Shown here: in pieces, positions 1-64,000 of the stretch
Layout of the letters: each line of letters begins with the position of its first letter
Position numbering within the stretch: the stretch's first letter is position 1
NCBI GenBank assembly: GCA_037200965.1
Contig: JBBCGK010000001.1
Span: forward strand, 640,001 to 704,000
Length of the DNA: 64,000 nucleotides
Direction of reading: 5' to 3'
Source of the DNA: a bacterium
Lineage (GTDB): Bacteria; Patescibacteriota; Minisyncoccia; Phycocordibacterales; Phycocordibacteraceae
The notes under the pieces: model-generated
The model's database searches: none
Seen by the model: only the letters and a program-made list of their open reading frames with translations
What the model was told of the DNA's origin: nothing
Program-made: the position numbers and the translations under genes

Positions 1-202
1 GAACAAATCTTCGAATCCGACCAGGGTGATTTTCTCAGCGAGCGGCTTCGTCGTGCGGTTGCTGCCGCAATTGAGGCTTAATTTCAGCCTGTCCCTTCTT
101 GAGAACCCACGTTCTTCTGCTGCTATGCGGTGGAGAACGGAGGGTTCTTCTTTTCGTTTTGGGTTCCGACAGCGCCTGCAGGCTCGCTGAGCTTTACTGG
201 TT

Positions 203-559
203 CTACAAACGCGCCCGAATCCTCTCCGCATTCCCCTCGAAATCCATTTTGTCCCCTTCCGCTTGGCCCGGGAATATCCAGACATGGGCATGCGCCACTT
301 CCTCGCCGACGCTCTTCGAGATAATCCAATCGGTATTGAAAGCCTTTTGCTGCGCTCTCGCGACTTTCCGGACAACTTCGAAATAGCGGCCGATGTCGGG
401 AACGTCCCATATCCAGCGGTAGTGCTGTTTCGGTATGACCTGCACGTGGCCTGGCGTTTCCGGATGGATATCGATAAACGCGAGGAAGAAATCGTCCTCA
501 TATACCTTGTATGAAGGAATCTCGCCCCGGACGAGCTTGCAGAACACGCAGTCTTCCAT
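203..559 (-). CDS. HIT-family (histidine triad) nucleotide hydrolase
   Basis: N-terminus MEDCVFCKLVRGEIPS and the histidine-triad motif HAHVWIFP within the 203..733 ORF; start trimmed to the internal ATG at 559. Confidence 0.7.
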   Translation of the reverse strand: MEDCVFCKLVRGEIPSYKVYEDDFFLAFIDIHPETPGHVQVIPKQHYRWIWDVPDIGRYFEVVRKVARAQQKAFNTDWIISKSVGEEVAHAHVWIFPGQAEGDKMDFEGNAERIRARL

Positions 560-605
560 GAAGGAAATATAGCGCACGGAGGAATTCTGGTACAATCCAC
601 CAACG

Positions 606-2336
606 ATGTTTCCGCTCCATGGTCCTTTGGACGAACGAATACGGGAAATACTCTCCGAGTATGACGACCTGACCGCCGCGCTGCTCTCGCGCAGGGGCAT
701 TACGACCAAGAAAGAGGCCGAAACCTTCCTCAACCCGAGCTATGAGGAGCATCTCCACGATCCGCTCCTTATAAAGAACATGCCGGGGGCGGCGAAGATG
801 CTTGCGGAAGCGATTGCCTCGGGCGAGCGCATCTGCGTATGGAGCGATTATGACTGCGACGGCATTCCGGGCGGCGTCCTTCTCCATGATTTCCTCAAGA
901 AAGCGGGCGCGAACTTCGAGAACTATATCCCGCACCGGCATGACGAAGGATACGGGCTCAATATTCCGGGGCTCGAGAAGCTTGCGGGGAGCGGCGTGAA
1001 GCTCGTCGTGACGGTCGATTCCGGCATCACGGATGTCGAACAGGTCGCGCGCGCGAAAGAGCTCGGCATGAAAGTCATCGTGACCGACCACCACCTGCCG
1101 GGCCCCGCGCTTCCTCCGGCTGATTTCGTTATCGACCAGAAGCAGGAAGGAGAAACGTCGCCGTACCAGGAACTGTGCGGCGCGGGAGTCGCGTGGAAAC
1201 TCGCCTGCGCGACGCTTGCGGTCGCTCCCGGGCTTCGGGAGAAGATTCCTGTCGGCTGGGAGAAGTGGCTTCTCGATATGGCGGGGCTCGCGACGATCGC
1301 CGACATGGTTCCGCTTACGGGCGAGAACCGGGTTATCGCGAAATACGGACTCCTGGTCATGCGAAAATCGCCGCGCATTGGCCTGCAAAGACTTTGCCGC
1401 GTCGCCCGCGTCGAGCAGCGCTCGATCACCGAAGGCGATGTGGCGTTCATGCTCGCGCCGAGGATAAACGCGGCGTCGAGAATGCTCGATCCGCGCGACG
1501 CGTTCGACCTTCTCACGACAAGCGATGAGATAGAGGCGGACGAGCTCGCGAAGAAGCTCGAGAAAGCGAACCGGGCACGTCGCGCGTCCGCCGGAGCGAT
1601 AACGCGGGAGGTGCACGACCGGATTGACGAGCGCCTTTCGGTGCCGGACGCCGAACTCCCTGCCGTGATCGCGATCGGGAATCCTTCGTGGCGCCCGGCC
1701 CTTCTGGGGCTCGTCGCAAGCGGCGTCGTCGAGGAGTACGCGCGCCCGGTATTTCTTTGGGGGAGGGAAGCGGACGGCCGCCTCAAGGGTTCGTGCCGCA
1801 CGGACGGGACGGTGAACGTGGTCGAGCTCATGGAAGCCGCGAAGGATACCTTCGTCGAATTCGGCGGCCATGCCGCGTCCGGCGGATTCACCGTCCGCGA
1901 CGACGCGGTTTTTTATCTTGAGGAACGCCTTTCGGAAGCGAAATCGAAACTGAAGTCCGCGGAAAGTGCCGACGCGTTCTCGCACGCGGACGCCGAGATC
2001 GCTCCGCATGAAGTCACGGCAGCCCTTCTGTCGAAATTAGAGAAGCTCGCGCCCTTCGGAGAGGGAAACCCAAAACCGCTCTTCCATTTCCGCGACGTGC
2101 TCCTTGACGAAGCGTCGCGCTTCGGGAAAGGAGAGGAGCACCTGCGCCTCCTTATCATGAGCGACGGCTTCAAGCCGCTCGAAGCGATCTGTTTCTTCGC
2201 GAAGCGCGAACTTGGGGCGAAGTGCTTCGAGTTTTCGGAAGGGGACCGCGTGCATGTGCTCGCGCATCTCGAGCGAAATCAGTTTTCGAAATACGGTTCC
2301 GTGCGGCTGCGGTTGGTTGACGTAAAGAGGGTTTAA
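606..2336 (+). CDS. recJ: single-stranded-DNA-specific exonuclease RecJ
   Basis: DHH motifs (DYDCDGI, VTVDSGI, VTDHH), DHHA1-like middle region, 576 aa. Confidence 0.85.
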   Translation: MFPLHGPLDERIREILSEYDDLTAALLSRRGITTKKEAETFLNPSYEEHLHDPLLIKNMPGAAKMLAEAIASGERICVWSDYDCDGIPGGVLLHDFLKKAGANFENYIPHRHDEGYGLNIPGLEKLAGSGVKLVVTVDSGITDVEQVARAKELGMKVIVTDHHLPGPALPPADFVIDQKQEGETSPYQELCGAGVAWKLACATLAVAPGLREKIPVGWEKWLLDMAGLATIADMVPLTGENRVIAKYGLLVMRKSPRIGLQRLCRVARVEQRSITEGDVAFMLAPRINAASRMLDPRDAFDLLTTSDEIEADELAKKLEKANRARRASAGAITREVHDRIDERLSVPDAELPAVIAIGNPSWRPALLGLVASGVVEEYARPVFLWGREADGRLKGSCRTDGTVNVVELMEAAKDTFVEFGGHAASGGFTVRDDAVFYLEERLSEAKSKLKSAESADAFSHADAEIAPHEVTAALLSKLEKLAPFGEGNPKPLFHFRDVLLDEASRFGKGEEHLRLLIMSDGFKPLEAICFFAKRELGAKCFEFSEGDRVHVLAHLERNQFSKYGSVRLRLVDVKRV

Positions 2337-2379
2337 TGATTATATATAAATATCCCCTACAGTAACGGAGGAATGAGGG

Positions 2380-2763
2380 ATGAGTGCAGGAACCAATGAA
2401 CATTTGCTGATCATCAGACAGTACCCGGGGCTTGCGAGCCTGATCAATGACATCAAGAATCCCGCGAAAGGACGTGCGCCGCTTCAGTTCGAAGGCATTA
2501 AACCCGGAGAGAAGCGTATCCAGACTTATCCGCCCCATGTGCTGCGGCTGCTCCAACTTGCGGCCGCGACAAAACAGGCGGCGGATCGCGATCCGCCGCA
2601 AACAATGGCGGCCCGGCTGCACATTGAAAGTGACATCCACTTTTATCTGGCGTGGGCCGAAAAAGAAATGTTGTGGTACGTCGGCGATGAAGTCTTAAAT
2701 CGCTGGTGTTCTCCCAGATTCCACGACAACGGCCTGGTTGGAGTACCAGTGGCCAAATCATAA
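2380..2763 (+). CDS. hypothetical protein
   Basis: 127 aa ORF with strong RBS GGAGGAAT upstream; no recognisable motifs. Confidence 0.4.
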   Translation: MSAGTNEHLLIIRQYPGLASLINDIKNPAKGRAPLQFEGIKPGEKRIQTYPPHVLRLLQLAAATKQAADRDPPQTMAARLHIESDIHFYLAWAEKEMLWYVGDEVLNRWCSPRFHDNGLVGVPVAKS

Positions 2764-2866
2764 ACAAAATAGCTCCTCCGGATGCGGGTGTTTTCAAGGG
2801 AAGTTTCTATGGGTCGGGAGCCAAACGGTTTCCGGCTCTTACCTTTTATATTGCTATACTCGTCTC

Positions 2867-3286
2867 ATGCGGTTCACTATCCACGCCGACGGCGGCTCGA
2901 GAGGAAATCCGGGTCCGGCCGGTGCCGGAGCGGTCATCCGCGATGAAGGCGGGTCTACCGTCGCGGTCGTTTCGAAGTTCCTGGGGGTGCAGACCAACAA
3001 CTTCGCCGAGTACGAAGCGGTCATAGCGGCGCTCGACGTACTGCTTTCACGCGTCCCGGAAGAAGAACGCAGGGGCGTGCGGGTACTGATAAAAATGGAC
3101 AGCCAGCTCGTGGTGAAACAAATGCGGGGCGAATACAAAGTGAAGCATCCCAATATCAAGCCGCAGTATGCCCGCCTTTCGGAGCGGGCGGCCAAATTCG
3201 GGTCCGTGACGTTCACGCACGTATATCGGGAAGAGAATGGCGACGCGGACGCGCTCGCGAACGAGGCGATGGATAGGGGTGCTTGA
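2867..3286 (+). CDS. rnhA: ribonuclease HI-like
   Basis: IHADGGSRGNPGPAG, NNFAEYEAVIAAL, MDSQLVV motifs typical of RNase H; start moved to ATG at 2867. Confidence 0.75.
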   Translation: MRFTIHADGGSRGNPGPAGAGAVIRDEGGSTVAVVSKFLGVQTNNFAEYEAVIAALDVLLSRVPEEERRGVRVLIKMDSQLVVKQMRGEYKVKHPNIKPQYARLSERAAKFGSVTFTHVYREENGDADALANEAMDRGA

Positions 3287-3337
3287 TCGGTATATCAAAA
3301 TATAAATATTTGATATGCGTCCGGCTACGATCCGGAT

Positions 3338-4831
3338 GTGATCATTCTTCTTGTCGTATCGGGCGGACTTGCAGGCGGCATATTTCTCCGGTCGTTCGCT
3401 GTGTTTGGCTGGCCCCCGTATGTCTTCGCGCTCCTGCTTGCGCTTATCGGAGCGGCCGCTTGGCGGGTAGCGGGCCGGAAGGAGTATCTTCTGTTCGTTC
3501 TGTTTCTTGCGTGCGCCGTACTGGGAGCGTGGCGGTTCTCGATCGCCGAAAAGCCGCTGCCTCCTTCGTTCCTCGCTCAGGTCGGACAGCGCGTACAGTT
3601 TGAAGGCATTGTTGCGTCCGATCCGGACGTGCGCGAAGCGAACCAGCGCGTGATAATCGACGTAGAGCAGGGCGGGGAGAAGACGCGGGTGCTCGCGGTC
3701 GCGAGCCGCTACAGCAAAGTCGGCGTCGGAGACAAGGTGGAAGTATCCGGAACGCTCGCGCTTCCCGAACCGTTCAGTACCGATACTGACGGCGGCCGCA
3801 TGTTCCGGTACGACAAGTTTCTCGAGAAAGACGGGATCAGGTTCCTTTCGGATTTCGCCTCGGTTGCTGTCATAGACCCGGCACCGTGGTACCACCCGTC
3901 CGCGCTTCTCGCGAACACCAAGCACGCCTTCATTGATGGACTTGGCCGGGCGATACCCGAACCGTATGCGACGCTCGCGGCCGGTCTTATCGTCGGCGGA
4001 AAACAGGGCCTTGGGAAAGAGCTGCTCGAAGCCTTCATTCTTTCCGGTCTCGTGCCGATCGTCGTGCTTTCCGGATACAACGTGATGATCGTGGCCGAAG
4101 GAATCATGCGCGCCTTGAAAACGATGCGAGTGCCGTCCCGCGCGTCCGCAATTGCGGGAGCTGTCGCGGTTTTATTGTTCGTACTTATGGCCGGCGCCGG
4201 TTCCGCGAGCATCCGCGCGGGACTCATGGCGCTCATCGCGCTCTATGCCCGGGCTACGGGCCGGTCATACGCGGCGGGGCGCGCACTAATCGTTGTCGCG
4301 ATCCTTATGGTTCTATGGAATCCGTATCTTCTCGCGTTCGACCCTGGCTTCGGGCTTTCGATCGCCGCGACCGCAGGGCTTATCTGGCTCTCGCCGCTGA
4401 TCGAGCTTCGGCTTATATGGATTGCGAGTGATTTCTGTCGAAGCATGCTCGCGACGACGCTCGCCGCGCAGGCCGCGGTCTTGCCACTCCTCCTCTATGA
4501 AACGGGAATGCTCTCGCTTGTCGCGATTCCGGCGAATCTTGTCGTGCTGCCGATGATTCCCCTAGCGATGGCCGCCTCCGCGGTCGCAGCCGTTTCCGGC
4601 ATGTTTCTTGGCGTCTTGGCACCGGTCTTCGCGTTTCCCGCGTATCTTCTGAATGCTTATATCGTCGAGGTCGCACGGTTCTCTTCCGGGCTTCCTTTGG
4701 CCGCGCTCCATATTCCACCGTTTCCTCTCTGGCTTATGGTACTTGCGTATGCCGTTCTGATTTTGTTCGCCCGGTACATATGCAAAGCCCCCGTGGGCGT
4801 GTACGCCCGCGGAGCCTTATCCGCTCCTTGA
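3338..4831 (+). CDS. comEC: ComEC/Rec2-like competence membrane protein (N-terminal DUF4131 plus competence TM region; lacks MBL domain)
   Basis: typical ComEC N-terminal TM topology and DUF4131-like segment; GTG start. Confidence 0.65.
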   Translation: MIILLVVSGGLAGGIFLRSFAVFGWPPYVFALLLALIGAAAWRVAGRKEYLLFVLFLACAVLGAWRFSIAEKPLPPSFLAQVGQRVQFEGIVASDPDVREANQRVIIDVEQGGEKTRVLAVASRYSKVGVGDKVEVSGTLALPEPFSTDTDGGRMFRYDKFLEKDGIRFLSDFASVAVIDPAPWYHPSALLANTKHAFIDGLGRAIPEPYATLAAGLIVGGKQGLGKELLEAFILSGLVPIVVLSGYNVMIVAEGIMRALKTMRVPSRASAIAGAVAVLLFVLMAGAGSASIRAGLMALIALYARATGRSYAAGRALIVVAILMVLWNPYLLAFDPGFGLSIAATAGLIWLSPLIELRLIWIASDFCRSMLATTLAAQAAVLPLLLYETGMLSLVAIPANLVVLPMIPLAMAASAVAAVSGMFLGVLAPVFAFPAYLLNAYIVEVARFSSGLPLAALHIPPFPLWLMVLAYAVLILFARYICKAPVGVYARGALSAP

Positions 4832-4836
4832 TTTTG

Positions 4837-5430
4837 TCACCGCGCCGCGTCCGTAAAGCGCTTCTCGATAACCGCCCAGTTGAGATTTTCGAAAAAGGCG
4901 TCGATGTAGCTTTTCTTTTCCGCCGGAACATAGTCCACCATATACGCGTGTTCCCAGAGGTCGAGCGCGACGATGACCGGAAGCCCCGACAACTGACCGA
5001 GCTCGTGGTCGCCGACGAAGGTCGTATGGAGCTTCTTTGCGGCGGGATCGAAATACACGACGACCCAGCCGATGCCGCGCGTGGCGGCGACCGCTTTCAT
5101 GGTTCCGGCGATTCCGGCTTCCCCGTACTGCTCGAGCGCGAGTTTCGAGAGCGCGCTCCCTTCGTCCGGGGCGCATGGCTTTTCTTCGAACTGGCTGAAA
5201 TAGTATTCGTGCATGCGCATGCCGTCGAACTCGAACGCGAAGCGGCGGCGCATCTCCGCTACGGCGTACTTGCCGCCTTCATCGTCCGTCTTCTGGTATG
5301 CGGCGATCATGTCCGTGATCAGATTCGCATGCTTTACATACCCCTCGTACAAGGCGAGGTGTACCTTGACCTGCTTTTCCGATATTCCCTTAAGCGCCGG
5401 AAGATCGAATTGTTTTGCGGTGTATGGCAT
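4837..5430 (-). CDS. sodA: Fe/Mn superoxide dismutase
   Basis: LPALKGISEKQVKVH, DLWEHAYMVDY Fe/Mn-SOD signature; start at ATG 5430. Confidence 0.85.
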   Translation of the reverse strand: MPYTAKQFDLPALKGISEKQVKVHLALYEGYVKHANLITDMIAAYQKTDDEGGKYAVAEMRRRFAFEFDGMRMHEYYFSQFEEKPCAPDEGSALSKLALEQYGEAGIAGTMKAVAATRGIGWVVVYFDPAAKKLHTTFVGDHELGQLSGLPVIVALDLWEHAYMVDYVPAEKKSYIDAFFENLNWAVIEKRFTDAAR

Positions 5431-5539
5431 ATGGGGAGAGTCTAGCACGGAGGGCTGCTAAATATTTGGTGAAAGAAGGACCTTGCGCAGGATACCGATT
5501 GTGGGAGAATGAGGCACAAGCTAAAGATACCTATAACCT

Positions 5540-5734
5540 ATGGAAACTATGCCAAATCAGGGGTCTCGAGATGAGAAGTTGACCGCCGAAGACGAAGCTG
5601 TCGCCAAGAAACTCCTCGCAGAAAGCGAGGCCGATATCCATCAGCGCGCGCTTGAAGCCGTGGAGTCAAATGCAAAGCTCGCCTATGACCGGGAAACGGG
5701 CACGATAATTAATCCCGAGGCTAAGCTCGGATAA
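5540..5734 (+). CDS. small hypothetical protein (64 aa)
   Basis: ORF followed by hairpin terminator. Confidence 0.3.
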   Translation: METMPNQGSRDEKLTAEDEAVAKKLLAESEADIHQRALEAVESNAKLAYDRETGTIINPEAKLG

Positions 5735-5755
5735 TTTGCACTTGCGGTAAATTGT

Positions 5756-5790
5756 AAAGGGCACCACAGCGGGTGCCCTTTGCCTTTTCT
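5756..5790. terminator. hairpin (GGGCACC-ACAGC-GGTGCCC) plus T-rich tail, possibly bidirectional
   Basis: perfect 7-bp GC stem followed by TTTGCCTTTTCT. Confidence 0.5.
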
Positions 5791-5805
5791 GAGGAGGCGT
5801 TGTGT

Positions 5806-6024
5806 TCAATGCAACGTCGGCGTTTCGCTGTGCGACAGGGCTTCGAGATGATTTTCACGAGCGCCGTCCCTCATGGCGCGAAGCATGGTGGCCATTTTCC
5901 CCGTGTTAAGGCCGCAGTACGCAGAAAGCTTTGCAAACGTCTGCGGCCCGGGGTAATAATCTCGGAGAATTTCCTCGAGTTGCCGATCCTGGGCGGCAAG
6001 CTTTTCGTTTTGTGCCGTATCCAT
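5806..6024 (-). CDS. small hypothetical protein (72 aa)
   Basis: ORF only. Confidence 0.25.
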   Translation of the reverse strand: MDTAQNEKLAAQDRQLEEILRDYYPGPQTFAKLSAYCGLNTGKMATMLRAMRDGARENHLEALSHSETPTLH

Positions 6025-6115
6025 GAGCTACCCTTCCCATTCATTAACCCGAGTTACCATACCACAGTATGATTAGAAGCGCAGGTTTTCCGCTTTATAA
6101 CCCTATACTGAGCGT

Positions 6116-6973
6116 ATGTCGGATGGTACCAAGTATTTTGTATGGCTGCTGGCCTCCCTTGCGGCTGCTAACGCGTTTCTCGCGTATTCGGCCCTTCGGA
6201 CGCTTCCGTCCGTTCTCACAATTTCATTCCTCAGTGTCGGCGCGGGAGAAGCGATCCTTGTACAAAGTCCCGCGGGAGCCGACATTCTCATCGATGCCGG
6301 GCCGGACGCGTCAATACTTCGCGCGCTCGGAACCGAGCTCGGCCCTTTTGATCGGACGATCGACGCGATACTCGTGACGCACGGAAGCGCCAGCGCGATA
6401 GGCGGTCTTTCCGATGTCTTCAATGACTATCAAGTCCGCTCGTTCTTCTCTTCGGGGGTGAATTATCATTCTTTCGCCGAGGAGGTGTTACGGGATGCAC
6501 TGAAACATGAGCAAGGATTGCAAACCGTCACGCTTGCGCGCGGCGAGCGTATCGATATCGGAGGAGGCGCCTATATCGACGTGCTCTATCCCGACCGGGA
6601 CGTATCGGGAGTCGATAGCGACACCGCCTCGCTTGTACTGCGTATCGTATACGGTGAAACGTCGTTTCTTATCACCGGTGCCGCCCCGTCGGGCGTCGAA
6701 GAATATCTGGTACGGCTCGATGGTGCGCGCCTTAAAAGCGGTGTGCTTCTTGCGGGGGACAGCGGCAAGAAAACCTCGACTTCGGCTACTTTTCTTTCGG
6801 CGGTGCATCCCGATACGGTCGTGATCTCGGTGGATACAGGCAACCGGTTCGGATATCCTCATCAGGAAACGCTCGACCGCATTGTTACGGAGGGCGCAGC
6901 CATAGCGCGGACGGGAGACGGCTCCGTGCGGTTCGTAAGCGACGGGAATACCGTACGGCTTGAAAGCCGATAG
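6116..6973 (+). CDS. ComEC C-terminal-type metallo-beta-lactamase domain protein (degenerate THxSAS motif), N-terminal signal/TM
   Basis: ILVQSPAGADILIDAG, ILVTHGSASAIGGL, MBL fold typical of ComEC C-domain encoded as separate gene. Confidence 0.6.
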   Translation: MSDGTKYFVWLLASLAAANAFLAYSALRTLPSVLTISFLSVGAGEAILVQSPAGADILIDAGPDASILRALGTELGPFDRTIDAILVTHGSASAIGGLSDVFNDYQVRSFFSSGVNYHSFAEEVLRDALKHEQGLQTVTLARGERIDIGGGAYIDVLYPDRDVSGVDSDTASLVLRIVYGETSFLITGAAPSGVEEYLVRLDGARLKSGVLLAGDSGKKTSTSATFLSAVHPDTVVISVDTGNRFGYPHQETLDRIVTEGAAIARTGDGSVRFVSDGNTVRLESR

Positions 6974-7944
6974 GTACTTAATATCGCACTAACATATCGA
7001 ACACTCTTGCAGTCGAGCATACGGCGTCTTGAGCTCGATGCCAAGGTGCGGCCGTTCGTGGTTGTATTCGCGCAGAAAGGCCTGATACTGGGCATTGAGG
7101 TCCTCCATTGAAGCGGGCTTTTTCATGAAGCGCCAGAAGAACTCCTCCTCGTCGGTGCGGAATGACCGCTCGATGACCGCGTTCTCATTCGGGTTCGCCT
7201 TGTGGATGAAATGATGCTTCCAGCCGAGTTCCCCAGTCACGAAGGCGCGGAAGCGGCTCTGGAACTCAAGGCCGTTGTCGGTCTGCACGAAATCCGGTAC
7301 GAACGGCAGCGAAACCGTCCGCAGGGCCTCGATGGAGAAGTCCTGCACGAGCTCGGGGAAGATGACGCCAGCTTTGTATCGGCTCCAAATATCAATGACG
7401 GCATACAGATACAGGGTATGCGGGAGCCCCGACAGCTCGGGCGTCACGTACTTCACATCCATCTGAAGCTTCCCGGGCGCGGTCACGTTCTTGAGATACA
7501 TATGCGTGGTCTCCTGATATCTCGGCCGTCGGTATGACGCGCCTTCCAGTATATGACCTTTCGCTTTGAGGAAGCGATGGATGGTCGCCGGGTGCTCGGA
7601 GAGGCCGAGCAGCACTTTGAGCTTGCGCGCCCCGTATCCTTTCTCTTCGCGCAGGCGCAAGAGCGCCTCAGCCCGCTCTCCCGAGAGCGTCCTGCGGCGA
7701 AGACGCTTCGGTCTTGTCGACTTGCGGACAAGCTGCCGCGTCGAGAGCGCAAACCGGCTCCGGATGCTCCGGGCTCGCTTCTTCCAGAACACCACCGTGC
7801 CCGGAGATATGCCGAGTGTCCGTGCGGTTTCGCGCACCTTTCCTCCCGACTTCTTCAATTTCCTGATGATTTCCCTGGGTTCTTTGCGCATATCCTCCTT
7901 AGTATTAGGGAGTGTTCGATATGCAGTGCGACCTTAAGTAGGTA
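6973..7944 (-). mobile_element. IS481-family insertion sequence (~970 bp) with ~34-bp imperfect terminal inverted repeats
   Basis: left end GGTACTTAATATCGCACTAACATATCGAACACTC (6973-7006) vs right end GAGTGTTCGATATGCAGTGCGACCTTAAGTAGGT (7910-7943); single DDE transposase inside. Confidence 0.75.
6989..7891 (-). CDS. IS481-family DDE (rve) transposase
   Basis: N-terminal HTH, integrase core with DNG..E (TDNGLEF), C-term ERPHLGIELKTPYARL; stop lies in terminal IR. Confidence 0.85.
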   Translation of the reverse strand: MRKEPREIIRKLKKSGGKVRETARTLGISPGTVVFWKKRARSIRSRFALSTRQLVRKSTRPKRLRRRTLSGERAEALLRLREEKGYGARKLKVLLGLSEHPATIHRFLKAKGHILEGASYRRPRYQETTHMYLKNVTAPGKLQMDVKYVTPELSGLPHTLYLYAVIDIWSRYKAGVIFPELVQDFSIEALRTVSLPFVPDFVQTDNGLEFQSRFRAFVTGELGWKHHFIHKANPNENAVIERSFRTDEEEFFWRFMKKPASMEDLNAQYQAFLREYNHERPHLGIELKTPYARLQECSIC

Positions 7945-8027
7945 TTGCTTTCTTGCTACTATATGCTATAGTGATCCCGGTTCCCGAAAGGGATTTGGCT
8001 GTGTTTTTACAGAAGGAGTACTTTTAA

Positions 8028-8446
8028 TGGCTAGAAGAAGAGCAGGGGAAATCGATGCTTTTATCGGCTCGTGCATTCGAAGCCTGCGCAAACGTGCCGG
8101 GGTTGGTCAGGCAGCGCTTGCCAGACACCTTCATCTGCGCGCCCAACAGCTCCAAAAGTATGAAGCTGGTGCGGACCGTGTAACCGTACAAGTGCTGCTT
8201 GAGATCGCCGCCGCCATCGGCGTCGCTCCCGGGCTTCTCATCCAGGAGATACAAACCGCGACACCGCTCAGTGTTTCCAAGCTCGAAAGCGAATCCGCGA
8301 TCCTGGACTTCGTCATGACGGTCGAGGGACGCGATCTCGTAGCCGCGTTTATGCGCATCGGGAACCCGCAGATGCGTAGGCAATTGATTGGCCTCATCGG
8401 GACGATAGCTGGCGAGGCTGAAATCGCCAAACCGAAATCGTCTTAA
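8028..8446 (+). CDS. XRE-family helix-turn-helix transcriptional regulator
   Basis: HTH segment QAALARHLHLRAQQLQKYEAG; RBS AAGGAG upstream; the track ORF 7553..8446 includes non-coding upstream sequence. Confidence 0.6.
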
Positions 8447-8543
8447 GGTTACGGCTCCCGACTCTCCGGATGTTGGGGAGTCGGGAGCTGCCCTACAGTC
8501 AAATCCGCCTCAAGGGCGGATTACTTATTTCCAGGAATTTGAG

Positions 8544-8786
8544 TTAAATCAGGCCCGCTTTCTTAAGCGTCGCGTGCGCGCCGTTCTTCTTGATATGCCG
8601 GAGTCCGTTGATGGAAATGTCTACTTTCACGGTCTTGCCGAGCTCGGGAACGAAGATAGCGCGGCGCTGGAGATTGGCCTTGCGACGAACCTTGCCGGTC
8701 GAGTTGAACTGCGTCGCGCGGGTACGGTTCGAATACCGCCCGCCTACTTGCGTGCTCTTGCCGGTGATTTCGCAGCTCCGTGCCAT
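8544..8786 (-). CDS. rpmB: 50S ribosomal protein L28
   Basis: MARSCEITGKSTQVGGRYSNRTRATQ...; start at internal ATG of the 8544..8879 ORF. Confidence 0.75.
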   Translation of the reverse strand: MARSCEITGKSTQVGGRYSNRTRATQFNSTGKVRRKANLQRRAIFVPELGKTVKVDISINGLRHIKKNGAHATLKKAGLI

Positions 8787-8817
8787 AGTGAACGCATGGT
8801 AGCATAGGTATTCATCT

Positions 8818-9462
8818 ATGCAACCGAGCTTCTTCGAGCCTGTCTTTACGGTCGTCGTGCTTATCCTCTCAGTCGTCATCCACGAGGTATCGCACGGCTA
8901 TGCGGCCTATTCGCTCGGCGATCCGACCGCGAAGCTCCAGGGCCGTCTCACGCTGAATCCCCTCAAGCACATCGATCCGGTCGGCTCGGTGCTCATTCCG
9001 ATGTTCCTCGTCCTTACGGGCGCGGGCGTTCTCTTCGGTTGGGCGAAGCCGGTTCCGTATAATCCGTACAACCTGAGAAACCAGCGGTGGGGCGAGGCGA
9101 TCGTCGCCGTCGCGGGCTCGGCGTCCAATATCGCGCTCGCGATAATTTTCGGACTCATCGCGCGTTTTGCGTTCCTCGACCCGTCGCTCGCATCGTTTGC
9201 GATGTTCGCGGGTACGGTGGCGTTCGTGAATCTTTTCCTCGGTCTTTTCAATCTGCTCCCGATTCCCCCCATGGATGGGTACACAGTATTGCGTGGCATC
9301 GTCCCCTACCGTCTCTCGTACGGCCTGCGCCAGTTCGAGGACCGCATCCATTCCCTCGGCTCGACCGGCATCTTCGGCATCCTTCTCATTTTCGTTCTCT
9401 TCCTCTCCGGTCCGTTTTATCTGTTCGTGTCGTTGGTGTTCGGGCTGTTGGTGGGGCAGTAA
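8818..9462 (+). CDS. M50 family (site-2 protease-like) membrane metalloprotease
   Basis: HExxH (IHEVSHG) in TM helix and NLLPIPPMDG motif. Confidence 0.75.
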   Translation: MQPSFFEPVFTVVVLILSVVIHEVSHGYAAYSLGDPTAKLQGRLTLNPLKHIDPVGSVLIPMFLVLTGAGVLFGWAKPVPYNPYNLRNQRWGEAIVAVAGSASNIALAIIFGLIARFAFLDPSLASFAMFAGTVAFVNLFLGLFNLLPIPPMDGYTVLRGIVPYRLSYGLRQFEDRIHSLGSTGIFGILLIFVLFLSGPFYLFVSLVFGLLVGQ

Positions 9463-9468
9463 AACGGC

Positions 9469-10062
9469 ATGGAGCTCAGTCTTCTGACTTTCCAGCATAT
9501 TTCAGGAGCGATAGCCGTCATTCTTGGCGCTGCGGGGTACGTCTTTTACGCGCAGGGCATTTATCAGGGCTCGGTCAAACCGCATTTTTTCTCCTGGTTT
9601 GTCTGGGGCATTTTGACCGCGACGGCATTCGCGGCCCAGGTGGTAAGCGGAGGAGGGGCTGGAACCTGGGTAACAGGCTTTACGGCGCTTGCATGCCTGT
9701 GCTTCGCTTTGGTCGGGTTGGGCGCATCGTCTCGCAGCCTGATTACGAAAAGCGACTGGATATTTTTTATCGCCGCGCTTCTCGCTATCCCCGTATGGTA
9801 TGTTACGGGCGATCCCCTCTGGTCGGTCATATTAATTACCGTCACTGATGCAGTCGCGTTCGTTCCGACGTTTCGCAAAGGATATATGCATCCAGAGACC
9901 GAAAGCGCGGCGACCTATGCTTTATCGGGCATCAAGTTTATTTTCGGTATTCTCGCCCTGCAGGCCTTTTCGGTTACGACCGTTTTGTATCCCGCATCTC
10001 TGATAGTCGCCAACGGAGTTTTCGTCCTAGTGCTTTTCTGGAGAAAGTTCCCTCACAAATGA
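9469..10062 (+). CDS. polytopic membrane protein, unknown function
   Basis: multiple hydrophobic helices; 7-bp gap to downstream SET gene. Confidence 0.45.
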   Translation: MELSLLTFQHISGAIAVILGAAGYVFYAQGIYQGSVKPHFFSWFVWGILTATAFAAQVVSGGGAGTWVTGFTALACLCFALVGLGASSRSLITKSDWIFFIAALLAIPVWYVTGDPLWSVILITVTDAVAFVPTFRKGYMHPETESAATYALSGIKFIFGILALQAFSVTTVLYPASLIVANGVFVLVLFWRKFPHK

Positions 10063-10068
10063 GTTTCT

Positions 10069-10458
10069 ATGATGCACATCAAATACAAGCTCGATACGTC
10101 GAAGCTCCACGGCATCGGATTATTTGCCGCCGAGAACGTACAGAAAGGACAACTCGTTTATACCGCAAGTCCGGTACTTGACCTCAACATAACGCAGGAG
10201 CAATTCGATGCGCTAAACGAATCGGAACAGCAGGAAATACGGTGGTGGGGATTCGAGGTCGAACCGGGAATCTGGCATGTCGACTTCGACGTCTCAAAAT
10301 TCATTAATCATTCCTACGATTCCACCGTGACCCAGGATCAACATACTAAAGAGGCGCATCTGATAGCGGTGCGGGATATCGAAGCGGGGGAGGAGCTCAC
10401 GCAGAATTATTTGGAATTCGAGTCCGCGGAGGATTTGCAGCGGAGAGGGATTGAGTAG
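10069..10458 (+). CDS. SET-domain protein (putative lysine methyltransferase)
   Basis: GIGLFAAENVQKGQLV, INHSYDST (NHSCxPN-like), GEELTQNY (ELxxDY-like) motifs. Confidence 0.55.
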   Translation: MMHIKYKLDTSKLHGIGLFAAENVQKGQLVYTASPVLDLNITQEQFDALNESEQQEIRWWGFEVEPGIWHVDFDVSKFINHSYDSTVTQDQHTKEAHLIAVRDIEAGEELTQNYLEFESAEDLQRRGIE

Positions 10459-10595
10459 CGGTTCAGTGGAGTCACGAAAACTATCGTGTCGGGTATTCTA
10501 CCGACACACGGTCAATCAGTATGGTAGATGCATGTCGGTGAGCGTTCCAACAAGGATTAAGTTCATTCTATGTTAGAACGGTATATACTAGATTC

Positions 10596-11230
10596 ATGAA
10601 GGAATTCGTACCTACATCACGCGCGAAAAATCCGGAGCCCGATACTTCAGATATCGCCGAATGGCTTGAAGGCGAATCAAGGGAGGTGCGCGCGCTCTTT
10701 AATCAGCTGCCGCGTCCGCTTTGGAGACGGCATTATCAGGCCATAGAGGATCGTATCGCGGCGAGTCCAGACCTCAACCCTGAAGCGCTAGCGCAAGAGA
10801 AGCTTGGGTATCTCTTAGGAGTAGTGGAAGCCAGGAGAGTAAGTCTGGAAGAGTTCAAGTCGACCGATCCGCATTTTCGGGAGTTGATAGCCGAACCTAA
10901 ATTCGGTGAGAGACTGCAGGGATTGCTTGAGTCTCCGGAAGAGACGCTCGGCGCCGGACAAACTGCGCGCGTAAAGCGACTTAGCCTTGCCGGCGAACGT
11001 AACGCTGCGGTGAAGTACCTCCTCACCCCCACACAAAAAACTCTCTCGGCAGAAGGAGAGCATGACATGCTGTGGGAAGTTGATACGGTGACGCATATCG
11101 AAGAGGAAGAACACAAAATAGGCGCGGGCTCCAGAATCCGCGTACCGCACCCATACTTTTACTACAAGAACGAAAAGCTCCAATGTTATGGCATGGAAGA
11201 AATTAAAGGTCAAACCATCGAGCGGTACAT
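10596..11230 (+). pseudogene. protein kinase-like gene, N-terminal fragment (Gly-loop GAGQTARV, AVKYL, hinge YGMEEIKGQTIERY) truncated by IS30 insertion
   Basis: N-lobe kinase motifs; the reading frame runs into the IS30 terminal repeat at 11231. Confidence 0.6.
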
Positions 11231-12268
11231 TCAAGAATATATCGCAACACCCGTATCCCTCCAGAATACTTCCTCGGGCGTCAGCCCGCCATGGCGCTTG
11301 CGTGGTCGGGTATTGATGAGGCGTTCCGCTCGAGCAAGCTCCTCGTCAGAGACCAAACTCCAGTCGGTCTTCTTTGGGAAAAATCGACGGGCTAGACCAT
11401 TCGCGTTCTCGTTTGAGCCGCGCTCGCACGAGCTGTATGGATGGGCGAAGAATATATCCATGTCGAGTGCTTCTTTGACTTCTTCCCACCGCACGTTCTC
11501 CGTACCGCGGTCTCGCGTGAGCGTCTTGCGCACGCGCTTTGGAAGAGCGGAGAGCCGTTTGATGAGTGCCTCGTCGCAGACAACGGCCGTACCATCCTTG
11601 GCCTTCTCAAAGAAGGTCACACCGCTCCTGCGCTCGGTCATACTTTTGACACGGTCGGTTGATTGCCTCGACACCATGGTGTCGTCTTCCCAGTCACCGA
11701 TGCGGGAGCGTTCGTTCACCACCTCGGGACGCGCTTCGATTGAGGGCAACGCCTCATTCCGTGCCATTCTGCGGGCTTTCCTGAAGCCCTGCTTCGCACG
11801 CGCCTTGTGGCGACGTGCCAAATGCGGCCGCAGATCGGTCTCTCCGGGCTTCACCGATCCTCGGCCCTTGCGATGTATCCTGCGGTATACCTCCTGGTAT
11901 ACCGCTTCGGTTGAGATGCGCATGGAAGGGTCGTCGGGGTATTCAAGTGGCAGTCGTATATGCACTTGCTCGGGAGACCATTTCTTTTCCCGCATCTTCT
12001 CCTCGACGTACGCTTTGAGTGTTGGGGTACGCTTCATTTTTGGCGTGTTGCCTCGCTTGCCAATGCGTTCTTGCGCTTTTGCGTGTGCCGCTTCAGCTCG
12101 ATACCGCCCCATCCCTTTGCGCGGTTTCCCCGCAAGCTCGCGGGAGACCGAGCTCTTGTTGCGGCCGAGTTCCGTGGCCATGTCCGTGACGCTCTTTGCG
12201 TCCTTGCGCCATCTGACTTCGATGATGCTTCGTTCGCGGAGCGTGAACGGTCCCTTGTTTTGTGCCAT
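11231..12268 (-). CDS. IS30-family transposase
   Basis: HTH N-term, DDE core DRGTEN, C-term HPYSSCERGSNENANGLARRFFPK, LINTRPRKRHGGLTPEEVF; ATG at 12268 (the track start at 12274 is TTG). Confidence 0.85.
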   Translation of the reverse strand: MAQNKGPFTLRERSIIEVRWRKDAKSVTDMATELGRNKSSVSRELAGKPRKGMGRYRAEAAHAKAQERIGKRGNTPKMKRTPTLKAYVEEKMREKKWSPEQVHIRLPLEYPDDPSMRISTEAVYQEVYRRIHRKGRGSVKPGETDLRPHLARRHKARAKQGFRKARRMARNEALPSIEARPEVVNERSRIGDWEDDTMVSRQSTDRVKSMTERRSGVTFFEKAKDGTAVVCDEALIKRLSALPKRVRKTLTRDRGTENVRWEEVKEALDMDIFFAHPYSSCERGSNENANGLARRFFPKKTDWSLVSDEELARAERLINTRPRKRHGGLTPEEVFWRDTGVAIYS

Positions 12269-12315
12269 ATCCAATTAGCCTAGTCTGCTAATTGGGTGTT
12301 GCAATTAATTCTGGA
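11231..12315 (-). mobile_element. IS30-family insertion sequence (~1085 bp)
   Basis: terminal IRs CAAGAATATATCGCAACACC (11232-11251) vs GGTGTTGCAATTAATTCTGG (12295-12314, reverse complement, 16/20 match); transposase stop inside IR. Confidence 0.75.
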
Positions 12316-12690
12316 ACTTAGGAGCAGCTTCTAAGTACCGGTACACCGAATACGCTTGCCGAGACTGAACAACGCGAAGCGGTCTGGAAAGCCTTGCGAC
12401 GCAGATACTCGGATCCGCAAGAGCAGGCATCTCTGCATACAGAACTCGACAAGTTTGTATTCGCGGTACACACCGTATGTCTTCATGGGGATATCAAGCT
12501 CGCGAATATGATGGTAGACGGAGAAGGCACCATCTACCTTATCGACTTTGGACAGTCGATAGACATGAACGCCATGAACGACAAAGCCCGCGAGCAGTTC
12601 GAGAATTTACAGGTTCTCGAACGCGACCAGGTTAAATTCTGCATTCGCTCACTCCTTGACGGCATAACGCGCCCAAAGCCCACTGTTTAA
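12316..12690 (+). pseudogene. protein kinase-like gene, C-terminal fragment (catalytic loop HGDIKLANMMV, DFG)
   Basis: frame open from 12322 (after a TAG at 12319), continues the kinase fold: LHGDIKLAN...LIDFGQS. Confidence 0.6.
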
Positions 12691-15311
12691 TCTTGAAGGT
12701 ACGGGAACCGTACCTAGTGGACCTCATCTCCAAGCTAAGATACGATCCCGAGAATACGCGCAGCAAACGTAAAAGCTTCTGCCAAATCGCTTTTAGCCAA
12801 AATACGAATTGACGGAAGGCGGTATCGTCAAACGCCCCATAAACGGACGCGGTTTGCGTTTGACGAACCACGTTCGCAGTTCCTGCACGTTCCTGTCTTT
12901 GAATCGGCGTATTTTCGATTGGCATTGATTTTATTTCTTGGGCAACGAGCGCAACTTCTTTGCGCGCTGGATTGACCACCGGACTTCCGGGAATAAGCGA
13001 AATCGCTGTTGTCGCCGTCGCGTGGGAAGCGGCACTTTCGGAAGAACGCCTGCCAACATCCGATACGGAAGACGTCGTAGTCGGCTGAAGCGAATTAGCG
13101 GAATATGGTACTGCCTCACCAAGCCGCGGAGTGATCTCGATATCGACCATGCCGTCGCCGTCTTCGTCAACTATAAGCGCGCTGGCGTGTCTCAGGTCAC
13201 CCGCAACTTTCATTGATGCTCTCGTGCGCTCGCGTACAGGCACCCCGTATATCGTGCTTGATGCGATAACACGGTCTCCTTCCTGTTCCTCAAGATCGAC
13301 CGAGAATGTTCCGGAACCGGTACCGCGAAGTTCGATTTCATAGTTCCGGCCCGCGGGGACGATACTATACTTGACCTCTCCGAATTCCCCGTACGTCGAA
13401 CCCGGAATATCCTCCCGTATCCTGCCGTCGTCGGTAAGGCCGGTGCGGCGTCCGCGCCCATCGGATACTTCGAGCGCGAGCGGGGAATGCAGAAAGAAGA
13501 GGAGTTTCTTCGCGGTCGGGAGTACGGGTTCGGTCGTGACGATCGAAGCCGGTGTTTCTTCGGTATTTGTAAGGATGCTCTCGATGAAAGCGCGCACGTC
13601 CGGATGCTCGAAGATGGTTCCGTGGTCGCTGTCGCTTCCTGCGAGATCTATCCAGTATTTCCTTGCTCCCGTATCCATCATGAGCGCGCTTATGCTCGGC
13701 ACGACGCCGTCGCCTCTGGGGGTGAAGAGCGGACGATATTCGCGAAGCGCGGGAGTTTCGGCACCGATAGGCCCGGCGAACGTGCGGGGGAGCGTATAGA
13801 AGTCGATACCGGAGACCGTTGAATCGACGCCGAAGCCCGCGAGCTCGTAGACGGCCGTGCCCGCGGGCGGCTGCCATGCGTCGATCGAGTCGTGCGTGGC
13901 GGAAGCATAGGCAAGAAGCGATTCGTTCGCATTATTCGCGGAGAGAAATTCCGCGAGTTCGTCTTCGCGGTTGAGAATTTCTCCATACGCATCTTCTTCC
14001 GCCGCATACGCCTCTCCTTCGAACTGTCCTACGGGGAGATCGGAGTCGCTAAAGTACGCCTCCGAAGGCAGGAGGTGGTATGCCATCGGCGCGTTCTGCG
14101 CGAATTCGCGCGCCGCGTCGGCGGAGACCACCGGAACGATGCCGTTAAGCGCCGCGATGCCCTGGTTGAGCCCGTAGAGGAGCGCGCCGACCGCTCCCGG
14201 CGCGCCGCTTTGCGGTACCCCGACAAGAATGACCTTGTCGATAAGCCGGGCGGTTTCCTCGCCTCCGAGCTTTTCCATGAGCGCTTTCGCGACCAGGCCG
14301 CCGTTGCTGTGCGCGATGACCGTCACCCGTCCGCTCTTTGATGTCGCCGCAAGCGAATGAAGCGTCTGTTCTATATACGGGGTGCTCGTCGCTTCTTCAT
14401 AGAAGATCATTCCGTCGCGCAGGGTGCCGTGTTCGATAATGTCCGGAAGCGACAGGCGCCAGTCGTAGGCGGCAGCTTTCCAGTCGCGTATCGTTCCCGC
14501 GCTTTTGAGCGCATCCATTTCATCCATGAAAGAGGCGTAGAAACGGTTGCCGTCGGCTTCGTCGATAACATCGCTTTCTTTGGCGTACAGATCGCTCCGC
14601 GCACTCTTTCCCGCGCCGTTAAGCGACAAGCTTTTCATCCGCTCGTTACCGATCCCGCCGAGAATATCGGCGATCGAATCGTTTTCCCCGATCGACCGGT
14701 TCCCAAAGCTTTCCTTCGGGTCCGTAGAGACGGCTGCCCTCGATGCCGGGAAGGAACAAGACATTCGATACTCCCGGCAGGGGAGGAGGCTCGGGGGTAT
14801 CCGGCTGCTTCACGGCTATCGCGGTGCTTGTCGCGGTTGCCATATACCCGGCCTCGTCCTCGACTGTCACCACCGCAACGACTGCCGCCGCATCCGGGCC
14901 AAGCGCGGGAATATTCATGGGTATGTTCTCAAGCGCTACGACGCCCTCTTCCGCAAACGCGCCCGTCATGGAATGAACCTGGCTCGCGATCGGTCCGTGA
15001 TACGCGCCGCTCCGGTCTATCGCGTACTGATAAATGATTGCGGACTTGAACGGAGAGAAAGTATCGTGCGCGAATCCTGCCAACATCGCACCCCACACGA
15101 TGCCGGGCTCTATCTCGCGGCCGTTCGTCGTATGGAAGTCGGTCAAAGTGACGGATATATCCGGCGTGGAAGTTGCGGCTGCCTCGACAGAGATTGCTTC
15201 AAGGGACAGGCTATCGGGCGAAGTGGCTTCCTCGGCATGCGCGGTAGCCGCAAAACCGCAAAGGAACAGCATGACTGACGCATATAACAGACCGCGCAAG
15301 AACATTCGCAT
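12632..15311 (-). CDS. secreted LCAT/PGAP1-like alpha/beta-hydrolase (lipase/acyltransferase), apparently frameshifted near 14650-14760
   Basis: signal peptide and LFLPGIEGSRLY in the 14646..15311 ORF; YDWRLS and lipase box IAHSNGG in the 12632..14764 ORF; the two ORFs overlap in different frames. Confidence 0.5.
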
Positions 15312-15439
15312 AGGCGAACGCTAGCAGGGAGCGAATAAGATTTTCTTAAAAGCCCGTGCGGACGAGCGGCCAAGACCGACACCGCATTATCTGTTCTTGA
15401 ACTCAATGGCGTACGATAAGCACACACGTAATCAATCGT

Positions 15440-15913
15440 ATGGGTGTTTTATCTCGATACAAGAAAATGTTGGCTGACGCAGGTGTTTTCTATAAAAAGA
15501 TAGGCAAGATCGTGTGCCCATATTTCGGGCATGAAATACCTTTCAATTCTGACGGTTTCCATCACCTCCAGTTTTCTGCCGACCGGGAACGAGATAAGAA
15601 AGAACAGATGCTGAAGTTCAGTTTGCTCCCCGCAGCACCACGCATCTTGAAAAACTCGGGTACCGTACAGGAACATCGAAAGACAATGGAAATCGAGAAC
15701 ATCGGTCGTTATTCAAAGAATGGCAAGCGAATGGTCGAGGTTGAGTATTGGGGTTTCGTTGCGATTGTCGGTGCCAGGGATCCGTTGCGCATAAAAGTGA
15801 TAGTACGGCGTGTCGGCACGGGACAGGTTCATTTCTGGAGTATTATGCCCGCGCAGCGCATGGGCGAAGACGCGTATCTCAAGGTCGGCAGCAAGGACAT
15901 GCAAGACGGCTAA
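15440..15913 (+). CDS. hypothetical protein (157 aa)
   Basis: ORF followed by strong terminator. Confidence 0.4.
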   Translation: MGVLSRYKKMLADAGVFYKKIGKIVCPYFGHEIPFNSDGFHHLQFSADRERDKKEQMLKFSLLPAAPRILKNSGTVQEHRKTMEIENIGRYSKNGKRMVEVEYWGFVAIVGARDPLRIKVIVRRVGTGQVHFWSIMPAQRMGEDAYLKVGSKDMQDG

Positions 15914-15914
15914 A

Positions 15915-15958
15915 GGCACATCAAAAAGCCCCGCATATGCGGGGCTTTTTGATGTGCC
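15915..15958. terminator. rho-independent terminator (20-bp stem GGCACATCAAAAAGCCCCGC/GCGGGGCTTTTTGATGTGCC)
   Basis: perfect long hairpin with T-run. Confidence 0.65.
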
Positions 15959-16151
15959 TGCCTTCAGCTTACGTATTTTAGCTGAACGGGCCTTGCGGCC
16001 ACAGGCACGGGGCGATTATACCCCAGCAGCATGAAGTTCCCAAGTAAGGTGTGAATTGCTCATAGTACGTAGGTTGCCTGCGGTGGTATTGCGTTTATGC
16101 GCCCTCTCTTATATAGTCTCCTTGACCCGCTTGCGGGTCGTATTTTCGTAA

Positions 16152-16559
16152 ATGTCTACCATAAACCAGCTCGCGAAGAAGCGCCGCAAGGATAAGACGA
16201 GGAAGACCACGGTCCTCGCTCTTGGCCGCGGCTTTAACGCGCTCGAGAACCGCCCGACCTACTATTCCTCGCCCTTCAAGCGCGGCGTTTGCACCAAGGT
16301 GACCACGAAAACTCCAAGGAAGCCGAACTCGGCCGTCCGCAAGATCGCGCGCGTGAGGCTCACGAACGGCATGGAGGTCACCGCGTATATCCCCGGAGAA
16401 GGGCACAACCTCCAGGAGCACTCGGTGGTGCTGCTTCGCGGCGGCCGCGTGAAGGACATCGGCGTCCAGTACACGATCGTGCGCGGCAAGCTCGACACCG
16501 CGGGCCTCGAGAAGCGCCGCCGCTCGCGCTCCCGCTACGGCGCGAAGAAGCCTAAATAA
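16152..16559 (+). CDS. rpsL: 30S ribosomal protein S12
   Basis: MSTINQL..., [21 protein letters not shown]... motifs. Confidence 0.9.
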
Positions 16560-16564
16560 TTTCC

Positions 16565-17029
16565 ATGCGACGTCCTCTTAAAAAGAAGCGAACCTGGCGC
16601 CCCGACCTCAAGTACGGATCGGAAGGCCTTGAGCGTTTCGTAAACGCGGTCATGTGGGACGGAAAGAAAGATACCGCCCGCGCGGTCGTCTACGGCGCGC
16701 TTGAGAAGGTAAAGGAGAGCGGCGCAGACCCGCTTGAGACGTTCGAAGCGGCTATCAGGAACGTCTCTCCTCTTATGGAAGTCCGCTCCCGCCGCGTCGG
16801 CGGCGCGAACTATCAGGTGCCGCGCGAGGTTCCCCAGCAGCGCCGTCTCGCGCTTTCCTATCGCTGGATTATCGGCGCTGCCCGCTCGAAGAAGGGCAAG
16901 CCGATGGCCGAGAAGCTCGCCGAGCAGCTCGTCCTCGCCGCAAAGAACGAAGGCGACGCCATCAAGAAGAAGGATGACATGCACCGCATGGCGGAGTCGA
17001 ACAAGGCATTCGCGCACTTCGCGTGGTAG
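16565..17029 (+). CDS. rpsG: 30S ribosomal protein S7
   Basis: S7 sequence, follows rpsL by 5 bp. Confidence 0.9.
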   Translation: MRRPLKKKRTWRPDLKYGSEGLERFVNAVMWDGKKDTARAVVYGALEKVKESGADPLETFEAAIRNVSPLMEVRSRRVGGANYQVPREVPQQRRLALSYRWIIGAARSKKGKPMAEKLAEQLVLAAKNEGDAIKKKDDMHRMAESNKAFAHFAW

Positions 17030-17050
17030 TCATTTCATAGTATCCGAAAC

Positions 17051-17089
17051 ACAAAAGACGGCCGCGCTACGGCCGTCTTTTGTGTTTGC
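17051..17089. terminator. bidirectional rho-independent terminator
   Basis: ACAAAAGACGGCCG-CGCTA-CGGCCGTCTTTTGT then TTTG; between convergent rpsG and hypothetical gene. Confidence 0.6.
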
Positions 17090-17151
17090 GGCGGTGAATA
17101 CAAAGCAAAGGGTACGGTCCTGAGACCGCACCCTTTCACTCACCCCTTCTC

Positions 17152-17661
17152 TTATCCGGACCGAACGAGCTGCTGTAGCACCCGCACCTGGTCTCCTTCG
17201 TACCGGGCTGCTGCCCGAAGAGTTTCGGCCGTTTTCATCCATTCCCCGATTGCGGTGTGTATGCCGGATCCGATAACCGCTCTCAGAGTACCTGGAAGGT
17301 CGTTCTTGGCCATATCGCCGCCCGGGAGGGAATCGAAGAAAGCGTCCCAAGAGAGCCTTGCGAGACAACCGTATCCGTCTATTTTTGGGGGCGGCTTCGG
17401 GCCAACCAAATACACGCGGACGAACCCGCCTTTGACGGTGACTGGTTTCCCGTCCTTGCGTTCAAGCGAGCCGGGAACGGGAGCGTCGAGCGCCGTAAGA
17501 ATTTCATAACCCGGCGGCATATCGAATGTGACGGCCGCGATTGCTTCGAGGAATGCGCGTTCGTTTCCGTCCGGGTGACGGGCGATAGCTTCGACCGGAA
17601 TGCAATGACCGGACAATTCCTCCAAGTGCGAGAAAGCGGCGATAGAGCTGATGATGCGCAT
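17152..17661 (-). CDS. hypothetical protein (169 aa)
   Basis: ORF only; cargo between rpsG and IS481-like element. Confidence 0.4.
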   Translation of the reverse strand: MRIISSIAAFSHLEELSGHCIPVEAIARHPDGNERAFLEAIAAVTFDMPPGYEILTALDAPVPGSLERKDGKPVTVKGGFVRVYLVGPKPPPKIDGYGCLARLSWDAFFDSLPGGDMAKNDLPGTLRAVIGSGIHTAIGEWMKTAETLRAAARYEGDQVRVLQQLVRSG

Positions 17662-17744
17662 GATTTCCTCCTTGCGCTAGAACGGATTTACGGAATCGAA
17701 TCCGGAAGCACCATAGCATGGCCGTCCGGTTTTTACCCTAAGCA

Positions 17745-18845
17745 GCCGGATTGCCGCAACTTGCACAAGTTCAGATACATATGGCACTCCTCCTAACTGA
17801 GGAGCGATGCGTCAATTCAACATACTGAAGGATACCGAGGGCTGGTTGTATATGCGCGAGCGGAGCATACGCTTCCTGCATATGAGGAACAACGACGAGG
17901 TGCGGCATCGGGTCAAGGTGCTGGACTTCTGGAAAACGCACGGGGAGCGTGCGGCCAGGGACGCCTTCAGCGTCTCTCGCCGCACGCTCTTCCGTTGGCA
18001 GGCGAAGCTCGACCGCGCGCACGGGAGACTCGACGCGCTCGATCCCAAGTCGACGGCACCGAAGAATCGGAGGAGACGCATCGTCCTCCCCGAGGTCGAG
18101 ACGTTCATCCTGAAGGAGCGCGCGGAGCATCCGAGGCTCGGCAAGGCGAAGCTCGCAGCCCTGCTGCGGGAGGACGGGTACCGGGTATCCGAATCGTATG
18201 TCGGGAGGGTCGTCGCGGACCTCAAGAGGAGAGGGCTGCTGCTCCCGCACAAGCCGCTCTCATACTATGCGCGAAGCGGCACGTATCGGGAGAAGCCCGT
18301 ATCGAAGCGCACGAAGCTGCGCAGGCGGCACAAGCGGGGCATGGAGCTCGACACCGTCGTCCGCTTCATCGACGGCGTGAAGCGGTACGTCCTGACCGCC
18401 ATCGATGTCGAGAAGAAGTTCGCCTTCGCCGGCGCGTATACCGTCCACTCCTCCGCGTCCGCCGCCGATTTCCTCGCGCGCGTCATCGCGGTGTGCCCCT
18501 TCGACATCACGGAGCTCCAGACCGACAACGGCCCGGAGTTCGCCAAGAACTTCGAGGCGGGGTGCCGCGCCCTCGGCCTCACCCACTTCAATACGTTTCC
18601 CCGCAGCCCGAAGATGAACGCGTTCGTCGAGCGGTTCAACCGGACGATCTCGGAGGACTGCATCATGCTCAATCGGCCGCTCCTGCGGGACGACGTCGCG
18701 GCATTCAACCTGAAGCTGGTCGACTGGCTGCTCTGGTACAACGCCCGGCGTCCGCACGAGTCCCTGGGACAGGTGCCGCCGCTCCGGTATATACTCTCCT
18801 CATTAACGGCCGAGGAGTGCCAGAGGTACTGGACGCGTACGCCTG
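17745..18845 (+). mobile_element. IS481-family-like insertion sequence (second, divergent copy); right end abutted by IS30
   Basis: upstream end CATATGGCACTCC...CTAACTGAGGAGCGATG resembles the IS at 6973-7944; the C-terminal ECQRYW segment is homologous to the ECSIC-stop IR of the first copy; approximate boundaries. Confidence 0.55.
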
Positions 18846-18850
18846 AACCC
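17807..18850 (+). CDS. IS481-family DDE (rve) transposase (ORF in the track reads through to 19003 into the adjacent IS30)
   Basis: HTH N-term, TDNGPEF, SPKMNAFVERFNRT, RRPHESLGQVPPLRY; no stop codon before the IS30 junction. Confidence 0.7.
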
Positions 18851-19849
18851 CACTCTAACTGCAACACTCACTTCCTCAGAAATATCGAGCGCGGTGATTC
18901 GAATTTCAGACGCTTGCGCGGCCGGTCATTGAGCTTCTTCACCACATGCGCCAGCTCCTCAGGGGTGATCAGGTTGAAGTTGAGCGAACGAGGAAAGTAC
19001 TGACGCAGGAGTCCGTTGGTATTCTCGTTGGTACCACGCTCCCAAGGACGGTGCGGGTATGCGAAGTACACGGTTGCCCCGCTCTTCTTCCCGAGTCGCT
19101 TCCAGTCGGCAAATTCTGGACCGTTGTCGAGCGTGATGGTCTTGCGTTTGGCACGCGGAATATGACGGAAGCGTGCGAGCGCAAGCGACGTGAGGAGCTC
19201 GGCGCGCATCTTGGGCAACAAGTATGCAACCAGGTATCCGCTCCTGCGATCCACAAAGGTGACAATGCGGACTCGCTTGTCGCTGCCTTGCACCGTATCG
19301 CCCTCCCAGTCGCCGAGCCGGCTTCGTCGTTCAATAATCGTTGGACGGTCATCAATACGCTGCTTCTTGGCCGCTTCACGAGCCTTCTCGCGTATTTTGG
19401 TACCGCGCCTGCGACGGTATTTGCCTTTGGATGATCTGAGGAACTGCTTCAGGTGCGGAGCACGCTCCTCAATATATCGGTATATGGTGCTGGCGGAGAC
19501 TGCACCCGTCACCCCTTCAATTTGCTCAGGAGAGTGGTGGTCTTTGAGCATACGCACCACCGTGCGCAAGAGCGCACCCTTGAGCACGCGAATACTGTCC
19601 ATTGCAGCAATGCGTTTCAGCTTCTTCTTTCTGCGTACTTCGCGTACATCATATCCCTCACGTCCGCCGTATTCGTTCACATGACGAGAGATCGATCCTG
19701 CATCCTTCTCAAGCGTACGTGCGATCTCTCGGATCGCGTGTCCTGCCCGCAGCATGCGGGCAATCACCGGCCAGTCTCCTGGCCCAATCTGGGTATGTGC
19801 CATATCCAGAGAGTGTGGAACCCAAAAGAGCTGTTGCAATTAGCCTGCA
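18846..19849 (-). mobile_element. IS30-family insertion sequence (second copy, different lineage)
   Basis: ends CTAACTGCAACAC (18855-18867) and CTGTTGCAATTAG (19831-19843) inverted; same architecture as IS30 at 11231-12315. Confidence 0.65.
18868..19803 (-). CDS. IS30-family transposase
   Basis: DDE core, YFAYPHRPWERGTNENTNGLLRQYFPR, LNDRPRKRLKFESP. Confidence 0.85.
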   Translation of the reverse strand: MAHTQIGPGDWPVIARMLRAGHAIREIARTLEKDAGSISRHVNEYGGREGYDVREVRRKKKLKRIAAMDSIRVLKGALLRTVVRMLKDHHSPEQIEGVTGAVSASTIYRYIEERAPHLKQFLRSSKGKYRRRRGTKIREKAREAAKKQRIDDRPTIIERRSRLGDWEGDTVQGSDKRVRIVTFVDRRSGYLVAYLLPKMRAELLTSLALARFRHIPRAKRKTITLDNGPEFADWKRLGKKSGATVYFAYPHRPWERGTNENTNGLLRQYFPRSLNFNLITPEELAHVVKKLNDRPRKRLKFESPRSIFLRK

Positions 19850-19888
19850 AACTTTGTTGCGATTAGGGTGGGGATTCACCTACACAAC

Positions 19889-19918
19889 TTTGACAGACCT
19901 TTGTCTATAGGTTATTAT
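19889..19918 (+). promoter_or_regulatory. sigma70-like promoter TTGACA-N18-TATTAT upstream of 19963 gene
   Basis: consensus -35 and near-consensus -10 with 18-nt spacing; flanked by CCTTTGTC/GACAAAGG inverted repeat. Confidence 0.35.
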
Positions 19919-19962
19919 ATCCATGGATTCCCGAGTGGCGGGACAGACAAAGGGAGACGTGC

Positions 19963-20391
19963 ATGAACAATCCTGAATTCCGCGAACTCGCGCAGGAAAT
20001 CGATCTGTTTTTGTATTCGGCTGACGGCGAGCGCATCACCGACTATCTGAAGTTCCATGAGAAGCGTATCGTCCTGTTCCGCTCCACGGACTTGGGCGTA
20101 TACCGCTGCTACGGCCTCATGTATGCGGGCTTCGCCTGCTGGGCGGATGCCGACGTCGAGCCCGACGCTGACCCGGCGCTTCGTTCGCTTGACGCTGAGT
20201 CATTCGTCGCGCGCTGGTTCAAGGAAACGGGCGACAACTCCGCCGCGTCGCTCGTCGAAGCGATCAGGCAGGGTTATAGGCGGTTGTGCGAAGAGGATGA
20301 AAACCCCCCGCTCACTGGCCTTGTCCTCGGAATTATCGTTTTCCTCGCCGTTTTCATCTTCCTTGGACTCAAGATCACGGGTCATCTCTGA
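19963..20391 (+). CDS. hypothetical tail-anchored membrane protein (142 aa)
   Basis: single C-terminal hydrophobic helix LTGLVLGIIVFLAVFIFLGL. Confidence 0.4.
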   Translation: MNNPEFRELAQEIDLFLYSADGERITDYLKFHEKRIVLFRSTDLGVYRCYGLMYAGFACWADADVEPDADPALRSLDAESFVARWFKETGDNSAASLVEAIRQGYRRLCEEDENPPLTGLVLGIIVFLAVFIFLGLKITGHL

Positions 20392-20429
20392 CGGCCCGTT
20401 CGCAAGAACCGGTACAACACTTGGGCGCG

Positions 20430-20463
20430 GGCCCGGACCACAAATCCGGGCCTTTGCTTTTCC
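20430..20463 (+). terminator. rho-independent terminator
   Basis: GGCCCGGA-CCACAAA-TCCGGGCC then TTTGCTTTTCC. Confidence 0.5.
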
Positions 20464-20549
20464 TAGAAAACCCGCTACTCTATGGATAACGCCTCGGCGC
20501 TTTTATTTTTACCGCTTCCAGACACAACACATCCCTTACGTACTAGTAT

Positions 20550-22697
20550 ATGAACCGCGACTACCCGCTTGAGAAAGTCAGGAACTTCGGAATCATCGCC
20601 CATATCGACGCCGGAAAGACCACCACGTCCGAGCGCATTTTGTATTACACCGGTTCCCAGCACAAAATCGGCGAGGTGCACGACGGAGAGACCACGACCG
20701 ACTGGATGGAGCAGGAGCGGGAGCGCGGCATCACCATCACGGCCGCCGCCATCACCTCCTTCTGGACCCGCACCAGCGAGCCGGACAAGAAGGACGTTTC
20801 GAAAAAGTTCCGCTTCAACATCATCGACACGCCGGGACACATCGACTTCACGGTCGAGGTGAAGCGGTCCATGCGCGTCCTTGACGGCGCGGTCGTCGTT
20901 TTCGACGGCGTCGCGGGCGTCGAGCCGCAGTCGGAGACCAACTGGCGCTATGCGGACGAGGCCAATGTGCCGCGCCTCTGTTTCATCAACAAGCTCGATC
21001 GCACGGGCGCATCGTTCGAGTTCTCCTATAAGAGCATTCTCGACCGCCTCTCGAAGAAGGCCGTGCGCATGCAGATCCCGGTGGGAGAGGAAGACCAGCA
21101 CGAAGGCGTCATCGACCTCCTTTCCATGAAGGCTTTCACCTTCACGGGCAACATGGGCGACATCGTGACCGAGGGAGAGATCCCGGCGAACCTCCTTGAG
21201 GACGCGAAGAAATACCGCGCAGAGCTCATCGAGCGGATCGTCGAGCACGACGAGGCGGCGATGAGCGCGTATCTTGAGGGCAGGGAGCCCGAAGTGGCGG
21301 AGCTTAAGACGATTCTCCGCAAGGCCGTGATCGCGAACGCGATCTTCCCGGTCTTCACCGGTTCCGCGCTCAAGAACAAGGGCGTGCAGCTCGTGCTTGA
21401 CGCCGTCGTCGACTATCTCCCGTCGCCTCTCGACATGCCGCCCGTCAAAGGCATCAACCCGAAGACCGGCGAGGAGGTCGTCCGCAGGGCTTCCGACGAC
21501 GAGCCGTTCACCGCGCTTGCCTTCAAGCTCCAGACCGATCCGTTCGTCGGTGCCCTTACGTTCTTCCGCGTCTATGCGGGAACTTTGACCGCAGGCTCGT
21601 ACGTATACAACTCGACGACCGGCAGCAAGGAGCGCGTCGGCCGCATCGTGCGGCTTCAGGCTGATAAGCGCGAGGAAGTGGAGAAGGTGTTCGCGGGAGA
21701 GATCGCGGCGGCCGTAGGTCTCAAGGACACGAAGACTGCGCACACGCTCTGCGACGAGGCGAATCCGATCATCCTCGAGACTATCAAGTTCCCGGAGCCG
21801 GTGGTATCGCTTCGCATCGAGCCGAAAACCAAGGCCGACCAGGAGAAAATGGGCATGGCGCTCAAGAAGCTCTCCGACGAGGACCCGACCTTCCGCGTCA
21901 CCTCGGACGCCGAAACCATGGAGACCATCATCTCGGGGATGGGCGAGCTGCATCTCGAGATTCTGGTCGACCGCATGCAGCGGGAGTTCAACGTGGGCGC
22001 GAATGTCGGGAAGCCGCAGGTGGCATACCGCGAGACGGTGCTCGGCGCGTCCGATGCCGAAGGCAAGTACATCAAGCAGACCGGCGGCAAGGGCCAGTAC
22101 GGGCATGTGAAGATCAAGATGAAGCACCTCGAGCCTTTGGACCCTGAAGCGAAGATTCCGAAGAACGTCACGCGCGAAGCCAATTTCGAATTCATCAACA
22201 ACATCAAAGGCGGCGTGGTGCCGGCTGAGTTCATCGCTCCCGTCGAGAAGGGTATCCGCGAGTCGATGGCGCGCGGCATTCTCGCGGGCTTCCCGGTCGT
22301 CGACATCTCCGTCGACCTCTACGACGGTTCGTACCACGACGTGGACTCCTCGGAAATCGCCTTCAAGATCGCGGCATCGATGGCCTTCAAGGAAGCCGCG
22401 ACCCGCGCGAAGCCGGTGATTCTCGAGCCGATCATGAAAGTGGAGGTGGTGGTGCCGGAGAAGTTCATGGGCGACATCACGGGGAACCTCTCCGGGAAGC
22501 GCGCTTCGATCGAAGGCATGGAAGAGCGCGGCATGAACAAGGCGGTGCACGCCAAGGTGCCGCTCTCCGAGATGTTCGGGTATACGACGACGCTGCGCTC
22601 CATGACCGAGGGCCGCGGCTCCATGACCATGGAATTCGACCACTACGAAGTCGTGCCCCAAAACGTCGCGCAGGACATCATCGCGAGCAGGAAGTAG
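20550..22697 (+). CDS. fusA: elongation factor G
   Basis: [16 protein letters not shown]-domain, domains II-V; 715 aa. Confidence 0.95.
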
Positions 22698-22714
22698 CTT
22701 CCTGAGTATCAGGC

Positions 22715-22747
22715 AAAACCCCGGCGTGCTGTGCACGCCGGGGTTTT
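22715..22747 (+). terminator. rho-independent terminator after fusA
   Basis: AAAACCCCGGCGTGC-TGT-GCACGCCGGGGTTTT. Confidence 0.6.
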
Positions 22748-22936
22748 GCTCATCTTTCCGCTTCTTGCAATCTTCAGGGCGTTCGGTTACATTCAACATA
22801 ACGCAGGCCTGCGGCTTTTTGCTGTTTCAGCGGGAAGTCGCGCCGCGGCAATTATCCGATTCGCGTCTTGCGCCTTGGTCGCCTGCCCTTCGCAGGCAGG
22901 CGCGCGCGGTAACAGTTCCGATAACTTTACAATCAT

Positions 22937-24139
<1,203 letters not shown>

Positions 24140-24161
24140 GGTTCCAATCGGTTCGAAAAAG

Positions 24162-24191
24162 AAAAGCCCCGGCCTTGGCCGGGGCTTTTCT
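24162..24191 (+). terminator. rho-independent terminator after tuf
   Basis: GCCCCGGCC-TT-GGCCGGGGC then TTTTCT. Confidence 0.6.
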
Positions 24192-24236
24192 ACTTGCGCT
24201 TTTAGCGGCCATGGTGCATACTCGCGGATACGTTCT

Positions 24237-24617
24237 ATGACAGCAGCGACGATCACTCCGAAGCCCAAGCGCGCCTCGAAAAAGGCGGCTGATGTCGCTG
24301 TACCTCCTGCCGAAGCGAAGCTCCGCATCCGCATCAAGGCCTACGAGCACAAGATCCTCGACCTTTCCGTAAAGCAGATCATGGATACCGCGGCACGTTT
24401 CGACGCGAAGGTCGTGGGCCCGGTGCCGCTCCCGACCGAGATCAAGCGCTGGACGGTAAACCGTTCGACATTCGTCCATAAGGACGCGCGCGAGCAGTTC
24501 GAGATGCGCATCCATAAGCGTCTTATCGACATTCTCTCCCCGAATCCGAAAGTGATCGAAGCGCTGACGAATCTCAATCTTCCGTCGGGCGTCACGATCG
24601 ACGTGAAGATGGTGTAG
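24237..24617 (+). CDS. rpsJ: 30S ribosomal protein S10 with ~25-aa N-terminal extension
   Basis: LRIRIKAYEHKILD...GPVPLPT...HKRLIDIL. Confidence 0.85.
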   Translation: MTAATITPKPKRASKKAADVAVPPAEAKLRIRIKAYEHKILDLSVKQIMDTAARFDAKVVGPVPLPTEIKRWTVNRSTFVHKDAREQFEMRIHKRLIDILSPNPKVIEALTNLNLPSGVTIDVKMV

Positions 24618-24640
24618 CCGTATTTTAAAAGGAATGAAGA

Positions 24641-24668
24641 AAACCGCCGGTAGGCGGTTTCCTTTTTT
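24641..24668 (+). terminator. hairpin AAACCGCC-GGTA-GGCGGTTT plus TTTTTT immediately after rpsJ
   Basis: 8-bp stem plus T6 run. Confidence 0.55.
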
Positions 24669-24724
24669 GTGCTGAAGGCAGGGCCTGTGCTAGGCTTTGA
24701 CGGGACAACTGTGAAGGTAGATCT

Positions 24725-24898
24725 ATGGGTCAAATGAAACGTTTGTGGGGAAAGTTGCAGACTGAAGGCAGGCAACCTCCCAAGGCCGGAAAGACGTCTG
24801 ATCAACTCGGTCTTCACCTTGATGAAGAGGCTCCGGTTGCTCACGACGGGAAGCCGGGCCGGCTCTTCTATCTGGATAAGCCAGAAAATGGAGAGTGA
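24725..24898 (+). CDS. possible small ORF (57 aa) in rpsJ-rplC spacer
   Basis: ATG with GAAGGTAG 7 nt upstream; below the track length cutoff; no homology recognised. Confidence 0.15.
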   Translation: MGQMKRLWGKLQTEGRQPPKAGKTSDQLGLHLDEEAPVAHDGKPGRLFYLDKPENGE

Positions 24899-25072
24899 GC
24901 TTCCGGCGCTACACACCTAACAAAGGCCGCGGGCGAAAGCCCGCGGCCTTGGAGTTTGCATCTTTCGGAGCCTTCGTGTAGAGTGCCCCTATCGCTACGA
25001 ACGGTGCCCTTGGCCGGTCCAATGGCAATTCGCGCTGCTGCGATTGCTGCTAGCGCGTTTTGCTTTAGCCAC

Positions 25073-25705
25073 ATGAAATTCCTACTCGCAAAGAAACAGG
25101 GCATGACCCAGATCTTCACCGACAAAGGCGAGGCTTTTGCCGGTACCGTCCTCGTCGCGGGCCCCGTTACCGTCACTCAGGTGAAGGGCAAGGAGAAGGA
25201 AGGATATTCGGCCGTGCAGGTAGGCTTTGGCGCCCGCAAAGCGAAGAACCTCTCGAAGCCCGTTGCAGGACATCTGAAGGGGAAGAGCTTCGCGGCGCTC
25301 CGCGAGTTCCGCACGGACGATGCGTCCGCGCACGAACTCGGCTCCGAAATTTCCGTCGACACGTTCGCTCCGGGAGACATCGTCCGCGTCTCGGGCGTCA
25401 CCAAGGGCAAGGGTTTCCAGGGCACCGTGAAGCGCCATGGTTTCCACGGCGGGCGCCGCACGCACGGCCAGAAGCACTCGGAGCGCGAGCCGGGGTCGAT
25501 CGGCGGATCGGGCGGCCGCGCCGGAGGCCGGGTCGCGAAGGGCATCCGCATGAGCGGGCGCATGGGCGGCGACCGTGTTACGGTCGAGAACCTGAAGGTG
25601 CTGTCGGTCGACACGAAGGCGGGCACGATCATCATTTCGGGAGCGGTTCCGGGCGCACGCGGCGCGCTTCTTGAGATAACGTCGATGCACGGCAAGAGCG
25701 CATAA
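25073..25705 (+). CDS. rplC: 50S ribosomal protein L3
   Basis: MKFLLAKKQGMTQIF start inside the 24956..25705 ORF. Confidence 0.85.
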   Translation: MKFLLAKKQGMTQIFTDKGEAFAGTVLVAGPVTVTQVKGKEKEGYSAVQVGFGARKAKNLSKPVAGHLKGKSFAALREFRTDDASAHELGSEISVDTFAPGDIVRVSGVTKGKGFQGTVKRHGFHGGRRTHGQKHSEREPGSIGGSGGRAGGRVAKGIRMSGRMGGDRVTVENLKVLSVDTKAGTIIISGAVPGARGALLEITSMHGKSA

Positions 25706-25713
25706 ATTTCCGT

Positions 25714-26472
25714 ATGGCAACCAACAACACGAAAAACAAGAATAAGCTGAATGCCAAAAAGGTTGCGCCTAAGAAGGCGGTCGTTCCCGCTGCTCCGGCG
25801 AAGGTGCTTGAGGCCACGGTGTACGACATGAAGGGCAAGAGCGCCGGGACCATTACGCTTCCGGCAGAAATCTTCGGCAAGCCGTGGCGCCCGGCCATGG
25901 TGCACCAGGTCGCGCTCGCGATGGAAGCGAACGCCCGCCCGGTCGTGGCGAACACGAAGGGCCGCGGCGAAGTGCGCGGCGGAGGCAGGAAGCCCTGGAA
26001 GCAGAAGGGCACCGGCCGCGCTCGCCACGGCTCCTCGCGCTCTCCTATCTGGAGGGGCGGCGGCATCACCTTCGGCCCGACTTCCGAGCGCTCCTACAAG
26101 GAGAAGATCAACCGCAAGCTCCGCGTCGCCGCGCTCTTCTCCGTGCTTTCGAAGAAAGCGAAGGACGGCGAAGTGCTCTTCGTCGACAAATTCACCATGG
26201 GCGCTCCGAAGACCGCCGTGGCCAAGGCCGCGCTCGTCGCGATCGGCTCCGCCGCGGGTGCCGACCGCCTTACGACCAAGGCCAGGAATTCCGCGGTTAT
26301 CGCGCTTGGAAGCAAGAACCTCATGATCGAGAAGAGCTTCCGTAATATCGGCAACCTCGTCGTCGAAGAAGTCAGGAACCTCAACCCGGTGACGCTTCTC
26401 AAGTACCGCTATCTCATAATCGAGCAGCCTGCCGAGGCGTTCAAGACGCTCACGGCGCGCTCCGCAAAATAA
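25714..26472 (+). CDS. rplD: 50S ribosomal protein L4 with Lys-rich N-terminal extension
   Basis: L4 core GGGRKPWKQKGTGRAR. Confidence 0.9.
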   Translation: MATNNTKNKNKLNAKKVAPKKAVVPAAPAKVLEATVYDMKGKSAGTITLPAEIFGKPWRPAMVHQVALAMEANARPVVANTKGRGEVRGGGRKPWKQKGTGRARHGSSRSPIWRGGGITFGPTSERSYKEKINRKLRVAALFSVLSKKAKDGEVLFVDKFTMGAPKTAVAKAALVAIGSAAGADRLTTKARNSAVIALGSKNLMIEKSFRNIGNLVVEEVRNLNPVTLLKYRYLIIEQPAEAFKTLTARSAK

Positions 26473-26474
26473 CC

Positions 26475-26879
26475 ATGGCTATTTTTTCCAAATCAACCCC
26501 CAAGAAGGCCAAGATGCCGAAGAAAGTAACGGTATCCCCGAACGCCGGAGCGCGCGTGCTCAAGTCTTCCCGCGGCCGCGGCGTTTCCGCCTCGACCGGC
26601 CGCACCTCCGACGTGCTTCGCGCACCGTGGCTTTCGGAAAAGGCGCTTATCGCGACCGAGCGCGGCGTGTACGTGTTCGCCATTCCCGAGAAGGCGACGA
26701 AGTACGACGTGGCCGCGGCGGTTACCGCCATCTACAAAGTCACCCCGAAGAAAGTGAACATCGTGAACCTTCCGGCGAAACTTAAGATGATGCGCACGCG
26801 CCGCGGGCTCGGCAAGCAAAGCGTCCGCCGGAAGGCATACGTATTCCTTCAGGCCGGAGACACCATTCAATTCGCATAA
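26475..26879 (+). CDS. rplW: 50S ribosomal protein L23 with N-terminal extension
   Basis: L23 core YVFAIPEKATKYDV... Confidence 0.85.
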   Translation: MAIFSKSTPKKAKMPKKVTVSPNAGARVLKSSRGRGVSASTGRTSDVLRAPWLSEKALIATERGVYVFAIPEKATKYDVAAAVTAIYKVTPKKVNIVNLPAKLKMMRTRRGLGKQSVRRKAYVFLQAGDTIQFA

Positions 26880-26885
26880 ACCCTT

Positions 26886-27734
26886 ATGAAATCCTATCGC
26901 CCGACCAGCAAGAGCCGCCGTGCCATGACGACGCTCCCGTACAAGGAGCTCCTTTCCGGCGCGAAGCCGCATAAGCCGCTCATGGGCTCGAAGAAGCGCC
27001 AAGGGGGCCGCAACAACGCGGGCCGCGTGAGCGTCCGGCACCAGGGCGGCGGGCACAAGCGCCTCTATCGCGACGTCGATTTCAAGTACGACAAGAAAGG
27101 AATCCCGGCGAAGATCGAGACCGTCGAATATGATCCGTATCGCTCGGGCTTCATCGCGCTCGCGCTCTATGCCGACGGCGCCCGCCGCTACGTGCTCGCG
27201 CCCAAGGGTCTTTCGGTCGGCGATTCCTTCATCGTCGCCGAGGATGCGCCGCTTAAGAGCGGCAACCGACTCCCGATCGGGAAGATTCCCGTCGGCACCT
27301 TCATCTATAACGTCGAACTTCGCCCGGGCGCAGGCGCGCTTCTCGCCCGTTCTGCGGGAAACTACGCGGAAGTGGTCGCGCACGACCAGGGCTATGCTCA
27401 GGTTAAATTGCCGTCGACCGAAATCCGCAGGGTGTCCGATCTTTGCTGGGCTTCGGTGGGTTCGGTGGGGAACGAGGAATACAATCTCGTGAACCTCGGT
27501 AAGGCGGGCCGCTCGCGCTGGCTTGGCATCCGCCCGACGGTTCGCGGTACGGCCATGAACCCGGTCGACCATCCGCATGGCGGCGGCGAAGGAAGGCAGG
27601 GCCGCGGACTCAGGAGGGCGAAGAGCGCCTGGGGCAAGCCGACCGGCAAAGGCCAGAAGAGCCGCACGCCGAAGAAGTACTCGAACGTCTTCATCGTCTC
27701 GAGGAGGAAAGTCGGGAAGAAGAGGAAAGGATAA
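26886..27734 (+). CDS. rplB: 50S ribosomal protein L2
   Basis: L2 motifs GGGHKRLYR, RNPVDHPHGGGEG. Confidence 0.95.
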   Translation: MKSYRPTSKSRRAMTTLPYKELLSGAKPHKPLMGSKKRQGGRNNAGRVSVRHQGGGHKRLYRDVDFKYDKKGIPAKIETVEYDPYRSGFIALALYADGARRYVLAPKGLSVGDSFIVAEDAPLKSGNRLPIGKIPVGTFIYNVELRPGAGALLARSAGNYAEVVAHDQGYAQVKLPSTEIRRVSDLCWASVGSVGNEEYNLVNLGKAGRSRWLGIRPTVRGTAMNPVDHPHGGGEGRQGRGLRRAKSAWGKPTGKGQKSRTPKKYSNVFIVSRRKVGKKRKG

Positions 27735-28668
27735 TTTTACAAGGGTAATCCCTAATTCCTGCCACCAAACCCAGTGCCCTGAACGAGCGTGAGCAGACGC
27801 TCCTCCTGCTCGGCAAGCGTCTTCGTGCGGCGGTTGAACTTCCAGGCGATCTCTCCGACGAAGAGGTACAGATGCGTACGGCGCATGCCGCCGATGCATC
27901 CGAGACGACGCTTCAAGAGCCCCCAGAAGCCCTCGATGTTGTTCGTATGCACGTCGCCGCGTACGAGCTCTCCGCCGTCATGATCCACGTACTCGTGACG
28001 GTACCCCCGCTTCTTGAGGCCGCGGTATGTTTTGAAGCCGTCGGTATACACGTACGCTCCCTCCGGCACCAGCCGCTCGATCGTGCTGAAGATGGTCCTC
28101 CAATCAAGCTTCTTGGGGAGTATGGCGACATATACCTGTCCGGAGGTCCGCGAAAAGAGCCCGAAGATGGGAAGCTTGTCGGTCCCGTGACCGCGCTTCG
28201 TTTCCAGACGCCGGATGTGGAGACGTTTGTTCTTGCGCTGGCCGCCGATGTACGTTTCGTCCATCTCGATTGGACCGGGAAGCACGGCTGGCTGGTCAGC
28301 CGTCATGACCGTACGGAGATGGAGTGCCATGCGCTCCACGCGCGAATGCGGTATTCCCGTCTCCTCAACGATACGTTTGATCGTCCGCTCCCTGAGGAAG
28401 ACACGTATGCACTTCCGCCACTCGGCTTCCGTGCTGCGGATGCCCTCAACTGGAGCTGCGTGCCCGCTCCACTCGCGTCTGCACCGCCTGCACTTCAGTT
28501 TGTTCCTGCGGAGTTTCCAGGCACGGCGGAAGGCGCAATACGGACATACAGGAGCGGGCATATATGGTGGCACTATTAGGTATTGCACCACTGTGCCCGT
28601 CAGAGAGCCTCACGCAAGGATATTTCAAAGATATGTGGTGGCAGAGTTAGGGATTACCCTTTACAAAA
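27735..28668 (-). mobile_element. IS1595-family insertion sequence (934 bp) with ~33-bp terminal inverted repeats, inserted immediately after the rplB stop codon
   Basis: TTTTACAAGGGTAATCCCTAATTCCTGCCACCA (27735-27767) vs reverse complement of GTGGTGGCAGAGTTAGGGATTACCCTTTACAAAAG (28634-28668). Confidence 0.8.
27752..28591 (-). CDS. IS1595-family (ISXO2-like) transposase
   Basis: N-terminal CPYC...CRRC zinc ribbon, DETYIGG, HTNNIEGFWGLLKR; stop inside the IR; alternative start at 28561. Confidence 0.85.
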   Translation of the reverse strand: MVQYLIVPPYMPAPVCPYCAFRRAWKLRRNKLKCRRCRREWSGHAAPVEGIRSTEAEWRKCIRVFLRERTIKRIVEETGIPHSRVERMALHLRTVMTADQPAVLPGPIEMDETYIGGQRKNKRLHIRRLETKRGHGTDKLPIFGLFSRTSGQVYVAILPKKLDWRTIFSTIERLVPEGAYVYTDGFKTYRGLKKRGYRHEYVDHDGGELVRGDVHTNNIEGFWGLLKRRLGCIGGMRRTHLYLFVGEIAWKFNRRTKTLAEQEERLLTLVQGTGFGGRN

Positions 28669-28671
28669 GAA

Positions 28672-28700
28672 AAAGCCCCGCCAGACCGGCGGGGCTTTTT
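28672..28700. terminator. bidirectional hairpin terminator GCCCCGCC-AGACC-GGCGGGGC flanked by A- and T-runs
   Basis: 8-bp GC stem with AAAAA upstream and TTTTT downstream. Confidence 0.55.
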
Positions 28701-28709
28701 CTTTCCGGC

Positions 28710-29495
28710 TTATTGGTATTCGGGCTTCAAGATGTCCGCGAAATCGGAACGCGGCAGGCGCACGGTCTGCGGACCTATGGCATACGGGCCGACGGCGTAA
28801 GGAGGGAAGAAAATAAGGAGATCGGTACCGTCAAGCGCAAAGAACTGGAAATTTCCCGCGTCGTCCGGCGACGTTCCGGTGTCGACGAAATCCGGAAGCG
28901 CGTACTCCCCGAGCGCTGCGTACAGGAATGCCCGCGATGCTCTGGAGAGCGCGTCGAGATACGGCGCGCTACGCATGAACAGATCGCCAAGTTGGAGTGC
29001 CTTGCCGGTCGTGGAATCGAATGTGAACGTGCGGTAGTAGCTGTTGGGGTGCGCACCGAGCGTATCCTCGTAAATACTGAAGACATAGGAGAGCGTACGG
29101 GGTGACGCATATGCCGCATACTCGATATCCTGCGCGTATTTCTTATCAGGCCCGAGTTCCTGAAGTTTTATATCTTCTTCCGTAAGGTTTCCGAGGCGGT
29201 TCTGGTTCTTGAATTCCGCTTCCGCGGCCAGTACCCATGTCTCCATGACCTTTGCCGCATGTGCGTCCGCCTCCGCCCCGGCGGTTACAAGAAGCGGGGT
29301 TGATGCGGGATAGATGGCGTCGATGAGGTAGTAGTCGGCGTGGTCCGCAACCGTCTTGGAGGTCGTAGTTGCATTTTCCCCGGAAGGGACAGGGGCCACT
29401 CCGGGTGCCGGATTCTCGGCCATGTACCAGAGAAGGCAGGCAAGTATGGCAACCAGCACCGCACCGAGCGCGATCCGTTCGCAAGTGGTGTTCAT
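28710..29495 (-). CDS. membrane-anchored DUF3298/RsiV-like domain protein
   Basis: N-terminal anchor; C-terminal region resembles the DUF3298 family; recognition from memory only. Confidence 0.4.
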   Translation of the reverse strand: MNTTCERIALGAVLVAILACLLWYMAENPAPGVAPVPSGENATTTSKTVADHADYYLIDAIYPASTPLLVTAGAEADAHAAKVMETWVLAAEAEFKNQNRLGNLTEEDIKLQELGPDKKYAQDIEYAAYASPRTLSYVFSIYEDTLGAHPNSYYRTFTFDSTTGKALQLGDLFMRSAPYLDALSRASRAFLYAALGEYALPDFVDTGTSPDDAGNFQFFALDGTDLLIFFPPYAVGPYAIGPQTVRLPRSDFADILKPEYQ

Positions 29496-29599
29496 GCGAG
29501 AAAGTGTAGCACCCGCATATCAGGGAAAAATGAAGGGCTCCGGAATAGCCAAATGAAAGGGCCCGGGCGGTAATGCCACCCGGGCCCCCCAACGAAGGC

Positions 29600-30049
29600 T
29601 TAAGATTTGCAGGGACCTGTCCCGCAGGTTTTGCAACTTTTGCACGTTCCGTGTCTTATCCCTTTTCTCTTTCGGGAATTTCGCGCCTCTTCTCCGGGCA
29701 TGGCTTCGCCGAAGCGCGCGAAATAGAGCTTCGAGGTTCTCGCGTACCCTCTGCGGGAGCTTGCGTTCGGCTCAAGTTCAGGCTGATGGTGGAGGAAACC
29801 GCCGAAGACCGTCTGACAGTCCGAAGCGTACTTCTTCGTCATCAGGATATGTTCATGCCAGGCCCAGTCGATCATGTGAGACGGTGCCAGAGATTTGCGC
29901 GGATTTTCGCGGCAAAGCGTGTAGAACCGGCGCAAACCGAGAACGCACATCTTTGCGACCGGTTCGGTAAGACGCAAGGCAAGTTTGTGCTCCACTGCCC
30001 CGAGGTCGAGTCTCCGGATAGCGCTTGGAAGGTTCTTTTTGACGGCCAT
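29600..30049 (-). CDS. small DUF1399-like protein with Cys-rich C-terminal tail
   Basis: DWAWHEHILMTKKYASDC..FGGFLHH resembles the WHxHxL motif of GRDP/DUF1399; tail HGTCKSCKTCGTGPC. Confidence 0.3.
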   Translation of the reverse strand: MAVKKNLPSAIRRLDLGAVEHKLALRLTEPVAKMCVLGLRRFYTLCRENPRKSLAPSHMIDWAWHEHILMTKKYASDCQTVFGGFLHHQPELEPNASSRRGYARTSKLYFARFGEAMPGEEARNSRKRKGIRHGTCKSCKTCGTGPCKS

Positions 30050-30257
30050 CTCGGCCTCCTGCTGTGATTGCCGTTCCAGAGTAGCAAGGCGCGCAGCACC
30101 AGGTCAACCATAGAATCATACAAGTATAATGTGTTTTGTCTACGTTTTAAAACGGCCTTGCAAGTACGAGCTCTTTTGAAACGGTACGATTTGACTCTTT
30201 ATCCCGGCTCCTGTATCTTGCACCTATCTCGCGCTATGCGCGGGCTTTACCTTACTC

Positions 30258-30608
30258 ATGTCCCGATCGCTCAAGAAAGGTCCCTACGTGGACGCGAAGC
30301 TCATAAAGAAGCTTCGCGACAAGAAACCGGCTACCGCCGGGGTGATTAAGACGTGGGCGAGAGGTTCCCAGATCGCCCCGGAGATGGTCGGCTTCACGTT
30401 CGGCGTCTATAACGGACAGAAGCACCTCGAGGTGCTCGTCTCCGAGGAGATGGTAGGGCACCGCCTCGGCGAATTCTCCCCGACCAAGAAGTTCGTCCGG
30501 CACGGAGGCAAGATGCAGAAGGAGCTCGAGCAGAAGCGCCAGGAGTCCGAGATCGCGTCCGCGAAGGCCGCCTCAGCCGCTCCTGCCAAGGCCCCGGCAA
30601 AGAAATAA
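30258..30608 (+). CDS. rpsS: 30S ribosomal protein S19 with Ala/Lys-rich C-terminal extension
   Basis: SLKKGPYVD...KHLEV. Confidence 0.9.
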
Positions 30609-30611
30609 TCC

Positions 30612-30932
30612 ATGAAAGCCGAACTCACCGGATACAACCAGGCCCCGCGCAAAGTCCGCCTCGTCACCGACATGGTGAAGGGGAAGACCGTCGAGGCGGC
30701 TCTCGCCGCGCTCACCTTCTTCCCGAAGCGCGCTGCCGAGCCCATCGCGAAGCTCATCAAGTCCGCCGCCGCAAACGCGAAGCAGCAGGGCGTCGAGGAG
30801 CCGATGAAGCTGGTCGTCAAGAACATCGAGGTCAACAGCTCGGGGATGCTGACTCGTTTCCGCGCCCGCGCGATGGGCCGCTCGGCGACGATCCGGCACC
30901 GGAAGAGTCGCGTCGCGGTCACCCTCGCATAG
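30612..30932 (+). CDS. rplV: 50S ribosomal protein L22
   Basis: L22 sequence. Confidence 0.85.
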   Translation: MKAELTGYNQAPRKVRLVTDMVKGKTVEAALAALTFFPKRAAEPIAKLIKSAAANAKQQGVEEPMKLVVKNIEVNSSGMLTRFRARAMGRSATIRHRKSRVAVTLA

Positions 30933-30943
30933 ATTTACATACC

Positions 30944-31660
30944 ATGACTCACACCGTACATCCTTACGCGCACCGCCTCGGCATCATCCGCGACTGGAAG
31001 AGCCGCTGGTTCGCGGGCGACAAGAAGAGCTATCGCGAGAACATCCGCGTCGACGAGGCGCTGCGCGCGTTTCTCGTGAAGAAACTGCGCGGCACCTATA
31101 CGAGCGGCATCGAGATCGAGCGCACCGCGAACGAACTCAAGATCGTCGTCCACAGCGCCCGCCCGGGCCTCATCATCGGCCGTTCGGGCGAGAACGCGGC
31201 GAAGCTCCGCAAGGAACTCACGGACCTCGTCGCCAAGACCGCGAAAGGACATGGCCGCAAGGTCTCGTTCGATATCGTCGAGATCCGCCAGCCGGAGACC
31301 GATGCCGCGGTCGTCGCCTATATGGTCGCCGAAGGCCTCGAGAAGCGCATGCCGTTCCGCCGCGTGCTCAAGTCGACGGTCGAGAAGGTGATGGCGGTGC
31401 GCGACGTGGTCGGGGTGCGCATCACCATCTCGGGACGCCTTGGCGGCGCGGACATGTCGCGCAAGGAAGAGATCAAGAAGGGACGCATTCCGCTTCAGAC
31501 CTTCCGCGCGGACATCGATTTCGCGAACGAGAAGGCGCATCTTCCGTACGGCGTGATCGGCATCAAGGTCTGGATATACCGCGGCGAGGTGCTCGGAAGC
31601 GAAGGGCGCGGCTCGCGCCCGGAAGCCCGCACGGCGCGTCCCGCCCAGTCGCCCGTCTAA
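30944..31660 (+). CDS. rpsC: 30S ribosomal protein S3
   Basis: KH domain, IIGRSGENAAKLRKEL. Confidence 0.9.
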   Translation: MTHTVHPYAHRLGIIRDWKSRWFAGDKKSYRENIRVDEALRAFLVKKLRGTYTSGIEIERTANELKIVVHSARPGLIIGRSGENAAKLRKELTDLVAKTAKGHGRKVSFDIVEIRQPETDAAVVAYMVAEGLEKRMPFRRVLKSTVEKVMAVRDVVGVRITISGRLGGADMSRKEEIKKGRIPLQTFRADIDFANEKAHLPYGVIGIKVWIYRGEVLGSEGRGSRPEARTARPAQSPV

Positions 31661-31669
31661 TCCTTTGCC

Positions 31670-32089
31670 ATGCTGTTTCCCAAAAAAGTAAAGCACCGCA
31701 AGTGGCAGACGCAGCGCAAGAGCCCTGCGCGCCTCCTTCGCCCCGAGACCCGCGGTATCACGCTCGCCTTCGGTGCCTATGGCCTTAAGGCGACGACCTC
31801 CTCGCGCGTCACGAGCAACCAGATCGAGGCGGCCCGCAAGGTGCTCTCGCGCGTAACGGGCAAGGGGGGTAAGATGTGGATCCGCATCTTCCCCGACCGC
31901 CCGGTCACCAAGAAGCCCGCGGAAGTGGGCATGGGTTCCGGAAAGGGCGACCCCCAGCACTTCGTCTTCGAGGTACGCCCGGGCCGCGTCCTCTTCGAGC
32001 TTGACGGCGTGGCTGACGCCCCGGCGCGCGACGCGCTCCGGAGGGCCGGCGCGAAGCTTCCCCTGAAGACCACCGTCGTGGCCCGATAA
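31670..32089 (+). CDS. rplP: 50S ribosomal protein L16
   Basis: KHRKWQTQRK... Confidence 0.9.
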   Translation: MLFPKKVKHRKWQTQRKSPARLLRPETRGITLAFGAYGLKATTSSRVTSNQIEAARKVLSRVTGKGGKMWIRIFPDRPVTKKPAEVGMGSGKGDPQHFVFEVRPGRVLFELDGVADAPARDALRRAGAKLPLKTTVVAR

Positions 32090-32094
32090 ATTTT

Positions 32095-32301
32095 ATGGCA
32101 AAGAAAACCAAACCGACATTCAAGGACACCCCGACGGCGGAGCTCACGAAGCTTCGCGGCGAGAAGCGCGAGGAACTGCGCGTGCTCCGCTTTGCCTCCG
32201 CGGGATCGCGCCCGAAGGATACCAACGAGCCGAAGGCCGCGCGGAAGGTGATCGCGCGGATCGAGACCGAGCTCTCCAAGCGCCGCATCGCAGCAAAATA
32301 A
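32095..32301 (+). CDS. rpmC: 50S ribosomal protein L29
   Basis: L29 sequence. Confidence 0.8.
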   Translation: MAKKTKPTFKDTPTAELTKLRGEKREELRVLRFASAGSRPKDTNEPKAARKVIARIETELSKRRIAAK

Positions 32302-32303
32302 TT

Positions 32304-32579
32304 ATGGATACTCCAAACAAAAAGCCCCAGACGTTTAGCGGTACGGTCGTGAAGACCGCCATGAAGGACACCGCGACGGTGGCGGTCAACCGCTACGTCA
32401 AGCACCCGAAATACAAGAAGTTCCAGGTGAAGACGACCAAATTCCTCGTCGACGACAAGGGGAACACGGCGAAGGTCGGCGACAAGGTCACGATCGTCGC
32501 GACGCGCCCGATCTCGAAGCTGAAGTCGTTCAGGATCGCAAGCATCGACCTCGCGGCCGCTTCGGGCGATACCGAATAA
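32304..32579 (+). CDS. rpsQ: 30S ribosomal protein S17
   Basis: GTVVKTAMKDTATVAV. Confidence 0.85.
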   Translation: MDTPNKKPQTFSGTVVKTAMKDTATVAVNRYVKHPKYKKFQVKTTKFLVDDKGNTAKVGDKVTIVATRPISKLKSFRIASIDLAAASGDTE

Positions 32580-32583
32580 TCCT

Positions 32584-32961
32584 ATGCTTCAGCCGCAGAC
32601 CATCGTTACCGTCGCAGACAACTCCGGAGCCAAGGTGGCTCGCATCTTCAAGGTGCTCGGGGGCTCGAAGCGCCGCTATGCCTATATCGGCGACACGGTC
32701 GTGGTCGCGATCCAGTCGGCGGAACCCCGCAAGGCGGTCAAGAAGAAGGACGTCTTCAAGGCGATCGTCGTGCGCACCAAGAAGCCGCTGCGCCGCCTCG
32801 ACGGCTCGTACGTCTCCTTTGACGACAACGCGGTCGTGCTCATCGAGAAGCAGGGCAAGGAGATGGGTCCCAAGGGGAACCGCATCTTCGGCCCCGTGCC
32901 GCGCGAGCTCATAGAAAAGGGCTGGGCGTCGATCGCGTCCGCCGCATCCGAAGTCGTCTAA
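32584..32961 (+). CDS. rplN: 50S ribosomal protein L14
   Basis: MLQPQTIVTVADNSGAK. Confidence 0.9.
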   Translation: MLQPQTIVTVADNSGAKVARIFKVLGGSKRRYAYIGDTVVVAIQSAEPRKAVKKKDVFKAIVVRTKKPLRRLDGSYVSFDDNAVVLIEKQGKEMGPKGNRIFGPVPRELIEKGWASIASAASEVV

Positions 32962-32971
32962 CTAGTTACAT

Positions 32972-33190
32972 ATGAAAATGAAGATAAAAAAGAACGACAA
33001 GGTGCAGGTGATCACGGGAAAGGACAAGGGCAAGACCGGCTCGGTCGTGCGCGTCATCCCCAGGGAAAACCGCGTCGTCGTCGAAGGCGTCGCGGTCGCC
33101 AAGCGCCACCGCAAGGGGCAGGGCGGCCAGTCCGGCCGCATCACCGAGGCTCCGCGCCCGATACACGCGTCGAACGTAAAGAAGGTCTAA
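32972..33190 (+). CDS. rplX: 50S ribosomal protein L24
   Basis: [20 protein letters not shown]. Confidence 0.85.
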
Positions 33191-33200
33191 TCCCGCTCCT

Positions 33201-33761
33201 ATGATGCTTTCCAAACAAAAACAGCAGACCTCCTTCGAAGCTCTCTCGGCTGATTTCGGCTATACGAGCCGCATGCAGGCGCCGCGCATCGAGAAGGTCG
33301 TCGTCTCCTCGGGAGTCGGCAAGAAGCGCGACAAGAAGCAGCTCGAACTCATTTCCGAGCGCCTCGCCCGCATCACGGGCCAGAAGGCGGCACCGCGCGC
33401 GGCAAAGCAGTCGATCGCGCAGTTCAAGATGCGCGCGGGCGATACGGTCGGATACCAGACGACGCTCCGCGGGGCGCGCATGTTCGATTTCCTCGACAAG
33501 CTCATTCACATTGCCTTGCCGAGAACCAGGGACTTCCGCGGCCTTCCCGCGACCGCGATCGACGACATGGGCAACCTCACGATCGGCATCCGCGAGAACA
33601 CCATCTTCCCGGAGACTTCCGACGAGGACCTCAAGGACGTGTTCGGGCTTGCCGTGACCATCGTCACGACCGCGAAGTCGAAGAAGGAGGCCGATGCGTT
33701 CTTCCGCCACCTTGGCGTGCCGCTTCGCCCGGCTGAGGAGCAGAAGAAGGGGAAGAAATAA
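33201..33761 (+). CDS. rplE: 50S ribosomal protein L5
   Basis: L5 sequence. Confidence 0.9.
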   Translation: MMLSKQKQQTSFEALSADFGYTSRMQAPRIEKVVVSSGVGKKRDKKQLELISERLARITGQKAAPRAAKQSIAQFKMRAGDTVGYQTTLRGARMFDFLDKLIHIALPRTRDFRGLPATAIDDMGNLTIGIRENTIFPETSDEDLKDVFGLAVTIVTTAKSKKEADAFFRHLGVPLRPAEEQKKGKK

Positions 33762-33785
33762 AAAAGTTTTAAAATGCAGGGAGCC

Positions 33786-33814
33786 TTGACGGGAGTCAGG
33801 GCTCTTTGTATCAT
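33786..33814 (+). promoter_or_regulatory. sigma70-like promoter TTGACG-N17-TATCAT directly after rplE
   Basis: good -35/-10 with 17-nt spacer, upstream of island gene A. Confidence 0.4.
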
Positions 33815-33895
33815 ATATTCGGATACTTCACATTCTCGGATAGTGACGTTAACGGTATCCACGTCGAGCGTCCGATGGCATCAAGGAGATGTGTC

Positions 33896-34309
33896 ATGCG
33901 GTTTGTCTGTGATCTTGAGGATTTGTTCTGGATGAGTAATAGATACGAGCATACTGCCAGCAATGAGATCAGGCAGGCGCTTCTTGCCGGAAAGGATACG
34001 GACGGAACTCCGCGCTGGACGATTCCGGGGGCTGGAATGTTCAATCTTGCCCAAGTCCTCTGGTCGGGCCAAAACTCGGTTGGCCATGAAGAGGACTGCG
34101 CACGAGACCGTATGTTCACCAGTCTCGAGCTCATGCGTCGACTGGGCCACGCCCGTGCACGCTCGCAGGCTGTGTTTTTTCTCGTCATTCTCCGGAGGAT
34201 GGAGCGCGAGAACAGCGACTCCATCGAAATCAATATCCCGTGGACCCGTGCGAAGACGAGGTGCATGTATGTCAAACGGAAACCAAATATCGAATTCGGT
34301 CTGGTATAA
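33896..34309 (+). CDS. hypothetical protein A (137 aa) of the rplE-rpsN island
   Basis: ATG with AAGGAG RBS 7 nt upstream; hairpin terminator 34316-34341 downstream. Confidence 0.45.
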   Translation: MRFVCDLEDLFWMSNRYEHTASNEIRQALLAGKDTDGTPRWTIPGAGMFNLAQVLWSGQNSVGHEEDCARDRMFTSLELMRRLGHARARSQAVFFLVILRRMERENSDSIEINIPWTRAKTRCMYVKRKPNIEFGLV

Positions 34310-34556
34310 CCGGACAGGGCGCGGCGGAACTTTCCGCCGCGCCCATCGTGTGTATGGGTCACCATTCTATATCAGGTACATACGAGTGAATTTGACGTAC
34401 TAAGTTATACATACCTTTTTTACGAATTAGTCCTGCAAGTGCTAATTTCTGGCAGCAGAATTGTTCCAATATCCTAAAGGAAACCCCGCAAAGCTTGGTT
34501 GCTTTGCGGGGCTCGACCGGAGGTCGATTTTTCAAACAAGGCTTAGTATGTCCGGT

Positions 34557-35348
34557 TCAGGTTTTGGGGTCGATGCTCATCGCGCGCGGTATCGATTTCC
34601 GTTGCCAGTTGTCGATTTTTCGCCTATCAGAACTCCTGCCGATTATGTATAAGACGAGTGAGATGATGCATACGGCCACGCCCGGGCCGAAGGAACCGAT
34701 GTCCAAAGCCTCCCCGGCCCACACACACAGGGCAAGGTATATGAAGCCCGTAGCACCGAGCACGTAGCTGACAGCCGTTAAACCGTTGCTCTCGCTCTCT
34801 TTGCGCCGATACGAGGTTAACAGGGATTCGGCGATCGGGAGTTCGCTTCCCGGTCCTTCATCCCACGCGGCAAGAGGATATACCCGGCCATCGTGAGCTC
34901 GGCCCACGAGCAGGCTCGGCCCGCTCGTGCCGAATGCGCCGGACTCATACTTGGGATACTCGGGAAGAGACTGACTGATCCAGACCTCGATGTCGGCGAA
35001 GCAGTCCAGCCAATTTACCCATTCCAGACCTTCGAGTACTTTGCGGGGGAATTTTTGCCCGTACCATGCTCGATAGGTCGTGCTGTAGGCATAACCATGG
35101 TACGTGTTCACAGTGCGCACTTTGCGGACACACTGCCACCCTTTCTGAGCCGAGAATTTCCCGGGAAGAGAGCATCTCCACTGGCTCAGGGAATTGGGGT
35201 CGAAGGGTTCGAGAAGCGGAACATGCCTACGAATTTCTTCGATCCGGTTAAGCCGAGGCAGCGCCATGAGTGCGTTCCTCGCATCCGCGTTCAGCGTCCG
35301 TCCGTAGGCGGCGACTGCTTCGATTCTTCGGGATTGGTATTCAGCCAT
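34557..35348 (-). CDS. hypothetical protein B (263 aa) with two C-terminal TM helices
   Basis: start ATG overlaps the upstream gene stop (TGATG coupling); C-terminal hydrophobic helices AVSYVLGATGFIYLALCVWA and VAVCIISLVLYIIG; terminator hairpin 34479-34510. Confidence 0.45.
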   Translation of the reverse strand: MAEYQSRRIEAVAAYGRTLNADARNALMALPRLNRIEEIRRHVPLLEPFDPNSLSQWRCSLPGKFSAQKGWQCVRKVRTVNTYHGYAYSTTYRAWYGQKFPRKVLEGLEWVNWLDCFADIEVWISQSLPEYPKYESGAFGTSGPSLLVGRAHDGRVYPLAAWDEGPGSELPIAESLLTSYRRKESESNGLTAVSYVLGATGFIYLALCVWAGEALDIGSFGPGVAVCIISLVLYIIGRSSDRRKIDNWQRKSIPRAMSIDPKT

Positions 35349-35956
35349 CACACGTCCTCCTTGCTCGGAGCCGCGACGAACGCGACCCAGTTGTGCCACG
35401 AGATTTCGGTCGGGACGGAGCCCTGCGAATTCTTGAGGCTGCAGAGGGAGGAATAGAAGTAGTTGATGAGGCCGGCCGGATTGCCGTTGAGCGGTTCCGT
35501 GACGAACGCCACGAAGCTGCCGTCGGGTATGCGCGGGTCGTGCCCGAGATCGTCCGCGAGCCGCGGGCGCTCTGCGAACAATGCGTCTCGATACTCGACC
35601 GGTGCGGGAACGAGGCTGGCCTTCTGGCCGTATTCCTCGATCTGCCCGGGCCTGAGCCGACCGTTTTTGCCCGAATCGCCGAAGCGGACGAGCATGAGGG
35701 TTTTGTCCTCACCGCCGATCGCGATCCTCACCGCGCAGGCCTTGCCGCCTTTCGGCGGGTCGATCCGCGCCGTGGTCGCGATCTCGCTATAGAGCCCGGA
35801 GAGCTCTGCGAGAACACGCTCAAGCCTGCTGCTATGCGCGGGCTTGACCACCGCGGCGAGCAGCTCATTCAGGTCTGCGCCGGTTTGCCCGCGAACGAGC
35901 TCGCCGATCTGACCGAGCGCCCCGAAGAGCACCGTGGCCGTGACAGGTTTTGGCAT
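35348..35956 (-). CDS. hypothetical protein C (202 aa), translationally coupled to B
   Basis: ORF with 1-nt stop/start overlap with B; no recognisable domain. Confidence 0.45.
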   Translation of the reverse strand: MPKPVTATVLFGALGQIGELVRGQTGADLNELLAAVVKPAHSSRLERVLAELSGLYSEIATTARIDPPKGGKACAVRIAIGGEDKTLMLVRFGDSGKNGRLRPGQIEEYGQKASLVPAPVEYRDALFAERPRLADDLGHDPRIPDGSFVAFVTEPLNGNPAGLINYFYSSLCSLKNSQGSVPTEISWHNWVAFVAAPSKEDV

Positions 35957-36272
35957 GACACTTCCTTTCTATGAACCCCTCACTCCTTAGCGAAGCCCCA
36001 GGTTCAACAGCCTTACCTCCACCCGATTGTGGCGGTTTCAGCGCGCAACAGCCCACTTTAGTGAGCCCCTGAGCGCTGAAACCGCCCCTAGCCTTGTTTT
36101 CAAGGGACGTATCTATCTAAGAGTGTATACTATATATCATATCTTGTCAAGTTTTCCGTAATGGTTCAATACCTTGGATGATTCCAGGGTATTGACAGAT
36201 AATACTGTATGTGCTAACGTTACTTAAGCGTTCGGGCCGCTCTTTTCAGCTCGGAACCAATGGAGGAACATC

Positions 36273-36668
36273 ATGAACAAGATTTATCTGGCTATCATGG
36301 CCGTCATTTCCCTCTCCGGCATCGCCCTGGCCTTCAGCCCCGAGGCGGTGTTCGAGAGCGCTTCCCGGGTTGACCCGGGCGGCACCCTGTCGTTCGCGAA
36401 CTTCTCCTTCTGGACGTGCGTCTGCATCGGGGGCGTCGTTTTCTTCTTCTCCCGTCGCGGATCACAAGGAAAAGAAATCGCGAGGATCGGCTTGCTTCTC
36501 GGAGCCGCGGCCGCGTGCCTTGCGCTCATGTCGCTCACTCACTACTTCGCGTACTGGCATCAGGGCCTCGCGACGATGCTGGGCATCATCTTCTTCGTCT
36601 CCCCGCTGCTCGGCATCGCGATCGCGCTGTCCGACCGACAGCAGACATCGGTTCCGAACGGAGGCTGA
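36273..36668 (+). CDS. small membrane protein D (131 aa, 4 TM)
   Basis: hydrophobic helices; hairpin GGAGGCTGAAGCCTCC just downstream. Confidence 0.45.
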   Translation: MNKIYLAIMAVISLSGIALAFSPEAVFESASRVDPGGTLSFANFSFWTCVCIGGVVFFFSRRGSQGKEIARIGLLLGAAAACLALMSLTHYFAYWHQGLATMLGIIFFVSPLLGIAIALSDRQQTSVPNGG

Positions 36669-37522
36669 AGCCTCCGGTCAAGGACTCGGTTCGCACGCAG
36701 GTACGGCCCCACGCAATTCGGCGTGGGGTCTTTTGGATATATTCGACGCCGCCGGATATATATATAGTGTCCTTCCCGTTCGAGATATCGGCTGGTACGA
36801 TCAAGGATCCGGCACGTCCTCGGCTTGTGCAATGTCATCAAGCCGTAGTTGCGCTTGAACCAGTCCTCAATCGCAACACCTTCCAAACCCTCGGCGCGGT
36901 GTCTTCCGGCGAAGACACTTGCGAGGCTGGTGATTGAGAAGGCAGGTCACGCGGTCAGCCTGTCGCTGGGACAGCGCTCCGAGTTCCATGTCCTCGGGAA
37001 AGAACCGGCGCAGCTGTTCTCGCATGCACCCCGCTCCCAGGGATGATGGGGACGGGCGAAGTATACCCGGGCATTGGTATCGCGCTCAATGAACTGCCAG
37101 AGCGTGAACCCGGTACCACGATCGTACGTGATGGTATGTGCAGGAAGATCAGGAAGCGCTCCTCGCGCTTCCTGGTGCACCGTGTTCGTTTCGTCGTCAG
37201 ACACGAGCCGCGCCCGCAAGGAACCCGCCTCTTTCGGTCAACACGGGCCAGAAACCTTGCACGGTCGCGTCCGACCGCGGTATGGTCTCGTCGGATATGA
37301 TGCGTCCCTCTTCGGTGATCTGTTCGGGCGGTCAGCGCGCAGAAGCGCGGACAGAAACACCCGCTCGTCGCGTGTCAAGTGATGATGCGTTGAAGGCCCG
37401 AATGATGGATACCATTCGGGCTTGAAGACAGAAGCATTGCGTTTCAAGCTCGGATTTAAGCTATGATTTAGCGTTGACGCGGGTTGAACCCCGGGCAAAG
37501 CAGGCGCGGACCTCGTTCTCAT
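36560..37522 (-). pseudogene. degenerate IS30-family transposase remnant (multiple frameshifts)
   Basis: fragments ITYDRGTGF...YFARPHHPWERGACEN (36947..37219) and an HTH-like LTRDERVFLSALLRA (37238..37522), collinear with intact IS30 transposases but in different frames. Confidence 0.55.
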
Positions 37523-37674
37523 CCATTTTCGCGAAGTTCGTGATTTCGGTAAAGTTGTTTAGGCCGTCTGACGAAAGATTATCCCGCTTGGCCGCTCGAC
37601 CAAGCAGGGCTCCTGTTTGACGCCCCGTAACCTATTTGATACAGTGTCCTGAAGCTCCGCGGAGCTATTTTTGT

Positions 37675-37944
37675 ATGGCTAAAACCTCCCAGCTTGCCCG
37701 GTACGCCAAGAAGGCGAAACTGGTCAAAAAGTACGCCGCCAAGCGCGCGGCTCTTAAGGCTGCCGGTGACTCTGAGGGCCTCCAGAAGCTCCCGCGGAAC
37801 TCCTCCCCGGTTCGTTTGAAGAGCCGCTGCGCCGTTTCCGGCCGCTCCCGCGGGTATCTCCGGGCGTTCGGCCTCTCCCGCATCCAGTTCCGCGAGATGG
37901 CGAGGGAAGGGAAGATTCCGGGCGTAAAGAAGGCGTCGTGGTAA
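37675..37944 (+). CDS. rpsN: 30S ribosomal protein S14
   Basis: [15 protein letters not shown]...[26 protein letters not shown]. Confidence 0.85.
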
Positions 37945-37948
37945 GCGT

Positions 37949-38353
37949 ATGATCACGGACCGCGTCGGAGATTTCATCGTGCGACTCAACAATGCCGGAG
38001 CGGTCCGGAAGCCGTCCGTCTCGCTTCCGTATTCGGCGCATCTCGAAGCGATCGCGAAGAAGCTCAAGGCGCTCGGGTACGTCGAAAGCGTGGACGTTAT
38101 CGCAAACGAGAAGACCCCGGCGAAGCGCACGCTCGACGTCGTACTCGCTTATGACGCGCAGGGCGTCTCGAAGATCCACGGCGTGAAGCGCGTATCGAAG
38201 CCCGGCCGCCGCCTCTATGCCGCAGGGAAGGACGCGCACAGCGTCAAAAACGGAGTCGGCGTCCGCGTGCTCTCGACCCCGAAGGGAATCCTTTCGGACC
38301 GCGAGGCGAGGAAGCAGCAGGCCGGAGGAGAAACCCTTTTCGATATCTGGTAA
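37949..38353 (+). CDS. rpsH: 30S ribosomal protein S8
   Basis: MITDRVGDFIVRLNNA... Confidence 0.9.
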   Translation: MITDRVGDFIVRLNNAGAVRKPSVSLPYSAHLEAIAKKLKALGYVESVDVIANEKTPAKRTLDVVLAYDAQGVSKIHGVKRVSKPGRRLYAAGKDAHSVKNGVGVRVLSTPKGILSDREARKQQAGGETLFDIW

Positions 38354-38368
38354 TTCTTTTATTTTCGT

Positions 38369-38902
38369 ATGTCACGCCTCGCAAAAAAGCCCGTCGTTCT
38401 CGCTTCCTCCACCCAGGTTTCGGTGGCTGACGGCGTGCTGTCGGTCAAAGGCCCCAAGGGAACGCTCACGCGCCCGGTCCATTCCTTCGTTTCGATCGAA
38501 GTGACTCCCGAAGGCGTGCAGGTTTCGCCAAGAAACAACAGCAAGCTCTCCAAGGCGCTCACGGGCACCTTCGTCGCGCATGTGCGCAACATGGCTGCGG
38601 GCGTCGTGACGCCGTTCAGGAAGAGCCTTATCCTTGAAGGCGTGGGCTATAAGGTCGAGCTTGCGGGGAAGGAGCTCGTGCTCTCGGTCGGCTTCTCGCA
38701 TAAGGTGAAGCTTCCGGTTCCCGAAGGCATCACGGCGACCATCGAGAAGAACACGATTCATTTCGACAGTCCCGACAAGGACGCGCTCGGCCAGTTCGCG
38801 GCAGTCGTCCGTGCCGTGAAGCCGCCGGAACCGTATCTTGGCAAGGGCTTCCGCTATTCGGACGAGAAGATCCTCCGGAAGCAGGGGAAGAAGGCAGTCT
38901 AA
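38369..38902 (+). CDS. rplF: 50S ribosomal protein L6
   Basis: L6 sequence. Confidence 0.9.
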   Translation: MSRLAKKPVVLASSTQVSVADGVLSVKGPKGTLTRPVHSFVSIEVTPEGVQVSPRNNSKLSKALTGTFVAHVRNMAAGVVTPFRKSLILEGVGYKVELAGKELVLSVGFSHKVKLPVPEGITATIEKNTIHFDSPDKDALGQFAAVVRAVKPPEPYLGKGFRYSDEKILRKQGKKAV

Positions 38903-38911
38903 TATTTTCGT

Positions 38912-39262
38912 ATGACCAAGATAGCGACAACCAAGAGGACCCAGCGCATGAGCCGCCACAAGCGGGTACGCTCGCGCGTCAAAGGCACCAAGGAGCGCCC
39001 GCGCCTCGCGGTCTTCCGCTCGAACAAGTTCGTCTCCGTGCAGCTCATCGACGACGCGGCGGGAAAGACGATCGCGCAGGCGCACGGCAGGGAATTCCCG
39101 GGCGCGCAGTCGCTCCAGGCCGCGGCTATCGGCAAGGCGATCGCGGAGCGGGCGAAGAAACTCGGCGTTTCGGCCATCGTCTTCGACCGCGGAGGATACG
39201 CGTATGCCGCGCAGGTGAAGAGCCTCGCGGACGCCGCGCGTGCAGGCGGCCTCTCCTTCTGA
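38912..39262 (+). CDS. rplR: 50S ribosomal protein L18
   Basis: L18 sequence. Confidence 0.85.
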
Positions 39263-39268
39263 TACGGT

Positions 39269-39892
39269 ATGGCTGACGACACCATCATGACTCCCGAGAC
39301 CGAAGTACAGGACGCGCCGGTTGAAGCGGCGCCCGAAGCCGCCGTTGAGGCGGAAGCTGCGGCTACGCCCGAGAAGACCGCGGTTCGCGGCCGCGCTCCG
39401 CGCGGGCGCGGAGGCCCCGGGGGCCAGCGCCGCTCGAACCGCCTTCCCCGCGAGCGCGGGGAGTTCGACTCGGTCAATATCGACGTGCGCCGCGTGGCGC
39501 GCGTCATGGCCGGAGGCCGCCGCTTCAACTTCAGCGTCGCGGTCGTAATCGGTGATAAGAAGGGGAGGGTCGGCGTCGGACTCGGGAAGGCCGCGGACAC
39601 CGCGCTCGCGATTGACAAGGCGACGCGCGACGCGAAGAAGCATATGTTCACCGTGCCGCGCACCGACTCGGGCTCCATCCGCCACGAGGTCCAGGCGAAG
39701 TACGCGTCCTCGACGGTGGCGGTCATCCCGTCGAAGGGCCGCGGTCTCGTCGCCGGAAGCGCGATGCGCACCGTGCTCGAGCTCGCGGGCGTCTCCGATG
39801 TCGTCACCAAGATCCTCTCGCGCACCAAGAACAAGCTCACTATCGCCCGCGCGACGGTAGCGGCTTTGAAGAAGCTCCGCACCCGCTCATAA
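39269..39892 (+). CDS. rpsE: 30S ribosomal protein S5 with acidic/Ala-rich N-terminal extension
   Basis: S5 core VVIGDKKGRVGVGLGKA. Confidence 0.9.
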   Translation: MADDTIMTPETEVQDAPVEAAPEAAVEAEAAATPEKTAVRGRAPRGRGGPGGQRRSNRLPRERGEFDSVNIDVRRVARVMAGGRRFNFSVAVVIGDKKGRVGVGLGKAADTALAIDKATRDAKKHMFTVPRTDSGSIRHEVQAKYASSTVAVIPSKGRGLVAGSAMRTVLELAGVSDVVTKILSRTKNKLTIARATVAALKKLRTRS

Positions 39893-39899
39893 CATTTCC

Positions 39900-40358
39900 A
39901 TGCAGTTCAACAACCTCAAATCGAATCACTCCCGCCCGAAAAGCACCGTCGTCGGACGCGGCGGCAAGCGCGGCAAGACTTCCGGACGCGGTGGCAAGGG
40001 CCAGACCGCGCGTGCGGGCCACAAGATACGGCCGGAGATGCGCGACATCATCAAGAAGCTCCCGAAGCGCCGCGGATACGGCAGGAACCGCAGCCGCACC
40101 GTCCGTCGCGACCGCGGCGGATACGCGCCGGTCAATCTCGCCGCGCTTGAGGCGACGTTCGCCGCGGGCGACGCCGTCACCCCTTCGATCCTCGTGAAGA
40201 AGGGTCTCGTCCGGGCCCTCTCCGGCCGCGCCCCGCTCGTGAAGATCCTCGGCACCGGGGAGCTCACCAAGGCGCTCTCCATCTCGGGATGCGAAGCGTC
40301 CGCGAGCGCCAGGAAGGCGATAGAGGCTGCGGGCGGCTCGCTCGTATCCCATGCTTAA
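39900..40358 (+). CDS. rplO: 50S ribosomal protein L15 (no L30 gene precedes it)
   Basis: L15 sequence; 7-nt gap from rpsE. Confidence 0.9.
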   Translation: MQFNNLKSNHSRPKSTVVGRGGKRGKTSGRGGKGQTARAGHKIRPEMRDIIKKLPKRRGYGRNRSRTVRRDRGGYAPVNLAALEATFAAGDAVTPSILVKKGLVRALSGRAPLVKILGTGELTKALSISGCEASASARKAIEAAGGSLVSHA

Positions 40359-41625
40359 CGCCTTTTATCACAAGCTCAAGCTCACCTTCAGCGACGAGGC
40401 GTTGCGCACCCGCATCTTTTTCCTCGTGGCCGCGCTCGCCGCGTTCCGCTTCCTTGCCGCGATTCCGATTCCGGGTGTCAACCACGATGCGCTCACGCAG
40501 TTTTTCGCGAACAACCAGTTCTTCGGCCTTTTGAACGTCTTCTCGGGCGGCGGGCTCTCGCATCTCTCGATCGTGATGCTCGGGGTGGGCCCCTACATCA
40601 CCGCGAGCATCATCATGCAGCTCGGGACCGCGGTCTCCCCGCGCCTCAAGGCCCTCTATTTCGAAGAGGGCGAGGCGGGCCGCGCGAAATTCATCGAGTG
40701 GAGCCGCATCATTACCATCCCGCTCGCGCTCATCCAGGGCGTCGCGTTCCTCTTCCTCCTTCAGAGCCAGGGCATCATCGAGCCGCTCTCTGCCGTGGGG
40801 CTTGTCGCGAACGTGCTTCTGGTCGCCGCGGGCTCCCTCCTTCTTATGTGGCTCGGAGAGCTCGTGACGGAATTCGGTATCGGCAACGGCGTCTCGCTCA
40901 TCATCTTCGCGGGCATCGTCTCGCGCTTCCCGTCCGAGCTTTCCCAGCTCCTCTTCACCGCGACCGCGGCGAACATCCCGGCGTATCTCGGTTTCGGGGC
41001 GCTCGCGCTCGCGGTCGTCTATGCCGTGGTCGTAGTGTCGGAGGCGGAGCGCTCGATCCCGATCGCGTACGCACGGGCGGTCCGCGGCGCGGCGCTCACG
41101 AGCGGCGCGGCGACCTATCTCCCGCTCCGTCTTCTTCAGGCGGGCGTGATCCCGATCATCTTCGCGCTCTCGCTCCTGCTTCTCCCGCAGATGGCGCTTT
41201 CGATACTCGCCGCGGCGAAGATTTCCTTCTTCGTCGGCGCGAACGCCTGGTTCGCCGCCTTCATCGCGAACCCCTGGGCTTATGGCGCCGCGTACTTCGC
41301 GCTCGTCGTCCTCTTCACGTATTTCTATACCTCGATCACCTTCGAGCCTAAACGCGTCGCGGAGAACCTTCAGAAGTCGGGAGCCTTCGTCCCCGGAGTC
41401 CGTCCCGGCCGCGAGACCGAAAACTACATCAGCGCCGTCGTCTCCCGCATCACGCTTCCGGGCGCCGTGTTCCTCGGCCTCGTCGCGGTCGTGCCGTTCA
41501 TCATCCAGGGGCTCACGGGCGTCACGGCCTTCCTCGTCGGCGGTACGGCCCTCCTCATCGCGGTGCAGGTCATTCTCGATCTCGTACGGAAGATCGACGC
41601 GCAGGCATCGCTTCGGGAGTATTAA
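40351..41625 (+). CDS. secY: preprotein translocase subunit SecY
   Basis: 10-TM SecY sequence. Confidence 0.95.
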   Translation: MLNAFYHKLKLTFSDEALRTRIFFLVAALAAFRFLAAIPIPGVNHDALTQFFANNQFFGLLNVFSGGGLSHLSIVMLGVGPYITASIIMQLGTAVSPRLKALYFEEGEAGRAKFIEWSRIITIPLALIQGVAFLFLLQSQGIIEPLSAVGLVANVLLVAAGSLLLMWLGELVTEFGIGNGVSLIIFAGIVSRFPSELSQLLFTATAANIPAYLGFGALALAVVYAVVVVSEAERSIPIAYARAVRGAALTSGAATYLPLRLLQAGVIPIIFALSLLLLPQMALSILAAAKISFFVGANAWFAAFIANPWAYGAAYFALVVLFTYFYTSITFEPKRVAENLQKSGAFVPGVRPGRETENYISAVVSRITLPGAVFLGLVAVVPFIIQGLTGVTAFLVGGTALLIAVQVILDLVRKIDAQASLREY

Positions 41626-41642
41626 AAACTCTACCTATCGTC

Positions 41643-41670
41643 AAACAGCCGGAGCGTGCTCCGGCTGTTT
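41643..41670 (+). terminator. hairpin AAACAGCCGGAG-CGTG-CTCCGGCTGTTT after secY
   Basis: perfect 12-bp stem ending in TTT. Confidence 0.5.
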
Positions 41671-41727
41671 GACATTGAGAGCGAATCGTTATATTTTTGC
41701 CGCAGATACCAAGTTTGCGAGGTTCCC

Positions 41728-42117
41728 ATGCTCTCCCTGCTCCAACTGTTCGGGTTCGGCGCAAGACCGAAAAAGCCCGTACCGTCTCCTTTGCCCCAAC
41801 ATAGCCGGGATGCGGTCTCACTTCCTCGGGTGCTCGAAGAAGCGCGTCGGTCGTGCCTGAACGATGACGGCACGATCAGTGTGAAGAAGCTCCGTTCGAT
41901 ATTTCCCGTGCTCTCGCCTTTTTATATCGTCTTCAACGAAAAAGGAAAGGCACAGGCACAAAGAGAGGGGGTAGTCTACAACCGACCGAACCTGTCGAGT
42001 GTGTTCGCAAGCCCGGATTCGGGCATGCCGGTGGTGTGCGGTTACCTGTGCGTTGTCATTGAACGCACGCCGGATTACATGCTGGTCGACCGCGAATTCA
42101 ATCTCAGGCTGAGATAA
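41728..42117 (+). CDS. hypothetical protein (129 aa)
   Basis: ORF only; start at internal ATG of the 41656..42117 ORF. Confidence 0.3.
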   Translation: MLSLLQLFGFGARPKKPVPSPLPQHSRDAVSLPRVLEEARRSCLNDDGTISVKKLRSIFPVLSPFYIVFNEKGKAQAQREGVVYNRPNLSSVFASPDSGMPVVCGYLCVVIERTPDYMLVDREFNLRLR

Positions 42118-42185
42118 GCGTTATCGGTTCTCAGGTATCGTTCGAAAGTCCGCGGGCCAGCCATTCGGCTGGCCCTTGTTTGTTT

Positions 42186-42752
42186 TTACGCACTAGCGCT
42201 TTGCCAGCCGCGAAAGGCGCCAAGCACCATAGCGACCACAGTCTCCAGATTATTGTGCGTCGTGTTGATAACCGCGTCGAACTGGGTTGTATCGTACACG
42301 TTCACTCCGTAGAGTGCGGAATAGCGCCGCGTCTCGCTTGCCGTTCTGACTTCCGTATTTTCCCTGATCTCGGCAGCTGAGGATCCTTCCTGGCTCACCC
42401 TCCCTTGATCGCGAATATGGGCATAAATTCTTTCGGCCGCGCTTTGCGGATCGACATAGAGGAACACTTTGAATGATTCGGGAATCCAGTGAAAGGCAAG
42501 CCGGGAGTCTATGACGAGCTTCTCCTTCCCGTTCATGTTTTTCAGGAGTTCGTCCACTCCGTGATCGACATCGTTGCGCTCTTCAAGCGAAAGATTCATC
42601 GCCTCGATGGAAAGGCCGCGCTCCGCGGCTATCTGGCGGAACAGGTCGCCCGAGGAGAAATGTTCGTACCCGAGTGCGGCGGCGACCGCTTTGGCCGTGG
42701 AAGATTTACCGCTACCGATAGAACCCGCGATCGTGATGATTTGAGGCTTCAC
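42186..42752 (-). CDS. cmk: cytidylate kinase
   Basis: P-loop ITIAGSIGSGKSS and NMP-binding segment; antisense to the flanking secY/adk. Confidence 0.7.
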   Translation of the reverse strand: MKPQIITIAGSIGSGKSSTAKAVAAALGYEHFSSGDLFRQIAAERGLSIEAMNLSLEERNDVDHGVDELLKNMNGKEKLVIDSRLAFHWIPESFKVFLYVDPQSAAERIYAHIRDQGRVSQEGSSAAEIRENTEVRTASETRRYSALYGVNVYDTTQFDAVINTTHNNLETVVAMVLGAFRGWQSASA

Positions 42753-42800
42753 GTTTCCGTGATTATAGCCGCACCAAGCCTTTTTTGCTACACTCCCCGT

Positions 42801-43388
42801 ATGACAGACTCAGGCGCCCTGGGCGCGGTGCTATTCGTCGGCAGGCCTGGATCCGGCAAGGGTACGCAGGCGCACATGCTTGCCGCACGCCTTGGCTGGC
42901 CGCTTTTTTCCTCGGGCAACCACTTCAAAGACCTTATTTTGAAGGCTACGCCGCTTGGCGAGCGCATACGCGACGACTATAACCGCGGCAAGCTTTCTCC
43001 GGACTGGATCGCCGATTATTTCTTCGAGGAAGCGATTCTTTCGCTTCTCCCCGGGCAGGGGCTCGTTTCCGAGGGCTTCCCCCGGTCGCTTCCGCAGGCG
43101 GAACTCGCGGACGAAGTGCTTGCGTGGCTCGGGCGTCCCTACAAAGTCATACACCTCGCCGTATCCGAAGACTCCGCCCTTACGAGGCAGCTCGGGCGCG
43201 CGAAGACGGAACATCGTCCCGACAGCGATGCTGATGAGAAGATACGGGGCCGGTTCGACGTTTACCGCACCCATACCGAGCCGGTTCTGGATTTCTTCAG
43301 GACGCGAGGCGCGCTCATAGATATCGACGGAGAGAAGGCTCCCGAACAGATCGCATCGGATATCGCGCGCGCCCTGGAACTTTCATGA
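42801..43388 (+). CDS. adk: adenylate kinase (short, lid-less type)
   Basis: GRPGSGKGTQA P-loop; start ATG at 42801 inside the 42489..43388 ORF. Confidence 0.8.
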   Translation: MTDSGALGAVLFVGRPGSGKGTQAHMLAARLGWPLFSSGNHFKDLILKATPLGERIRDDYNRGKLSPDWIADYFFEEAILSLLPGQGLVSEGFPRSLPQAELADEVLAWLGRPYKVIHLAVSEDSALTRQLGRAKTEHRPDSDADEKIRGRFDVYRTHTEPVLDFFRTRGALIDIDGEKAPEQIASDIARALELS

Positions 43389-44161
43389 TCGTACGTACGC
43401 CGAAACAGCGGGAAGACCTGGTGGAAGGAGGCAGGCGCATAGGCGAAGTGCTTGCCAAGGTCGCGCGTGCGGTCGTGCCGGGAATAACGACCGAAGAGCT
43501 CGATGACCTGGCCGAGAAGCTCATACGCGACCTCGGTGACGAGCCGTCATTTCTCGGCTATCAGCCGGAAGGCGCCCGGCGCCCGTTTCCGGCAACGCTG
43601 TGCGTTTCGATAAACGACGAAGTGGTGCATGGCATTCCAAGTCCTTCGAGGAAACTCAAGACGGGCGATATCGTAAGCCTCGACCTCGGGCTTACTCACC
43701 ACGGCCTCATCCTCGACTCCGCGGTTACGGTACCCGTGGGGAAGGTGAAACCCGAGCTTCTCGAGCTTATCGCCGCGACGGACGCGGCCCTTGAAGCGGG
43801 TATCGCCGCCGCAAGGCCCGGCAACCGCACGGGCGATATCTCCCGTGCGATCGGCGAAGCATACAAAGGTACGGGCTTCGCGATCGTGCGCGTCCTTGGA
43901 GGACACGGGGTAGGCGAGCATGTGCATGAGGAGCCTTTCATCGCGAACTACGGCAAAGGAGGCGACGGCGTCGATATCGTGCCGGGCATGGTGCTCGCGC
44001 TCGAGCCCATCGCGACTCTGGGGAAGGCGTCCGTCGTCCTTTCTCAGGACGGCTACACCTACCGCACCAAGGACGGCTCCGCCGCCGCGCACTCCGAGCA
44101 CACTATTTTGATAGAAGAGAAGGAAACTGTTGTACTTACGAGAAGGCCGGGGGAGGTATAA
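43385..44161 (+). CDS. map: type I methionine aminopeptidase
   Basis: pita-bread fold motifs VVHGIPS, DIVSLDLG, GHGVGEHVHEEP. Confidence 0.9.
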   Translation: MIVRTPKQREDLVEGGRRIGEVLAKVARAVVPGITTEELDDLAEKLIRDLGDEPSFLGYQPEGARRPFPATLCVSINDEVVHGIPSPSRKLKTGDIVSLDLGLTHHGLILDSAVTVPVGKVKPELLELIAATDAALEAGIAAARPGNRTGDISRAIGEAYKGTGFAIVRVLGGHGVGEHVHEEPFIANYGKGGDGVDIVPGMVLALEPIATLGKASVVLSQDGYTYRTKDGSAAAHSEHTILIEEKETVVLTRRPGEV

Positions 44162-44169
44162 TATTTCGT

Positions 44170-44733
44170 ATGAAACGAGCCGTACTTGTACATGGGTGGG
44201 ATGGAGGACCCGACCAGGATTGGTTCCCTTGGCTTGCAGACGAACTCAAGAGCCGGGGCTACGAAATAGTCGCCCCACAACTCCCGGTGCCAGAAGAGCC
44301 CCGCAAAGAACGTTGGGTACCGGCGCTCGCGGAAGCCGTCGGTACATCTAATACAGAGACATTTTTTGTCGGGCACTCAATGGGATGCCAGACGATACTT
44401 AGATATCTCGAGACGCTCTCGGAGCGCGGTACCGTTGGCGGCGCACTGTTCGTTGCTGGTTTCCTCCACACGATAAGAAATCTAGAAAATGCTCGCGACG
44501 AGGAGATTGGGCGTTCGTGGACCGATGCCCCGCTCAATCTCACGCATGTGCGATCGCTCTTGCCGAAAAGCATCGCGCTCTTCTCCGATAACGACCAGTG
44601 GGTGACGCTTGATAACACGGCTGCTTTCGAAGAAGGACTTGGTTCGGAGATTGTCGTCGAGCATCAGCGCGGACACTTTACGGAAGAAATCGAGCCCTCG
44701 GTACTCGCCGCCGCCCTGCGTCTCCTCGCATAA
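44170..44733 (+). CDS. alpha/beta-hydrolase, YdeN/RBBP9-like serine hydrolase
   Basis: VLVHGWDGGP...FVGHSMGC nucleophile elbow. Confidence 0.5.
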   Translation: MKRAVLVHGWDGGPDQDWFPWLADELKSRGYEIVAPQLPVPEEPRKERWVPALAEAVGTSNTETFFVGHSMGCQTILRYLETLSERGTVGGALFVAGFLHTIRNLENARDEEIGRSWTDAPLNLTHVRSLLPKSIALFSDNDQWVTLDNTAAFEEGLGSEIVVEHQRGHFTEEIEPSVLAAALRLLA

Positions 44734-44791
44734 GCACCTTCATCAATCCTTCAAGCCCATGCTGTAAAGTAGCGAGGTTACTCTCTAACTT

Positions 44792-45043
44792 TTGCACATG
44801 GCAACTATCGTGAACAATCCGGGACCCGAGCGTATCGTCGAAGTGGAGCGTCCTTCAGACTCAAGCGGCTGGGCGGTCGCCGTCATCGTGCTCGTCATTA
44901 TCCTCGCGGTCGGCGCCTTCTACTTCCTGCGGTATCGTCCCGCTCCGGCGCCGCAGCCCCAGGGCGCGAACATCAACGTCACCCTTCCGATACCGGAGGA
45001 GAACGGCGGGAATACTCCCGCGCCGGCACCCGCAAATCCGTAA
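44792..45043 (+). CDS. small single-pass membrane protein with Pro/Ala-rich tail
   Basis: TM helix WAVAVIVLVIILAVGAFYFL. Confidence 0.35.
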   Translation: MHMATIVNNPGPERIVEVERPSDSSGWAVAVIVLVIILAVGAFYFLRYRPAPAPQPQGANINVTLPIPEENGGNTPAPAPANP

Positions 45044-45138
45044 AGATCGCGCGCGTATCAAAGAGAAGCGCCCGCGCTAGCGCGGGCGCTTCTCTTTCGC
45101 TATACTGCCCGCATACCTTTAATTCATTCGACAGCATC

Positions 45139-45747
45139 ATGGCAACGCATCCGCAATACGAGAGAACCCTTGTAATCGTGAAGCCCGACGGGGTGCAGCG
45201 CTCCCTTGTCGGAGAGATCATCAGCCGCTATGAGCGCATGGGCCTTAAGCTGGTCGGCATCAAGATGCTCGTGCCTTCGGCGGAGCTCGCGGAGAAGCAC
45301 TATCTCGCCGATCCGAACTGGCGCATGACGGTCGGTACCAAGACCATCGCAAGCTATGAGAAGAAAGGCGAAACCCCGCCCTCGACCGATCCGCTCGTCA
45401 TCGGCGGCATTATCCTCGAGTCGGTGAAGAAATACCTCACTGCGGGCCCCGTCATCCCGATGGTGTGGGAGGGCGCGCATGCGGTCGAGGTCGTGAAGAA
45501 GATCACGGGCGGTACGGAGCCACGAACGAGCGACGTGGGCACCATCCGCGGCGACTTCATGCTCGACTCGTACCCGATGGCCGATCTCGACAAGCGCGCG
45601 ATCAGGAACCTCGCGCACATCTCCGGGAATCTCGACGACGCGAAAGTGGAGATCCCGCTCTGGTTTACGCCTGAGGAACTCGTCGAGTACAAGCACATCC
45701 AGGAGCATATCCTCTATAACGAGGATATGGGCGGGGCATTGAAATAA
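45139..45747 (+). CDS. ndk: nucleoside diphosphate kinase (long variant)
   Basis: RTLVIVKPDGVQRSLVGEII, NxxHxSD-like region with insertions. Confidence 0.75.
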   Translation: MATHPQYERTLVIVKPDGVQRSLVGEIISRYERMGLKLVGIKMLVPSAELAEKHYLADPNWRMTVGTKTIASYEKKGETPPSTDPLVIGGIILESVKKYLTAGPVIPMVWEGAHAVEVVKKITGGTEPRTSDVGTIRGDFMLDSYPMADLDKRAIRNLAHISGNLDDAKVEIPLWFTPEELVEYKHIQEHILYNEDMGGALK

Positions 45748-45807
45748 AAAGCAAAGGATAGCGGAAAGCCGCGCTTCTATCTAAGAGCCGCGGCTTTTTA
45801 TCCATGG

Positions 45808-46389
45808 TTATGTCTTGTCGGGGTCGTGCTTATCAATATCGTCTGTTCTCATTCCAAAGTTGTCCAGGCACAGATTACGAAAATAAATCGCACCTACACG
45901 CCTCAAGATACCCATACTGGTGCCCTTTTCGAACGCGAACTTCTTTAATTGGTTGTCAAATTCGGGCGCGAGTACAAGAAGGTCAAAAGCTTTGAAAATA
46001 TGCTTTTGAACTTCATAAGGATTTGTATTTCTTTTTTCTTCACACAGCTTCATCAATTCGTCTTTATGGGCAGCAATATATTCTTTCCACCCACTCTCGA
46101 TGAGCCATTCTTCTCCAAGGGGTTTGAGATTGACAGGCGATCCCTGCCCGAATGCCGGGGCAGGAGCGCTTGCGTTATCAGTGGATACTTGCAAATCGTG
46201 CAAGGCATCTTTCACCCATTGCATGGATGTTTCAAGCGCGGTAAACCGGCCGTTTGAATACCAGGCGATACCCAGGAGCGCTGCCATGAGGCCAAGAAAG
46301 TATTCCCAACCTATGTGAATGGTAACGCCGTCCATATAACCGGCAGTATACACTGTCCCTATATAACGTAGGAATAAAGCCTGAATCAT
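45808..46389 (-). CDS. hypothetical membrane-associated protein
   Basis: ORF 45808..46554 trimmed to internal ATG; one TM helix. Confidence 0.3.
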   Translation of the reverse strand: MIQALFLRYIGTVYTAGYMDGVTIHIGWEYFLGLMAALLGIAWYSNGRFTALETSMQWVKDALHDLQVSTDNASAPAPAFGQGSPVNLKPLGEEWLIESGWKEYIAAHKDELMKLCEEKRNTNPYEVQKHIFKAFDLLVLAPEFDNQLKKFAFEKGTSMGILRRVGAIYFRNLCLDNFGMRTDDIDKHDPDKT

Positions 46390-46633
46390 AGAAAAGTGGA
46401 CGTAAGGTTGTCCACAACCTATTTCCTTGGTCGGGCGTATACTGAATCCGGGCCGCCTTAAAACGCAACTGTTTACACATTCGGGAGCCTGACATTCTCC
46501 CCGGCTGGCGAATCCTTTCCGGAATCCGACGCCGCGGGCAGCAAGGGCACCCACCTGGCACTACAGTTGCCTACTGGCGGTCCGCGAGAAAATCCCGCAG
46601 AAGTGCGGGATTTTCTCGTGCTAGAGTTTCTAC

Positions 46634-48022
46634 ATGCCGTTTCGCATCACTCCCTATGGCGGAGCCGATTCCGTCACCGGTTCGAACTTTCTGATAGAAG
46701 GAAGCGGCGGCGGGAAGATTCTCGTCGACTGCGGCATCGAGCAGGGGAGGGATGTTTCGGAGGCGGATACGTACGCCCCTTTTCCGTACGATGCGTCCCA
46801 GATAGACGCGCTCGTGATAACGCACGCGCATCTCGATCACGTGGGCCGCTGCCCGAAGCTCGCAAAGGAGGGATTCAGGGGCAGGGTATATATGACGCCG
46901 CCGACGCGCGATCTGGCGGAACTTATCCTTCGCGACAGCGCCGGCATCCTCGCGCAGGAAGCGCAGATGCGGCATCTGCCCCTTCTTTATACCGACGAGG
47001 ACGTGACGCGGTTCTTCTCGCTCGTCGAAACGCTCGAATACCACACGGAGAAAGAAATCGCTCCCGGCCTTTCGGTCTGTCTCCGGAACACCGGCCATAT
47101 CCTCGGCTCCGCAAGCGTCCGGATACGGGATGCGTCGGGCTCCTCCCTCGCCCTTACGGGCGACATCGGCAACTCGCCCTCTCCCTTTCTTCCCGACGCC
47201 GAACCGATTCCGGACGCCGGCGCCCTGCTTATGGAAAGCGTGTACGGCGACCGGCTGCATCCGCACCTTGCCGATCGTGTCGCGGAGCTTCGCGATACCC
47301 TGAAGCGGGCGATAGCGCGGGGAGGAACCATTCTCATCCCTTCGTTCTCGATGGAGCGCACGCAGCTCATGCTCTACGAATTCTCGAACCTCATGGCCGC
47401 GGGAGAGATCCCGAAGATTCCCGTATTCCTCGATTCCCCGCTCGCGATCGGCGTCACCGCCGTATACGAGAAATGGGGAAGTACGTATTTCAAGCAGGAG
47501 GCGAAAGAGGAGCTCGAGCGGGAAGGCAGCATTTTCAATTTCCCGTTTCTCAAGATGACATCCTCGCGCGAGCAGTCGGAGGGAATTGCGGCCGCGCCTG
47601 ACCCGAAGATCATCATCGCGGGGGCGGGCATGAGCCACGGAGGGCGCATAGGGGCGCACGAGGCCCGCTATCTGCCGTTTCCGACGACGACCCTCATCAT
47701 GGTCGGATACCAGGCGCCGGGGACTCCCGGGCGGCTCATGCAGGAAGGCGCTCCTTCCGTGCGGCTCGGGGGCCGGGAGGTGCGCATACGGGCCAAGATA
47801 GAGACCCTGTCAGGCTGGTCGGCGCACGCGGACCGCGACGGGCTCATGAAGTTTGTCGAAGCCTGTCTTCCGGGGACGAAGACGTTTTTCGTCGCGATCG
47901 GGGAGCCTTCCGCCGAGCGTTTCCTCGCCCAGCGCATTCATGACACCTTCAGTGTTCGCACTATCGTACCGGAGACGGGGGAGGGGTGGGAGATAGGGAA
48001 AGATTCGATTCATAGGGTATAG
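46634..48022 (+). CDS. beta-CASP family MBL-fold ribonuclease (RNase J/CPSF-like)
   Basis: VITHAHLDH zinc motif, beta-CASP motifs incl. WSAHAD. Confidence 0.7.
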   Translation: MPFRITPYGGADSVTGSNFLIEGSGGGKILVDCGIEQGRDVSEADTYAPFPYDASQIDALVITHAHLDHVGRCPKLAKEGFRGRVYMTPPTRDLAELILRDSAGILAQEAQMRHLPLLYTDEDVTRFFSLVETLEYHTEKEIAPGLSVCLRNTGHILGSASVRIRDASGSSLALTGDIGNSPSPFLPDAEPIPDAGALLMESVYGDRLHPHLADRVAELRDTLKRAIARGGTILIPSFSMERTQLMLYEFSNLMAAGEIPKIPVFLDSPLAIGVTAVYEKWGSTYFKQEAKEELEREGSIFNFPFLKMTSSREQSEGIAAAPDPKIIIAGAGMSHGGRIGAHEARYLPFPTTTLIMVGYQAPGTPGRLMQEGAPSVRLGGREVRIRAKIETLSGWSAHADRDGLMKFVEACLPGTKTFFVAIGEPSAERFLAQRIHDTFSVRTIVPETGEGWEIGKDSIHRV

Positions 48023-48031
48023 TCTTGCTAT

Positions 48032-49813
48032 ATGCCCGATTCTCGCGGCGCGTCCACGCAGCTTTCTCCCGAACGCCACGCTACTCCCTTCGCGTTTTTC
48101 CTCGCGACGAATCGTCAGGAAGTGAAATGGCTTGGCTTGAGCGCGCTTTCTTATAGTTTTGCGGCGGCGGCCATGCTCGCCGCTACCTATGCGCTTGGCC
48201 AGGCGGTGGATTTGCTCCCCCCCCCCCCCCCCTCGCACGGACCAATCCGCCTACTCCTTATCGGCGCGATCCTCGGTTTTGTTTGCTATGAACTTGGGTT
48301 CCGTGTCGGGCACATAATTGAAGTCCTTGCTTCCTCGCGTATACGTGCCAGAACGAAACAGGCGCTCTTTGACCACGTGACGGGACTTTCGTACGGCTAT
48401 TTCGTGGACCGGTTTTCCGGGCAGATCGCGCATAAGATCTCGGCGACGACCGACGCGCTCGAACGGATGACATTGCGCGTCACGAATGATTTTATAGAGG
48501 AGGGCGCGTTGGTATTGATAAGCGCCGCTACACTTTCTCTCATCAGCCCCTACTTCGGGCTGTTCGTGCTTGTCTGGGGGGTGCTGTTGTGCCTTGGCAC
48601 GCTTCCGTATGCGAAGCGGATGAACGCGCGGGCGAACGAATACGCGGACGTGGAATCAAAAACCACCGGCGTCTTCGTCGACTTCTTCGGCAATATAGCG
48701 GCAGTGAAAGTGTACGGAGGTACGCGAAGCCGCACGTCCGTCCATGATCAGATCGAGGAAGAGAAGCGCTCCTTTCGGGCGCTCGGCTTTTGGGCGGTGC
48801 TGTCATACAACTATATGGGTTTGTCGGTCGTCGTTCTCGGCGCGGGGCTCATCGCCATCACTTCGTACTTGTATGCCCACACGCTTATCACCCTGGGGAG
48901 TATCCTGTTCGTGATGGCGACGGGGCTTCGCCTCTCGAACGTCTCGTGGGAACTCGGGAAAAGCGTCATAGATTTCATCCGCGAGCGCGGGGAATGCCAG
49001 CAGAATCTCGAAGACCTCATCGTTGCGCCCGTCGTGACCGATCGGGCGGTCTCTCCTCAACATGCGCATACGCAGGCACGCGTCGAATATCGGGACGTAA
49101 CGTTTTCATACAATACCGGCCGGCCGGTACTCGCCGATTTCTCGCTCTGCGTGTCCGCGGGAGAGAAAGTCGGTATCGTCGGGCGTTCGGGCGCGGGAAA
49201 AACCACGCTTGCGAATCTGCTCCTCCGGTTCTTTGACGCGAACAAAGGGGCGGTGCTGTTAAACGATGTCGATGTCCGCGACTTGTCGCAGCAGTATCTC
49301 CGCTCCCACCTTTCCTATATTTCACAGGATACGTCCTTGTTTCATGCAAGCGTACGGGACAATATCGCGTACGGGGTGCCTGACGCGCCGCAGGAAGACG
49401 TAGAAAGCGCCGCGCGGCTTGCGTATGCTGACGAATTCATACACGCGCTCCCGCAAGGGTACGACAGCGTCGTCGGCGAGCGCGGCGTAAAGCTCTCGGG
49501 CGGCCAGCGCCAGCGCATCGCTATCGCCCGCGCCATCCTTGCGGACCGTCCCCTCTTCCTTCTTGACGAGGCGACGAGCGCGCTCGACAGCGACAGCGAG
49601 TCGAAAATCCAGGTCGGTCTCGCGGCCCTTATGGAAGGGAAGACCGTCATCGCCATCGCGCACCGTCTCTCGACCCTTTCGCGCATGGACCGCATCATTT
49701 ATCTGGAAGAGGGAAGGATTATCGAAGACGGAGCGCACGAAGAACTGCTGGCGCTGAACGGAAGATACGCCGAACTTTGGCGCATGCAGGCGGGCGGGTT
49801 CCTTCCCTCATAA
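48032..49813 (+). CDS. ABC exporter, fused permease/ATPase (MsbA-like)
   Basis: 6-TM domain, Walker A GRSGAGKTT, signature LSGGQRQR, Walker B LLDEATSALD. Confidence 0.85.
   Translation: MPDSRGASTQLSPERHATPFAFFLATNRQEVKWLGLSALSYSFAAAAMLAATYALGQAVDLLPPPPPSHGPIRLLLIGAILGFVCYELGFRVGHIIEVLASSRIRARTKQALFDHVTGLSYGYFVDRFSGQIAHKISATTDALERMTLRVTNDFIEEGALVLISAATLSLISPYFGLFVLVWGVLLCLGTLPYAKRMNARANEYADVESKTTGVFVDFFGNIAAVKVYGGTRSRTSVHDQIEEEKRSFRALGFWAVLSYNYMGLSVVVLGAGLIAITSYLYAHTLITLGSILFVMATGLRLSNVSWELGKSVIDFIRERGECQQNLEDLIVAPVVTDRAVSPQHAHTQARVEYRDVTFSYNTGRPVLADFSLCVSAGEKVGIVGRSGAGKTTLANLLLRFFDANKGAVLLNDVDVRDLSQQYLRSHLSYISQDTSLFHASVRDNIAYGVPDAPQEDVESAARLAYADEFIHALPQGYDSVVGERGVKLSGGQRQRIAIARAILADRPLFLLDEATSALDSDSESKIQVGLAALMEGKTVIAIAHRLSTLSRMDRIIYLEEGRIIEDGAHEELLALNGRYAELWRMQAGGFLPS
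48217..48232 (+). repeat. C16 homopolymeric tract inside ABC exporter coding sequence (encodes LPPPPPS)
   Basis: 16 consecutive C, in frame. Confidence 0.9.
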
Positions 49814-49815
49814 GT

Positions 49816-50967
49816 TTAGAGCGCTTTCACGGGTAGCGTCCGTAGTGCAAAGAAGCTCACGCAGAGCAGCGCGAGCGCCGCAACCGCATTCACGGCAAAC
49901 ACCCCTTCGAGTCCGATGAACCGATAGGTAAGCGCGATGAAAAGGGGAGAGGCGAAGTACGCGATATCCCGCACGGTCTCGAGTATGCCGAAGAATTCGC
50001 CGCGTTCCTGCGGGGCGTGGAGGCGCGAGGTGAGGACATCCATGACGAGCCATATGCCAAGCACGCCGATGGCCGCGACGAATATCGAAATGACTTTCAT
50101 CGGGAGCGCGGTACTTAGATAAAACGCGAGAAACGATGCGACGGAGAGCAGGGACGATAGCGTAAAGACCCTCCTTTCTCCGAAGCGGTCGATGAATTTG
50201 CCAAGGACATCGGAAAAGAGGATGGAAGGAACGGAAAATGCCGCGATAATGAGCGCGGAATCCATGAAGGAGTTTTCATAGAAGCCGACGAGCGGCTGCG
50301 TGAACCAGACCGATTCCCAGAAGAACGCCACGAAGAAGGCGGTCGCGACAAGAAAGAGATTGAGCGGCAGGGATCTGCGGAACAGCCGGAGGGTGTCGCG
50401 GTAGGAGAATGGCCTTGCGTGCTCCTCCGCGCGCGTAGCGGGCTTCCTTGCCGCGCCGTAAATAAGGAAGAGGCAGAGTATCGCGACGCCCGCGACCGCA
50501 AGAAACGGCGCGTCGAGGCTCAGGTAGGCGATGAGGAATGCGACGCCGATCGGCGCAAGTCCCTCCCCGATGGCGACGATGCGGAAGAACCTTCCGAAGG
50601 CGGTGCCATGCCCGTCCTTCTCCGCATCGTCGCCTATGAGCGCGAGGAGCGGCGACCAGTTGAGCCCGTAGCTTGCCCCGAAGAGCACGGCGGCGGCGAA
50701 GAACACGAAGACATTGTTCGAGAAATAGAGCGCCACCGCCGCAAGCGCGGCAAGCACCATGGAATAGGCGATGAGCCGCTCCCGGCCTATGCGGTCCGAG
50801 AGCTTTCCGGAGGGGATGTCGAGGAGTCCCGAACAAAGCGATACCAGGGAGAAGAGGACGGCCGTGAGCCCGACGCTCACTCCCGCTTCCGAGAACTTGA
50901 CCGGGAGCAGGAACTCCATCGCCCCGAATATGACGTTGAAAAGAAAAAGGGGCGCGAGCCGGCGCAT
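49816..50967 (-). CDS. MFS transporter
   Basis: 12 predicted TM helices, MFS-like loop DRIGRERL. Confidence 0.7.
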   Translation of the reverse strand: MRRLAPLFLFNVIFGAMEFLLPVKFSEAGVSVGLTAVLFSLVSLCSGLLDIPSGKLSDRIGRERLIAYSMVLAALAAVALYFSNNVFVFFAAAVLFGASYGLNWSPLLALIGDDAEKDGHGTAFGRFFRIVAIGEGLAPIGVAFLIAYLSLDAPFLAVAGVAILCLFLIYGAARKPATRAEEHARPFSYRDTLRLFRRSLPLNLFLVATAFFVAFFWESVWFTQPLVGFYENSFMDSALIIAAFSVPSILFSDVLGKFIDRFGERRVFTLSSLLSVASFLAFYLSTALPMKVISIFVAAIGVLGIWLVMDVLTSRLHAPQERGEFFGILETVRDIAYFASPLFIALTYRFIGLEGVFAVNAVAALALLCVSFFALRTLPVKAL

Positions 50968-51003
50968 CCGTACAGTATAATCCAATCATTCCCCGGCTCC
51001 TGC

Positions 51004-51846
51004 ATGTACCTCTTCCCTTTTTTGACGGCGGGCGCTCACGGCCTTGCGATAGCGTTCGACCGGCTCAATCTTACCCGTACCAAGTTCAAACCGCGCGCGC
51101 TTCTCCTGCTCACGTTCCTCGTGATGACCGTAACGGCCGCCGCGTATGTCCTCATCGCGCGTCCGCCGTTTCCCGCGCTCGGGCCCGTCGTCCTCGGGAT
51201 CGTTACCGCCATGGTCCTCCTTTCGTTCGCGCAGAACATATTCGAACTGAAAGGAATCCAGGCGATGCAGCTCCACACCCGCGAACCCGTCACCACCCTG
51301 CAGCCTCTCCTTACGGGCCTTCTCGCGTATCTTCTCTTTCCATCCGAAGGCAATATCCTTTATCTGGCCGCCATCGTCGTCGGCGTGCCGATCGTCCTCT
51401 GGTCAAACGCGAAACGGTATTCGTGGCGCAAGCTCCTCACCCCGGGGAGCGGATACGTGTTCGCCGACATATCCCTTTCGGCGGCTGTCGACAACCTCGC
51501 CAAGCTCGCGCTCCAATTCCTTTCTCCCGCGTATCTCGGGCTGTTCCGGATCGGCGGGGTATTCTTCCTTTGCTGCGCCTTCTTTCGCGGCTCGTGGAAG
51601 GAAGTTCCGCCCGGAGGCCTCTGGCTCGGACTTGTGCCGGGCATGTTTTTCGGCGTTTCCGCGCTCGCGCGGCTCTTCGCGTTCGAATACGTCGGTCTTA
51701 ATTTCACGCTGCTCATCCTGCTTCTTGAGCCCGGGCTCGTCTATCTGCTGAGCCGCGTGCTGCTCAAGGAAAAGCTCGAGTGGCGGCCGATCATCGGCAG
51801 CGGGCTCATTCTGTGCCTCATCATCGCGGTCCGGTGCCTGTCATAA
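51004..51846 (+). CDS. DMT/EamA-like membrane transporter (280 aa)
   Basis: 10 TM polytopic; ATG at 51004 inside the 50419..51846 ORF. Confidence 0.45.
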   Translation: MYLFPFLTAGAHGLAIAFDRLNLTRTKFKPRALLLLTFLVMTVTAAAYVLIARPPFPALGPVVLGIVTAMVLLSFAQNIFELKGIQAMQLHTREPVTTLQPLLTGLLAYLLFPSEGNILYLAAIVVGVPIVLWSNAKRYSWRKLLTPGSGYVFADISLSAAVDNLAKLALQFLSPAYLGLFRIGGVFFLCCAFFRGSWKEVPPGGLWLGLVPGMFFGVSALARLFAFEYVGLNFTLLILLLEPGLVYLLSRVLLKEKLEWRPIIGSGLILCLIIAVRCLS

Positions 51847-51916
51847 CTACCCTGCGTTTTCATCGGCAACCTGCTATCTTCCTAAGAGGGTACACAGTTC
51901 TGTCACGGAGGGAAGC

Positions 51917-52318
51917 ATGGAAGAAAAGACTCTCGCGAAAAGATATCCGAATGGTCCATACAAGGGGATACTCTATGAGCAGAGAACCCTCACGGGCCCC
52001 CGCACGTACATTACCCGCGTCTTTCTCCTCACCGAAGGAGAATATCTGGGGGAGGGCATATACCGATTCGTCCTGCCGCTCACTTATGAGCCTTCGGCTG
52101 TCGTCGAAGGAGCGCTGACTCCCAAGGAAGCCGAGTGGCGCGTAGCGCGTCCGCTGCGGGCACTTCTCTTCGGCTATTCGATAGGGTGCTATATGCGTAA
52201 CGTCGAGTATAGGCCTCATGAGGCGATACTCGACGTGTGGATCAAGACCTATAATGCTGAGGTGATAGCTATCACTGTCGAAGGAAGGATAGTCGATAAG
52301 AGCAAGCTCACCCTATAG
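51917..52318 (+). CDS. hypothetical protein (133 aa)
   Basis: ORF followed by terminator hairpin 52346-52378. Confidence 0.4.
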   Translation: MEEKTLAKRYPNGPYKGILYEQRTLTGPRTYITRVFLLTEGEYLGEGIYRFVLPLTYEPSAVVEGALTPKEAEWRVARPLRALLFGYSIGCYMRNVEYRPHEAILDVWIKTYNAEVIAITVEGRIVDKSKLTL

Positions 52319-52442
52319 TGATCGAAGAGCCCCCAATACTGCGTCGAGCCGGGATCGCTAGACGATCCCGGCTTTTTTGCAAAATCTGTTGGGACTAGCG
52401 GGCTGTATTCCGTCTGATAGAAGGCAGTATACTTTACGTACC

Positions 52443-53156
52443 ATGCCGGACATCCGCGACCTCTACGCCAGGGCCGGGCACTGGCACGGGACGGGGCGGT
52501 ATAAATACGGCGATACCGACGGAGTCGTCGATATTCTGGAAGGGATCATACAAAACAAAGGACTTACCCCGCACCACGATGACTGGGACAGGAAGCGGGG
52601 AGGCATACGATCGATCTCGCTTGGTCGCGCGCGCATGTACGCGCGGCTGTATGCGGGTATGTATATGCCGCAGGGACAGCGGATCGGGAACGAATACGGA
52701 TCGAGGCTTGTATGGGGCCATTGGTTTTTCGACACCGCGTTTCTCGTCGCGCTCGCGGAATACCCGTTCGGGAAGCATATCCTCGATTACCAGCGGAAGC
52801 TAGTGAACTGGACGGGGAAGGTTTCGAAGAAAAAGCACTCCCTAAAAAGCGTTTTTCTCGAAGGCACGGACATCGCGTACAACTACCCGATACTCATCGG
52901 CATACGGCAGGGAGCGATATCGCCGTCGCCCGGTTCGCGGTTCTTCAACCTCCATGAGGACCGGAGCGAATTTCCCATTTCCATCGAAGACTTTACGCAT
53001 GTGGAGGTTCCGGAGACGCGGGTACGTGAAGTTGCCGAAACGTTCCGGGACGCCGGGTTCGAAATCCCCGTGATTCCGATCGAGGACGGGGAGACATACT
53101 GTCGGAGTTTTTCTTTTGCGAAGCTCGTTGGCGGAAAACCGCTTATACGGCCATAG
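52443..53156 (+). CDS. hypothetical protein (237 aa)
   Basis: ATG at 52443 (the track start at 52377 is TTG inside the terminator). Confidence 0.4.
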   Translation: MPDIRDLYARAGHWHGTGRYKYGDTDGVVDILEGIIQNKGLTPHHDDWDRKRGGIRSISLGRARMYARLYAGMYMPQGQRIGNEYGSRLVWGHWFFDTAFLVALAEYPFGKHILDYQRKLVNWTGKVSKKKHSLKSVFLEGTDIAYNYPILIGIRQGAISPSPGSRFFNLHEDRSEFPISIEDFTHVEVPETRVREVAETFRDAGFEIPVIPIEDGETYCRSFSFAKLVGGKPLIRP

Positions 53157-53161
53157 CTCCT

Positions 53162-53734
53162 ATGAACCCCCTCGTCATTTGGCTTCTCGCATACGCGCTT
53201 CCGGCCTTCTTGGCCGGCTGCTATATCAAATTATGTTCGCATCAAGAAGGCGGCTCTCCGAAGAATCTGACTTTCATTCATGTCGTGCTGCTGGTATCCG
53301 CGCTTGCAAGTCAATGCGCGATATACGCTCAGGGAATATCGTTCCCGACGCCGGGGATATGGTTCCTGGTGGTTTTTGCAGCGAGCGTGGCGATCGCGGG
53401 CTTTTTCATCGGCAGGCTTGGCCTTCTCTATGGTGTTTCCGCGCTCCTGCAGCAGGCATGCATGCTCTCCATCGCTTTTCTCCTTTTGCCCGCGTTTCCG
53501 GTCTGGATTGTTGTACTTCTTATCGTGCCGCTTTTCGTGTTCTGCCACCAACTGACCGGCGTGCCGTATTGGCGCACTCGAATCATACTTATCACGCTCT
53601 GGGGCAGCGTTTCCGTCCTCATCTTCGCTTTTATCCCGGATATCCTTCTTGTTTCTTCGCTCCACACGCTCTTCGGGACGATTCTCATCGCGAACGGTAT
53701 ATTGCATATACAATATGAGCGATCCCGATTTTGA
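53162..53734 (+). CDS. membrane protein (190 aa)
   Basis: 5-6 hydrophobic helices. Confidence 0.45.
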   Translation: MNPLVIWLLAYALPAFLAGCYIKLCSHQEGGSPKNLTFIHVVLLVSALASQCAIYAQGISFPTPGIWFLVVFAASVAIAGFFIGRLGLLYGVSALLQQACMLSIAFLLLPAFPVWIVVLLIVPLFVFCHQLTGVPYWRTRIILITLWGSVSVLIFAFIPDILLVSSLHTLFGTILIANGILHIQYERSRF

Positions 53735-54242
53735 GCGCCTTTTAGAGAAAGACAAATACCAGGTCTTCTTGTTCGCGTGTCCCGCGGGGATGCCGGCCAG
53801 CTTCGCGACGCATCCGTGGTTCGTCGTGAACCGGACAGGAACCATCTCCCGCTACGGCATCAGCTGGCGAACGGCCGCCCAGGGCGACCGCCCGCCGTTC
53901 GCGCGCCACACCTGCGGAAAATGCGTCGGACACTTGCATAAGGACGCGCTTCCGTCGGCGGTAGGGATAGAGATGTTCTTTTTCATACGGGGATGGATGT
54001 GGGAGAGCCGGCTCCTCGGAAGCGTCACCGGCGGGGAAGGGTCGCTCGCGGCGCGCATGGCCGACGTTATCGAGCGATCTTTGGAAACATATCCATATAT
54101 CGAACGCTATTCCCTGATCGGTCCGAACAGCAACACGTATCCGCAATGGGTAGTGAATCAGTTTCCCGAATCCGGCCTCCGGTTGCCCTGGAACGCGTTC
54201 GGGAAAAGATATGTGATGAGCAGAACATCCGTCAATTCTTGA
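53715..54242 (+). CDS. hypothetical protein (175 aa)
   Basis: ATG at 53715; 20-bp overlap with upstream gene. Confidence 0.4.
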   Translation: MSDPDFERLLEKDKYQVFLFACPAGMPASFATHPWFVVNRTGTISRYGISWRTAAQGDRPPFARHTCGKCVGHLHKDALPSAVGIEMFFFIRGWMWESRLLGSVTGGEGSLAARMADVIERSLETYPYIERYSLIGPNSNTYPQWVVNQFPESGLRLPWNAFGKRYVMSRTSVNS

Positions 54243-54918
54243 CTACCAGACATTGCGAGAAAGGAAGTTCGATAAATGTATCGGGCCTGGTCTCAAGAAA
54301 TTCGTCGAATGCTTTGCGTACACCCTGGCACTGTGAATAGTCATGGGAAAGGATGATTCCGCCCGGAAGCATCCTAGGATAGAAGAAACTAAGGCAGGCT
54401 TTCGTGCTTTCATATGTGTCGACATCAAGGTGCACGAATGAAAACCTATTTTCCGCGACAGGCGCTGCAGTATCGGGGAAGAACCCCGGATAGATGAAGA
54501 CTTGTGGATATGCAGCGAGACGAGCACGCACCGCAGCTTCGCTTGCCGCAAACATCCCTTTCTTAAAACGGGTGTCTAGGGCGCCGACGCTCGGAAGTCC
54601 TGCGAACGTGTCAAACAGGTGTAATGGGGTGCCCTCTTTTGCTTCGCAGATAGCTTTCGACGAGGCTCCCTGGAACACATCAACTTCCGCATATTCGCCT
54701 CCGTGCTTTCGCTGTGTTCGCGCGAGTGAATAGATCATGAAAAGTTCTTCGGGGTCAAGTAAGACTGGGCCCCGTTCCTCGCGATAAATTTCCCGAACGA
54801 GCCGCACGAGGCCCGCGTCGGCCGCCTTGTAGTAGGAGAACACTTTAAGATCGAACCAGTTCACGAGGCGCTTGGTGACCTTGCCAAAGTATATGTTTGC
54901 TATCTTGTCGGTGTTCAT
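54232..54918 (-). CDS. TylF/MycF-family SAM-dependent O-methyltransferase
   Basis: DTFAGLP, FSFVHLDVDTYESTKACLSFFYPRMLPGGIILSHDY. Confidence 0.65.
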   Translation of the reverse strand: MNTDKIANIYFGKVTKRLVNWFDLKVFSYYKAADAGLVRLVREIYREERGPVLLDPEELFMIYSLARTQRKHGGEYAEVDVFQGASSKAICEAKEGTPLHLFDTFAGLPSVGALDTRFKKGMFAASEAAVRARLAAYPQVFIYPGFFPDTAAPVAENRFSFVHLDVDTYESTKACLSFFYPRMLPGGIILSHDYSQCQGVRKAFDEFLETRPDTFIELPFSQCLVVKN

Positions 54919-54957
54919 ATACGTTCAGTATAGCAATGGTCTGTTACACTGTAACCG

Positions 54958-56223
54958 ATGTTGCGCGCGGGCTCCCGGCTCTTTAGCAGGCTCTTCTGGA
55001 CGTTCTCCCCGTTCTGGCTTTTCCTCGTCCTCTTCAAGTTCGCCGGCGGACTCCACTATTCCCTCCTTTCGCCCCTTGGCGAGCGGCTCCTGCCGCTCTG
55101 GATCGTCGGATTCATCATGGGAGGAGCCTCGCTCATCCAGCTTCTTCTTGACGTGCCCGCCGGTCAGCTGCTTGACCGTTTCGGATACCGCAGACTGCTC
55201 AAAGTGACGGCGGCGACATTCCTTGTCGCCGCGCTGTGCCTTGCCTTCGAGCTCACGCTCGCGACGTACCTCATCAGCATATTCCTTTCCATCTTCGGGT
55301 GGCTGTTCTTCAGTCCCGGCATAAACGCGTATATCCTTTCTTCCGCCCCCAGGGAATTCGCGGGGAAATTCATGTCGCTCCGGGATGTGTTCGGGTCGGT
55401 CGGCATCGTGATATCGAGCGCCGCGCTCCCGTTCACCCTGCTCCTCGCCCCGTCGTATATCGGGACGGTGCTTGCGGCGGGATTCGCACTTGCGTTCCTG
55501 GCGCTTATCTTCGCGCCCAAGGACCATGCGTCGGTGCACGCGGAGCAGAAAATAGACACGCATCACTACTACATCCGCCGCCAGTTCCTCGCCTCCCTCC
55601 GGACCATACGGAAGCTCAATCCGGCAAGCTCGATGCTTCTCCTCCTCAGCCTCTCAAGCGGCATCTTCTACGGCATCATCTGGTTCGTCGTGCCGCTCAT
55701 TCTCGCGCACGAACTCCACGGTGCGATCCTCGGCGGCATCGGGCTCGGCATCTTCGATTTCTCGGTCGTCGTGCTCGGTTTCGTGCTCGGCACGCTCGCC
55801 GACCGCGCGGACCGGCGCACGCTCGTATTCTTCGGTCTCCTCGTCTTCGCGCTGTTTGGCATGCTCCTTGGACTTGGGTTCGGCATCCTGTTCATACTTT
55901 TCGGTTTCCTCGCGACCGCGGGCGAGGAGATGGCCGGAATATCGCTCTGGTCCTGGCTCCATGCGCTTGACCGGGAACACGCCAAGGACGGTGCGGTAGC
56001 GGGGGTCATAACCCTCTTTGACGATGTCGGGTGGATGATCGGGCCGGCGTGTGCCGGCGTACTCTACGGGCTCGTTGGCCCCTCGTGGGCGGTCATTATC
56101 GGCGCGCTGCCGATACTCGTTACCTGGGCCGTCTACTGGATCGGCTTCCAGAAGCATGTCCTGCCGAATATCAGCTTCCCGTTCGTCCCGGCGAAGCCGC
56201 ACCACAGGCGGCATAAGGCATAG
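54958..56223 (+). CDS. MFS transporter
   Basis: 12 TM helices, DRFGYRRL loop. Confidence 0.7.
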   Translation: MLRAGSRLFSRLFWTFSPFWLFLVLFKFAGGLHYSLLSPLGERLLPLWIVGFIMGGASLIQLLLDVPAGQLLDRFGYRRLLKVTAATFLVAALCLAFELTLATYLISIFLSIFGWLFFSPGINAYILSSAPREFAGKFMSLRDVFGSVGIVISSAALPFTLLLAPSYIGTVLAAGFALAFLALIFAPKDHASVHAEQKIDTHHYYIRRQFLASLRTIRKLNPASSMLLLLSLSSGIFYGIIWFVVPLILAHELHGAILGGIGLGIFDFSVVVLGFVLGTLADRADRRTLVFFGLLVFALFGMLLGLGFGILFILFGFLATAGEEMAGISLWSWLHALDREHAKDGAVAGVITLFDDVGWMIGPACAGVLYGLVGPSWAVIIGALPILVTWAVYWIGFQKHVLPNISFPFVPAKPHHRRHKA

Positions 56224-56237
56224 CCGGCGCGGCCTTG

Positions 56238-57062
56238 TTAGGTTCCGGCAACGGCGCGTATCGAGCGGGAGAGATTCTCGAGAAACCTTCCGCGAGTCGT
56301 ATCTGACAGCCTGGTTACGGAAAGAAAGACACCGCCCTGATCGGTGACTTCCGTAAGGAGGAGGTCGCCCGTCTCCGTGCGGCACGCGTCGACGCGTATG
56401 ATGCCCCGCTTTTGCCTGTCCCAGTCGATAAAGACTTTAGCGAACGCGATATCGCGTTCGCTTGGATCGAATTCTTCCAGTTCCCATCGCTTCCGCGTAT
56501 CGGGCGCATACAATACGTACTGCAGCTTCCCGTCGAGATAATAGAAGGATATCTCGTACGTGAAGTCTATGAAGGGCTGGATGAGATAGTGCCTGGGAGC
56601 GAGCGCGAGCAGTTCGTCCCGCGAAAGCCTCCGCGCGTTTATGCCGCTGAAGCCGTTCTTCGGTTTTATGAAATAATCGCCGCCGTTTGGCAGCTGGCCG
56701 ATATCCCCGACGCGGTCGACGGTCGGAATCACCGGAAACCCGTTCCTGGAAAGCCAAAGCAGGTATCCCTTCCACCCGTCGGAGTCGTCCTGCTCATATT
56801 CGCGGACGTACAGGTCGTCATGTATCGGAAGCCATGGCTTCGCGCGCCACCGCCCGTACCACGGCTCCGGCTTCCCATAGTCTTTCGTGTTCCATGTATT
56901 GCGGATGATGATCGCGTCCGCCGCGTCCTCAAACGGTTCGCAGTCGCGCGGGTGCATGAGCGCTACGTCAAAGTCCCGCCGCAGGAAATCTCTTATGAGC
57001 ATGTCTTCTTCTTCCGCGCCGTTCGTAAGGTCGGTGAGGAAGAGGAGCAGGGGCTTAGCCAT
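56238..57062 (-). CDS. ATP-grasp fold ligase-like protein
   Basis: YFIKPKNGFSGINA nucleotide-binding-loop-like motif; weak. Confidence 0.4.
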   Translation of the reverse strand: MAKPLLLFLTDLTNGAEEEDMLIRDFLRRDFDVALMHPRDCEPFEDAADAIIIRNTWNTKDYGKPEPWYGRWRAKPWLPIHDDLYVREYEQDDSDGWKGYLLWLSRNGFPVIPTVDRVGDIGQLPNGGDYFIKPKNGFSGINARRLSRDELLALAPRHYLIQPFIDFTYEISFYYLDGKLQYVLYAPDTRKRWELEEFDPSERDIAFAKVFIDWDRQKRGIIRVDACRTETGDLLLTEVTDQGGVFLSVTRLSDTTRGRFLENLSRSIRAVAGT

Positions 57063-57070
57063 GCGGTGAA

Positions 57071-58324
57071 CTATACCGCGCGCTCCGGCGGCGGGGGAGG
57101 GGCAAGCCGGAGATGGCGCAGGCTCGAACGGGCGCCCCGCCGCGTATGGAAGAAGAACACGATCGCGAGGAAGCAGGCGATGGTCGCGAGAAGAGAGGCA
57201 AGAAGCGGGAAGCCCATGAAATCAAGCGCAACGCCAAGCATCACGGGCGCGGCCAGGTCGCTTATGCCGCCGATAACGGAGAATACCGATTCGAGCCGCC
57301 CATAGTGGTCGGGAGGCGTGAGCGCGGTCGCGAGGCTCTTTTGGAGAATGGAAAGGAATTCGACCAGCGTGCCGATAAGGAGGCCGCCCGCGACCGTAAC
57401 CGCGTACGGCAGGGGAAGAGCGAGCGCGGCGAGAACGAGCGCCATGAGGCCGCACAATATTGCCGCAAGCCGCGCCTTCTCGCCGCGGTCGGCAATCTTG
57501 CCGAGAAGGTAGCCGAAGAGGGACGGGATGCCCATCACGACCGTAAAGAGAATCACGAGCGAGAGGTTTCCGGTCGTGAAATAGATATCGATCGGAATGA
57601 AGAACTCGACGAGCACCACGACCACCTCGGTAAACAGAAGGAGCATGGCAAGGAGCCGGAGATCGCTGTTCCAGGTCTTCCATTCATCGATGGCCGAGCG
57701 GTATGCGTGCCGGAGCGGAAGCTTCTTCGCCGCGTTTGCGAGCGCCGGATGGTCCTTCCTGATCCGCAGCACGAACGGAAGCGCGAGGAGCGCGGTCGGG
57801 GCGACGAGGAACAAAAGCGCCTGGATCGAGAAGTATTTTATGAGGAGGATCCCGGCGAGCGCCGCGGCGAGCCACCCGAAATTCGAAAGAGTGTCGAGGA
57901 GCCCGAACGAGGAGGCGATAGTGCTCCCCGGAGCCATGCGGCGGATATAGGTATCGATGCCGGTCGAATCGAGGCCCCAGGCGATGCCGTTGAGCCCCCG
58001 CGCGACGACGACGAACGCCACGAGCCCGGTCATGCCCGCGATGAAATAAAAAAGACCGACGAAAGGATAAATGCACAGTCCGATGATCACGAGCCATTTC
58101 GCGCTCATGCGCTCCGCGAGGAGCCCGAGCACCGGTATCGCGAGGAGAAGCGTCACTTCGTAGCTTGAGCGCACGAGCCCGGCTTCGCCGAAGCTTCCCG
58201 TGAGCTGCATGATGAGGATGGGAATGAGCGATTCGCCGAATCCCCAGCCGACATAGCGTATCGTCCGCGCGTACGCGAGCGAACGCACCCCGGCGAGGGA
58301 ATAAGAAAGACGGCGGCGGAACAT
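57071..58324 (-). CDS. MFS transporter
   Basis: 12 TM helices; ATG at 58324 (the track start at 58363 is GTG inside the terminator). Confidence 0.65.
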   Translation of the reverse strand: MFRRRLSYSLAGVRSLAYARTIRYVGWGFGESLIPILIMQLTGSFGEAGLVRSSYEVTLLLAIPVLGLLAERMSAKWLVIIGLCIYPFVGLFYFIAGMTGLVAFVVVARGLNGIAWGLDSTGIDTYIRRMAPGSTIASSFGLLDTLSNFGWLAAALAGILLIKYFSIQALLFLVAPTALLALPFVLRIRKDHPALANAAKKLPLRHAYRSAIDEWKTWNSDLRLLAMLLLFTEVVVVLVEFFIPIDIYFTTGNLSLVILFTVVMGIPSLFGYLLGKIADRGEKARLAAILCGLMALVLAALALPLPYAVTVAGGLLIGTLVEFLSILQKSLATALTPPDHYGRLESVFSVIGGISDLAAPVMLGVALDFMGFPLLASLLATIACFLAIVFFFHTRRGARSSLRHLRLAPPPPPERAV

Positions 58325-58349
58325 GGGAGAAGTATAGCGTGGACAACAC

Positions 58350-58380
58350 AAAAGCCGTCTCACAGGAGACGGCTTTTGTT
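58350..58380 (-). terminator. hairpin AAAAGCCGTCTC-ACAG-GAGACGGCTTTTGTT downstream of rplT
   Basis: stem-loop with flanking A/T runs. Confidence 0.55.
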
Positions 58381-58395
58381 GATTCCAGAACCGTA

Positions 58396-58743
58396 TTATG
58401 CGATCTTCTTCGCGATGCGCGCGAATATCTCCGGATGGTCCTTGGCGAAGGTCGAGAGGACCTTGCGGTCGAGCGCGACGCCCTGCTTCTTCAGCTTCCC
58501 GATGAACGTGCTGTACGACTTGTGGCCGTTCTCGCGGAGCGCGGCATTGAGGCGCACGATCCAGAGCTGACGGTAGTCGGTCTTCTTGTCGCGGCGGTGG
58601 TTGAACGCGTACTTGCCCGCGTGCTGGAGCGCCTCGTGCGCGAAACGCTCCTTCTTGCTCCGTGCGTGGCGGTAGCCCTTGGCGCGCTTGAGCACGTTCC
58701 GGCGCCGCTTCGCAGAGATGATTCCTCCTTTTACTCGTGGCAT
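58396..58743 (-). CDS. rplT: 50S ribosomal protein L20
   Basis: MPRVKGGIISAKRRRNVLKRAKGY. Confidence 0.9.
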   Translation of the reverse strand: MPRVKGGIISAKRRRNVLKRAKGYRHARSKKERFAHEALQHAGKYAFNHRRDKKTDYRQLWIVRLNAALRENGHKSYSTFIGKLKKQGVALDRKVLSTFAKDHPEIFARIAKKIA

Positions 58744-58779
58744 ACGTAAATGATTACAATTCTAAGGTTGATAGGGGGG

Positions 58780-58965
58780 CTAGGAGCCCGGGAGAAAGCG
58801 GCGGCGGATCTTGTTGGAGACGGCAAGATTCACCACGCGGCGTTTCCCCATGGTCTTAGAGCCCGATTCCTTCGCGTTGAAATGGTTCTGGCCGGGCTTG
58901 CGGGCAAGGACCTTGCCGGTACGCGTGACGCGCAGGCGCTTCTGGTATGACTTGTTGGTTTTCAT
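58780..58965 (-). CDS. rpmI: 50S ribosomal protein L35
   Basis: [25 protein letters not shown]. Confidence 0.85.
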
Positions 58966-59534
58966 GGTTGTGGGTTTTCCGGTTTCTCTTTCGCGCTTTT
59001 CTCCTGCTTTCCCTGCGCTTCCTTGTCGCGCTCGATGACGCCCGCGAATCCCTTGGGACTTCTCGCGACGGGCTCCGCTATCTTGTACGCGTACGGGATG
59101 AGGAGCAGGAATTTCTCGAGGCGGGCCTTAAGAAAGGCCTCTTCCATTCCTTTATAGCGTCCCTTGAGGAAGAGCTCGGCCCGGACCCGGTGTCCTTCGG
59201 CAAGCCATTCGGCCGCCTTCTTGGCCTTGAGGCGCATGTCGTTGTCCCCGGTCCCGACCTTGATCTGGACCTCCTTGGTTTCCGACACCTTGGCCTTGGC
59301 CCGCGCTTGGCTCTCTTTCTTGCTGCGCTCGTACTCGAATTTACCATAATCCATCACTTTCGCAACGGGCGGGGTCGCGAGGGGCGATATCTCGATGAGG
59401 TCGAGCCCCGCGGCTTCGGCGGCCCGAAGCGCCTCGTCAAGCGTGATGACGCCGAGGTTCTCGCCCTGTGCGCCAATGACGCGCAGCTCGGGTGCGCGTA
59501 TCTCACGGTTGATGCGGGCTCGTTCGGTGCTCAA
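58962..59534 (-). CDS. infC: translation initiation factor IF-3 (TTG start)
   Basis: [24 protein letters not shown]...; atypical TTG start codon. Confidence 0.85.
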
Positions 59535-59633
59535 AGCGGTGTTCCACCGACTCTAGCACGAACGAGGCCGTACCTGCAAGGAAATTCAGGCGGCATACCT
59601 TGTTCTTTCCGGATTATGGGTTAAGGTAATCGC

Positions 59634-60761
59634 GTGTCCGATTCCTCCGAACGCGCTGCCAGGAAACTTCTCGCCAAAGCCGATATAGAGATCGGCGGCT
59701 CGCGACCGTGGGATATCCAGGTCCATGACCCGCGCCTCTATGCGCGCGTCTTCCGGTTCGGGAGCCTTGGCCTTGGCGAAGCCTATATGGACGGCTGGTG
59801 GGACGCTCCGGCACCCGACCAGCTCATCGATAAGCTCATATCCGCGCGCCTGCAGGAGACGGTACGGTTTTCCTTCGCGGAACTCCTCGATATCGCGAAA
59901 GGGTATCTGTTCAACCTTCAGTCGCCCTCCCGGGCGCCGGAAGTGGCCGAGAAGCACTACGACCTGGGCAACGACCTGTATAAGGCGATGCTCGACCCGC
60001 GCCTCGTATACACCTCCGGATACTGGAGCGGCACTCCGGCCGCGGGGAACCTGGCCGAAGCGCAGGAAGCCAAGCTCGATCTTATCTGCCGCAAGATCGG
60101 GCTTACAGCGGGCGACCGGGTGCTCGACATCGGGTGCGGCTTCGCGGGATTCGCGAAATACGCCGCCGAGAAGTACGGCGCGCACGTCGTCGGCATCACG
60201 GTTTCCAGGGAACAGCTCGCGCTCGGCAAGGAAATCTGCGAAGGCCTTCCGGTCGAGCTCCGGTTCGAGGACTATCGGGACGTGAACGAGCCGTTCGATC
60301 ATATCGTCTCGATCGAAATGATCGAGGCGGTCGGCGCGAAGAATTTCCGCACGTATATGAAAGTCGTCGAGCGGTGCCTCAAGCCGGGCGGTTTCTTTCT
60401 TCTCCAGGCGATCGGCAATAACGAGTCCGTTATCGCGGGCGACCCGTGGATCACGAAATACATCTTCCCGAACGGCATGCTCCCGTCCGCGGCCCAGCTC
60501 ACGCAAGCGTTCGAGGGGCTTCTCATGATCGAAGACTGGCATAACTTCGGCCCCGACTACGACAAGACGCTCATGGCCTGGTTTACGAACTTCGACAAGG
60601 CCTGGCCGGCGCTTCGCGGGAAGTACGGCGACCGCTTCTATCGTATGTGGAAGTATTATCTCCTTATGTGCGCGGGCCTCTTCCGCGCGCGGCAGACGCA
60701 CGTCTGGCAGATCGTACTGTCGAAGGGAGGAGTCCCGGGCGGATACAAGTCGGTACGATAG
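59634..60761 (+). CDS. cfa: cyclopropane-fatty-acyl-phospholipid synthase-like SAM methyltransferase
   Basis: VLDIGCGFAGFAKYAAEKYGAHVVGITVS; GTG start. Confidence 0.8.
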   Translation: MSDSSERAARKLLAKADIEIGGSRPWDIQVHDPRLYARVFRFGSLGLGEAYMDGWWDAPAPDQLIDKLISARLQETVRFSFAELLDIAKGYLFNLQSPSRAPEVAEKHYDLGNDLYKAMLDPRLVYTSGYWSGTPAAGNLAEAQEAKLDLICRKIGLTAGDRVLDIGCGFAGFAKYAAEKYGAHVVGITVSREQLALGKEICEGLPVELRFEDYRDVNEPFDHIVSIEMIEAVGAKNFRTYMKVVERCLKPGGFFLLQAIGNNESVIAGDPWITKYIFPNGMLPSAAQLTQAFEGLLMIEDWHNFGPDYDKTLMAWFTNFDKAWPALRGKYGDRFYRMWKYYLLMCAGLFRARQTHVWQIVLSKGGVPGGYKSVR

Positions 60762-60830
60762 GGATACAAGTGTGGGTATACAAAGAATGCGCGGCCATAC
60801 GCCGCGCATTCTTTAGTATCCGAGCTATTT

Positions 60831-61130
60831 CTATTGCGCTGCCTGCCCGTTCGTTACGGTCGTGGTAGCGGCCGTTTCCACGTTCACGCTGAAGTCGTGA
60901 AGGATGGCGGCGAGATCGGCGAGGTCCTGACTGCAAGCCTCCTTCTTTGCAGGCGTTCCGTCGCAGTCTTCCCTGATCTGGTCGCGCTGGGCGGCGATGT
61001 TGTGCTTGCCGCTTTCAAGCACGGTGGCGAGGTCGTTTCTGGTGCTGATCCAGAAATAAAGCGCCACTACGAGAAGCACGGCGAGAACTCCGGCGACTAT
61101 CCAGGCGGTTGTTGCGTCTTGTCGGTCCAT
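60831..61130 (-). CDS. small single-pass membrane protein
   Basis: TM helix AWIVAGVLAVLLVVALYFWI. Confidence 0.35.
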   Translation of the reverse strand: MDRQDATTAWIVAGVLAVLLVVALYFWISTRNDLATVLESGKHNIAAQRDQIREDCDGTPAKKEACSQDLADLAAILHDFSVNVETAATTTVTNGQAAQ

Positions 61131-61153
61131 ATGAAGGATAAGGTAAGGGTTAC

Positions 61154-61654
61154 TTGGGTCCGGTAATACTCACCAGCCTAGCATGCCGCCCGGCCGGTGA
61201 AGGGTTCATGAAGCGCTGTACAGGCGATCCGGCCGCGTGCTTAACTGGATGCATGCATCTTCGTACGGGCGCGTTTCCCCTCCTTCTCCTTCGCTACACC
61301 TATGTCGCGTTCTTGTCGGTCATGAGCATCGATAAGCTGCTTCACTTCAATGTCGTCGATGCGTGGGAGCGGTTCGCCGGGCCGGTGGTGCATGCGATTC
61401 TTCCGGTAAGCACGGTCGCGATCGTCTCCATCGAGGGAGTCGTCGAGATCGCCATCATCGCCCTCCTCCTTACCAGGTGGTACCGCATCGGCGCGCTCGT
61501 TCTCTTCCTCGCCATCATCCCGGTCTGGATCGATCTCATGATTCTCGGTTTCTACGATCTCGCGCTTCACGATCTCGTCGTTTCCGCGGGCGCCATCGCG
61601 CTCGTCCTCCTTCCTCCTCCGGAGGAGAAGCCTCCGCTTGTTCAGGCGGCATAA
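61154..61654 (+). CDS. DoxX-like small membrane protein (start uncertain, maybe 61253)
   Basis: 4 hydrophobic helices. Confidence 0.35.
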   Translation: MGPVILTSLACRPAGEGFMKRCTGDPAACLTGCMHLRTGAFPLLLLRYTYVAFLSVMSIDKLLHFNVVDAWERFAGPVVHAILPVSTVAIVSIEGVVEIAIIALLLTRWYRIGALVLFLAIIPVWIDLMILGFYDLALHDLVVSAGAIALVLLPPPEEKPPLVQAA

Positions 61655-61710
61655 GGTTCACCGTGCGTTCACGGCCGAAGACGCACCATGGGTGGCCTAT
61701 ACTTAGAGCT

Positions 61711-62964
61711 ATGCGAAGAAACTATAGTATCGCGATCGTCATCCTTGCCGTCGTCGTTATCGGCGGTTATTTCACGTACCAATACCTCAAGCAAAAGCCT
61801 CCGGCGTTCCTCATAGAACTCCTCACGAAGACCAGGCCTCCTCCGCCCCTGCCCGCGGGCGACGCCGCGCCCCTGTCGGTATCCGAAGGATTTTCCGCGA
61901 CCATCTTCTCGCGCGCGGTGCCGGGCGCCCGCGTCATGATCCGCGACCCGAAGGGAACAATGCTCGTTTCCGAGACTTCGCAGGGAAGAGTGGTCGCGCT
62001 TCCCGATCCCGATGCCGACGGAAAGGCCGATAAGGTTGTGACCATGCTTGAGCAGCTCGATCAGCCGCACGGCCTCGCGGTTGTCTGTCCGGACACGGGG
62101 AACGCGAGCGCCGACCAGGGCGCGTGCAGGCTGTATGTCGCCGAGACCGGCAGCCTGAAATCCTATGCGTACGACGCCGATACCTATACGGCAAGTGATC
62201 CGGTTTCGGTCGCGGCTTTTCCGACCGGCAGCGGCCACTTCACGCGCACCATCCTTCCGGGTGCCGACGGGAAGAGCCTCTTTGTCTCGGTCGGCTCGTC
62301 CTGCAACGTCTGCATCGAGACGAATCCGCTCCGGGCGACCATCCAGAAGCTCGATCTCGCGACGGGGAAGATGGCGGTATTCGCGAAAGGGCTCCGGAAT
62401 TCCGTCTTCATGGCCCTTAATCCGGTCTCGGGCGAGCTGTGGGCGACCGACAACGGCCGCGACGTGATCGGCGACGACATCCCGCCGGACGACGTGAACA
62501 TCGTGCGCGAAGGCGGCGACTACGGATGGCCCCTCTGCTACGGACAGAATGTCCATGACACCGACTTCGATACCAAGCAATATCTTGTCGATCCGTGCGC
62601 GGGCAAAATCCCGTCGCATATAGAGCTTCCCGCGCATTCTGCAGCGCTTGGTCTCGCGTTCGTGCCGGAAGAAGGATGGCCTGATGGCTGGGGCAACGAT
62701 CTACTTGTCGCATTCCACGGCTCCTGGAACCGCTCGATCCCCACGGGCTACAAGGTTGTCCGCATCGATCTTGATGACAAGGGTAACGAAATCGGTTCTC
62801 TGCAGGATTTCGTCACCGGCTTCCTCCCCGCGAGTTCCCACGATACCGATGATGCTATCGGAAGGCCCGTCGGACTTCTCGCCGAGCCCGGCGGCGTGGT
62901 CTATGTCTCAGACGACCGTGCGGGCGCGGTTTATCGCGTGGCGCGTACGGAAGAGGCGAGATAG
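61711..62964 (+). CDS. PQQ-dependent sugar (glucose/sorbosone) dehydrogenase-like beta-propeller, N-terminal anchor
   Basis: GGDYGWP motif and SGDH-like propeller repeats; ATG at 61711 inside the 61363..62964 ORF. Confidence 0.6.
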   Translation: MRRNYSIAIVILAVVVIGGYFTYQYLKQKPPAFLIELLTKTRPPPPLPAGDAAPLSVSEGFSATIFSRAVPGARVMIRDPKGTMLVSETSQGRVVALPDPDADGKADKVVTMLEQLDQPHGLAVVCPDTGNASADQGACRLYVAETGSLKSYAYDADTYTASDPVSVAAFPTGSGHFTRTILPGADGKSLFVSVGSSCNVCIETNPLRATIQKLDLATGKMAVFAKGLRNSVFMALNPVSGELWATDNGRDVIGDDIPPDDVNIVREGGDYGWPLCYGQNVHDTDFDTKQYLVDPCAGKIPSHIELPAHSAALGLAFVPEEGWPDGWGNDLLVAFHGSWNRSIPTGYKVVRIDLDDKGNEIGSLQDFVTGFLPASSHDTDDAIGRPVGLLAEPGGVVYVSDDRAGAVYRVARTEEAR

Positions 62965-62974
62965 GATTTCCTTA

Positions 62975-63529
62975 GTGATCGAATATACGCTTCGGGAAAG
63001 CAATCAGGCCCGCGCCGTCCGTATTACCGTCCGCGCGGACGGCAGCGTATCCGTCACCAAGCCGGTACGGGTTTCGCTCAGATTGGCAGAAAAGTTCGTG
63101 GAAGAAAAACAGGAATGGATAGAGAAAACACGGGAACGCTTCGCGAAGAGGAGGGCAAACGGGAAGGACCGTGTGGTACTCCCGAAGCTGCGGCGGGGCA
63201 CGAGCACGCGCCGCGAAGCCGTACGAACCATCCGCACGCTTATCGGAGAGCGCCTCGCGCACTTCAACCGGGAATACGGATACAAGGTCGGCACGATATC
63301 GATACGGGATCAAAAGACGCGCTGGGGAAGCTGCTCGCTAAAAGGGAACTTAAGTTTCAACTATCGCCTCCTGTACCTTCCGCCGACCCACCGCGACTAC
63401 GTCATCGTGCACGAGCTCTGCCACATTAAAGAACACAACCACTCTAAAGCGTTTTGGCTCCTCGTCGGGCGGACGATTCCGGATGCCCGGGCAATTCGCA
63501 GGGAGTTGCGGTCGGGGTATTCGCTCTAG
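62975..63529 (+). CDS. YgjP/SprT-like (DUF45, M48-type) zinc-dependent hydrolase
   Basis: HELCH zinc motif near the C-terminus; GTG start. Confidence 0.55.
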   Translation: MIEYTLRESNQARAVRITVRADGSVSVTKPVRVSLRLAEKFVEEKQEWIEKTRERFAKRRANGKDRVVLPKLRRGTSTRREAVRTIRTLIGERLAHFNREYGYKVGTISIRDQKTRWGSCSLKGNLSFNYRLLYLPPTHRDYVIVHELCHIKEHNHSKAFWLLVGRTIPDARAIRRELRSGYSL

Positions 63530-63533
63530 GTAC

Positions 63534-63827
63534 TTAGACGAGCTGAACCTTTTTCCCGAACGCTTCGGCGATCCGCCCGAGCGTATCGACCGTGATGCCG
63601 GTCTCGCCGCTTTCGATACGGGCGATGACCGACTGGGGCATGCCTGCTTTCTCGGCGACCGCCTTCTGGGTGAGGCGCTGGCTGCCGCGCAGGGCCGCAA
63701 TCTGTTTTGCGATGCTCAGCCGCACCGCCTCCTCGTTATAGCCGCGGCGGAAGGCCGCTTTCTTCGAGGACTTTCTAAACACGTCGTCGAACGAATAGAG
63801 TTTTATCGTTTTCGGGTTCCTTTTCAT
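63534..63827 (-). CDS. higA: XRE-family HTH protein, HigA-like antitoxin
   Basis: LTQKAVAEKAGMPQSVIARIESG HTH; 4 bp downstream of the toxin-like gene. Confidence 0.55.
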   Translation of the reverse strand: MKRNPKTIKLYSFDDVFRKSSKKAAFRRGYNEEAVRLSIAKQIAALRGSQRLTQKAVAEKAGMPQSVIARIESGETGITVDTLGRIAEAFGKKVQLV

Positions 63828-63830
63828 ATG

Positions 63831-64000
63831 CTACGGTTTCTTTAGTTGTTTCCAGATTTTTTCCGCATACTCGATTTCCGCTTTCGGGGTCTTGTCGGTC
63901 TTCTTCCTGAATCCCCGTATGAAATAGATGCTGTTCGCGATGAGTACGTACGTAATGCGGTGATGGCCGGAGATAAGTTCGCGTACGGCCCGCCGCAACT
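63831..64000 (-). CDS. higB: HigB/Gp49-like (RelE/ParE superfamily) toxin, partial (N-terminus outside window)
   Basis: C-terminal HRITYVLIANSIYFIRGFRKKTDKTPKAEIEYAEKIWKQL matches the PF05973-like signature. Confidence 0.5.
   Translation of the reverse strand, partial: LRRAVRELISGHHRITYVLIANSIYFIRGFRKKTDKTPKAEIEYAEKIWKQLKKP

What the first reader, a model, noticed from the sequence alone, without database searches (positions are those of the whole stretch)
3338..6973. ComEC encoded as two separate genes flanking sod
3338-4831 encodes the DUF4131 and competence-channel part and stops before any MBL domain. A separate gene at 6116-6973 encodes an N-terminally anchored MBL-fold protein with the degenerate ComEC-type motif (THGSAS instead of HxHxDH). 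Between them lie sodA (opposite strand) and two small ORFs. An IS481 element starts at the nucleotide after the MBL-domain gene stop. Split or degenerate ComEC is a feature reported for reduced-genome uncultivated lineages and raises the question of whether the DNA-uptake channel is functional.
Basis: partly seen in the sequence, partly recalled or inferred. Interest (0 to 1): 0.5.

Follow-up and report, generated by a model that had tools for sequence, protein, structure and literature searches.

The report
Split ComEC with dead nuclease subunit
In this candidate-phyla-radiation bacterium the DNA-uptake protein ComEC is encoded as a conserved channel gene plus a separate membrane-anchored nuclease-like gene that has lost its metal-binding residues, and related genomes carry this second gene in intact, dead, truncated and deleted forms.

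Summary
3338-4831(+) encodes a 497-aa ComEC with the OB fold and channel domain and no MBL domain. 4837-5448(-) encodes an Fe/Mn-type SOD. 6116-6973(+) encodes a 285-aa protein with one N-terminal TM helix and a ComEC-type MBL fold. An IS481-like element (6977-7938) lies just after it.

The two ORFs tile fused ComECs. The break falls between TM10 and TM11, so ORF2 corresponds to TM11 plus the nuclease domain.

The split is neither recent nor caused by the IS. The order comEC-N | sod(-) | MBL appears in about 76 of 85 related Paceibacteria/Kaiserbacteria loci. The IS's 6-bp target duplication (TAGGTA) contains ORF2's stop codon, so ORF2 is not truncated.

ORF2 has lost essentially every active-site residue but keeps the scaffold. 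It models at pLDDT 95 and evolves under purifying selection.

Across relatives the partner gene is intact (8 loci), full-length but dead (6, including this window), truncated to 150-250 aa (42), or deleted (about 24). The channel gene stays highly conserved throughout.

The channel is probably functional without its own nuclease. ORF2 is most likely a non-catalytic accessory subunit on a path towards loss. This is a new variant of a known kind, of moderate interest.

The parts
3338..4831 (+). comEC-N, the channel subunit. It has three N-terminal TM helices (aa 2-70), an OB fold/DUF4131 (aa ~85-180) and the Competence domain (aa 217-480, nt 3986-4777). It ends after the helix equivalent to TM10, with no MBL domain.
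   Evidence: Pfam and NCBIfam. PDB phmmer hit to ComEC 30bt_A residues 146-489. AF2 pLDDT 81 with 3 helices, a beta domain and a helical bundle. BLASTP to fused ComEC P0248 residues 85-486. More than 1400 homologues, the top 120 all about 497-500 aa with the same two domains.
4837..5448 (-). Fe/Mn-type superoxide dismutase gene, convergent with comEC-N (5-nt gap). It is the conserved intervening gene of the split.
   Evidence: Pfam Sod_Fe_C E 8e-16; NCBIfam SOD models below cut-off. A homologue sits directly downstream of comEC-N on the opposite strand in about 76 of 85 related loci, often overlapping its 3' end by about 70 nt.
5449..6115 (.). Genome-specific spacer. It holds small unsupported ORFs (5540-5734 +; 5806-6024 -), a strong hairpin plus T-run (5754-5783) and a sigma70-like promoter match (6044-6073) about 43 nt upstream of ORF2.
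   Evidence: No family hits. Terminator-like and promoter-like consensus matches only. In relatives the sod-MBL spacer is 38-62 nt (L005, L001) or holds an HTH gene (L003).
6116..6973 (+). ComEC C-terminal module as a separate gene. It has a TM anchor (aa 9-27, nt 6140-6196), equivalent to TM11 of fused ComEC, followed by an extracytoplasmic MBL fold. It is catalytically dead: motif II at aa 88-97 (nt 6377-6406) reads THGSASAIGG, and Q43A, D45E, D189A, H215D, H216S, S218K and H247Y are also substituted. Loop 2 is retained as N243-R-F-G-Y-P248 (nt 6839-6862).
   Evidence: NCBIfam TIGR00361 positions 440-659. PDB hits are ComEC only. AF2 pLDDT 95.1, pTM 0.90. Foldseek top hit 9ic4. Alignments A1 and hmmalign. 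BLASTP aa 10-285 to P0248 residues 528-808, TM helix included. dN/dS 0.11-0.30.
6977..7938 (-). IS481-like insertion sequence (962 bp) with transposase 6989-7891(-), inverted repeats of 30 and 29 nt, and a 6-bp target-site duplication TAGGTA at 6971-6976 and 7939-7944. It inserted immediately 3' of ORF2 without altering its coding sequence.
   Evidence: NF033577 transpos_IS481 E 2.5e-42 (145 bits, below the 224 cut-off); rve, rve_3 and HTH domains. Inverted repeats I3 and I6. Exact TSD and reconstructed empty site. Single copy in the window.

Best explanation
This is a two-gene ComEC.

Shown:
- ORF1 carries everything that forms the ssDNA channel in solved ComEC structures: TM1-3, the OB fold and TM4-10.
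- ORF2 is the homologue of TM11 plus the beta-lactamase-like nuclease domain.
- The break lies in the TM10-TM11 cytoplasmic loop.
- The two genes are separated by an opposite-strand sod gene.
- This order is ancestral to a large Paceibacteria/Kaiserbacteria lineage.
- In the window's sub-clade ORF2 has lost essentially all metal-binding and substrate-binding residues, while the structural scaffold is kept and the gene remains under purifying selection.
- In sister clades the same gene is intact, truncated or deleted, while comEC-N stays conserved.

Inferred:
- ORF2 cannot be a metal-dependent nuclease.
- It is inserted N-in/C-out, so the dead MBL fold sits outside the membrane on the same side as in fused ComEC.
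- It probably still docks at the channel entrance as a non-catalytic accessory. It would act as a DNA guide or strand-separating 'pin' through the retained loop-2 motif R244-F245-G-Y247, equivalent to Legionella R688-F689-x-F691.
- The channel subunit is probably functional on its own. The non-imported strand would be displaced or degraded by another enzyme.
For: Homology and tiling. In the exhaustive search, fused ComECs of 740-824 aa align to ORF2 from about residue 8-10, so the anchor helix is included.

Structural logic of the break: in the cryo-EM ComEC, TM4-9 line the channel. TM10 and TM11 are peripheral, and TM11 is mobile. The MBL domain hangs on a flexible linker and is positioned only by a weak interface with the OB fold (PMC13539106).

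Antiquity: the synteny RecJ-RNaseH-comEC-N-sod(-)-MBL-L28(-)-M50 appears in L001, L003, L005, L086 and L087 and across the 80 species-representative genome loci from the GTDB-based collection.

The IS is irrelevant: the TSD contains the stop codon.

Dead active site: 11 or more columns that are 95-100% conserved in intact relatives are replaced, whereas Gly/Pro/Leu scaffold columns are kept. AF2 gives pLDDT 95.1.

Selection: dN/dS for the MBL gene is 0.11-0.30 in the dead clade, against 0.10-0.24 for comEC-N. For truncated remnants with unsaturated dS it is 0.20-0.22, against 0.08-0.11.

Clade-structured states: NJ tree of comEC-N.

Coupling: in L013, L021 and L031 sod is absent and the remnant's start overlaps the comEC-N stop.

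Loop 2 is the best-kept motif among dead variants, N-[RK]-[YF]-x-Y-P in 10 of 12. The Legionella F689A/F691A mutant abolishes transformation (PMC12455585).

Precedent: the S. pneumoniae CTD is possibly inactive and retained as a DNA guide (PMC8579336). The DC-type ComEC occurs in 14 of 51 competent strains (PMC6299819).
Against: No physical or co-expression evidence links the two proteins. The conserved gene order extends to unrelated housekeeping genes, so adjacency may reflect only collinear genomes.

Sister clades truncate the gene, removing loop 2, or delete it, so whatever ORF2 does is dispensable in the long run. Two close relatives (P0003, P0012) already carry internal or C-terminal deletions.

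In L. pneumophila, catalytic-residue mutants abolish transformation. A dead MBL is therefore not generally tolerated unless another nuclease exists, and none was found in the 64-kb window.

dS is saturated (1.2-3) within the window's clade, so its dN/dS values are approximate.

The direction of the event, fission versus never-fused neighbours, was not resolved.

The mapping of loop 2 to Legionella residues rests on a constant residue offset anchored at one published residue pair, not on an alignment containing the Legionella sequence.
Confidence: 0.5

Rival explanations
1. ORF2 is a relic with no role in DNA uptake. After the nuclease became dispensable, the gene began a slow decay (dead, then truncated, then deleted). 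The window simply samples an early stage, and ComEC-N works alone like other DUF4131+Competence ('DC') ComECs.
For: The series intact/dead/truncated/deleted maps onto clades of the comEC-N tree. Relative dN(MBL)/dN(comEC-N) rises from about 1.0 in the intact clade to 1.3-1.8 in the dead clade and 2-3 in truncated remnants. P0003 and P0012 carry deletions. The DC profile is common among competent bacteria.
Against: dN/dS is about 0.1-0.3, not about 1, and there are no frameshifts or stops. Scaffold residues are selectively kept while only active-site columns are lost. Remnants of about 165 aa persist across a large, deeply diverged clade of streamlined genomes. Such genomes normally purge useless DNA (general knowledge).
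Confidence: 0.3
2. ORF2 has been re-purposed for a function unrelated to ComEC. It would act as a surface-exposed binding protein or scaffold on the MBL fold, and its proximity to comEC-N is only inherited synteny.
For: Purifying selection without catalysis. ORF2 has its own promoter-like site and is separated from ORF1 by an opposite-strand gene and a terminator-like hairpin. The whole neighbourhood is collinear, including unrelated genes.
Against: The retained motif is precisely the ComEC loop 2. In three loci the remnant is translationally coupled to comEC-N. No new domains or motifs were gained.
Confidence: 0.12
3. The whole DNA-uptake system is defunct in this organism, and both genes are decaying.
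For: No comEA, comFC, dprA or pilus genes were found in the 64-kb window. The nuclease is dead.
Against: ComEC-N keeps all invariant columns of a 26-sequence alignment with 65% mean column identity, and its dN/dS is 0.10-0.24. The window covers under 7% of a 960-kb contig, so the absence of other com genes says little. com and T4P genes are reported as near-universal in this phylum (PMC13293708, PMC10633639).
Confidence: 0.06
4. The split is an artefact or a recent lesion: a mis-assembly, a frameshift, or an IS481-mediated rearrangement of a once-fused gene.
For: An IS lies directly next to ORF2, and two more transposase genes are in the window.
Against: The same three-gene order occurs in about 76 independent assemblies. 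The IS has an intact 6-bp TSD, and the reconstructed empty site leaves ORF2's stop untouched. ORF2 has its own start and TM anchor, conserved in about 140 of the 150 nearest cluster representatives.
Confidence: 0.01

Closest known systems
Canonical three-domain ComEC/Rec2 (OB fold - competence channel - beta-lactamase-like nuclease), e.g. Neomoorella carbonis ComEC (PDB 30bt) and B. subtilis ComEC
   Same: ORF1 and ORF2 together cover the same domains in the same order, and each aligns to the matching part of 30bt_A (residues 146-489 and 533-789). The predicted topology is the same: OB fold and MBL outside the membrane, three TM helices before the OB fold (PMC13539106).
   Different: There are two polypeptides from two transcription units with an opposite-strand sod gene between them. 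The H-x-D-x-D-H motif, the bridging Asp, HHGS and the motif-V His are all substituted. Neither ORF reaches the TIGR00361 equivalog cut-off (66.8 and 70.2 bits against 190).
'DC'-profile ComEC (DUF4131 + Competence, no Lactamase_B) of Pimentel & Zhang 2018
   Same: ORF1 has exactly this profile. The profile occurs in 14 of 51 experimentally competent strains (PMC6299819).
   Different: Here the 'missing' domain is not absent from the genome. It is encoded 1.3 kb downstream as its own membrane-anchored protein. That survey scored only domains on the Competence-containing protein, and its text contains neither 'separate' nor 'split'.
Streptococcus pneumoniae ComEC, whose CTD has substituted metal ligands, working with the separate membrane nuclease EndA
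   Same: It carries an MBL module that is probably catalytically impaired yet retained. [quoted passage not shown]
   Different: The pneumococcal CTD is still fused and has conservative changes (Asn for His, Glu for Asp, Asn for Asp). ORF2 is a separate protein with radical changes (Ser, Ala, Lys, Tyr). No EndA-like gene was seen in the window.
Stand-alone membrane-anchored ComEC-type MBL proteins of Patescibacteria, annotated 'MBL fold metallo-hydrolase', 'beta-lactamase superfamily II metal-dependent hydrolase' or 'competence protein ComEC'
   Same: ORF2 belongs to this family. About 140 of the 150 nearest 50%-identity cluster representatives are 215-326 aa with the same N-terminal helix. 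P0011 and P0019 sit in the same synteny.
   Different: 110 of those representatives keep all catalytic motifs. ORF2 and about 13 others have lost them.
Helicobacter pylori ComEC (no MBL domain, no EndA homologue)
   Same: A competent organism whose ComEC lacks its own nuclease (PMC12455585, introduction).
   Different: H. pylori has no MBL partner described. Here a dead partner persists.

Membership tests
ComEC/Rec2 (TIGR00361; Pfam Competence PF03772) | Competence (channel) domain | tested here: met
   ORF1 aa 217-480, PF03772, E 7.5e-40, 137 bits against a cut-off of 23. TIGR00360 ComEC_N-term, 70.5 bits against 36.5.
ComEC/Rec2 (TIGR00361; Pfam Competence PF03772) | N-terminal OB fold (DUF4131 PF13567) preceded by TM helices | tested here: met
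   PF13567, 49 bits against 31.6. The AF2 model shows three helices followed by a beta domain at aa 85-180. Foldseek gives only weak OB-fold matches.
ComEC/Rec2 (TIGR00361; Pfam Competence PF03772) | Full-length equivalog: all three domains on one polypeptide, score at least 190 bits | tested here: not met
   ORF1 scores 66.8 bits (model positions 69-358) and ORF2 scores 70.2 bits (positions 440-659). They are two genes 1.3 kb apart with sod(-) between them.
ComEC beta-lactamase-like nuclease domain (as in PDB 9ic4) | MBL alpha-beta/beta-alpha fold most similar to the ComEC CTD | tested here: met
   AF2 pLDDT 95.1. Foldseek top hit 9ic4, E 8.6e-23, TM 0.75/0.80, 28% identity; the next hit is Pce at 1.3e-13. 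All PDB phmmer hits are ComEC chains.
ComEC beta-lactamase-like nuclease domain (as in PDB 9ic4) | Metal ligands H-x-D-x-D-H (H598, D600, D602, H603), bridging D700, and H725/S728 | tested here: not met
   ORF2 has H89, S91, S93, A94; A189 in place of the bridging Asp; D215, S216, G217, K218 in place of HHGS; and Y247 in place of the motif-V His. Residue roles are taken from PMC12455585.
ComEC beta-lactamase-like nuclease domain (as in PDB 9ic4) | Metal-dependent DNase activity | not testable with these tools
   Requires protein biochemistry. The sequence predicts no activity.
ComEC beta-lactamase-like nuclease domain (as in PDB 9ic4) | Loop 2 'pin' with Arg and two aromatics (Legionella R688, F689, F691) | tested here: inconclusive
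   ORF2 has R244-F245-G-Y247 at the position obtained by a constant residue offset anchored on the published equivalence of Legionella S662 with Moorella S728, together with the gap-free alignment to 30bt/9ic4. No Legionella sequence was aligned directly.
Pfam Lactamase_B / Lactamase_B_2 | Score at or above the gathering threshold | tested here: not met
   22.4 against 22.7 and 25.9 against 27. The shortfall is marginal and is expected after loss of the conserved motifs. The precomputed annotation lists PF12706 for P0001.
IS481 family insertion sequence | DDE (rve) transposase with N-terminal HTH, terminal inverted repeats, short target duplication | tested here: met
   rve, rve_3 and HTH domains. 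Inverted repeats of 30 and 29 nt and a 6-bp TSD TAGGTA. The NF033577 score of 145 bits is the best family hit but is below the 224 equivalog cut-off, so the element is 'IS481-like'.
Fe/Mn superoxide dismutase | N- and C-terminal SOD domains at curated thresholds | tested here: inconclusive
   The C-terminal domain PF02777 is met (58 bits against 20.9). The N-terminal domain is not detected, and the NCBIfam SOD equivalogs score far below cut-off (74 against 300). The D-x-W-E-H-A-Y ligand motif is visible in the translation.

The most novel reading that the evidence does not exclude
A large CPR lineage preserves a stepwise natural 'deletion series' of the ComEC nuclease module: split off with TM11, then catalytically killed, then cut to a roughly 165-aa stub, then deleted. 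The channel subunit stays under strong constraint throughout. If the channel still imports DNA in all these states, ComEC-mediated uptake does not intrinsically need ComEC's own nuclease. The dead and truncated forms would then identify the minimal non-catalytic part of the CTD that the channel needs: the TM11 anchor with the first beta-sheet, and loop 2 in the full-length dead forms. This bears directly on the open question of how CTD-less ComECs handle the non-transforming strand.
Probability: 0.3. Interest if true: 0.65.

Novelty: new variant of a known kind. Interest (0 to 1): 0.45.

Why it matters
Silale et al. (PMC8579336) note that almost half of ComEC proteins 'lack' the nuclease CTD, and that how those organisms deal with the non-transforming strand is open.

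This locus shows that, at least in Paceibacteria/Kaiserbacteria, 'CTD-less' is partly an annotation effect. The CTD with its own TM helix is encoded in trans nearby. Domain surveys that look only at the Competence-containing polypeptide therefore under-count it.

The locus also offers an evolutionary experiment on the CTD, with intact, dead, truncated and absent states on a conserved channel background. Structural and genetic work on ComEC could exploit it, and it is relevant to whether CPR bacteria use ComEC for transformation or for nucleotide scavenging.

For annotating this genome the practical result is simple. The channel gene looks functional. The MBL gene should be labelled a non-catalytic ComEC C-terminal-domain homologue, not a hydrolase or beta-lactamase.

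Tried and rejected
1. IS481-mediated disruption as the cause of the split. Rejected: the TSD includes the stop codon, and the same gene order is found in about 76 other assemblies.

2. Foldseek of the ORF1 model against PDB. Uninformative: the Foldseek library (up to April 2026) apparently lacks the full-length ComEC entries. Only weak OB-fold matches appeared, none with E below 1e-3.

3. Metagenome scan for closer relatives of ORF2, to obtain unsaturated dS. Only relatives at 42% identity or less were found, so dN/dS within the window's own clade stays approximate. Closer pairs from the truncated clade were used instead.

4. A remote-homology search for an MBL remnant in the 'none' clade. hmmsearch --max with a remnant profile gave nothing better than E of about 2.5. 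The ORF after sod there is about 210 aa, the size of the window's 214-aa M50 peptidase gene; this identity is inferred from size and position, not scanned. The MBL gene therefore appears truly deleted.

5. Other competence genes in the window. Pfam scans of about 40 ORFs found none. The window is mostly the ribosomal-protein, SecY, Adk and Map cluster, plus MFS transporters and methyltransferases. A regex for type IV pilin N-termini found none.

6. Rfam and tRNA scans of the window gave no hits.

7. PHROGs, Pfam and NCBIfam searches on the small ORFs between sod and ORF2 gave no hits.

8. A literature search for a prior description of split ComEC found nothing.

9. Direction of the event (fission or pre-fusion state). 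Not resolved. The nearest fused ComECs lie on 2-3 Mb contigs, one is named Chloroflexota, and no rooted tree was made.

Full report
WHAT IS THERE.

The ORF list confirms the four genes at the coordinates given:
- 3338-4831(+), 497 aa
- 4837-5448(-), 203 aa
- 6116-6973(+), 285 aa
- 6989-7891(-), 300 aa

Pfam and NCBIfam assign ORF1 to DUF4131 (aa 24-169) plus Competence (aa 217-480). It matches positions 69-358 of the 663-position ComEC_Rec2 model TIGR00361.

ORF2 matches positions 440-659 of the same model (E 1e-19). Its best non-ComEC NCBIfam hit scores 28.8 bits. Its Pfam Lactamase_B scores fall just under gathering.

The middle gene has an Fe/Mn SOD C-terminal domain. The last is an rve-type transposase closest to IS481.

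Exact copies of both ComEC parts exist in public data on a 960,259-bp contig of a 'MAG: bacterium'. ORF1 is named there 'ComEC/Rec2 family competence protein' and ORF2 'hypothetical protein'. The relatives are Kaiserbacteria, Parcubacteria, Paceibacteria and Minisyncoccota MAGs.

IS ORF2 REALLY THE COMEC C-TERMINAL MODULE?

Yes, by sequence and by structure.
- Against all PDB sequences its only six hits are ComEC chains. They include the Moorella glycerini beta-lactamase-like domain 9ic4 (E 1.6e-19) and residues 533-789 of the 801-aa ComEC 30bt_A.
- ORF1 hits residues 146-489 of that same chain.
- An AlphaFold2 model of ORF2 is very confident (pLDDT 95.1, pTM 0.90). It shows an N-terminal helix (aa 2-27) followed by an MBL sandwich.
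- The model's best PDB structural match is 9ic4 at E 8.6e-23. The next match is the phosphorylcholine esterase Pce at 1.3e-13.
- Against one fused 808-aa ComEC (P0248), ORF1 aa 85-474 aligns to residues 85-486 and ORF2 aa 10-285 aligns to residues 528-808. The ORF2 alignment includes the TM helix.

In the cryo-EM ComEC, 11 TM helices are present and TM4-9 surround the channel. TM10 and TM11 are peripheral, a short cytoplasmic helix lies between them, and TM11 is mobile. The nuclease domain is held by a flexible linker and a weak OB-fold contact (PMC13539106).

The break in this window therefore falls between TM10 and TM11. ORF1 keeps the whole channel, and ORF2 is TM11 plus the nuclease domain. 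That is a structurally benign place to cut.

HOW OLD IS THE SPLIT, AND IS THE IS INVOLVED?

The contigs carrying the three closest ORF2 relatives show the same order: RecJ, a small ORF, RNase H, comEC-N, sod on the opposite strand, MBL, L28(-), M50 peptidase.

I then fetched 80 loci from species-representative genomes of the GTDB-based collection, using a comEC-N alignment, and scanned them with local HMMs.
- A sod homologue lies directly after comEC-N on the opposite strand in about 76 of 85 loci. It commonly overlaps the 3' end of comEC-N by about 70 nt.
- Two more distant stand-alone MBLs (P0011 at 42% identity, P0019 at 39%) sit in the same block. A third, P0024, from a 1.28-Mb contig, does not.

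The arrangement is therefore ancestral to a large lineage.

The IS is a later, local event. Its inverted repeats define the element as 6977-7938. It is flanked by a perfect 6-bp duplication TAGGTA. The left copy contains ORF2's TAG stop, so removing the IS restores ...CGA TAG GTA TTG... and leaves ORF2 unchanged. No second copy is in the window.

THE ACTIVE SITE IS GONE BUT THE SCAFFOLD IS KEPT.

Most stand-alone relatives keep D-V-G-Q-G-D, T-H-P-D-x-D-H-I-G-G, T-G-D, G-H-H-G-S and N-x-Y-G-H-P. The motif H-x-D-x-D-H is the ComEC version. In M. glycerini, H598, D600, D602, H603 and D700 bind Mn2+, and H725 and S728 contact substrate (PMC12455585).

ORF2 reads S-V-G-A-G-E, T-H-G-S-A-S-A-I-G-G, T-G-A, G-D-S-G-K and N-R-F-G-Y-P. 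Only the first His survives.

A column-by-column comparison of 16 degenerate and 20 intact sequences gives this pattern:
- Columns 95-100% conserved in intact proteins and part of the active site are lost in the degenerate set. These are Q43, D45, D91, D93, H94, N169, D189, K212, H216, S218 and H247.
- Structural Gly, Pro, Leu, Tyr, Arg and Asp columns stay at 86-100%. These are G42, G54, G62, R80, D83, G97, Y105, G143, G151, G180, L206, P232, N243, P248, T266, D276 and G277.

That is the signature of a pseudoenzyme rather than random decay.

Within the window's clade (window, L005, L003, L001):
- dN/dS of the MBL gene is 0.11-0.30.
- dN/dS of comEC-N is 0.10-0.24, of sod 0.05-0.12, and of recJ about 0.05.
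- dS is saturated (1.2-3), so these are rough, but dN of 0.27-0.39 is far below neutrality.

THE WIDER SERIES.

In the 85 loci the partner gene is in one of four states:
- intact and full-length in 8 loci;
- full-length or nearly so, but with all motifs lost, in 6 unique loci, including the window;
- reduced to 150-250 aa in 42 loci, keeping the TM helix and the first 110-200 profile positions, with a conserved V-G-K-G-x-A ... L-T-S-x-K-x-x-x-G-G-L pattern and no His/Asp ligands;
- undetectable in 28 loci, about 24 of which have enough downstream sequence to be informative. There, sod is followed by an ORF of about 210 aa, the size of the window's 214-aa M50 peptidase gene (identity inferred from size and position, not scanned).

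On a neighbour-joining tree of comEC-N the states are clade-specific. Intact forms are basal, there are two dead full-length clades, one intact locus (L008) lies between them and the rest, and then come a large truncated clade and a monophyletic deleted clade.

For close pairs with unsaturated dS, the truncated remnant has dN/dS of 0.20-0.22 against 0.08-0.11 for comEC-N. Even the stub is constrained.

In L013, L021 and L031 sod is absent and the stub's start overlaps the comEC-N stop, which suggests translational coupling.

Meanwhile comEC-N has 65% mean column identity over 26 sequences.

An exhaustive phmmer search of 1.84 billion cluster representatives found 37,568 relatives at E of 1e-3 or better. 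The 150 best are about 140 stand-alone proteins of 215-326 aa and 10 fused ComECs of 721-824 aa. Of the stand-alone ones, 110 are intact and about 13 are clearly degenerate.

MECHANISM.

Shown: homology, the position of the split, its antiquity, loss of the ligands, retention of the fold, and purifying selection.

Inferred:
1. ORF2 is not a metal-dependent nuclease.
2. It inserts with the MBL fold outside the membrane, as in fused ComEC.
3. It probably still associates with the channel.

The best candidate for a retained role is loop 2. In L. pneumophila, R688, F689 and F691 lie on a loop at the channel mouth, proposed to split the duplex and steer the 5' strand. The F689A/F691A mutant abolishes transformation. 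Using the published equivalence of Legionella S662 with Moorella S728 and the gap-free ORF2 alignment to 30bt, those positions correspond to ORF2 R244, F245 and Y247. The motif N-[RK]-[YF]-x-Y-P is kept in 10 of 12 degenerate relatives. This mapping uses a constant residue offset anchored at that one pair, not a direct alignment.

Silale et al. made the same suggestion for the possibly inactive pneumococcal CTD.

Three observations count against a lasting role:
- The truncated forms lack loop 2, and a whole clade lacks the gene.
- Legionella catalytic mutants are non-transformable.
- No substitute nuclease was seen in the window.

My estimate is about 0.5 for 'non-catalytic ComEC accessory subunit', 0.3 for 'functionless relic en route to loss', and the remainder for re-purposing or a defunct system.

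IS THE CHANNEL FUNCTIONAL?

Probably. ORF1 holds TM1-10 and the OB fold, is strongly conserved, and has the DC profile found in 14 of 51 experimentally competent strains. comEC is required for transformation in a cultivated patescibacterium (PMC10633639). No other com or pilus gene lies in the 64 kb, but that is under 7% of the contig.

NOVELTY.

MBL-less ComECs, a possibly inactive fused CTD and stand-alone ComEC-like MBL proteins are each known or annotated. I found no description of three things:
- the conserved comEC-N | sod | TM11-MBL arrangement;
- the recognition that 'CTD-less' ComECs of this lineage have the CTD in trans;
- the intact, dead, truncated and deleted series.

I file it as a new variant of a known kind. 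Interest is 0.45.

Noticed in passing
window 27752-29495 (-), between rplB (26886-27734) and rpsS (30258-30608): An IS1595/ISXO2-like transposase gene (27752-28591) and a DUF3298 protein gene (28710-29495) lie on the opposite strand inside the otherwise contiguous S10 ribosomal-protein operon, between L2 and S19. That is an unusual place for an insertion. The L2 and S19 gene names are read from the translations and gene order, not from a family scan.
   Followed up: partly
window 17807-19003 (+): A second rve-type transposase (398 aa; HTH_32 + rve + rve_3), only 28% identical to the IS481-like one, sits between rpsG (S7, 16565-17029) and fusA (EF-G, 20550-22697). Relatives have other variable genes at this position. 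The S7 and EF-G names are read from the translations and from the annotated relative L003.
   Followed up: partly
related loci L006-L085, junction of comEC-N and sod; window 4831/4837: In most relatives the convergent comEC-N and sod genes overlap by about 70 nt at their 3' ends. In the window they are 5 nt apart. The last 14 residues or so of ComEC-N are low-confidence in the model.
   Followed up: no
L013, L021, L031 (about 11,440-12,020 in each locus): In these three Kaiserbacteria-like loci sod is missing, and the roughly 165-aa MBL remnant starts within or at the comEC-N stop codon (overlaps of 4, 4 and 43 nt). This suggests translational coupling of the channel gene and the stub.
   Followed up: partly
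window 5449-6115: A 667-nt spacer between sod and the MBL gene is specific to this genome; relatives have 38-62 nt or an HTH gene there. It holds two small ORFs without family matches and a 12-bp-stem hairpin with a T-run at 5754-5783.
   Followed up: partly
window 3290-3320: An AT-rich near-palindrome (ATATCAAAATAT A AATATTTGATAT) lies in the 51-nt gap between the RNase H gene and the comEC-N GTG start. It could be a promoter or operator. It is absent from L003, where the gap is only 11 nt.
   Followed up: no
window 46634-48022 (+): A second MBL-fold protein (462 aa) with Beta-Casp and RMMBL domains, an RNase J/CPSF-like RNA-processing nuclease without a membrane anchor. It keeps its motifs by Pfam score and is unrelated to the ComEC CTD.
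   Followed up: no
window 10069-10458 (+) and 12632-14764 (-): A 129-aa SET-domain protein and a 710-aa LCAT-like alpha/beta hydrolase. The LCAT-like gene is also present near the locus in relative L003.
   Followed up: no
P0248 (808-aa fused ComEC from metagenomes): This fused ComEC, among the closest to ORF2 (37% identity by BLASTP), itself has a partly degenerate motif II (T-Q-P-Q-A-D-H) and N-R-F-G-L-P in loop 2. Erosion of the CTD active site is therefore not confined to the split forms.
   Followed up: no

What the first reader, a model, noticed from the sequence alone, without database searches (positions are those of the whole stretch)
10596..12690. Protein-kinase-like gene split by a clean IS30 insertion between hinge and catalytic loop
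Upstream fragment: Gly-loop GAGQTARV, AVKYL Lys motif, hinge YGMEEIKGQTIERY. Downstream fragment in a continuing frame from 12322: LHGDIKLANMMV catalytic loop and DFG. The 1085-bp IS30 lies exactly between them, with IRs at 11232-11251 and 12295-12314. The 560-aa ORF in the track across this region is an artefact (antisense of the transposase). This is a recent inactivation of a eukaryote-like or aminoglycoside/choline-kinase-like kinase.
Basis: seen in the sequence. Interest (0 to 1): 0.55.

Follow-up and report, generated by a model that had tools for sequence, protein, structure and literature searches.

The report
IS30 insertion splitting a kinase-like gene
A 1.1-kb mobile element of the IS30 family has jumped into the middle of a small protein-kinase-like gene in an uncultured Patescibacteria-type genome and knocked it out; this is an ordinary gene disruption, and I have corrected its exact boundaries.

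Summary
The core of the finding is right; the coordinates are not. An IS30-family insertion sequence sits at 11224-12322 (1099 bp, not 1085). Its transposase is on the minus strand (11231-12268). It has 29-nt imperfect terminal repeats and a perfect 3-bp target duplication, AGC (11221-11223 and 12323-12325). It interrupts codon Q210 of a 330-codon gene.

Both halves are undecayed, so the disruption is evolutionarily young. However, the same junction is present in four other contigs from different samples or assemblies, and no intact near-identical allele was found.

The kinase belongs to a small, uncharacterised Patescibacteria family that fits no named kinase family. Overall this is an ordinary IS-mediated pseudogenisation of low interest.

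The parts
10596..11223 (+). 5' fragment of the kinase-like gene. It covers codons 1-209 plus the first base of Q210: an N-terminal helical region, the Gly-rich loop G119xG121, Lys140, the alphaC Glu and the hinge QCYGME.
   Evidence: ORF. Alignment to full-length homologues. Motif coordinates.
11221..11223 (.). Left copy of the 3-bp target-site duplication, AGC.
   Evidence: The reconstructed empty site ATCGAGCAGCT is identical to the DNA of homologue P0003 at that position.
11224..12322 (-). IS30-family insertion sequence, 1099 bp. GC is about 0.59 against 0.50-0.52 in the flanking gene.
   Evidence: Ends fixed by aligning and testing 32 related copies. Composition.
11224..11252 (.). Terminal inverted repeat at the transposase-stop end (GGTACATTCAAGAATATATCGCAACACCC). 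It contains the transposase stop codon.
   Evidence: 21 of 29 positions match the other end.
11231..12268 (-). Transposase CDS of 345 aa from the ATG (an alternative TTG start lies at 12274). It has an N-terminal HTH and a DDE triad at D196, D253 and E287.
   Evidence: NCBIfam transpos_IS30, 225.6 bits against a cut-off of 80. Pfam HTH_38. DDE spacing. NCBI names it MEJ0053815.1, IS30 family transposase.
12294..12322 (.). Terminal inverted repeat at the transposase-start end (reverse complement CCTAAGTTCCAGAATTAATTGCAACACCC).
12323..12325 (.). Right copy of the 3-bp target-site duplication, AGC.
12326..12690 (+). 3' fragment of the kinase-like gene. It runs from the rest of codon Q210 to the TAA stop and holds the catalytic loop LHGDIKLAN (D265, N270), DFG (283-285) and the C-terminal helix.
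   Evidence: Pfam APH, Pkinase and RIO1 hits on the catalytic-loop-to-DFG region.
11209..11213 (+). GTCAA half-site lying 7 nt from the duplication. It matches the target preference seen in related copies of this IS clade.
   Evidence: T, C, A and A are each found in 9 of the 13 sites with a perfect duplication (the window's own site is one of the 13), at the mirror-image position.

Best explanation
A 1099-bp insertion sequence of the IS30 family integrated into a 330-codon gene, inside codon Q210 (...GQTIE|QLLSTG...). It carries a DDE transposase; the prototype IS30 transposes by copy-out-paste-in. The insertion duplicated the 3 bp AGC.

The gene encodes a small protein-kinase-like (PKL) protein: an N-terminal helical region of about 110 aa followed by a minimal kinase core of RIO/Bud32/WaaP size with HGD...N and DFG motifs. 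It belongs to a small family seen almost only in Patescibacteria/CPR metagenome bins.

The insertion separates the ATP-binding N-lobe and hinge from helix alphaD, the catalytic loop and the metal-binding DFG. Neither fragment can therefore form an active site, and the gene is a pseudogene. The event is young on an evolutionary scale, since the duplication is perfect, the transposase is intact and the kinase residues are undecayed. It is nonetheless carried by every sequenced representative of this population that I could find.

Shown: the IS family, its ends, the duplication, the restored ORF, the homology across the junction and the predicted fold.

Inferred: loss of function, the transposition mechanism, and the biochemical activity of the intact protein.
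For: IS identity:
- NCBIfam transpos_IS30 scores 225.6 bits against a cut-off of 80, covering the full model.
- Pfam HTH_38 matches at the N terminus.
- D196, D253 and E287 have 33 residues between the second D and the E.
- The repeat motif is unique to the two ends, with 0 expected by chance.

Ends and duplication:
- In 32 related copies the only combination that gives direct repeats is repeat core plus 6 nt with a 3-bp repeat. This gives 13 perfect cases against about 0.5 expected; every other 3-bp combination tested gives 3 or fewer.
- The window copy obeys this rule with AGC/AGC.

Repair:
- Removing 11224-12325 gives a 330-aa ORF.
- The empty site ATCGAGCAGCT equals the homologue's DNA.

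One gene:
- Uninterrupted homologues of 319-342 aa cover 97-99% of the joined protein. The best is 2e-132 at 67% identity, and there is no gap at the junction.

Fold:
- The AF2 model has pLDDT 92 and pTM 0.83, and the junction lies in a confident helix.
- Foldseek ranks Rio2 and RIO1 best, at E about 4e-8.

No decay:
- Only 1 of 55 columns that are at least 90% conserved deviates (E163D). This equals the median of intact homologues.

Not an assembly artefact:
- The left IS/kinase junction is held by Logan SRR28211700 and SRR10968228 (100% identical) and GCA_015655515.1 (99.83%); the right junction by SRR28211700 and GCA_015655515.1. The exact-transposase look-up also returned the record the window matches perfectly, GCA_037975565.1.
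Against: - Loss of function is inferred, not measured.
- The N fragment keeps its start and promoter region, so it could still be made as a truncated or fused polypeptide.
- A TTG at 12394 with a weak GGAA upstream could in principle start a 98-aa C fragment.
- No empty-site allele was recovered, so the ancestral sequence is reconstructed from homologues that are at most 68% identical.
- The four other contigs that carry the same junction may come from related samples, so 'fixed' is not proven.
Confidence: 0.93

Rival explanations
1. The split gene is still functional. Either the N and C fragments are expressed separately and reassemble, or the 560-aa read-through ORF (N-lobe fused to the antisense translation of the transposase) is a real protein.
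For: - Both fragments are undecayed.
- The antisense frame across the whole transposase is open for 345 codons, which only 0.3% of codon shuffles achieve.
- A TTG start exists at 12394.
Against: - The split lies inside the kinase core, so the active site would need both halves.
- The only in-frame start for the C part lies 23 codons downstream of the junction, which would remove most of the helix that the model places at residues 220-237.
- The open antisense frame is not conserved in most related IS copies, where the longest open stretch is 73-233 codons in 15 of 16.
- In a sister strain the N fragment carries P184Q at an invariant Pro and a further breakpoint at about 11130. This fits a gene no longer under selection.
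Confidence: 0.04
2. The juxtaposition is an assembly artefact, with an IS copy mis-placed by the assembler into a gene that is intact in the cell.
For: IS elements often break or mis-join metagenome assemblies. Two older assemblies do break near this locus.
Against: - Both junctions are reproduced in other contigs from different samples and assemblers.
- The element is bracketed by a perfect 3-bp duplication of the kind its relatives make.
- The exact-transposase look-up found this protein only at this locus, so there is no evident second copy to mis-place.
Confidence: 0.02
3. This is an old, fixed pseudogene rather than a recent inactivation.
For: - The insertion is shared by every assembly found, including one that is 0.17% diverged.
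- No intact allele above 68% identity exists among 5.8 billion protein clusters.
Against: - There are no stops, frameshifts or losses of conserved residues in either fragment.
- The duplication is perfect and the transposase ORF is intact.
Confidence: 0.1

Closest known systems
IS30 family insertion sequences (prototype IS30 of E. coli; IS1655 of Neisseria)
   Same: - A single transposase ORF with an N-terminal HTH and a DDE triad with 33 residues between the second D and the E.
- About 1.1 kb long, with terminal inverted repeats of 20-30 bp, and the transposase stop codon lying inside one repeat.
- A 2-3-bp target duplication. IS30 makes 2 bp and prefers nearly palindromic hot spots (PMC9333248).
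- Relatives of the element show a target preference, GTCAA at a fixed distance from the duplication.
   Different: - The transposase is at most 38% identical to IS30-family transposases annotated on plasmids of cultured bacteria.
- Its closest relatives (82%, then 63-68%) are all unnamed metagenome copies, and the more distant genome-bin relatives (about 50%) are labelled Parcubacteria, Lloydbacteria or Saccharibacteria.
- The duplication is 3 bp, not the 2 bp of IS30.
- The outermost 6 nt of the two ends match poorly.
RIO kinases (Rio1/Rio2) and other minimal atypical kinases (Bud32, WaaP/Kdo kinase)
   Same: - Best Foldseek hits are Rio2 and RIO1.
- The catalytic loop is HGD....N rather than HRD.
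- The C-lobe is short, with no long activation segment.
- An extra N-terminal domain is present, as in Rio2.
   Different: - Pfam RIO1 scores 20.5 bits, below its cut-off of 22. Bud32 and Kdo-kinase NCBIfam models score far below their cut-offs.
- The N-terminal helical region of about 110 aa has no counterpart found.
- No ribosome-biogenesis or KEOPS gene context is present.
APH / choline-kinase type phosphotransferases (Pfam PF01636)
   Same: Pfam APH is the only model that passes its own cut-off (26.1-26.9 bits against 23.2). NCBI names one homologue 'phosphotransferase'.
   Different: - The match covers only about 55 of 239 profile positions, from the catalytic loop to DFG.
- The NCBIfam APH(3') model scores 17 against a cut-off of 205.

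Membership tests
IS30 family insertion sequence | Transposase matches the family model above its curated cut-off | tested here: met
   NF033563 transpos_IS30 scores 225.6 bits against a cut-off of 80, covering model positions 1-267 of 267.
IS30 family insertion sequence | DDE catalytic triad with about 33 residues between the second D and the E, and an N-terminal HTH | tested here: met
   D196 (WEDD), D253 (TRDRG) and E287 (NENANG), with 33 residues between D253 and E287. Pfam HTH_38 scores 27.1 against a cut-off of 27. The assignment of the catalytic residues is by motif, not by structure.
IS30 family insertion sequence | Terminal inverted repeats of about 20-30 bp and a total length of about 1.0-1.25 kb | tested here: met
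   29-nt ends with 21 of 29 matches (23-nt core with 19 of 23). Total length 1099 bp.
IS30 family insertion sequence | Target-site duplication of 2-3 bp | tested here: met
   AGC is present on both sides. The same geometry gives perfect 3-bp repeats in 13 of 32 related copies, against about 0.5 expected.
IS30 family insertion sequence | Transposition through a circular or IR-IR junction intermediate (copy-out-paste-in) | not testable with these tools
   Known for IS30 itself (PMC9333248). No junction sequence could be searched for here.
Protein-kinase-like (PKL) superfamily | Gly-rich loop, beta3 Lys, alphaC Glu, catalytic Asp and Asn, and metal-binding DFG in the right order | tested here: met
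   G119, G121, K140, E155/E161, H263, D265, N270 and D283-F-G are invariant across 73 family members including the repaired window protein.
Protein-kinase-like (PKL) superfamily | Bilobal kinase fold | tested here: met
Canonical Ser/Thr protein kinase (Pfam Pkinase) | Score above the Pfam gathering threshold | tested here: not met
   26.6 bits against 31.7, and only profile positions 110-152 are matched.
RIO kinase | Score above the Pfam RIO1 threshold | tested here: not met
   20.5 bits against 22. 69 of 73 family members hit RIO1 at E <= 0.001, but only over the catalytic region.
Bud32 / KEOPS kinase | Match to the Bud32 equivalog models, and association with Kae1 | tested here: not met
   TIGR03724 scores 27.4 bits against a cut-off of 125. 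No Kae1/TsaD neighbour was seen in three genomic contexts.
Aminoglycoside/choline-kinase type phosphotransferase (APH) | Full-length match to APH models | tested here: inconclusive
   Pfam APH passes its cut-off (26.1 against 23.2) but covers only profile positions 137-197 of 239. NCBIfam APH_3p scores 17 against 205. No APH structure is among the listed fold matches.

The most novel reading that the evidence does not exclude
The disrupted gene represents a distinct, so far undescribed family of minimal protein-kinase-like proteins restricted to Patescibacteria/CPR. The family has its own N-terminal helical domain of about 110 aa and an invariant TLSAxGEHD segment between the beta3 Lys and alphaC. 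This locus would then be a natural knockout, showing that the protein is dispensable in at least one lineage. A second possibility is that the IS belongs to a CPR-specific IS30 clade with 29-nt ends, a 3-bp duplication and a GTCAA-N7 target preference.
Probability: 0.5. Interest if true: 0.3.

Novelty: new member of a known kind. Interest (0 to 1): 0.12.

Why it matters
It matters little beyond annotation. The locus should be annotated as one pseudogene (10596-11223 joined to 12326-12690) interrupted by a 1099-bp IS30-family element. It should not be annotated as a 560-aa protein or as unrelated small ORFs. Gene callers on the public contigs disagree on what lies here.

There are two modest by-products. 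First, the ends, duplication size and target preference of an IS30 clade common in CPR metagenomes are now defined. Second, a small uncharacterised CPR kinase-like family (about 46 clusters at 50% identity) now has a confident structural model and evidence that it can be lost.

Tried and rejected
1. Core-to-core excision (11230-12316) leaves a TAG. Excision using the 7-bp repeat CGGTACA (11223-11229 and 12339-12345) as a putative duplication gives the wrong frame.

2. I first considered a 3-4-bp duplication GAG(C) with asymmetric ends. This was replaced by AGC with symmetric 6-nt extensions after testing 32 relatives. The reconstructed empty site is the same under either reading.

3. I looked for other copies of this exact IS. 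The exact-transposase look-up found only this locus, and the window holds no second copy of the repeat motif.

4. I looked for an intact near-identical allele and found none. The best full-length homologue is 67-68% identical.

5. I tried to identify the foreign sequence that replaces the kinase N fragment at about 11130 in two other assemblies.

6. I looked for conserved gene neighbourhood as a clue to function. The three contexts examined differ.

7. A literature search for IS30 in Patescibacteria returned nothing relevant.

Full report
**Observation**

- A plus-strand ORF starts at 10596 and carries the Gly-rich loop GAGQTARV (nt 10950-10973), AVKYL (11007-11021) and the hinge-like QCYGMEEIKGQTIE (to 11222).
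- A different plus-strand frame is open from 12322 to the TAA at 12688-12690. It carries LHGDIKLANMMV (12481-12516) and DFG (12544-12552).
- Between them, on the minus strand, lies a 345-aa ORF (11231-12268). It matches the NCBIfam IS30 transposase model over its whole length at 225.6 bits against a cut-off of 80. It has an N-terminal HTH_38.
- The transposase contains the motifs WEDD, TRDRG and NENANG. These place D196, D253 and E287, with 33 residues between the last two.
- A 23-nt inverted repeat (19 of 23 matching) lies at 11230-11252 and 12294-12316. Its degenerate pattern occurs nowhere else in the 64 kb, and never in shuffles.
- The element is richer in G+C (about 0.59) than the gene around it (0.50-0.52).

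**Where the element really ends**

Deleting exactly from repeat core to repeat core (1087 bp) stays in frame but leaves a TAG at 12319.

Full-length homologues settle the matter. The DNA of homologue P0003 reads ATC GAG CAG CT at that point.

To fix the ends independently I collected relatives of the transposase from genome and metagenome collections and aligned both termini. Conservation continues about 6 nt beyond the repeat core on each side (...TTGAA-TGTACC, and C/G-x-T/C-x-A-G-TTCC...).

A systematic test on 32 copies tried end extensions of 3-8 nt and duplications of 2-4 bp.
- Only 'core + 6 nt with a 3-bp duplication' stands out, giving 13 perfect direct repeats where about 0.5 is expected.
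- No other 3-bp combination gives more than 3.

The window copy follows the rule. The IS is 11224-12322 (1099 bp). Its ends are 29 nt with 21 of 29 matching. The duplication is AGC at 11221-11223 and 12323-12325.

Removing 11224-12325 (1102 bp) yields a 330-codon ORF reading ...EEIKGQTIE|QLLSTGTPNTLAE... . The insertion is therefore inside codon Q210. The 'R' and 'Y' are read from the last C of the duplication plus the IS terminus GGTAC(A).

**It was one gene, and it is a kinase-like fold**

- The repaired protein finds 173 relatives. The best are uninterrupted proteins of 319-331 aa (E = 2e-132 to 6e-124, 61-67% identity, 98-99% coverage).
- In a 73-sequence alignment, 27 columns are invariant. 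They include G119, G121, K140, E155, E161, H263, D265, N270 and D283-F-G.
- AlphaFold2 with this alignment gives pLDDT 92.0 and pTM 0.83. The junction lies inside a confident short helix (208-212) just after the hinge strand.
- Foldseek ranks Rio2 and RIO1 first, at E about 4e-8.

At sequence level only the stretch from the catalytic loop to DFG is recognised, and by many models of the kinase superfamily at once.
- Pkinase scores 26.6 against a cut-off of 31.7.
- APH scores 26.1 against 23.2.
- RIO1 scores 20.5 against 22.
- ABC1 and TCAD9 also match.
- A profile search of PDB sequences reaches only about 6e-6, to Aurora and RIO kinases.

I therefore file the protein in the protein-kinase-like superfamily. 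It resembles the minimal HGD-type kinases (RIO, Bud32, WaaP) in size and catalytic loop, but it is not a member of any named family.

The family itself is small. An exhaustive profile search of 1.84 billion representatives gives 46 proteins at E <= 1e-30 and 169 at E <= 1e-10. Where sources give names, they are Patescibacteria, Parcubacteria, Paceibacterota or Nomurabacteria bins. Gene neighbourhoods differ between the three contexts examined, so context gives no clue to function.

**Is it real, and how old is it?**

The window matches a stretch of contig JBBCBH010010897.1 (960 kb) of GCA_037975565.1 perfectly over the 7038 bases compared. NCBI annotates the transposase there as 'IS30 family transposase'.

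The same junctions occur in other data:
- a Logan assembly of SRR28211700 (100% identical over 6085 bp);
- a Logan assembly of SRR10968228 (100% over 1377 bp, including the left junction);
- JAATEX010000163.1 of GCA_015655515.1 (99.83% over 4141 bp).

An assembly artefact is therefore very unlikely.

The repaired protein departs from the family consensus at only 1 of 55 columns that are at least 90% conserved (E163D). This equals the median of intact homologues. There are no internal stops or frameshifts, the duplication is perfect and the transposase is intact. The disruption is thus young relative to the rate of protein evolution.

It is not demonstrably polymorphic, however. No intact allele closer than 68% identity exists in the protein collection. 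In the 0.17%-diverged strain, the N fragment already carries P184Q at an invariant proline, and its sequence is replaced by something else upstream of about 11130. Both are what one expects of a gene no longer under selection.

**Mechanism**

By analogy with IS30 (PMC9333248), the element probably transposes by copy-out-paste-in through an IR-IR junction and favours nearly palindromic targets.

Among the 13 copies with intact duplications (the window's own copy included), T, C, A and A are each found in 9 at positions -11 to -8. This gives a GTCAA motif 7 nt from the duplication, with a TTGAC-like mirror on the other side. The window has GTCAA at 11209-11213 with exactly that spacing.

The insertion separates the N-lobe and hinge (aa 1-209) from alphaD, the catalytic loop and DFG (aa 210-330). 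Neither product can form an active site. The loss of function and the transposition pathway are inferred, not shown.

**The 560-aa ORF**

The ORF at 10596-12278 is the N fragment running on through the antisense strand of the transposase. The coding strand of that stretch is settled by the transposase match.

The antisense frame being open for all 345 codons is somewhat unusual, since only 0.3% of codon shuffles achieve it. But it is not conserved. 15 of 16 relatives have a longest antisense open stretch of only 73-233 codons, and one has 336. I therefore treat it as chance in a G+C-rich gene.

**Verdict**

This is an ordinary and well-understood event: an IS30-family element has pseudogenised a small kinase-like gene. 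The IS size, its ends, the excision recipe and two 'hinge' residues needed correction.

Novelty is limited to a new member of the IS30 family (at most 38% identical to transposases annotated on plasmids of cultured bacteria) and an uncharacterised CPR kinase-like family. Interest is low.

Noticed in passing
window 11130-11141; L005 4141-4180; P0005 residues 182-214: Two older assemblies of close relatives depart from the window inside the kinase N fragment.
- JAATEX010000163.1 (GCA_015655515.1) matches from the IS side down to 11129/11130, then continues with 41 unrelated bases.
- The 1347-bp contig of GCA_015689235.1 matches from the SET-gene side to about 11141, then encodes an unrelated 32-aa tail.

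The two matched stretches overlap by about 12 bp (TCCAGAATCCGC). This suggests a second insertion with a long target duplication in those strains.
   Followed up: partly
window 11231-12268, plus strand: The frame antisense to the transposase is open over all 345 codons. Only 0.3% of codon-shuffled versions reach this. One relative (L022) is also almost fully open (336 codons), but 15 others are not (73-233).
   Followed up: partly
window 11209-11213; flanks of L014, L020, L026, L029, L030, L033, L039, L040, L052: Related IS30-clade copies show a target preference. GTCAA lies 7 nt before the 3-bp duplication (T, C, A and A each in 9 of the 13 copies with a perfect duplication, the window's own included), with a TTGAC-like mirror image on the other side. 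The window insertion has the half-site on its left flank only.
   Followed up: partly
window 12336-12345 versus 11224-11229: The terminal hexamer of the IS (GGTACA) recurs in the target 14 nt downstream of the right-hand duplication copy, inside the palindrome GTACCGGTAC. With the preceding C it forms a 7-bp direct repeat (11223-11229 and 12339-12345). This could be chance, or it could reflect the preference of IS30-type transposases for sequences resembling their own ends.
   Followed up: no
L036 about 1390-1470: One related element carries two tandem copies of its left end (GATAGGTTCAAGAAATAATCGCAACGCTCTGTGA, 34 bp apart). Only the outer copy gives a perfect 3-bp duplication (ACT).
   Followed up: no
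L030 and L031: Two metagenome contigs share an identical left flank and IS but have different right flanks. Only L030 shows a matching duplication (CTC). This suggests recombination between IS copies, or a chimeric assembly.
   Followed up: no
window 12632-12690: The 3' end of the kinase-like gene overlaps, convergently and by 59 bp, the 3' end of a minus-strand gene. That gene encodes a 668-710-aa LCAT-domain (PF02450) protein.
   Followed up: no
window 10069-10458: A 129-aa SET-domain protein gene lies directly upstream of the disrupted kinase gene (NCBI MEJ0053813.1). SET-domain proteins are uncommon in bacteria. It is not conserved next to the kinase homologues in the other two genomes examined.
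   Followed up: no

Follow-up and report, generated by a model that had tools for sequence, protein, structure and literature searches.

Gaps between ribosomal-protein gene modules in a Kaiserbacteria-like bacterium: probable lineage-wide boundaries later colonised by insertion sequences

Results

The window, the whole 64,000-nucleotide stretch of DNA analysed here, lies on a 960-kb contig of a Kaiserbacteria-like MAG that belongs, within the CPR, to the Parcubacteria/Paceibacteria. The organism is an ultra-small CPR/Patescibacteria bacterium with a genome rich in insertion sequences (ISs). Pfam matches and precomputed gene calls place three blocks within its ribosomal-protein cluster, at 17030-20549 (block i, separating rpsG from fusA), 27735-30257 (block ii, rplB/rpsS) and 33762-37674 (block iii, rplE/rpsN), in agreement to the nucleotide with the original prediction. 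Together the blocks hold eight cargo genes, three ISs (an IS481-like element, an IS30 at its right end and an IS1595) and the decayed relic of another IS30. Around and between them, all on the plus strand and located by the same matches and calls, stand the rpsL-rpsG module (S12 and S7; 16152-17029; PF00164, PF00177; rpsL 16152-16559, rpsG 16565-17029), a stretch with fusA, tuf, rpsJ, a spacer and rplC-rplD-rplW-rplB (20550-27734; fusA 20550-22697, rplB 26886-27734), the tightly packed rpsS-rplV-rpsC-rplP-rpmC-rpsQ-rplN-rplX-rplE module (30258-33761; rpsS 30258-30608, rplE 33201-33761), the rpsN-rpsH-rplF-rplR-rpsE-rplO-secY module (37675-41625; rpsN 37675-37944, secY 40351-41625) and, at the end of the cluster, adk-map (42801-44161). 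The rpsN-secY module lacks uL30, which fits a CPR bacterium (PMC9297842).

The str-S10-spc-alpha order had been described as otherwise intact, which does not hold. The spacer between rpsJ and rplC measures 455 nt and contains a terminator-like hairpin (24637-24664), and a fourth interruption separates secY from adk (41728-42752), with a 129-aa ORF on the plus strand, a terminator (42154-42175) and an antisense, archaeal-type (d)CMP-kinase-like (cmk-like) gene (42186-42752). The alpha operon (rpsM-rpsK-rpsD-rpoA-rplQ) was not found 3' of map, where a serine hydrolase gene and, about 1 kb downstream of map, ndk lie instead.

In block i, a bidirectional intrinsic-terminator hairpin just 3' of rpsG (17047-17087; 18-bp perfect inverted repeat, dG -34.8 kcal/mol, z -7.2) is followed by a 169-aa cargo gene (WDN10_03820; 17152-17661, minus strand), whose product retrieved only itself among 5.8e9 protein clusters and gave no Pfam, PADLOC or PHROG match. 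The IS481-like element (17762-18843, plus strand; rve, rve_3, HTH_32) scores 168.7 bits against its best family, NF033577, under the cutoff of 224; its inverted repeats lie at 17776-17792 and 18812-18828, and its left boundary is put near 17762 from unitigs that end at 17791. Its transposase ORF (17807-19003) continues into the IS30-family element (18844-19880, minus strand; transposase 18868-19803; NF033563, 230 bits vs a cutoff of 80), which abuts, or nests in, the IS481-like element's right end and has inverted repeats at about 18846-18866 and 19855-19876. Ten nucleotides outside this IS30 lies a sigma-70-like promoter, TTGACA-17-TATTAT (19890-19918, plus strand), matching 11 of 12 consensus positions, ahead of a 142-aa cargo gene (19963-20391, plus strand), the protein predicted to be C-terminally anchored, which indeed carries a hydrophobic segment at residues 113-142. 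A terminator-like hairpin (20429-20453) follows; a sigma-70-like promoter directly upstream of fusA was looked for and not found.

Block ii opens with the IS1595-family element (27741-28661, minus strand; transposase 27752-28591; PF12762 E 2.6e-28; NF033547, 120.9 bits, cutoff 75), bounded by 18-nt inverted repeats of 94% identity (27741-27758 and 28644-28661). It had been placed directly after the rplB stop, and it starts 6 nt past it, within the A-rich shoulder of that gene's terminator. The relative L088 retains the uninterrupted target, TTTTACAAAA, as an empty-site match. Next comes a bidirectional terminator (28666-28704; 17-bp perfect stem, dG -30.4, z -6.6) that serves the DUF3298 gene and, before IS1595 arrived, served rplB as well. 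The DUF3298 protein itself (261 aa; 28710-29495, minus strand; PF11738 E 8.7e-10) is membrane-anchored, with a hydrophobic segment at its N-terminus, and has homologues in the same slot and on the same strand in the closest relatives, L088 (E 2e-57) and L090. This synteny, together with the empty site in L088, shows that the DUF3298 cargo is ancestral at the rplB/rpsS junction and older than IS1595. The DUF3298 family assignment was thereby borne out. The DUF1399-like label proposed for the neighbouring 149-aa gene (29600-30049, minus strand) was not reproduced: it has no Pfam hit even at E<=5, its precomputed label is PF27765 UCP032817-like, a homologue search returned only itself, and its AF2 model is unusable (pLDDT 55). 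The block ends with an rpsS promoter-like site, TTGACT-17-TATCTT, and a leader hairpin (30228-30244) with a U-rich tail (30191-30257, plus strand), conserved in relatives.

Block iii contains, as predicted, four genes without Pfam matches and an IS30 remnant. A 137-aa gene without any family match (33896-34309, plus strand) stands behind a promoter-like site at 33786-33814. An antisense two-gene unit follows (34557-35956, minus strand; promoter-like site 36150-36122), in which the gene for a 202-aa protein (35348-35956) with weak, repeat-inflated hits only overlaps that for a 263-aa protein (34557-35348) with two C-terminal transmembrane segments and a self-hit only. Then come the gene for a 131-aa four-TM membrane protein (36273-36668, plus strand), a terminator (36705-36730) and the relic (36885-37156, minus strand), which retains only the C-terminal ~95 codons of a frameshifted transposase, spread over two reading frames (phrog_4646 transposase match, 1e-12) and 43% identical to that of the block-i IS30. 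The rpsN promoter-like site, TTGACG-17-TACAGT, and a leader hairpin (37653-37666) with a U-rich tail close the block (37617-37674, plus strand).

The cargo had been suspected to be lineage-specific, and none of the four proteins searched (169, 149, 263 and 202 aa) has a credible homologue. Its GC3 of 0.63-0.82 matches that of ordinary window genes (0.64-0.78), so in composition it is not foreign.

Expanded junctions, defined as gaps >400 nt, were compared between CPR relatives and non-CPR bacteria, the CPR sample being about 30 loci from the neighbourhood of this lineage rather than all Patescibacteria. The rpsG/fusA gap is expanded in 5/8 CPR loci vs 0/20 others, fusA/tuf in 9/16 vs 1/27, rplB/rpsS in 16/23 vs 0/121, and rplE/rpsN in 9/16 vs 0/66. 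Eighteen of the remaining 20 junctions never exceed 400 nt in the CPR set; the other two are tuf/rpsJ (1/17) and rpsJ/rplC (4/17), the latter a weaker signal. Interruption at these places had been called very unusual, but most of the CPR relatives examined show expansion at these same junctions. What fills the gaps is heterogeneous and almost entirely non-homologous between genomes; most relatives' gaps are without any IS, and most of their cargo consists of ordinary genes without a recombinase.

Every module comes with promoter-like and terminator-like signals of its own, as had been proposed; the sites at 19889 and 33786 are genuine consensus matches, as are those at 30191 (rpsS) and 37617 (rpsN). 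In relatives, a terminator-like hairpin, predicted from sequence, lies within 150 nt of the stop in 16/28 loci for rplB and 6/17 for rplE, and in none for nine control genes (0/15 to 0/26), although the control junctions are coding sequence, which alone makes a terminator or promoter match less likely. Promoter-like sites, called as sigma-70 consensus matches in a group whose promoters are uncharacterised, reach at least 10 of 12 positions before rpsS in 7/23 loci, rpsN in 5/16 and secY in 3/10, and before any other gene in at most 1. At 9 or more of 12 positions, 19/24 loci have an rpsS site, 13 of them with a hairpin starting no more than 13 nt from the -10 element; taken singly, each of the leader hairpins is weak (dG -7 to -12 kcal/mol, z -0.1 to -3.1). 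When the window is aligned with L088, L089 and L090, the rpsS promoter and leader match up in all four. In L089, where no cargo is present, rplB is nonetheless followed by a terminator, and rpsS is preceded by this promoter and leader.

Discussion

With a probability of roughly 75%, the breaks are lineage-wide module boundaries that were colonised by ISs afterwards, and no intact operon was split. In relatives these junctions are likewise open and have promoters of their own, so the mobile elements would have entered old gaps. Here str-S10-spc would be a chain of compact modules (rpsL-rpsG; fusA; tuf-rpsJ; rplC-rplB; rpsS-rplE; rpsN-secY; adk-map) rather than one co-transcribed super-operon, with terminators parting the modules and their own promoters restarting them, those of rpsS and rpsN followed by a short leader hairpin. 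If these transcription units are as I infer, insertion at a boundary would not be polar on essential genes and should be close to neutral, and the boundaries could therefore act as permissive slots for the turnover of genes and mobile elements. The DUF3298 gene was already at rplB/rpsS in the ancestor shared with the closest relatives, and orphan genes would have accumulated in the slots later. An older IS30 probably decayed in block iii, its relic being a sign of an earlier round of colonisation; the IS481-like element would have landed in block i, where the IS30 now adjoins its right end, and IS1595 inserted at its A-rich site behind rplB. The interruptions are thus ancestral in part: the ISs are younger than the breaks themselves and than at least one of the cargo genes (DUF3298), while the cargo genes of blocks i and iii could be recent, as the closest available relatives for these blocks have only ~70% L2 identity. 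My best guess is that the cargo encodes envelope or membrane accessory proteins of an epibiont, because four of the eight proteins have predicted membrane segments, one of them with the extracytoplasmic DUF3298 domain.

The original prediction, partly supported overall, saw three independent insertions into a tightly co-transcribed operon. That three recent IS-mediated events split a contiguous super-operon, with cargo, promoters and terminators coming along, is unlikely. The intact IS481-like, IS30 and IS1595 elements, the promoter so close to the IS30, the cargo without detected homologues, and the IS1595, IS200-like gene and reverse transcriptase found in some relatives' gaps would all suit it. 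However, none of the blocks is a composite transposon with copies of one IS at both ends, and the ISs inside the window have no DNA similarity to one another; the host-like GC3 and the mostly IS-free gaps of relatives also argue against it, as do the signals of the cargo-free L089 and the age of the DUF3298 gene, and for block ii it is already weakened.

It is rather improbable that elements actively target these places by recognising some feature there, for instance the conserved 3' ends of rplB and rplE, the terminator hairpins or their A/T shoulders, in the manner of attTn7 downstream of glmS or of hairpin-targeting ISs. IS30 is known to target inverted repeats, and the block-i IS30 sits no more than a few nt away from an IS end. 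The position of IS1595 points the same way, as do a second IS1595 (37% identical) downstream of rplB in L095 and a pyr cassette that occupies different hot junctions in L012 vs L094/L003. Yet neither an integrase nor att-like repeats nor a tRNA was found, insertion positions differ within gaps, relatives' cargo mostly lacks a recombinase, and ISs are equally frequent in the window outside the cluster (at 6989 and 11231).

Functional recruitment, in which slot genes gain from growth-rate-coupled, origin-proximal or read-through expression near ribosomal genes, like adk and map in canonical spc operons, is similarly doubtful. Nucleotide-metabolism genes (pyrD, pyrF, pyrE, guanylate kinase, deaminase, NTP transferase) recur in relatives' gaps, the window itself has the cmk-like gene and the nearby ndk, and 59/94 of the relatives' gap ORFs are co-oriented with the cluster. 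Against this, 5/9 cargo genes in the window (cmk included) lie antisense with terminators on either side, no homologues were detected for most of the cargo, and content turns over completely between genomes.

Chimeric joins at repeated IS copies are very improbable, even though the three ISs are repeated in the metagenome and halt short-read unitigs within ~30 nt of each terminus, only the 960-kb contig spans them, and the window has at least one homopolymer indel (14686): the canonical gene order is restored three times, which random mis-joins would not be expected to do, rpsG, rplB, fusA and the cargo would adjoin IS ends even with a mis-join, and independent assemblies reproduce all flank-to-IS junctions. 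The second MAG, GCA_015655515.1, from another project, has both block-i cargo genes; one contig, coming from the 169-aa gene, extends 141 nt into the IS481-like element, and another, which starts at 19740, includes 137 nt of the IS30 on the side of the 142-aa gene, where a unitig also starts at 19851. IS1595 is entered from the rplB and DUF3298 sides by unitigs that end at 27770 and restart at 28630, and a 7975-nt Logan contig, 100% identical, covers the whole of block iii.

Results

Junctions of the cluster in relatives

The block coordinates of the original prediction, 17030-20549 between rpsG and fusA (block i), 27735-30257 between rplB and rpsS (block ii) and 33762-37674 between rplE and rpsN (block iii), agree with the gene map of the window. 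I mapped 25 cluster proteins of the window onto 167 fetched loci (CPR relatives, about 30 loci, and non-CPR bacteria) and measured every junction, corrected for unaligned protein ends, with gaps of more than 400 nt counted as expanded. Such gaps are found at rplB/rpsS in 16 of 23 CPR relatives and 0 of 121 non-CPR loci, at rplE/rpsN in 9 of 16 and 0 of 66, at rpsG/fusA in 5 of 8 and 0 of 20, and at fusA/tuf in 9 of 16 and 1 of 27, respectively. The rpsJ/rplC junction is expanded in 4 of 17 CPR relatives and 4 of 72 other loci, and tuf/rpsJ in 1 of 17 and 8 of 45; the other 18 junctions show no expansion in the CPR relatives and 0-3 cases each elsewhere. Each of the three blocks of the window is therefore located precisely at a junction that is open throughout the lineage. 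Of the initial view, that three independent mobile insertions split an otherwise intact, co-transcribed str-S10-spc-alpha super-operon, the presence of three blocks with insertion sequences (ISs) stands, but their operon-breaking and extraordinary character has to be downgraded.

The 94 ORFs in the gaps of the relatives show almost no homology to one another or to the cargo of the window, i.e. the eight non-IS genes of its three blocks. A conserved hidden gene in the rplB/rpsS gap was rejected, as the only similarities in all-against-all blastp and phmmer were those within the DUF3298 trio and between the members of a few pairs. The gap genes include metabolic functions (pyrimidine synthesis, guanylate kinase, deaminase, diacylglycerol kinase), two-component regulators, an ABC-transporter binding protein, a 1007-aa PKD/CARDB protein and L10/L12, as well as selfish or mobile genes: HepT and MazF toxins, a reverse transcriptase, an IS200-like gene and another IS1595. 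Toxin-antitoxin genes (HepT, MazF) occur in the gaps of relatives only.

Several of these gaps deserve separate mention. A pyrimidine-biosynthesis cassette (DHO dehydrogenase, OMP decarboxylase, phosphoribosyltransferase) occupies the rplB/rpsS slot in one relative (L012, 10567-13305) and the fusA/tuf slot in another (L094, 2136-4631), probably also in L003 (856-4822, by Pfam family counts), a placement which suggests that cassettes may move between hot junctions. Downstream of rplB, L095 carries a HepT/MntA-like toxin-antitoxin pair and an IS1595 (10835-13508), at which the contig stops. A reverse transcriptase lies in rplE/rpsN of L006 (16455-17429), and in the rplB/rpsS slot of L017 (10941-14732) an IS200-like Y1 transposase lies next to the 1007-aa PKD/CARDB surface protein. 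The rpsJ/rplC inserts, found in L011, L014, L017 and L096, measure 0.9-1.4 kb.

Signals at the boundaries

A hairpin with a T-run lies at most 150 nt from the stop codon of rplB in 16 of 28 relatives and of rplE in 6 of 17, compared with 0/15 to 0/26 for nine control genes. Promoter-like sites (at least 10/12 consensus positions, at most 150 nt upstream) precede rpsS in 7 of 23 loci, rpsN in 5 of 16 and secY in 3 of 10, and other genes in at most one. With the threshold at 9/12 or more, TTGAC(T/A)-16/17-TAnnnT is found before rpsS in 19 of 24 loci, and at least 13 of those 19 have a short GC-rich hairpin with a U-rich tail just before the ATG, starting at most 13 nt (mostly 4-9 nt) after the -10. 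This unit is located at 30191-30257 in the window, at 4624-4694 and 2506-2617 in the closest relatives with a DUF3298 gene (L088 and L090, respectively), at 1152-1222 in the cargo-free relative L089, and also in L005, L009, L011-L017, L094 and L096. In at least 13 of 24 loci the hairpin has a conserved position but a stem sequence that differs between genomes, and taken singly the hairpins are weak. The promoter-like site before rpsN of the window, from 37617 on, has a layout like that of rpsS (37617-37674): TTGACG-17-TACAGT, the hairpin AGCUCCGCGGAGCU at 37653-37666, AUUUUUGU and AUG. Several relatives have TTGACT-17-TATATT and a hairpin upstream of rpsN. Rfam gave no match in the window at the gathering threshold, the rpsS and rpsN leaders included.

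Judged by these motifs, the open junctions are marked as predicted transcription boundaries, and the unit before rpsS may serve to stabilise the 5' end of the mRNA or to attenuate transcription close to the promoter.

Block ii and its empty site

An IS1595 element of 921 bp (27741-28661) starts 6 nt past the rplB stop. Its transposase matches PF12762 (E 2.6e-28), weakly PF12760, and NF033547 with 120.9 bits against a cutoff of 75, as expected of the ISXO2-like DDE/zinc-ribbon family; no identical recorded protein was found for this transposase exactly as delimited here. The terminal inverted repeats (27741-27758 and 28644-28661) are 18 nt long at 94% and agree with unitig ends at 27770 and 28630. 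The norm in the IS1595 family is an 8-bp target duplication. This copy is flanked by just a 3-5-nt direct repeat (TAC or TTTAC), and still the reconstructed empty site matches L088: after rplB, L088 reads TAA-CTATTTTACAAAAC-terminator, and the window without IS1595 and without one flanking TAC copy reads TAA-TTTTACAAAAG-terminator. L088 thus matches the empty site, and the match shows that IS1595 arrived later than the split from L088.

The element is followed by a bidirectional terminator (28666-28704, 17-bp stem, dG -30.4, z -6.6) and, on the minus strand, by the genes of a membrane-anchored DUF3298 protein and of a 149-aa protein (29600-30049). Homologues of the DUF3298 gene are present in L088 (E 2e-57) and L090 (7e-21) in the same slot and on the same strand, adjoining rpsS. 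L089, whose L2 is 78% identical, has no cargo, yet a strong bidirectional terminator is found 3' of its rplB, and about 60 nt beyond it the promoter and leader align with those of the window (TTGACT-17-TATCTT, a CCCGC...GCGGG hairpin and CUUUUCAUUAC). These closest relatives are decisive for the reading of block ii. That the same interruptions might recur in relatives, which would speak against recent independent insertions, thus holds for the open junctions and the shared DUF3298 slot, but not for IS1595, which is later than the L088 split.

Blocks i and iii and the remaining cluster

Directly 3' of rpsG, block i begins with a bidirectional terminator (17047-17087) with a perfect 18-bp stem (dG -34.8 kcal/mol, z -7.2), followed by a 169-aa gene on the minus strand. 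Then come an IS481-like element (about 17762-18843; transposase ORF 17807-19003) and an IS30-family element (18844-19880; transposase 18868-19803, minus strand), which abut; the IS481-like ORF does not stop at the right repeat of its element but continues into the IS30. A sigma-70-like promoter (19890-19918, consensus match 11/12) precedes the gene of a 142-aa protein with a C-terminal hydrophobic anchor, and a hairpin (20429-20453) precedes fusA.

The IS30 transposase scores 230.3 bits with NF033563 (NCBIfam cutoff 80) and contains the Pfam domains rve and HTH_38, as expected of this DDE family. Its inverted repeats (about 18846-18866 and 19855-19876) are about 21-24 nt long, and a unitig start at 19851 puts the repeat end near 19880, giving an element of about 1 kb. 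The family makes duplications of 2-3 bp, and here only CC is found on each side, too short to separate from chance. For the other element 'IS481-like' is the safe label, because its best family, NF033577 (E 1.9e-49), scores 168.7 bits, below the curated NCBIfam cutoff of 224, with rve, rve_3 and HTH_32 (Pfam) present. Its inverted repeats (17776-17792 and 18812-18828) are 17 nt at 88%, by eye extendable to about 31 nt. The motif CAACTT at 17757-17762 and 19885-19890 would count as an IS481 target duplication (4-15 bp in this family) only on the assumption that the IS30 inserted into the IS481 element 4 nt before its end, a model that the repeat fits.

Block iii comprises a 137-aa gene (plus strand), an overlapping pair of 202-aa and 263-aa genes (minus strand), the gene of a 131-aa protein with four transmembrane segments and a terminator (plus strand), and a frameshifted relic of an IS30 transposase, its last ~95 codons (36885-37156).

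The remaining cluster is not intact, contrary to what had been supposed. At 41626-42800 it is interrupted a fourth time, between secY and adk. Besides a 129-aa ORF and a terminator (42154-42175), this gap contains a gene in antisense orientation whose product is like archaeal-type (d)CMP kinases (TIGR02173, 99.9 bits, cutoff 102.1). The rpsJ/rplC spacer of 455 nt (24618-25072) contains a terminator-like hairpin (24637-24664) and no convincing ORF. Map is followed (44162-46000) by the gene of a serine hydrolase, then by a small ORF and the gene of a nucleoside-diphosphate kinase; infA-rpmJ-rpsM-rpsK-rpsD-rpoA-rplQ were not found downstream of map in the window, and the alpha operon must therefore lie elsewhere in the genome. 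The str/S10/spc contiguity of Escherichia coli and Bacillus subtilis fails at rpsG/fusA, rpsJ/rplC, rplB/rpsS, rplE/rpsN and secY/adk, and whereas the spacers of a canonical operon are too short for terminators and promoters, terminator hairpins and promoter-like sites are both present here.

Assembly and source organism

I compared Logan unitigs from SRR28211700 and SRR10968228 with the window. They are 100% identical to it and end at 17791, 19851, 27770 and 28630, which is 16-32 nt inside the IS ends, as expected for a de Bruijn graph entering a repeat; the IS boundaries are thus confirmed independently, and the ISs are shown to be present in more than one copy. A second MAG, obtained in a different project (GCA_015655515.1), contributes three relevant contigs with 99.86-100% identity to the window: the first leaves the 169-aa gene and extends for 141 nt into the IS481-like element, the second starts 137 nt within the IS30 and continues through the 142-aa gene to fusA, and the third links the 149-aa gene with rpsS. 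Block iii is covered over its full length by a 7975-nt Logan contig and in part by the second MAG. The ISs themselves are bridged only by the 960,259-bp contig JBBCBH010010897.1 (MAG GCA_037975565.1, locus tags WDN10_), of which about 159302-223301 is identical to the window. The suspicion that the IS-flanked blocks are misassembled is therefore not borne out, the junctions from flank to IS being reproduced independently and block iii being spanned, with this contig as the sole bridge across the ISs. A chimera is very unlikely, because the canonical gene order would have to be restored three times.

L2 of the window is 62-70% identical to that of MAGs named Candidatus Kaiserbacteria, Zambryskiibacteriota, Paceibacterota and Minisyncoccia, and three short metagenome contigs reach 78-79%. 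Kaiserbacteria are a member of the Parcubacteria group within the Patescibacteria/CPR. The uL30 gene is absent between rpsE and rplO, which adjoin directly in the window, and this absence is a reported CPR trait (PMC9297842). The GC content of the window is about 59%.

The cargo proteins

The 169-, 263- and 149-aa proteins gave self-matches only in a word-indexed homologue search among 5.8e9 protein clusters, and the 202-aa protein two weak, repeat-inflated matches only in a full HMMER scan of 1.84e9 representatives. These two, a PAN-repeat protein and a giant protein containing YfbK_C, were dismissed as spurious (24-31% identity, repeat-inflated scores, no PAN cysteine pattern). Pfam at E<=5 returned DUF3298 and noise only, and a PHROGs scan of ten cargo ORFs nothing beyond the IS30 relic. 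An AlphaFold2 model of the 149-aa protein (pLDDT 55) was too poor for fold comparison. This protein contains WAWHEHILMTKKYASDC, which I take to resemble the DUF1399/GRDP signature, and a Cys-rich C-terminus CKSCKTCGTGPCKS; its earlier designation as DUF1399-like found no HMM support, and its precomputed label is PF27765. Membrane segments are predicted in four of the eight cargo proteins, and one might guess at envelope or accessory roles.

An anti-phage defence island is not indicated, with 0 PADLOC matches for 10 cargo ORFs. Neither is an integrase-mediated island indicated, as the window contains no recombinase domains, no long flanking direct repeats and, in a scan that came back empty, no tRNA. 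A composite-transposon origin was rejected: it would call for two copies of one IS around the cargo, but judged by DNA similarity none of the ISs occurs twice in the window, a block has at most one intact copy per family, and the cargo is not bracketed by such a pair. Compositional foreignness was rejected as well: the cargo ORFs have a coding-like codon-position GC, and their GC3 of 0.63-0.82 falls in the range of ordinary window genes (0.64-0.78; ribosomal genes 0.80-0.86). Since its GC3 is like that of ordinary genes, the cargo looks native rather than freshly imported.

Discussion

The best-supported reading of these comparisons is that the ribosomal-protein cluster of this lineage is probably modular, that its module boundaries would act as permissive slots, and that ISs, common in this genome, would have been added to gaps already there. 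The window would then be less surprising than it seemed, with ISs in insertion-tolerant sites and no essential operon broken.

Among processes described before, the 'invasion-separation' of the translation-gene cluster in Gammaproteobacteria and Bacilli (PMC8046335; also 2019, PMC6735719) comes closest. There, too, a few unrelated genes at a time enter a conserved cluster, transposable elements are the proposed drivers, and new neighbourhoods are not stably kept. However, most insertions described in those lineages lie between operons (rpoBC/str, str/S10) and few within one (nrdHEF in the rpoBC operon), whereas those in the window lie within what are single operons in E. coli (rpsG/fusA in str, rplB/rpsS in S10, rplE/rpsN in spc), insertions recur at the same four or five junctions across a CPR lineage, and predicted terminators and promoters are there even when the junction is empty. 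According to PMC11270868, rRNA genes of the CPR harbour introns or intervening sequences with homing endonucleases, which are intragenic and removed from the rRNA. On that account CPR loci of the translation apparatus are unusually often interrupted in both cases, but the insertions here are intergenic and carry either ordinary ORFs or transposases of the DDE type, and none of the gap genes was recognised as a homing endonuclease.

Flexible islands at integration hotspots between core genes are familiar, e.g. the tRNA- or core-gene-flanked islands in Enterobacteria. They share with the present gaps their fixed positions, contents that vary strongly between genomes, and the inclusion of toxin-antitoxin and mobile genes. 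In contrast, the gaps of 0.5-4 kb lie inside a ribosomal-protein cluster and have no integrase, tRNA or att repeats and no known defence systems. The ISs resemble known IS30, IS1595 and IS481 members in that they have a single DDE ORF and terminal inverted repeats, measure about 0.9-1.1 kb, occur in multiple copies and match the family models; they differ in that the IS481-like element falls below the NCBIfam cutoff and the duplications are short or ambiguous (TAC/TTTAC for IS1595, CC for IS30, possibly CAACTT for IS481). A literature search did not find CPR junction gaps of this kind described.

CPR phylogenomics and binning checks are built on the contiguous ribosomal-protein block, which is usually treated as one operon. 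The junction patterns suggest that in a large CPR lineage the cluster is instead a chain of separately terminated and promoted modules, whose boundaries are recurrent landing pads for variable genes and ISs. Such boundaries would explain the fragmentation of ribosomal-protein contigs at rplB, rplE and rpsG in these organisms, they are defined places for seeking lineage-specific genes in otherwise streamlined genomes, and the promoter-proximal hairpin of rpsS and rpsN is a testable candidate regulatory element. I consider it unlikely that the modular arrangement goes further than this, with dedicated Paceibacteria 'flexible slots' (rpsG/fusA, fusA/tuf, rplB/rpsS, rplE/rpsN) kept by selection or targeted integration and framed by a previously undescribed leader hairpin that would regulate or stabilise the rpsS and rpsN modules, and with orphan cargo serving as growth-coupled accessory factors (epibiont envelope/host-interaction or ribosome-associated) rather than as neutral passengers.

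ISs are regarded as uncommon in streamlined CPR genomes. With five transposase genes in 64 kb (two IS481-like, two IS30, one IS1595) and one relic, the IS load of the window is high for a CPR genome of about 1 Mb. Two of these genes lie upstream of the cluster (6989-7891 and 11231-12274, both on the minus strand), one IS481-like and one of the IS30 family (225 bits). The 5' ends of IS30-type genes are marked by a 20-nt repeat, found at 6004, 12254 and 19789, and the degenerate copy near 6004 hints at what may be another IS relic. Within a run of Gs, an extra G at 14686 cuts an LCAT-domain gene into ORFs of 221 and 668 aa; the gene is whole (892 aa) in the second MAG, and the extra G reflects either a frameshift that is genuine or an error of the 960-kb assembly in a homopolymer. 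Upstream of rpsL, a perfect 46-nt palindrome (15914-15959, dG -45.7 kcal/mol, z -10.8), flanked by A- and T-tracts, probably acts as a strong terminator in both directions and so insulates the cluster at its start.
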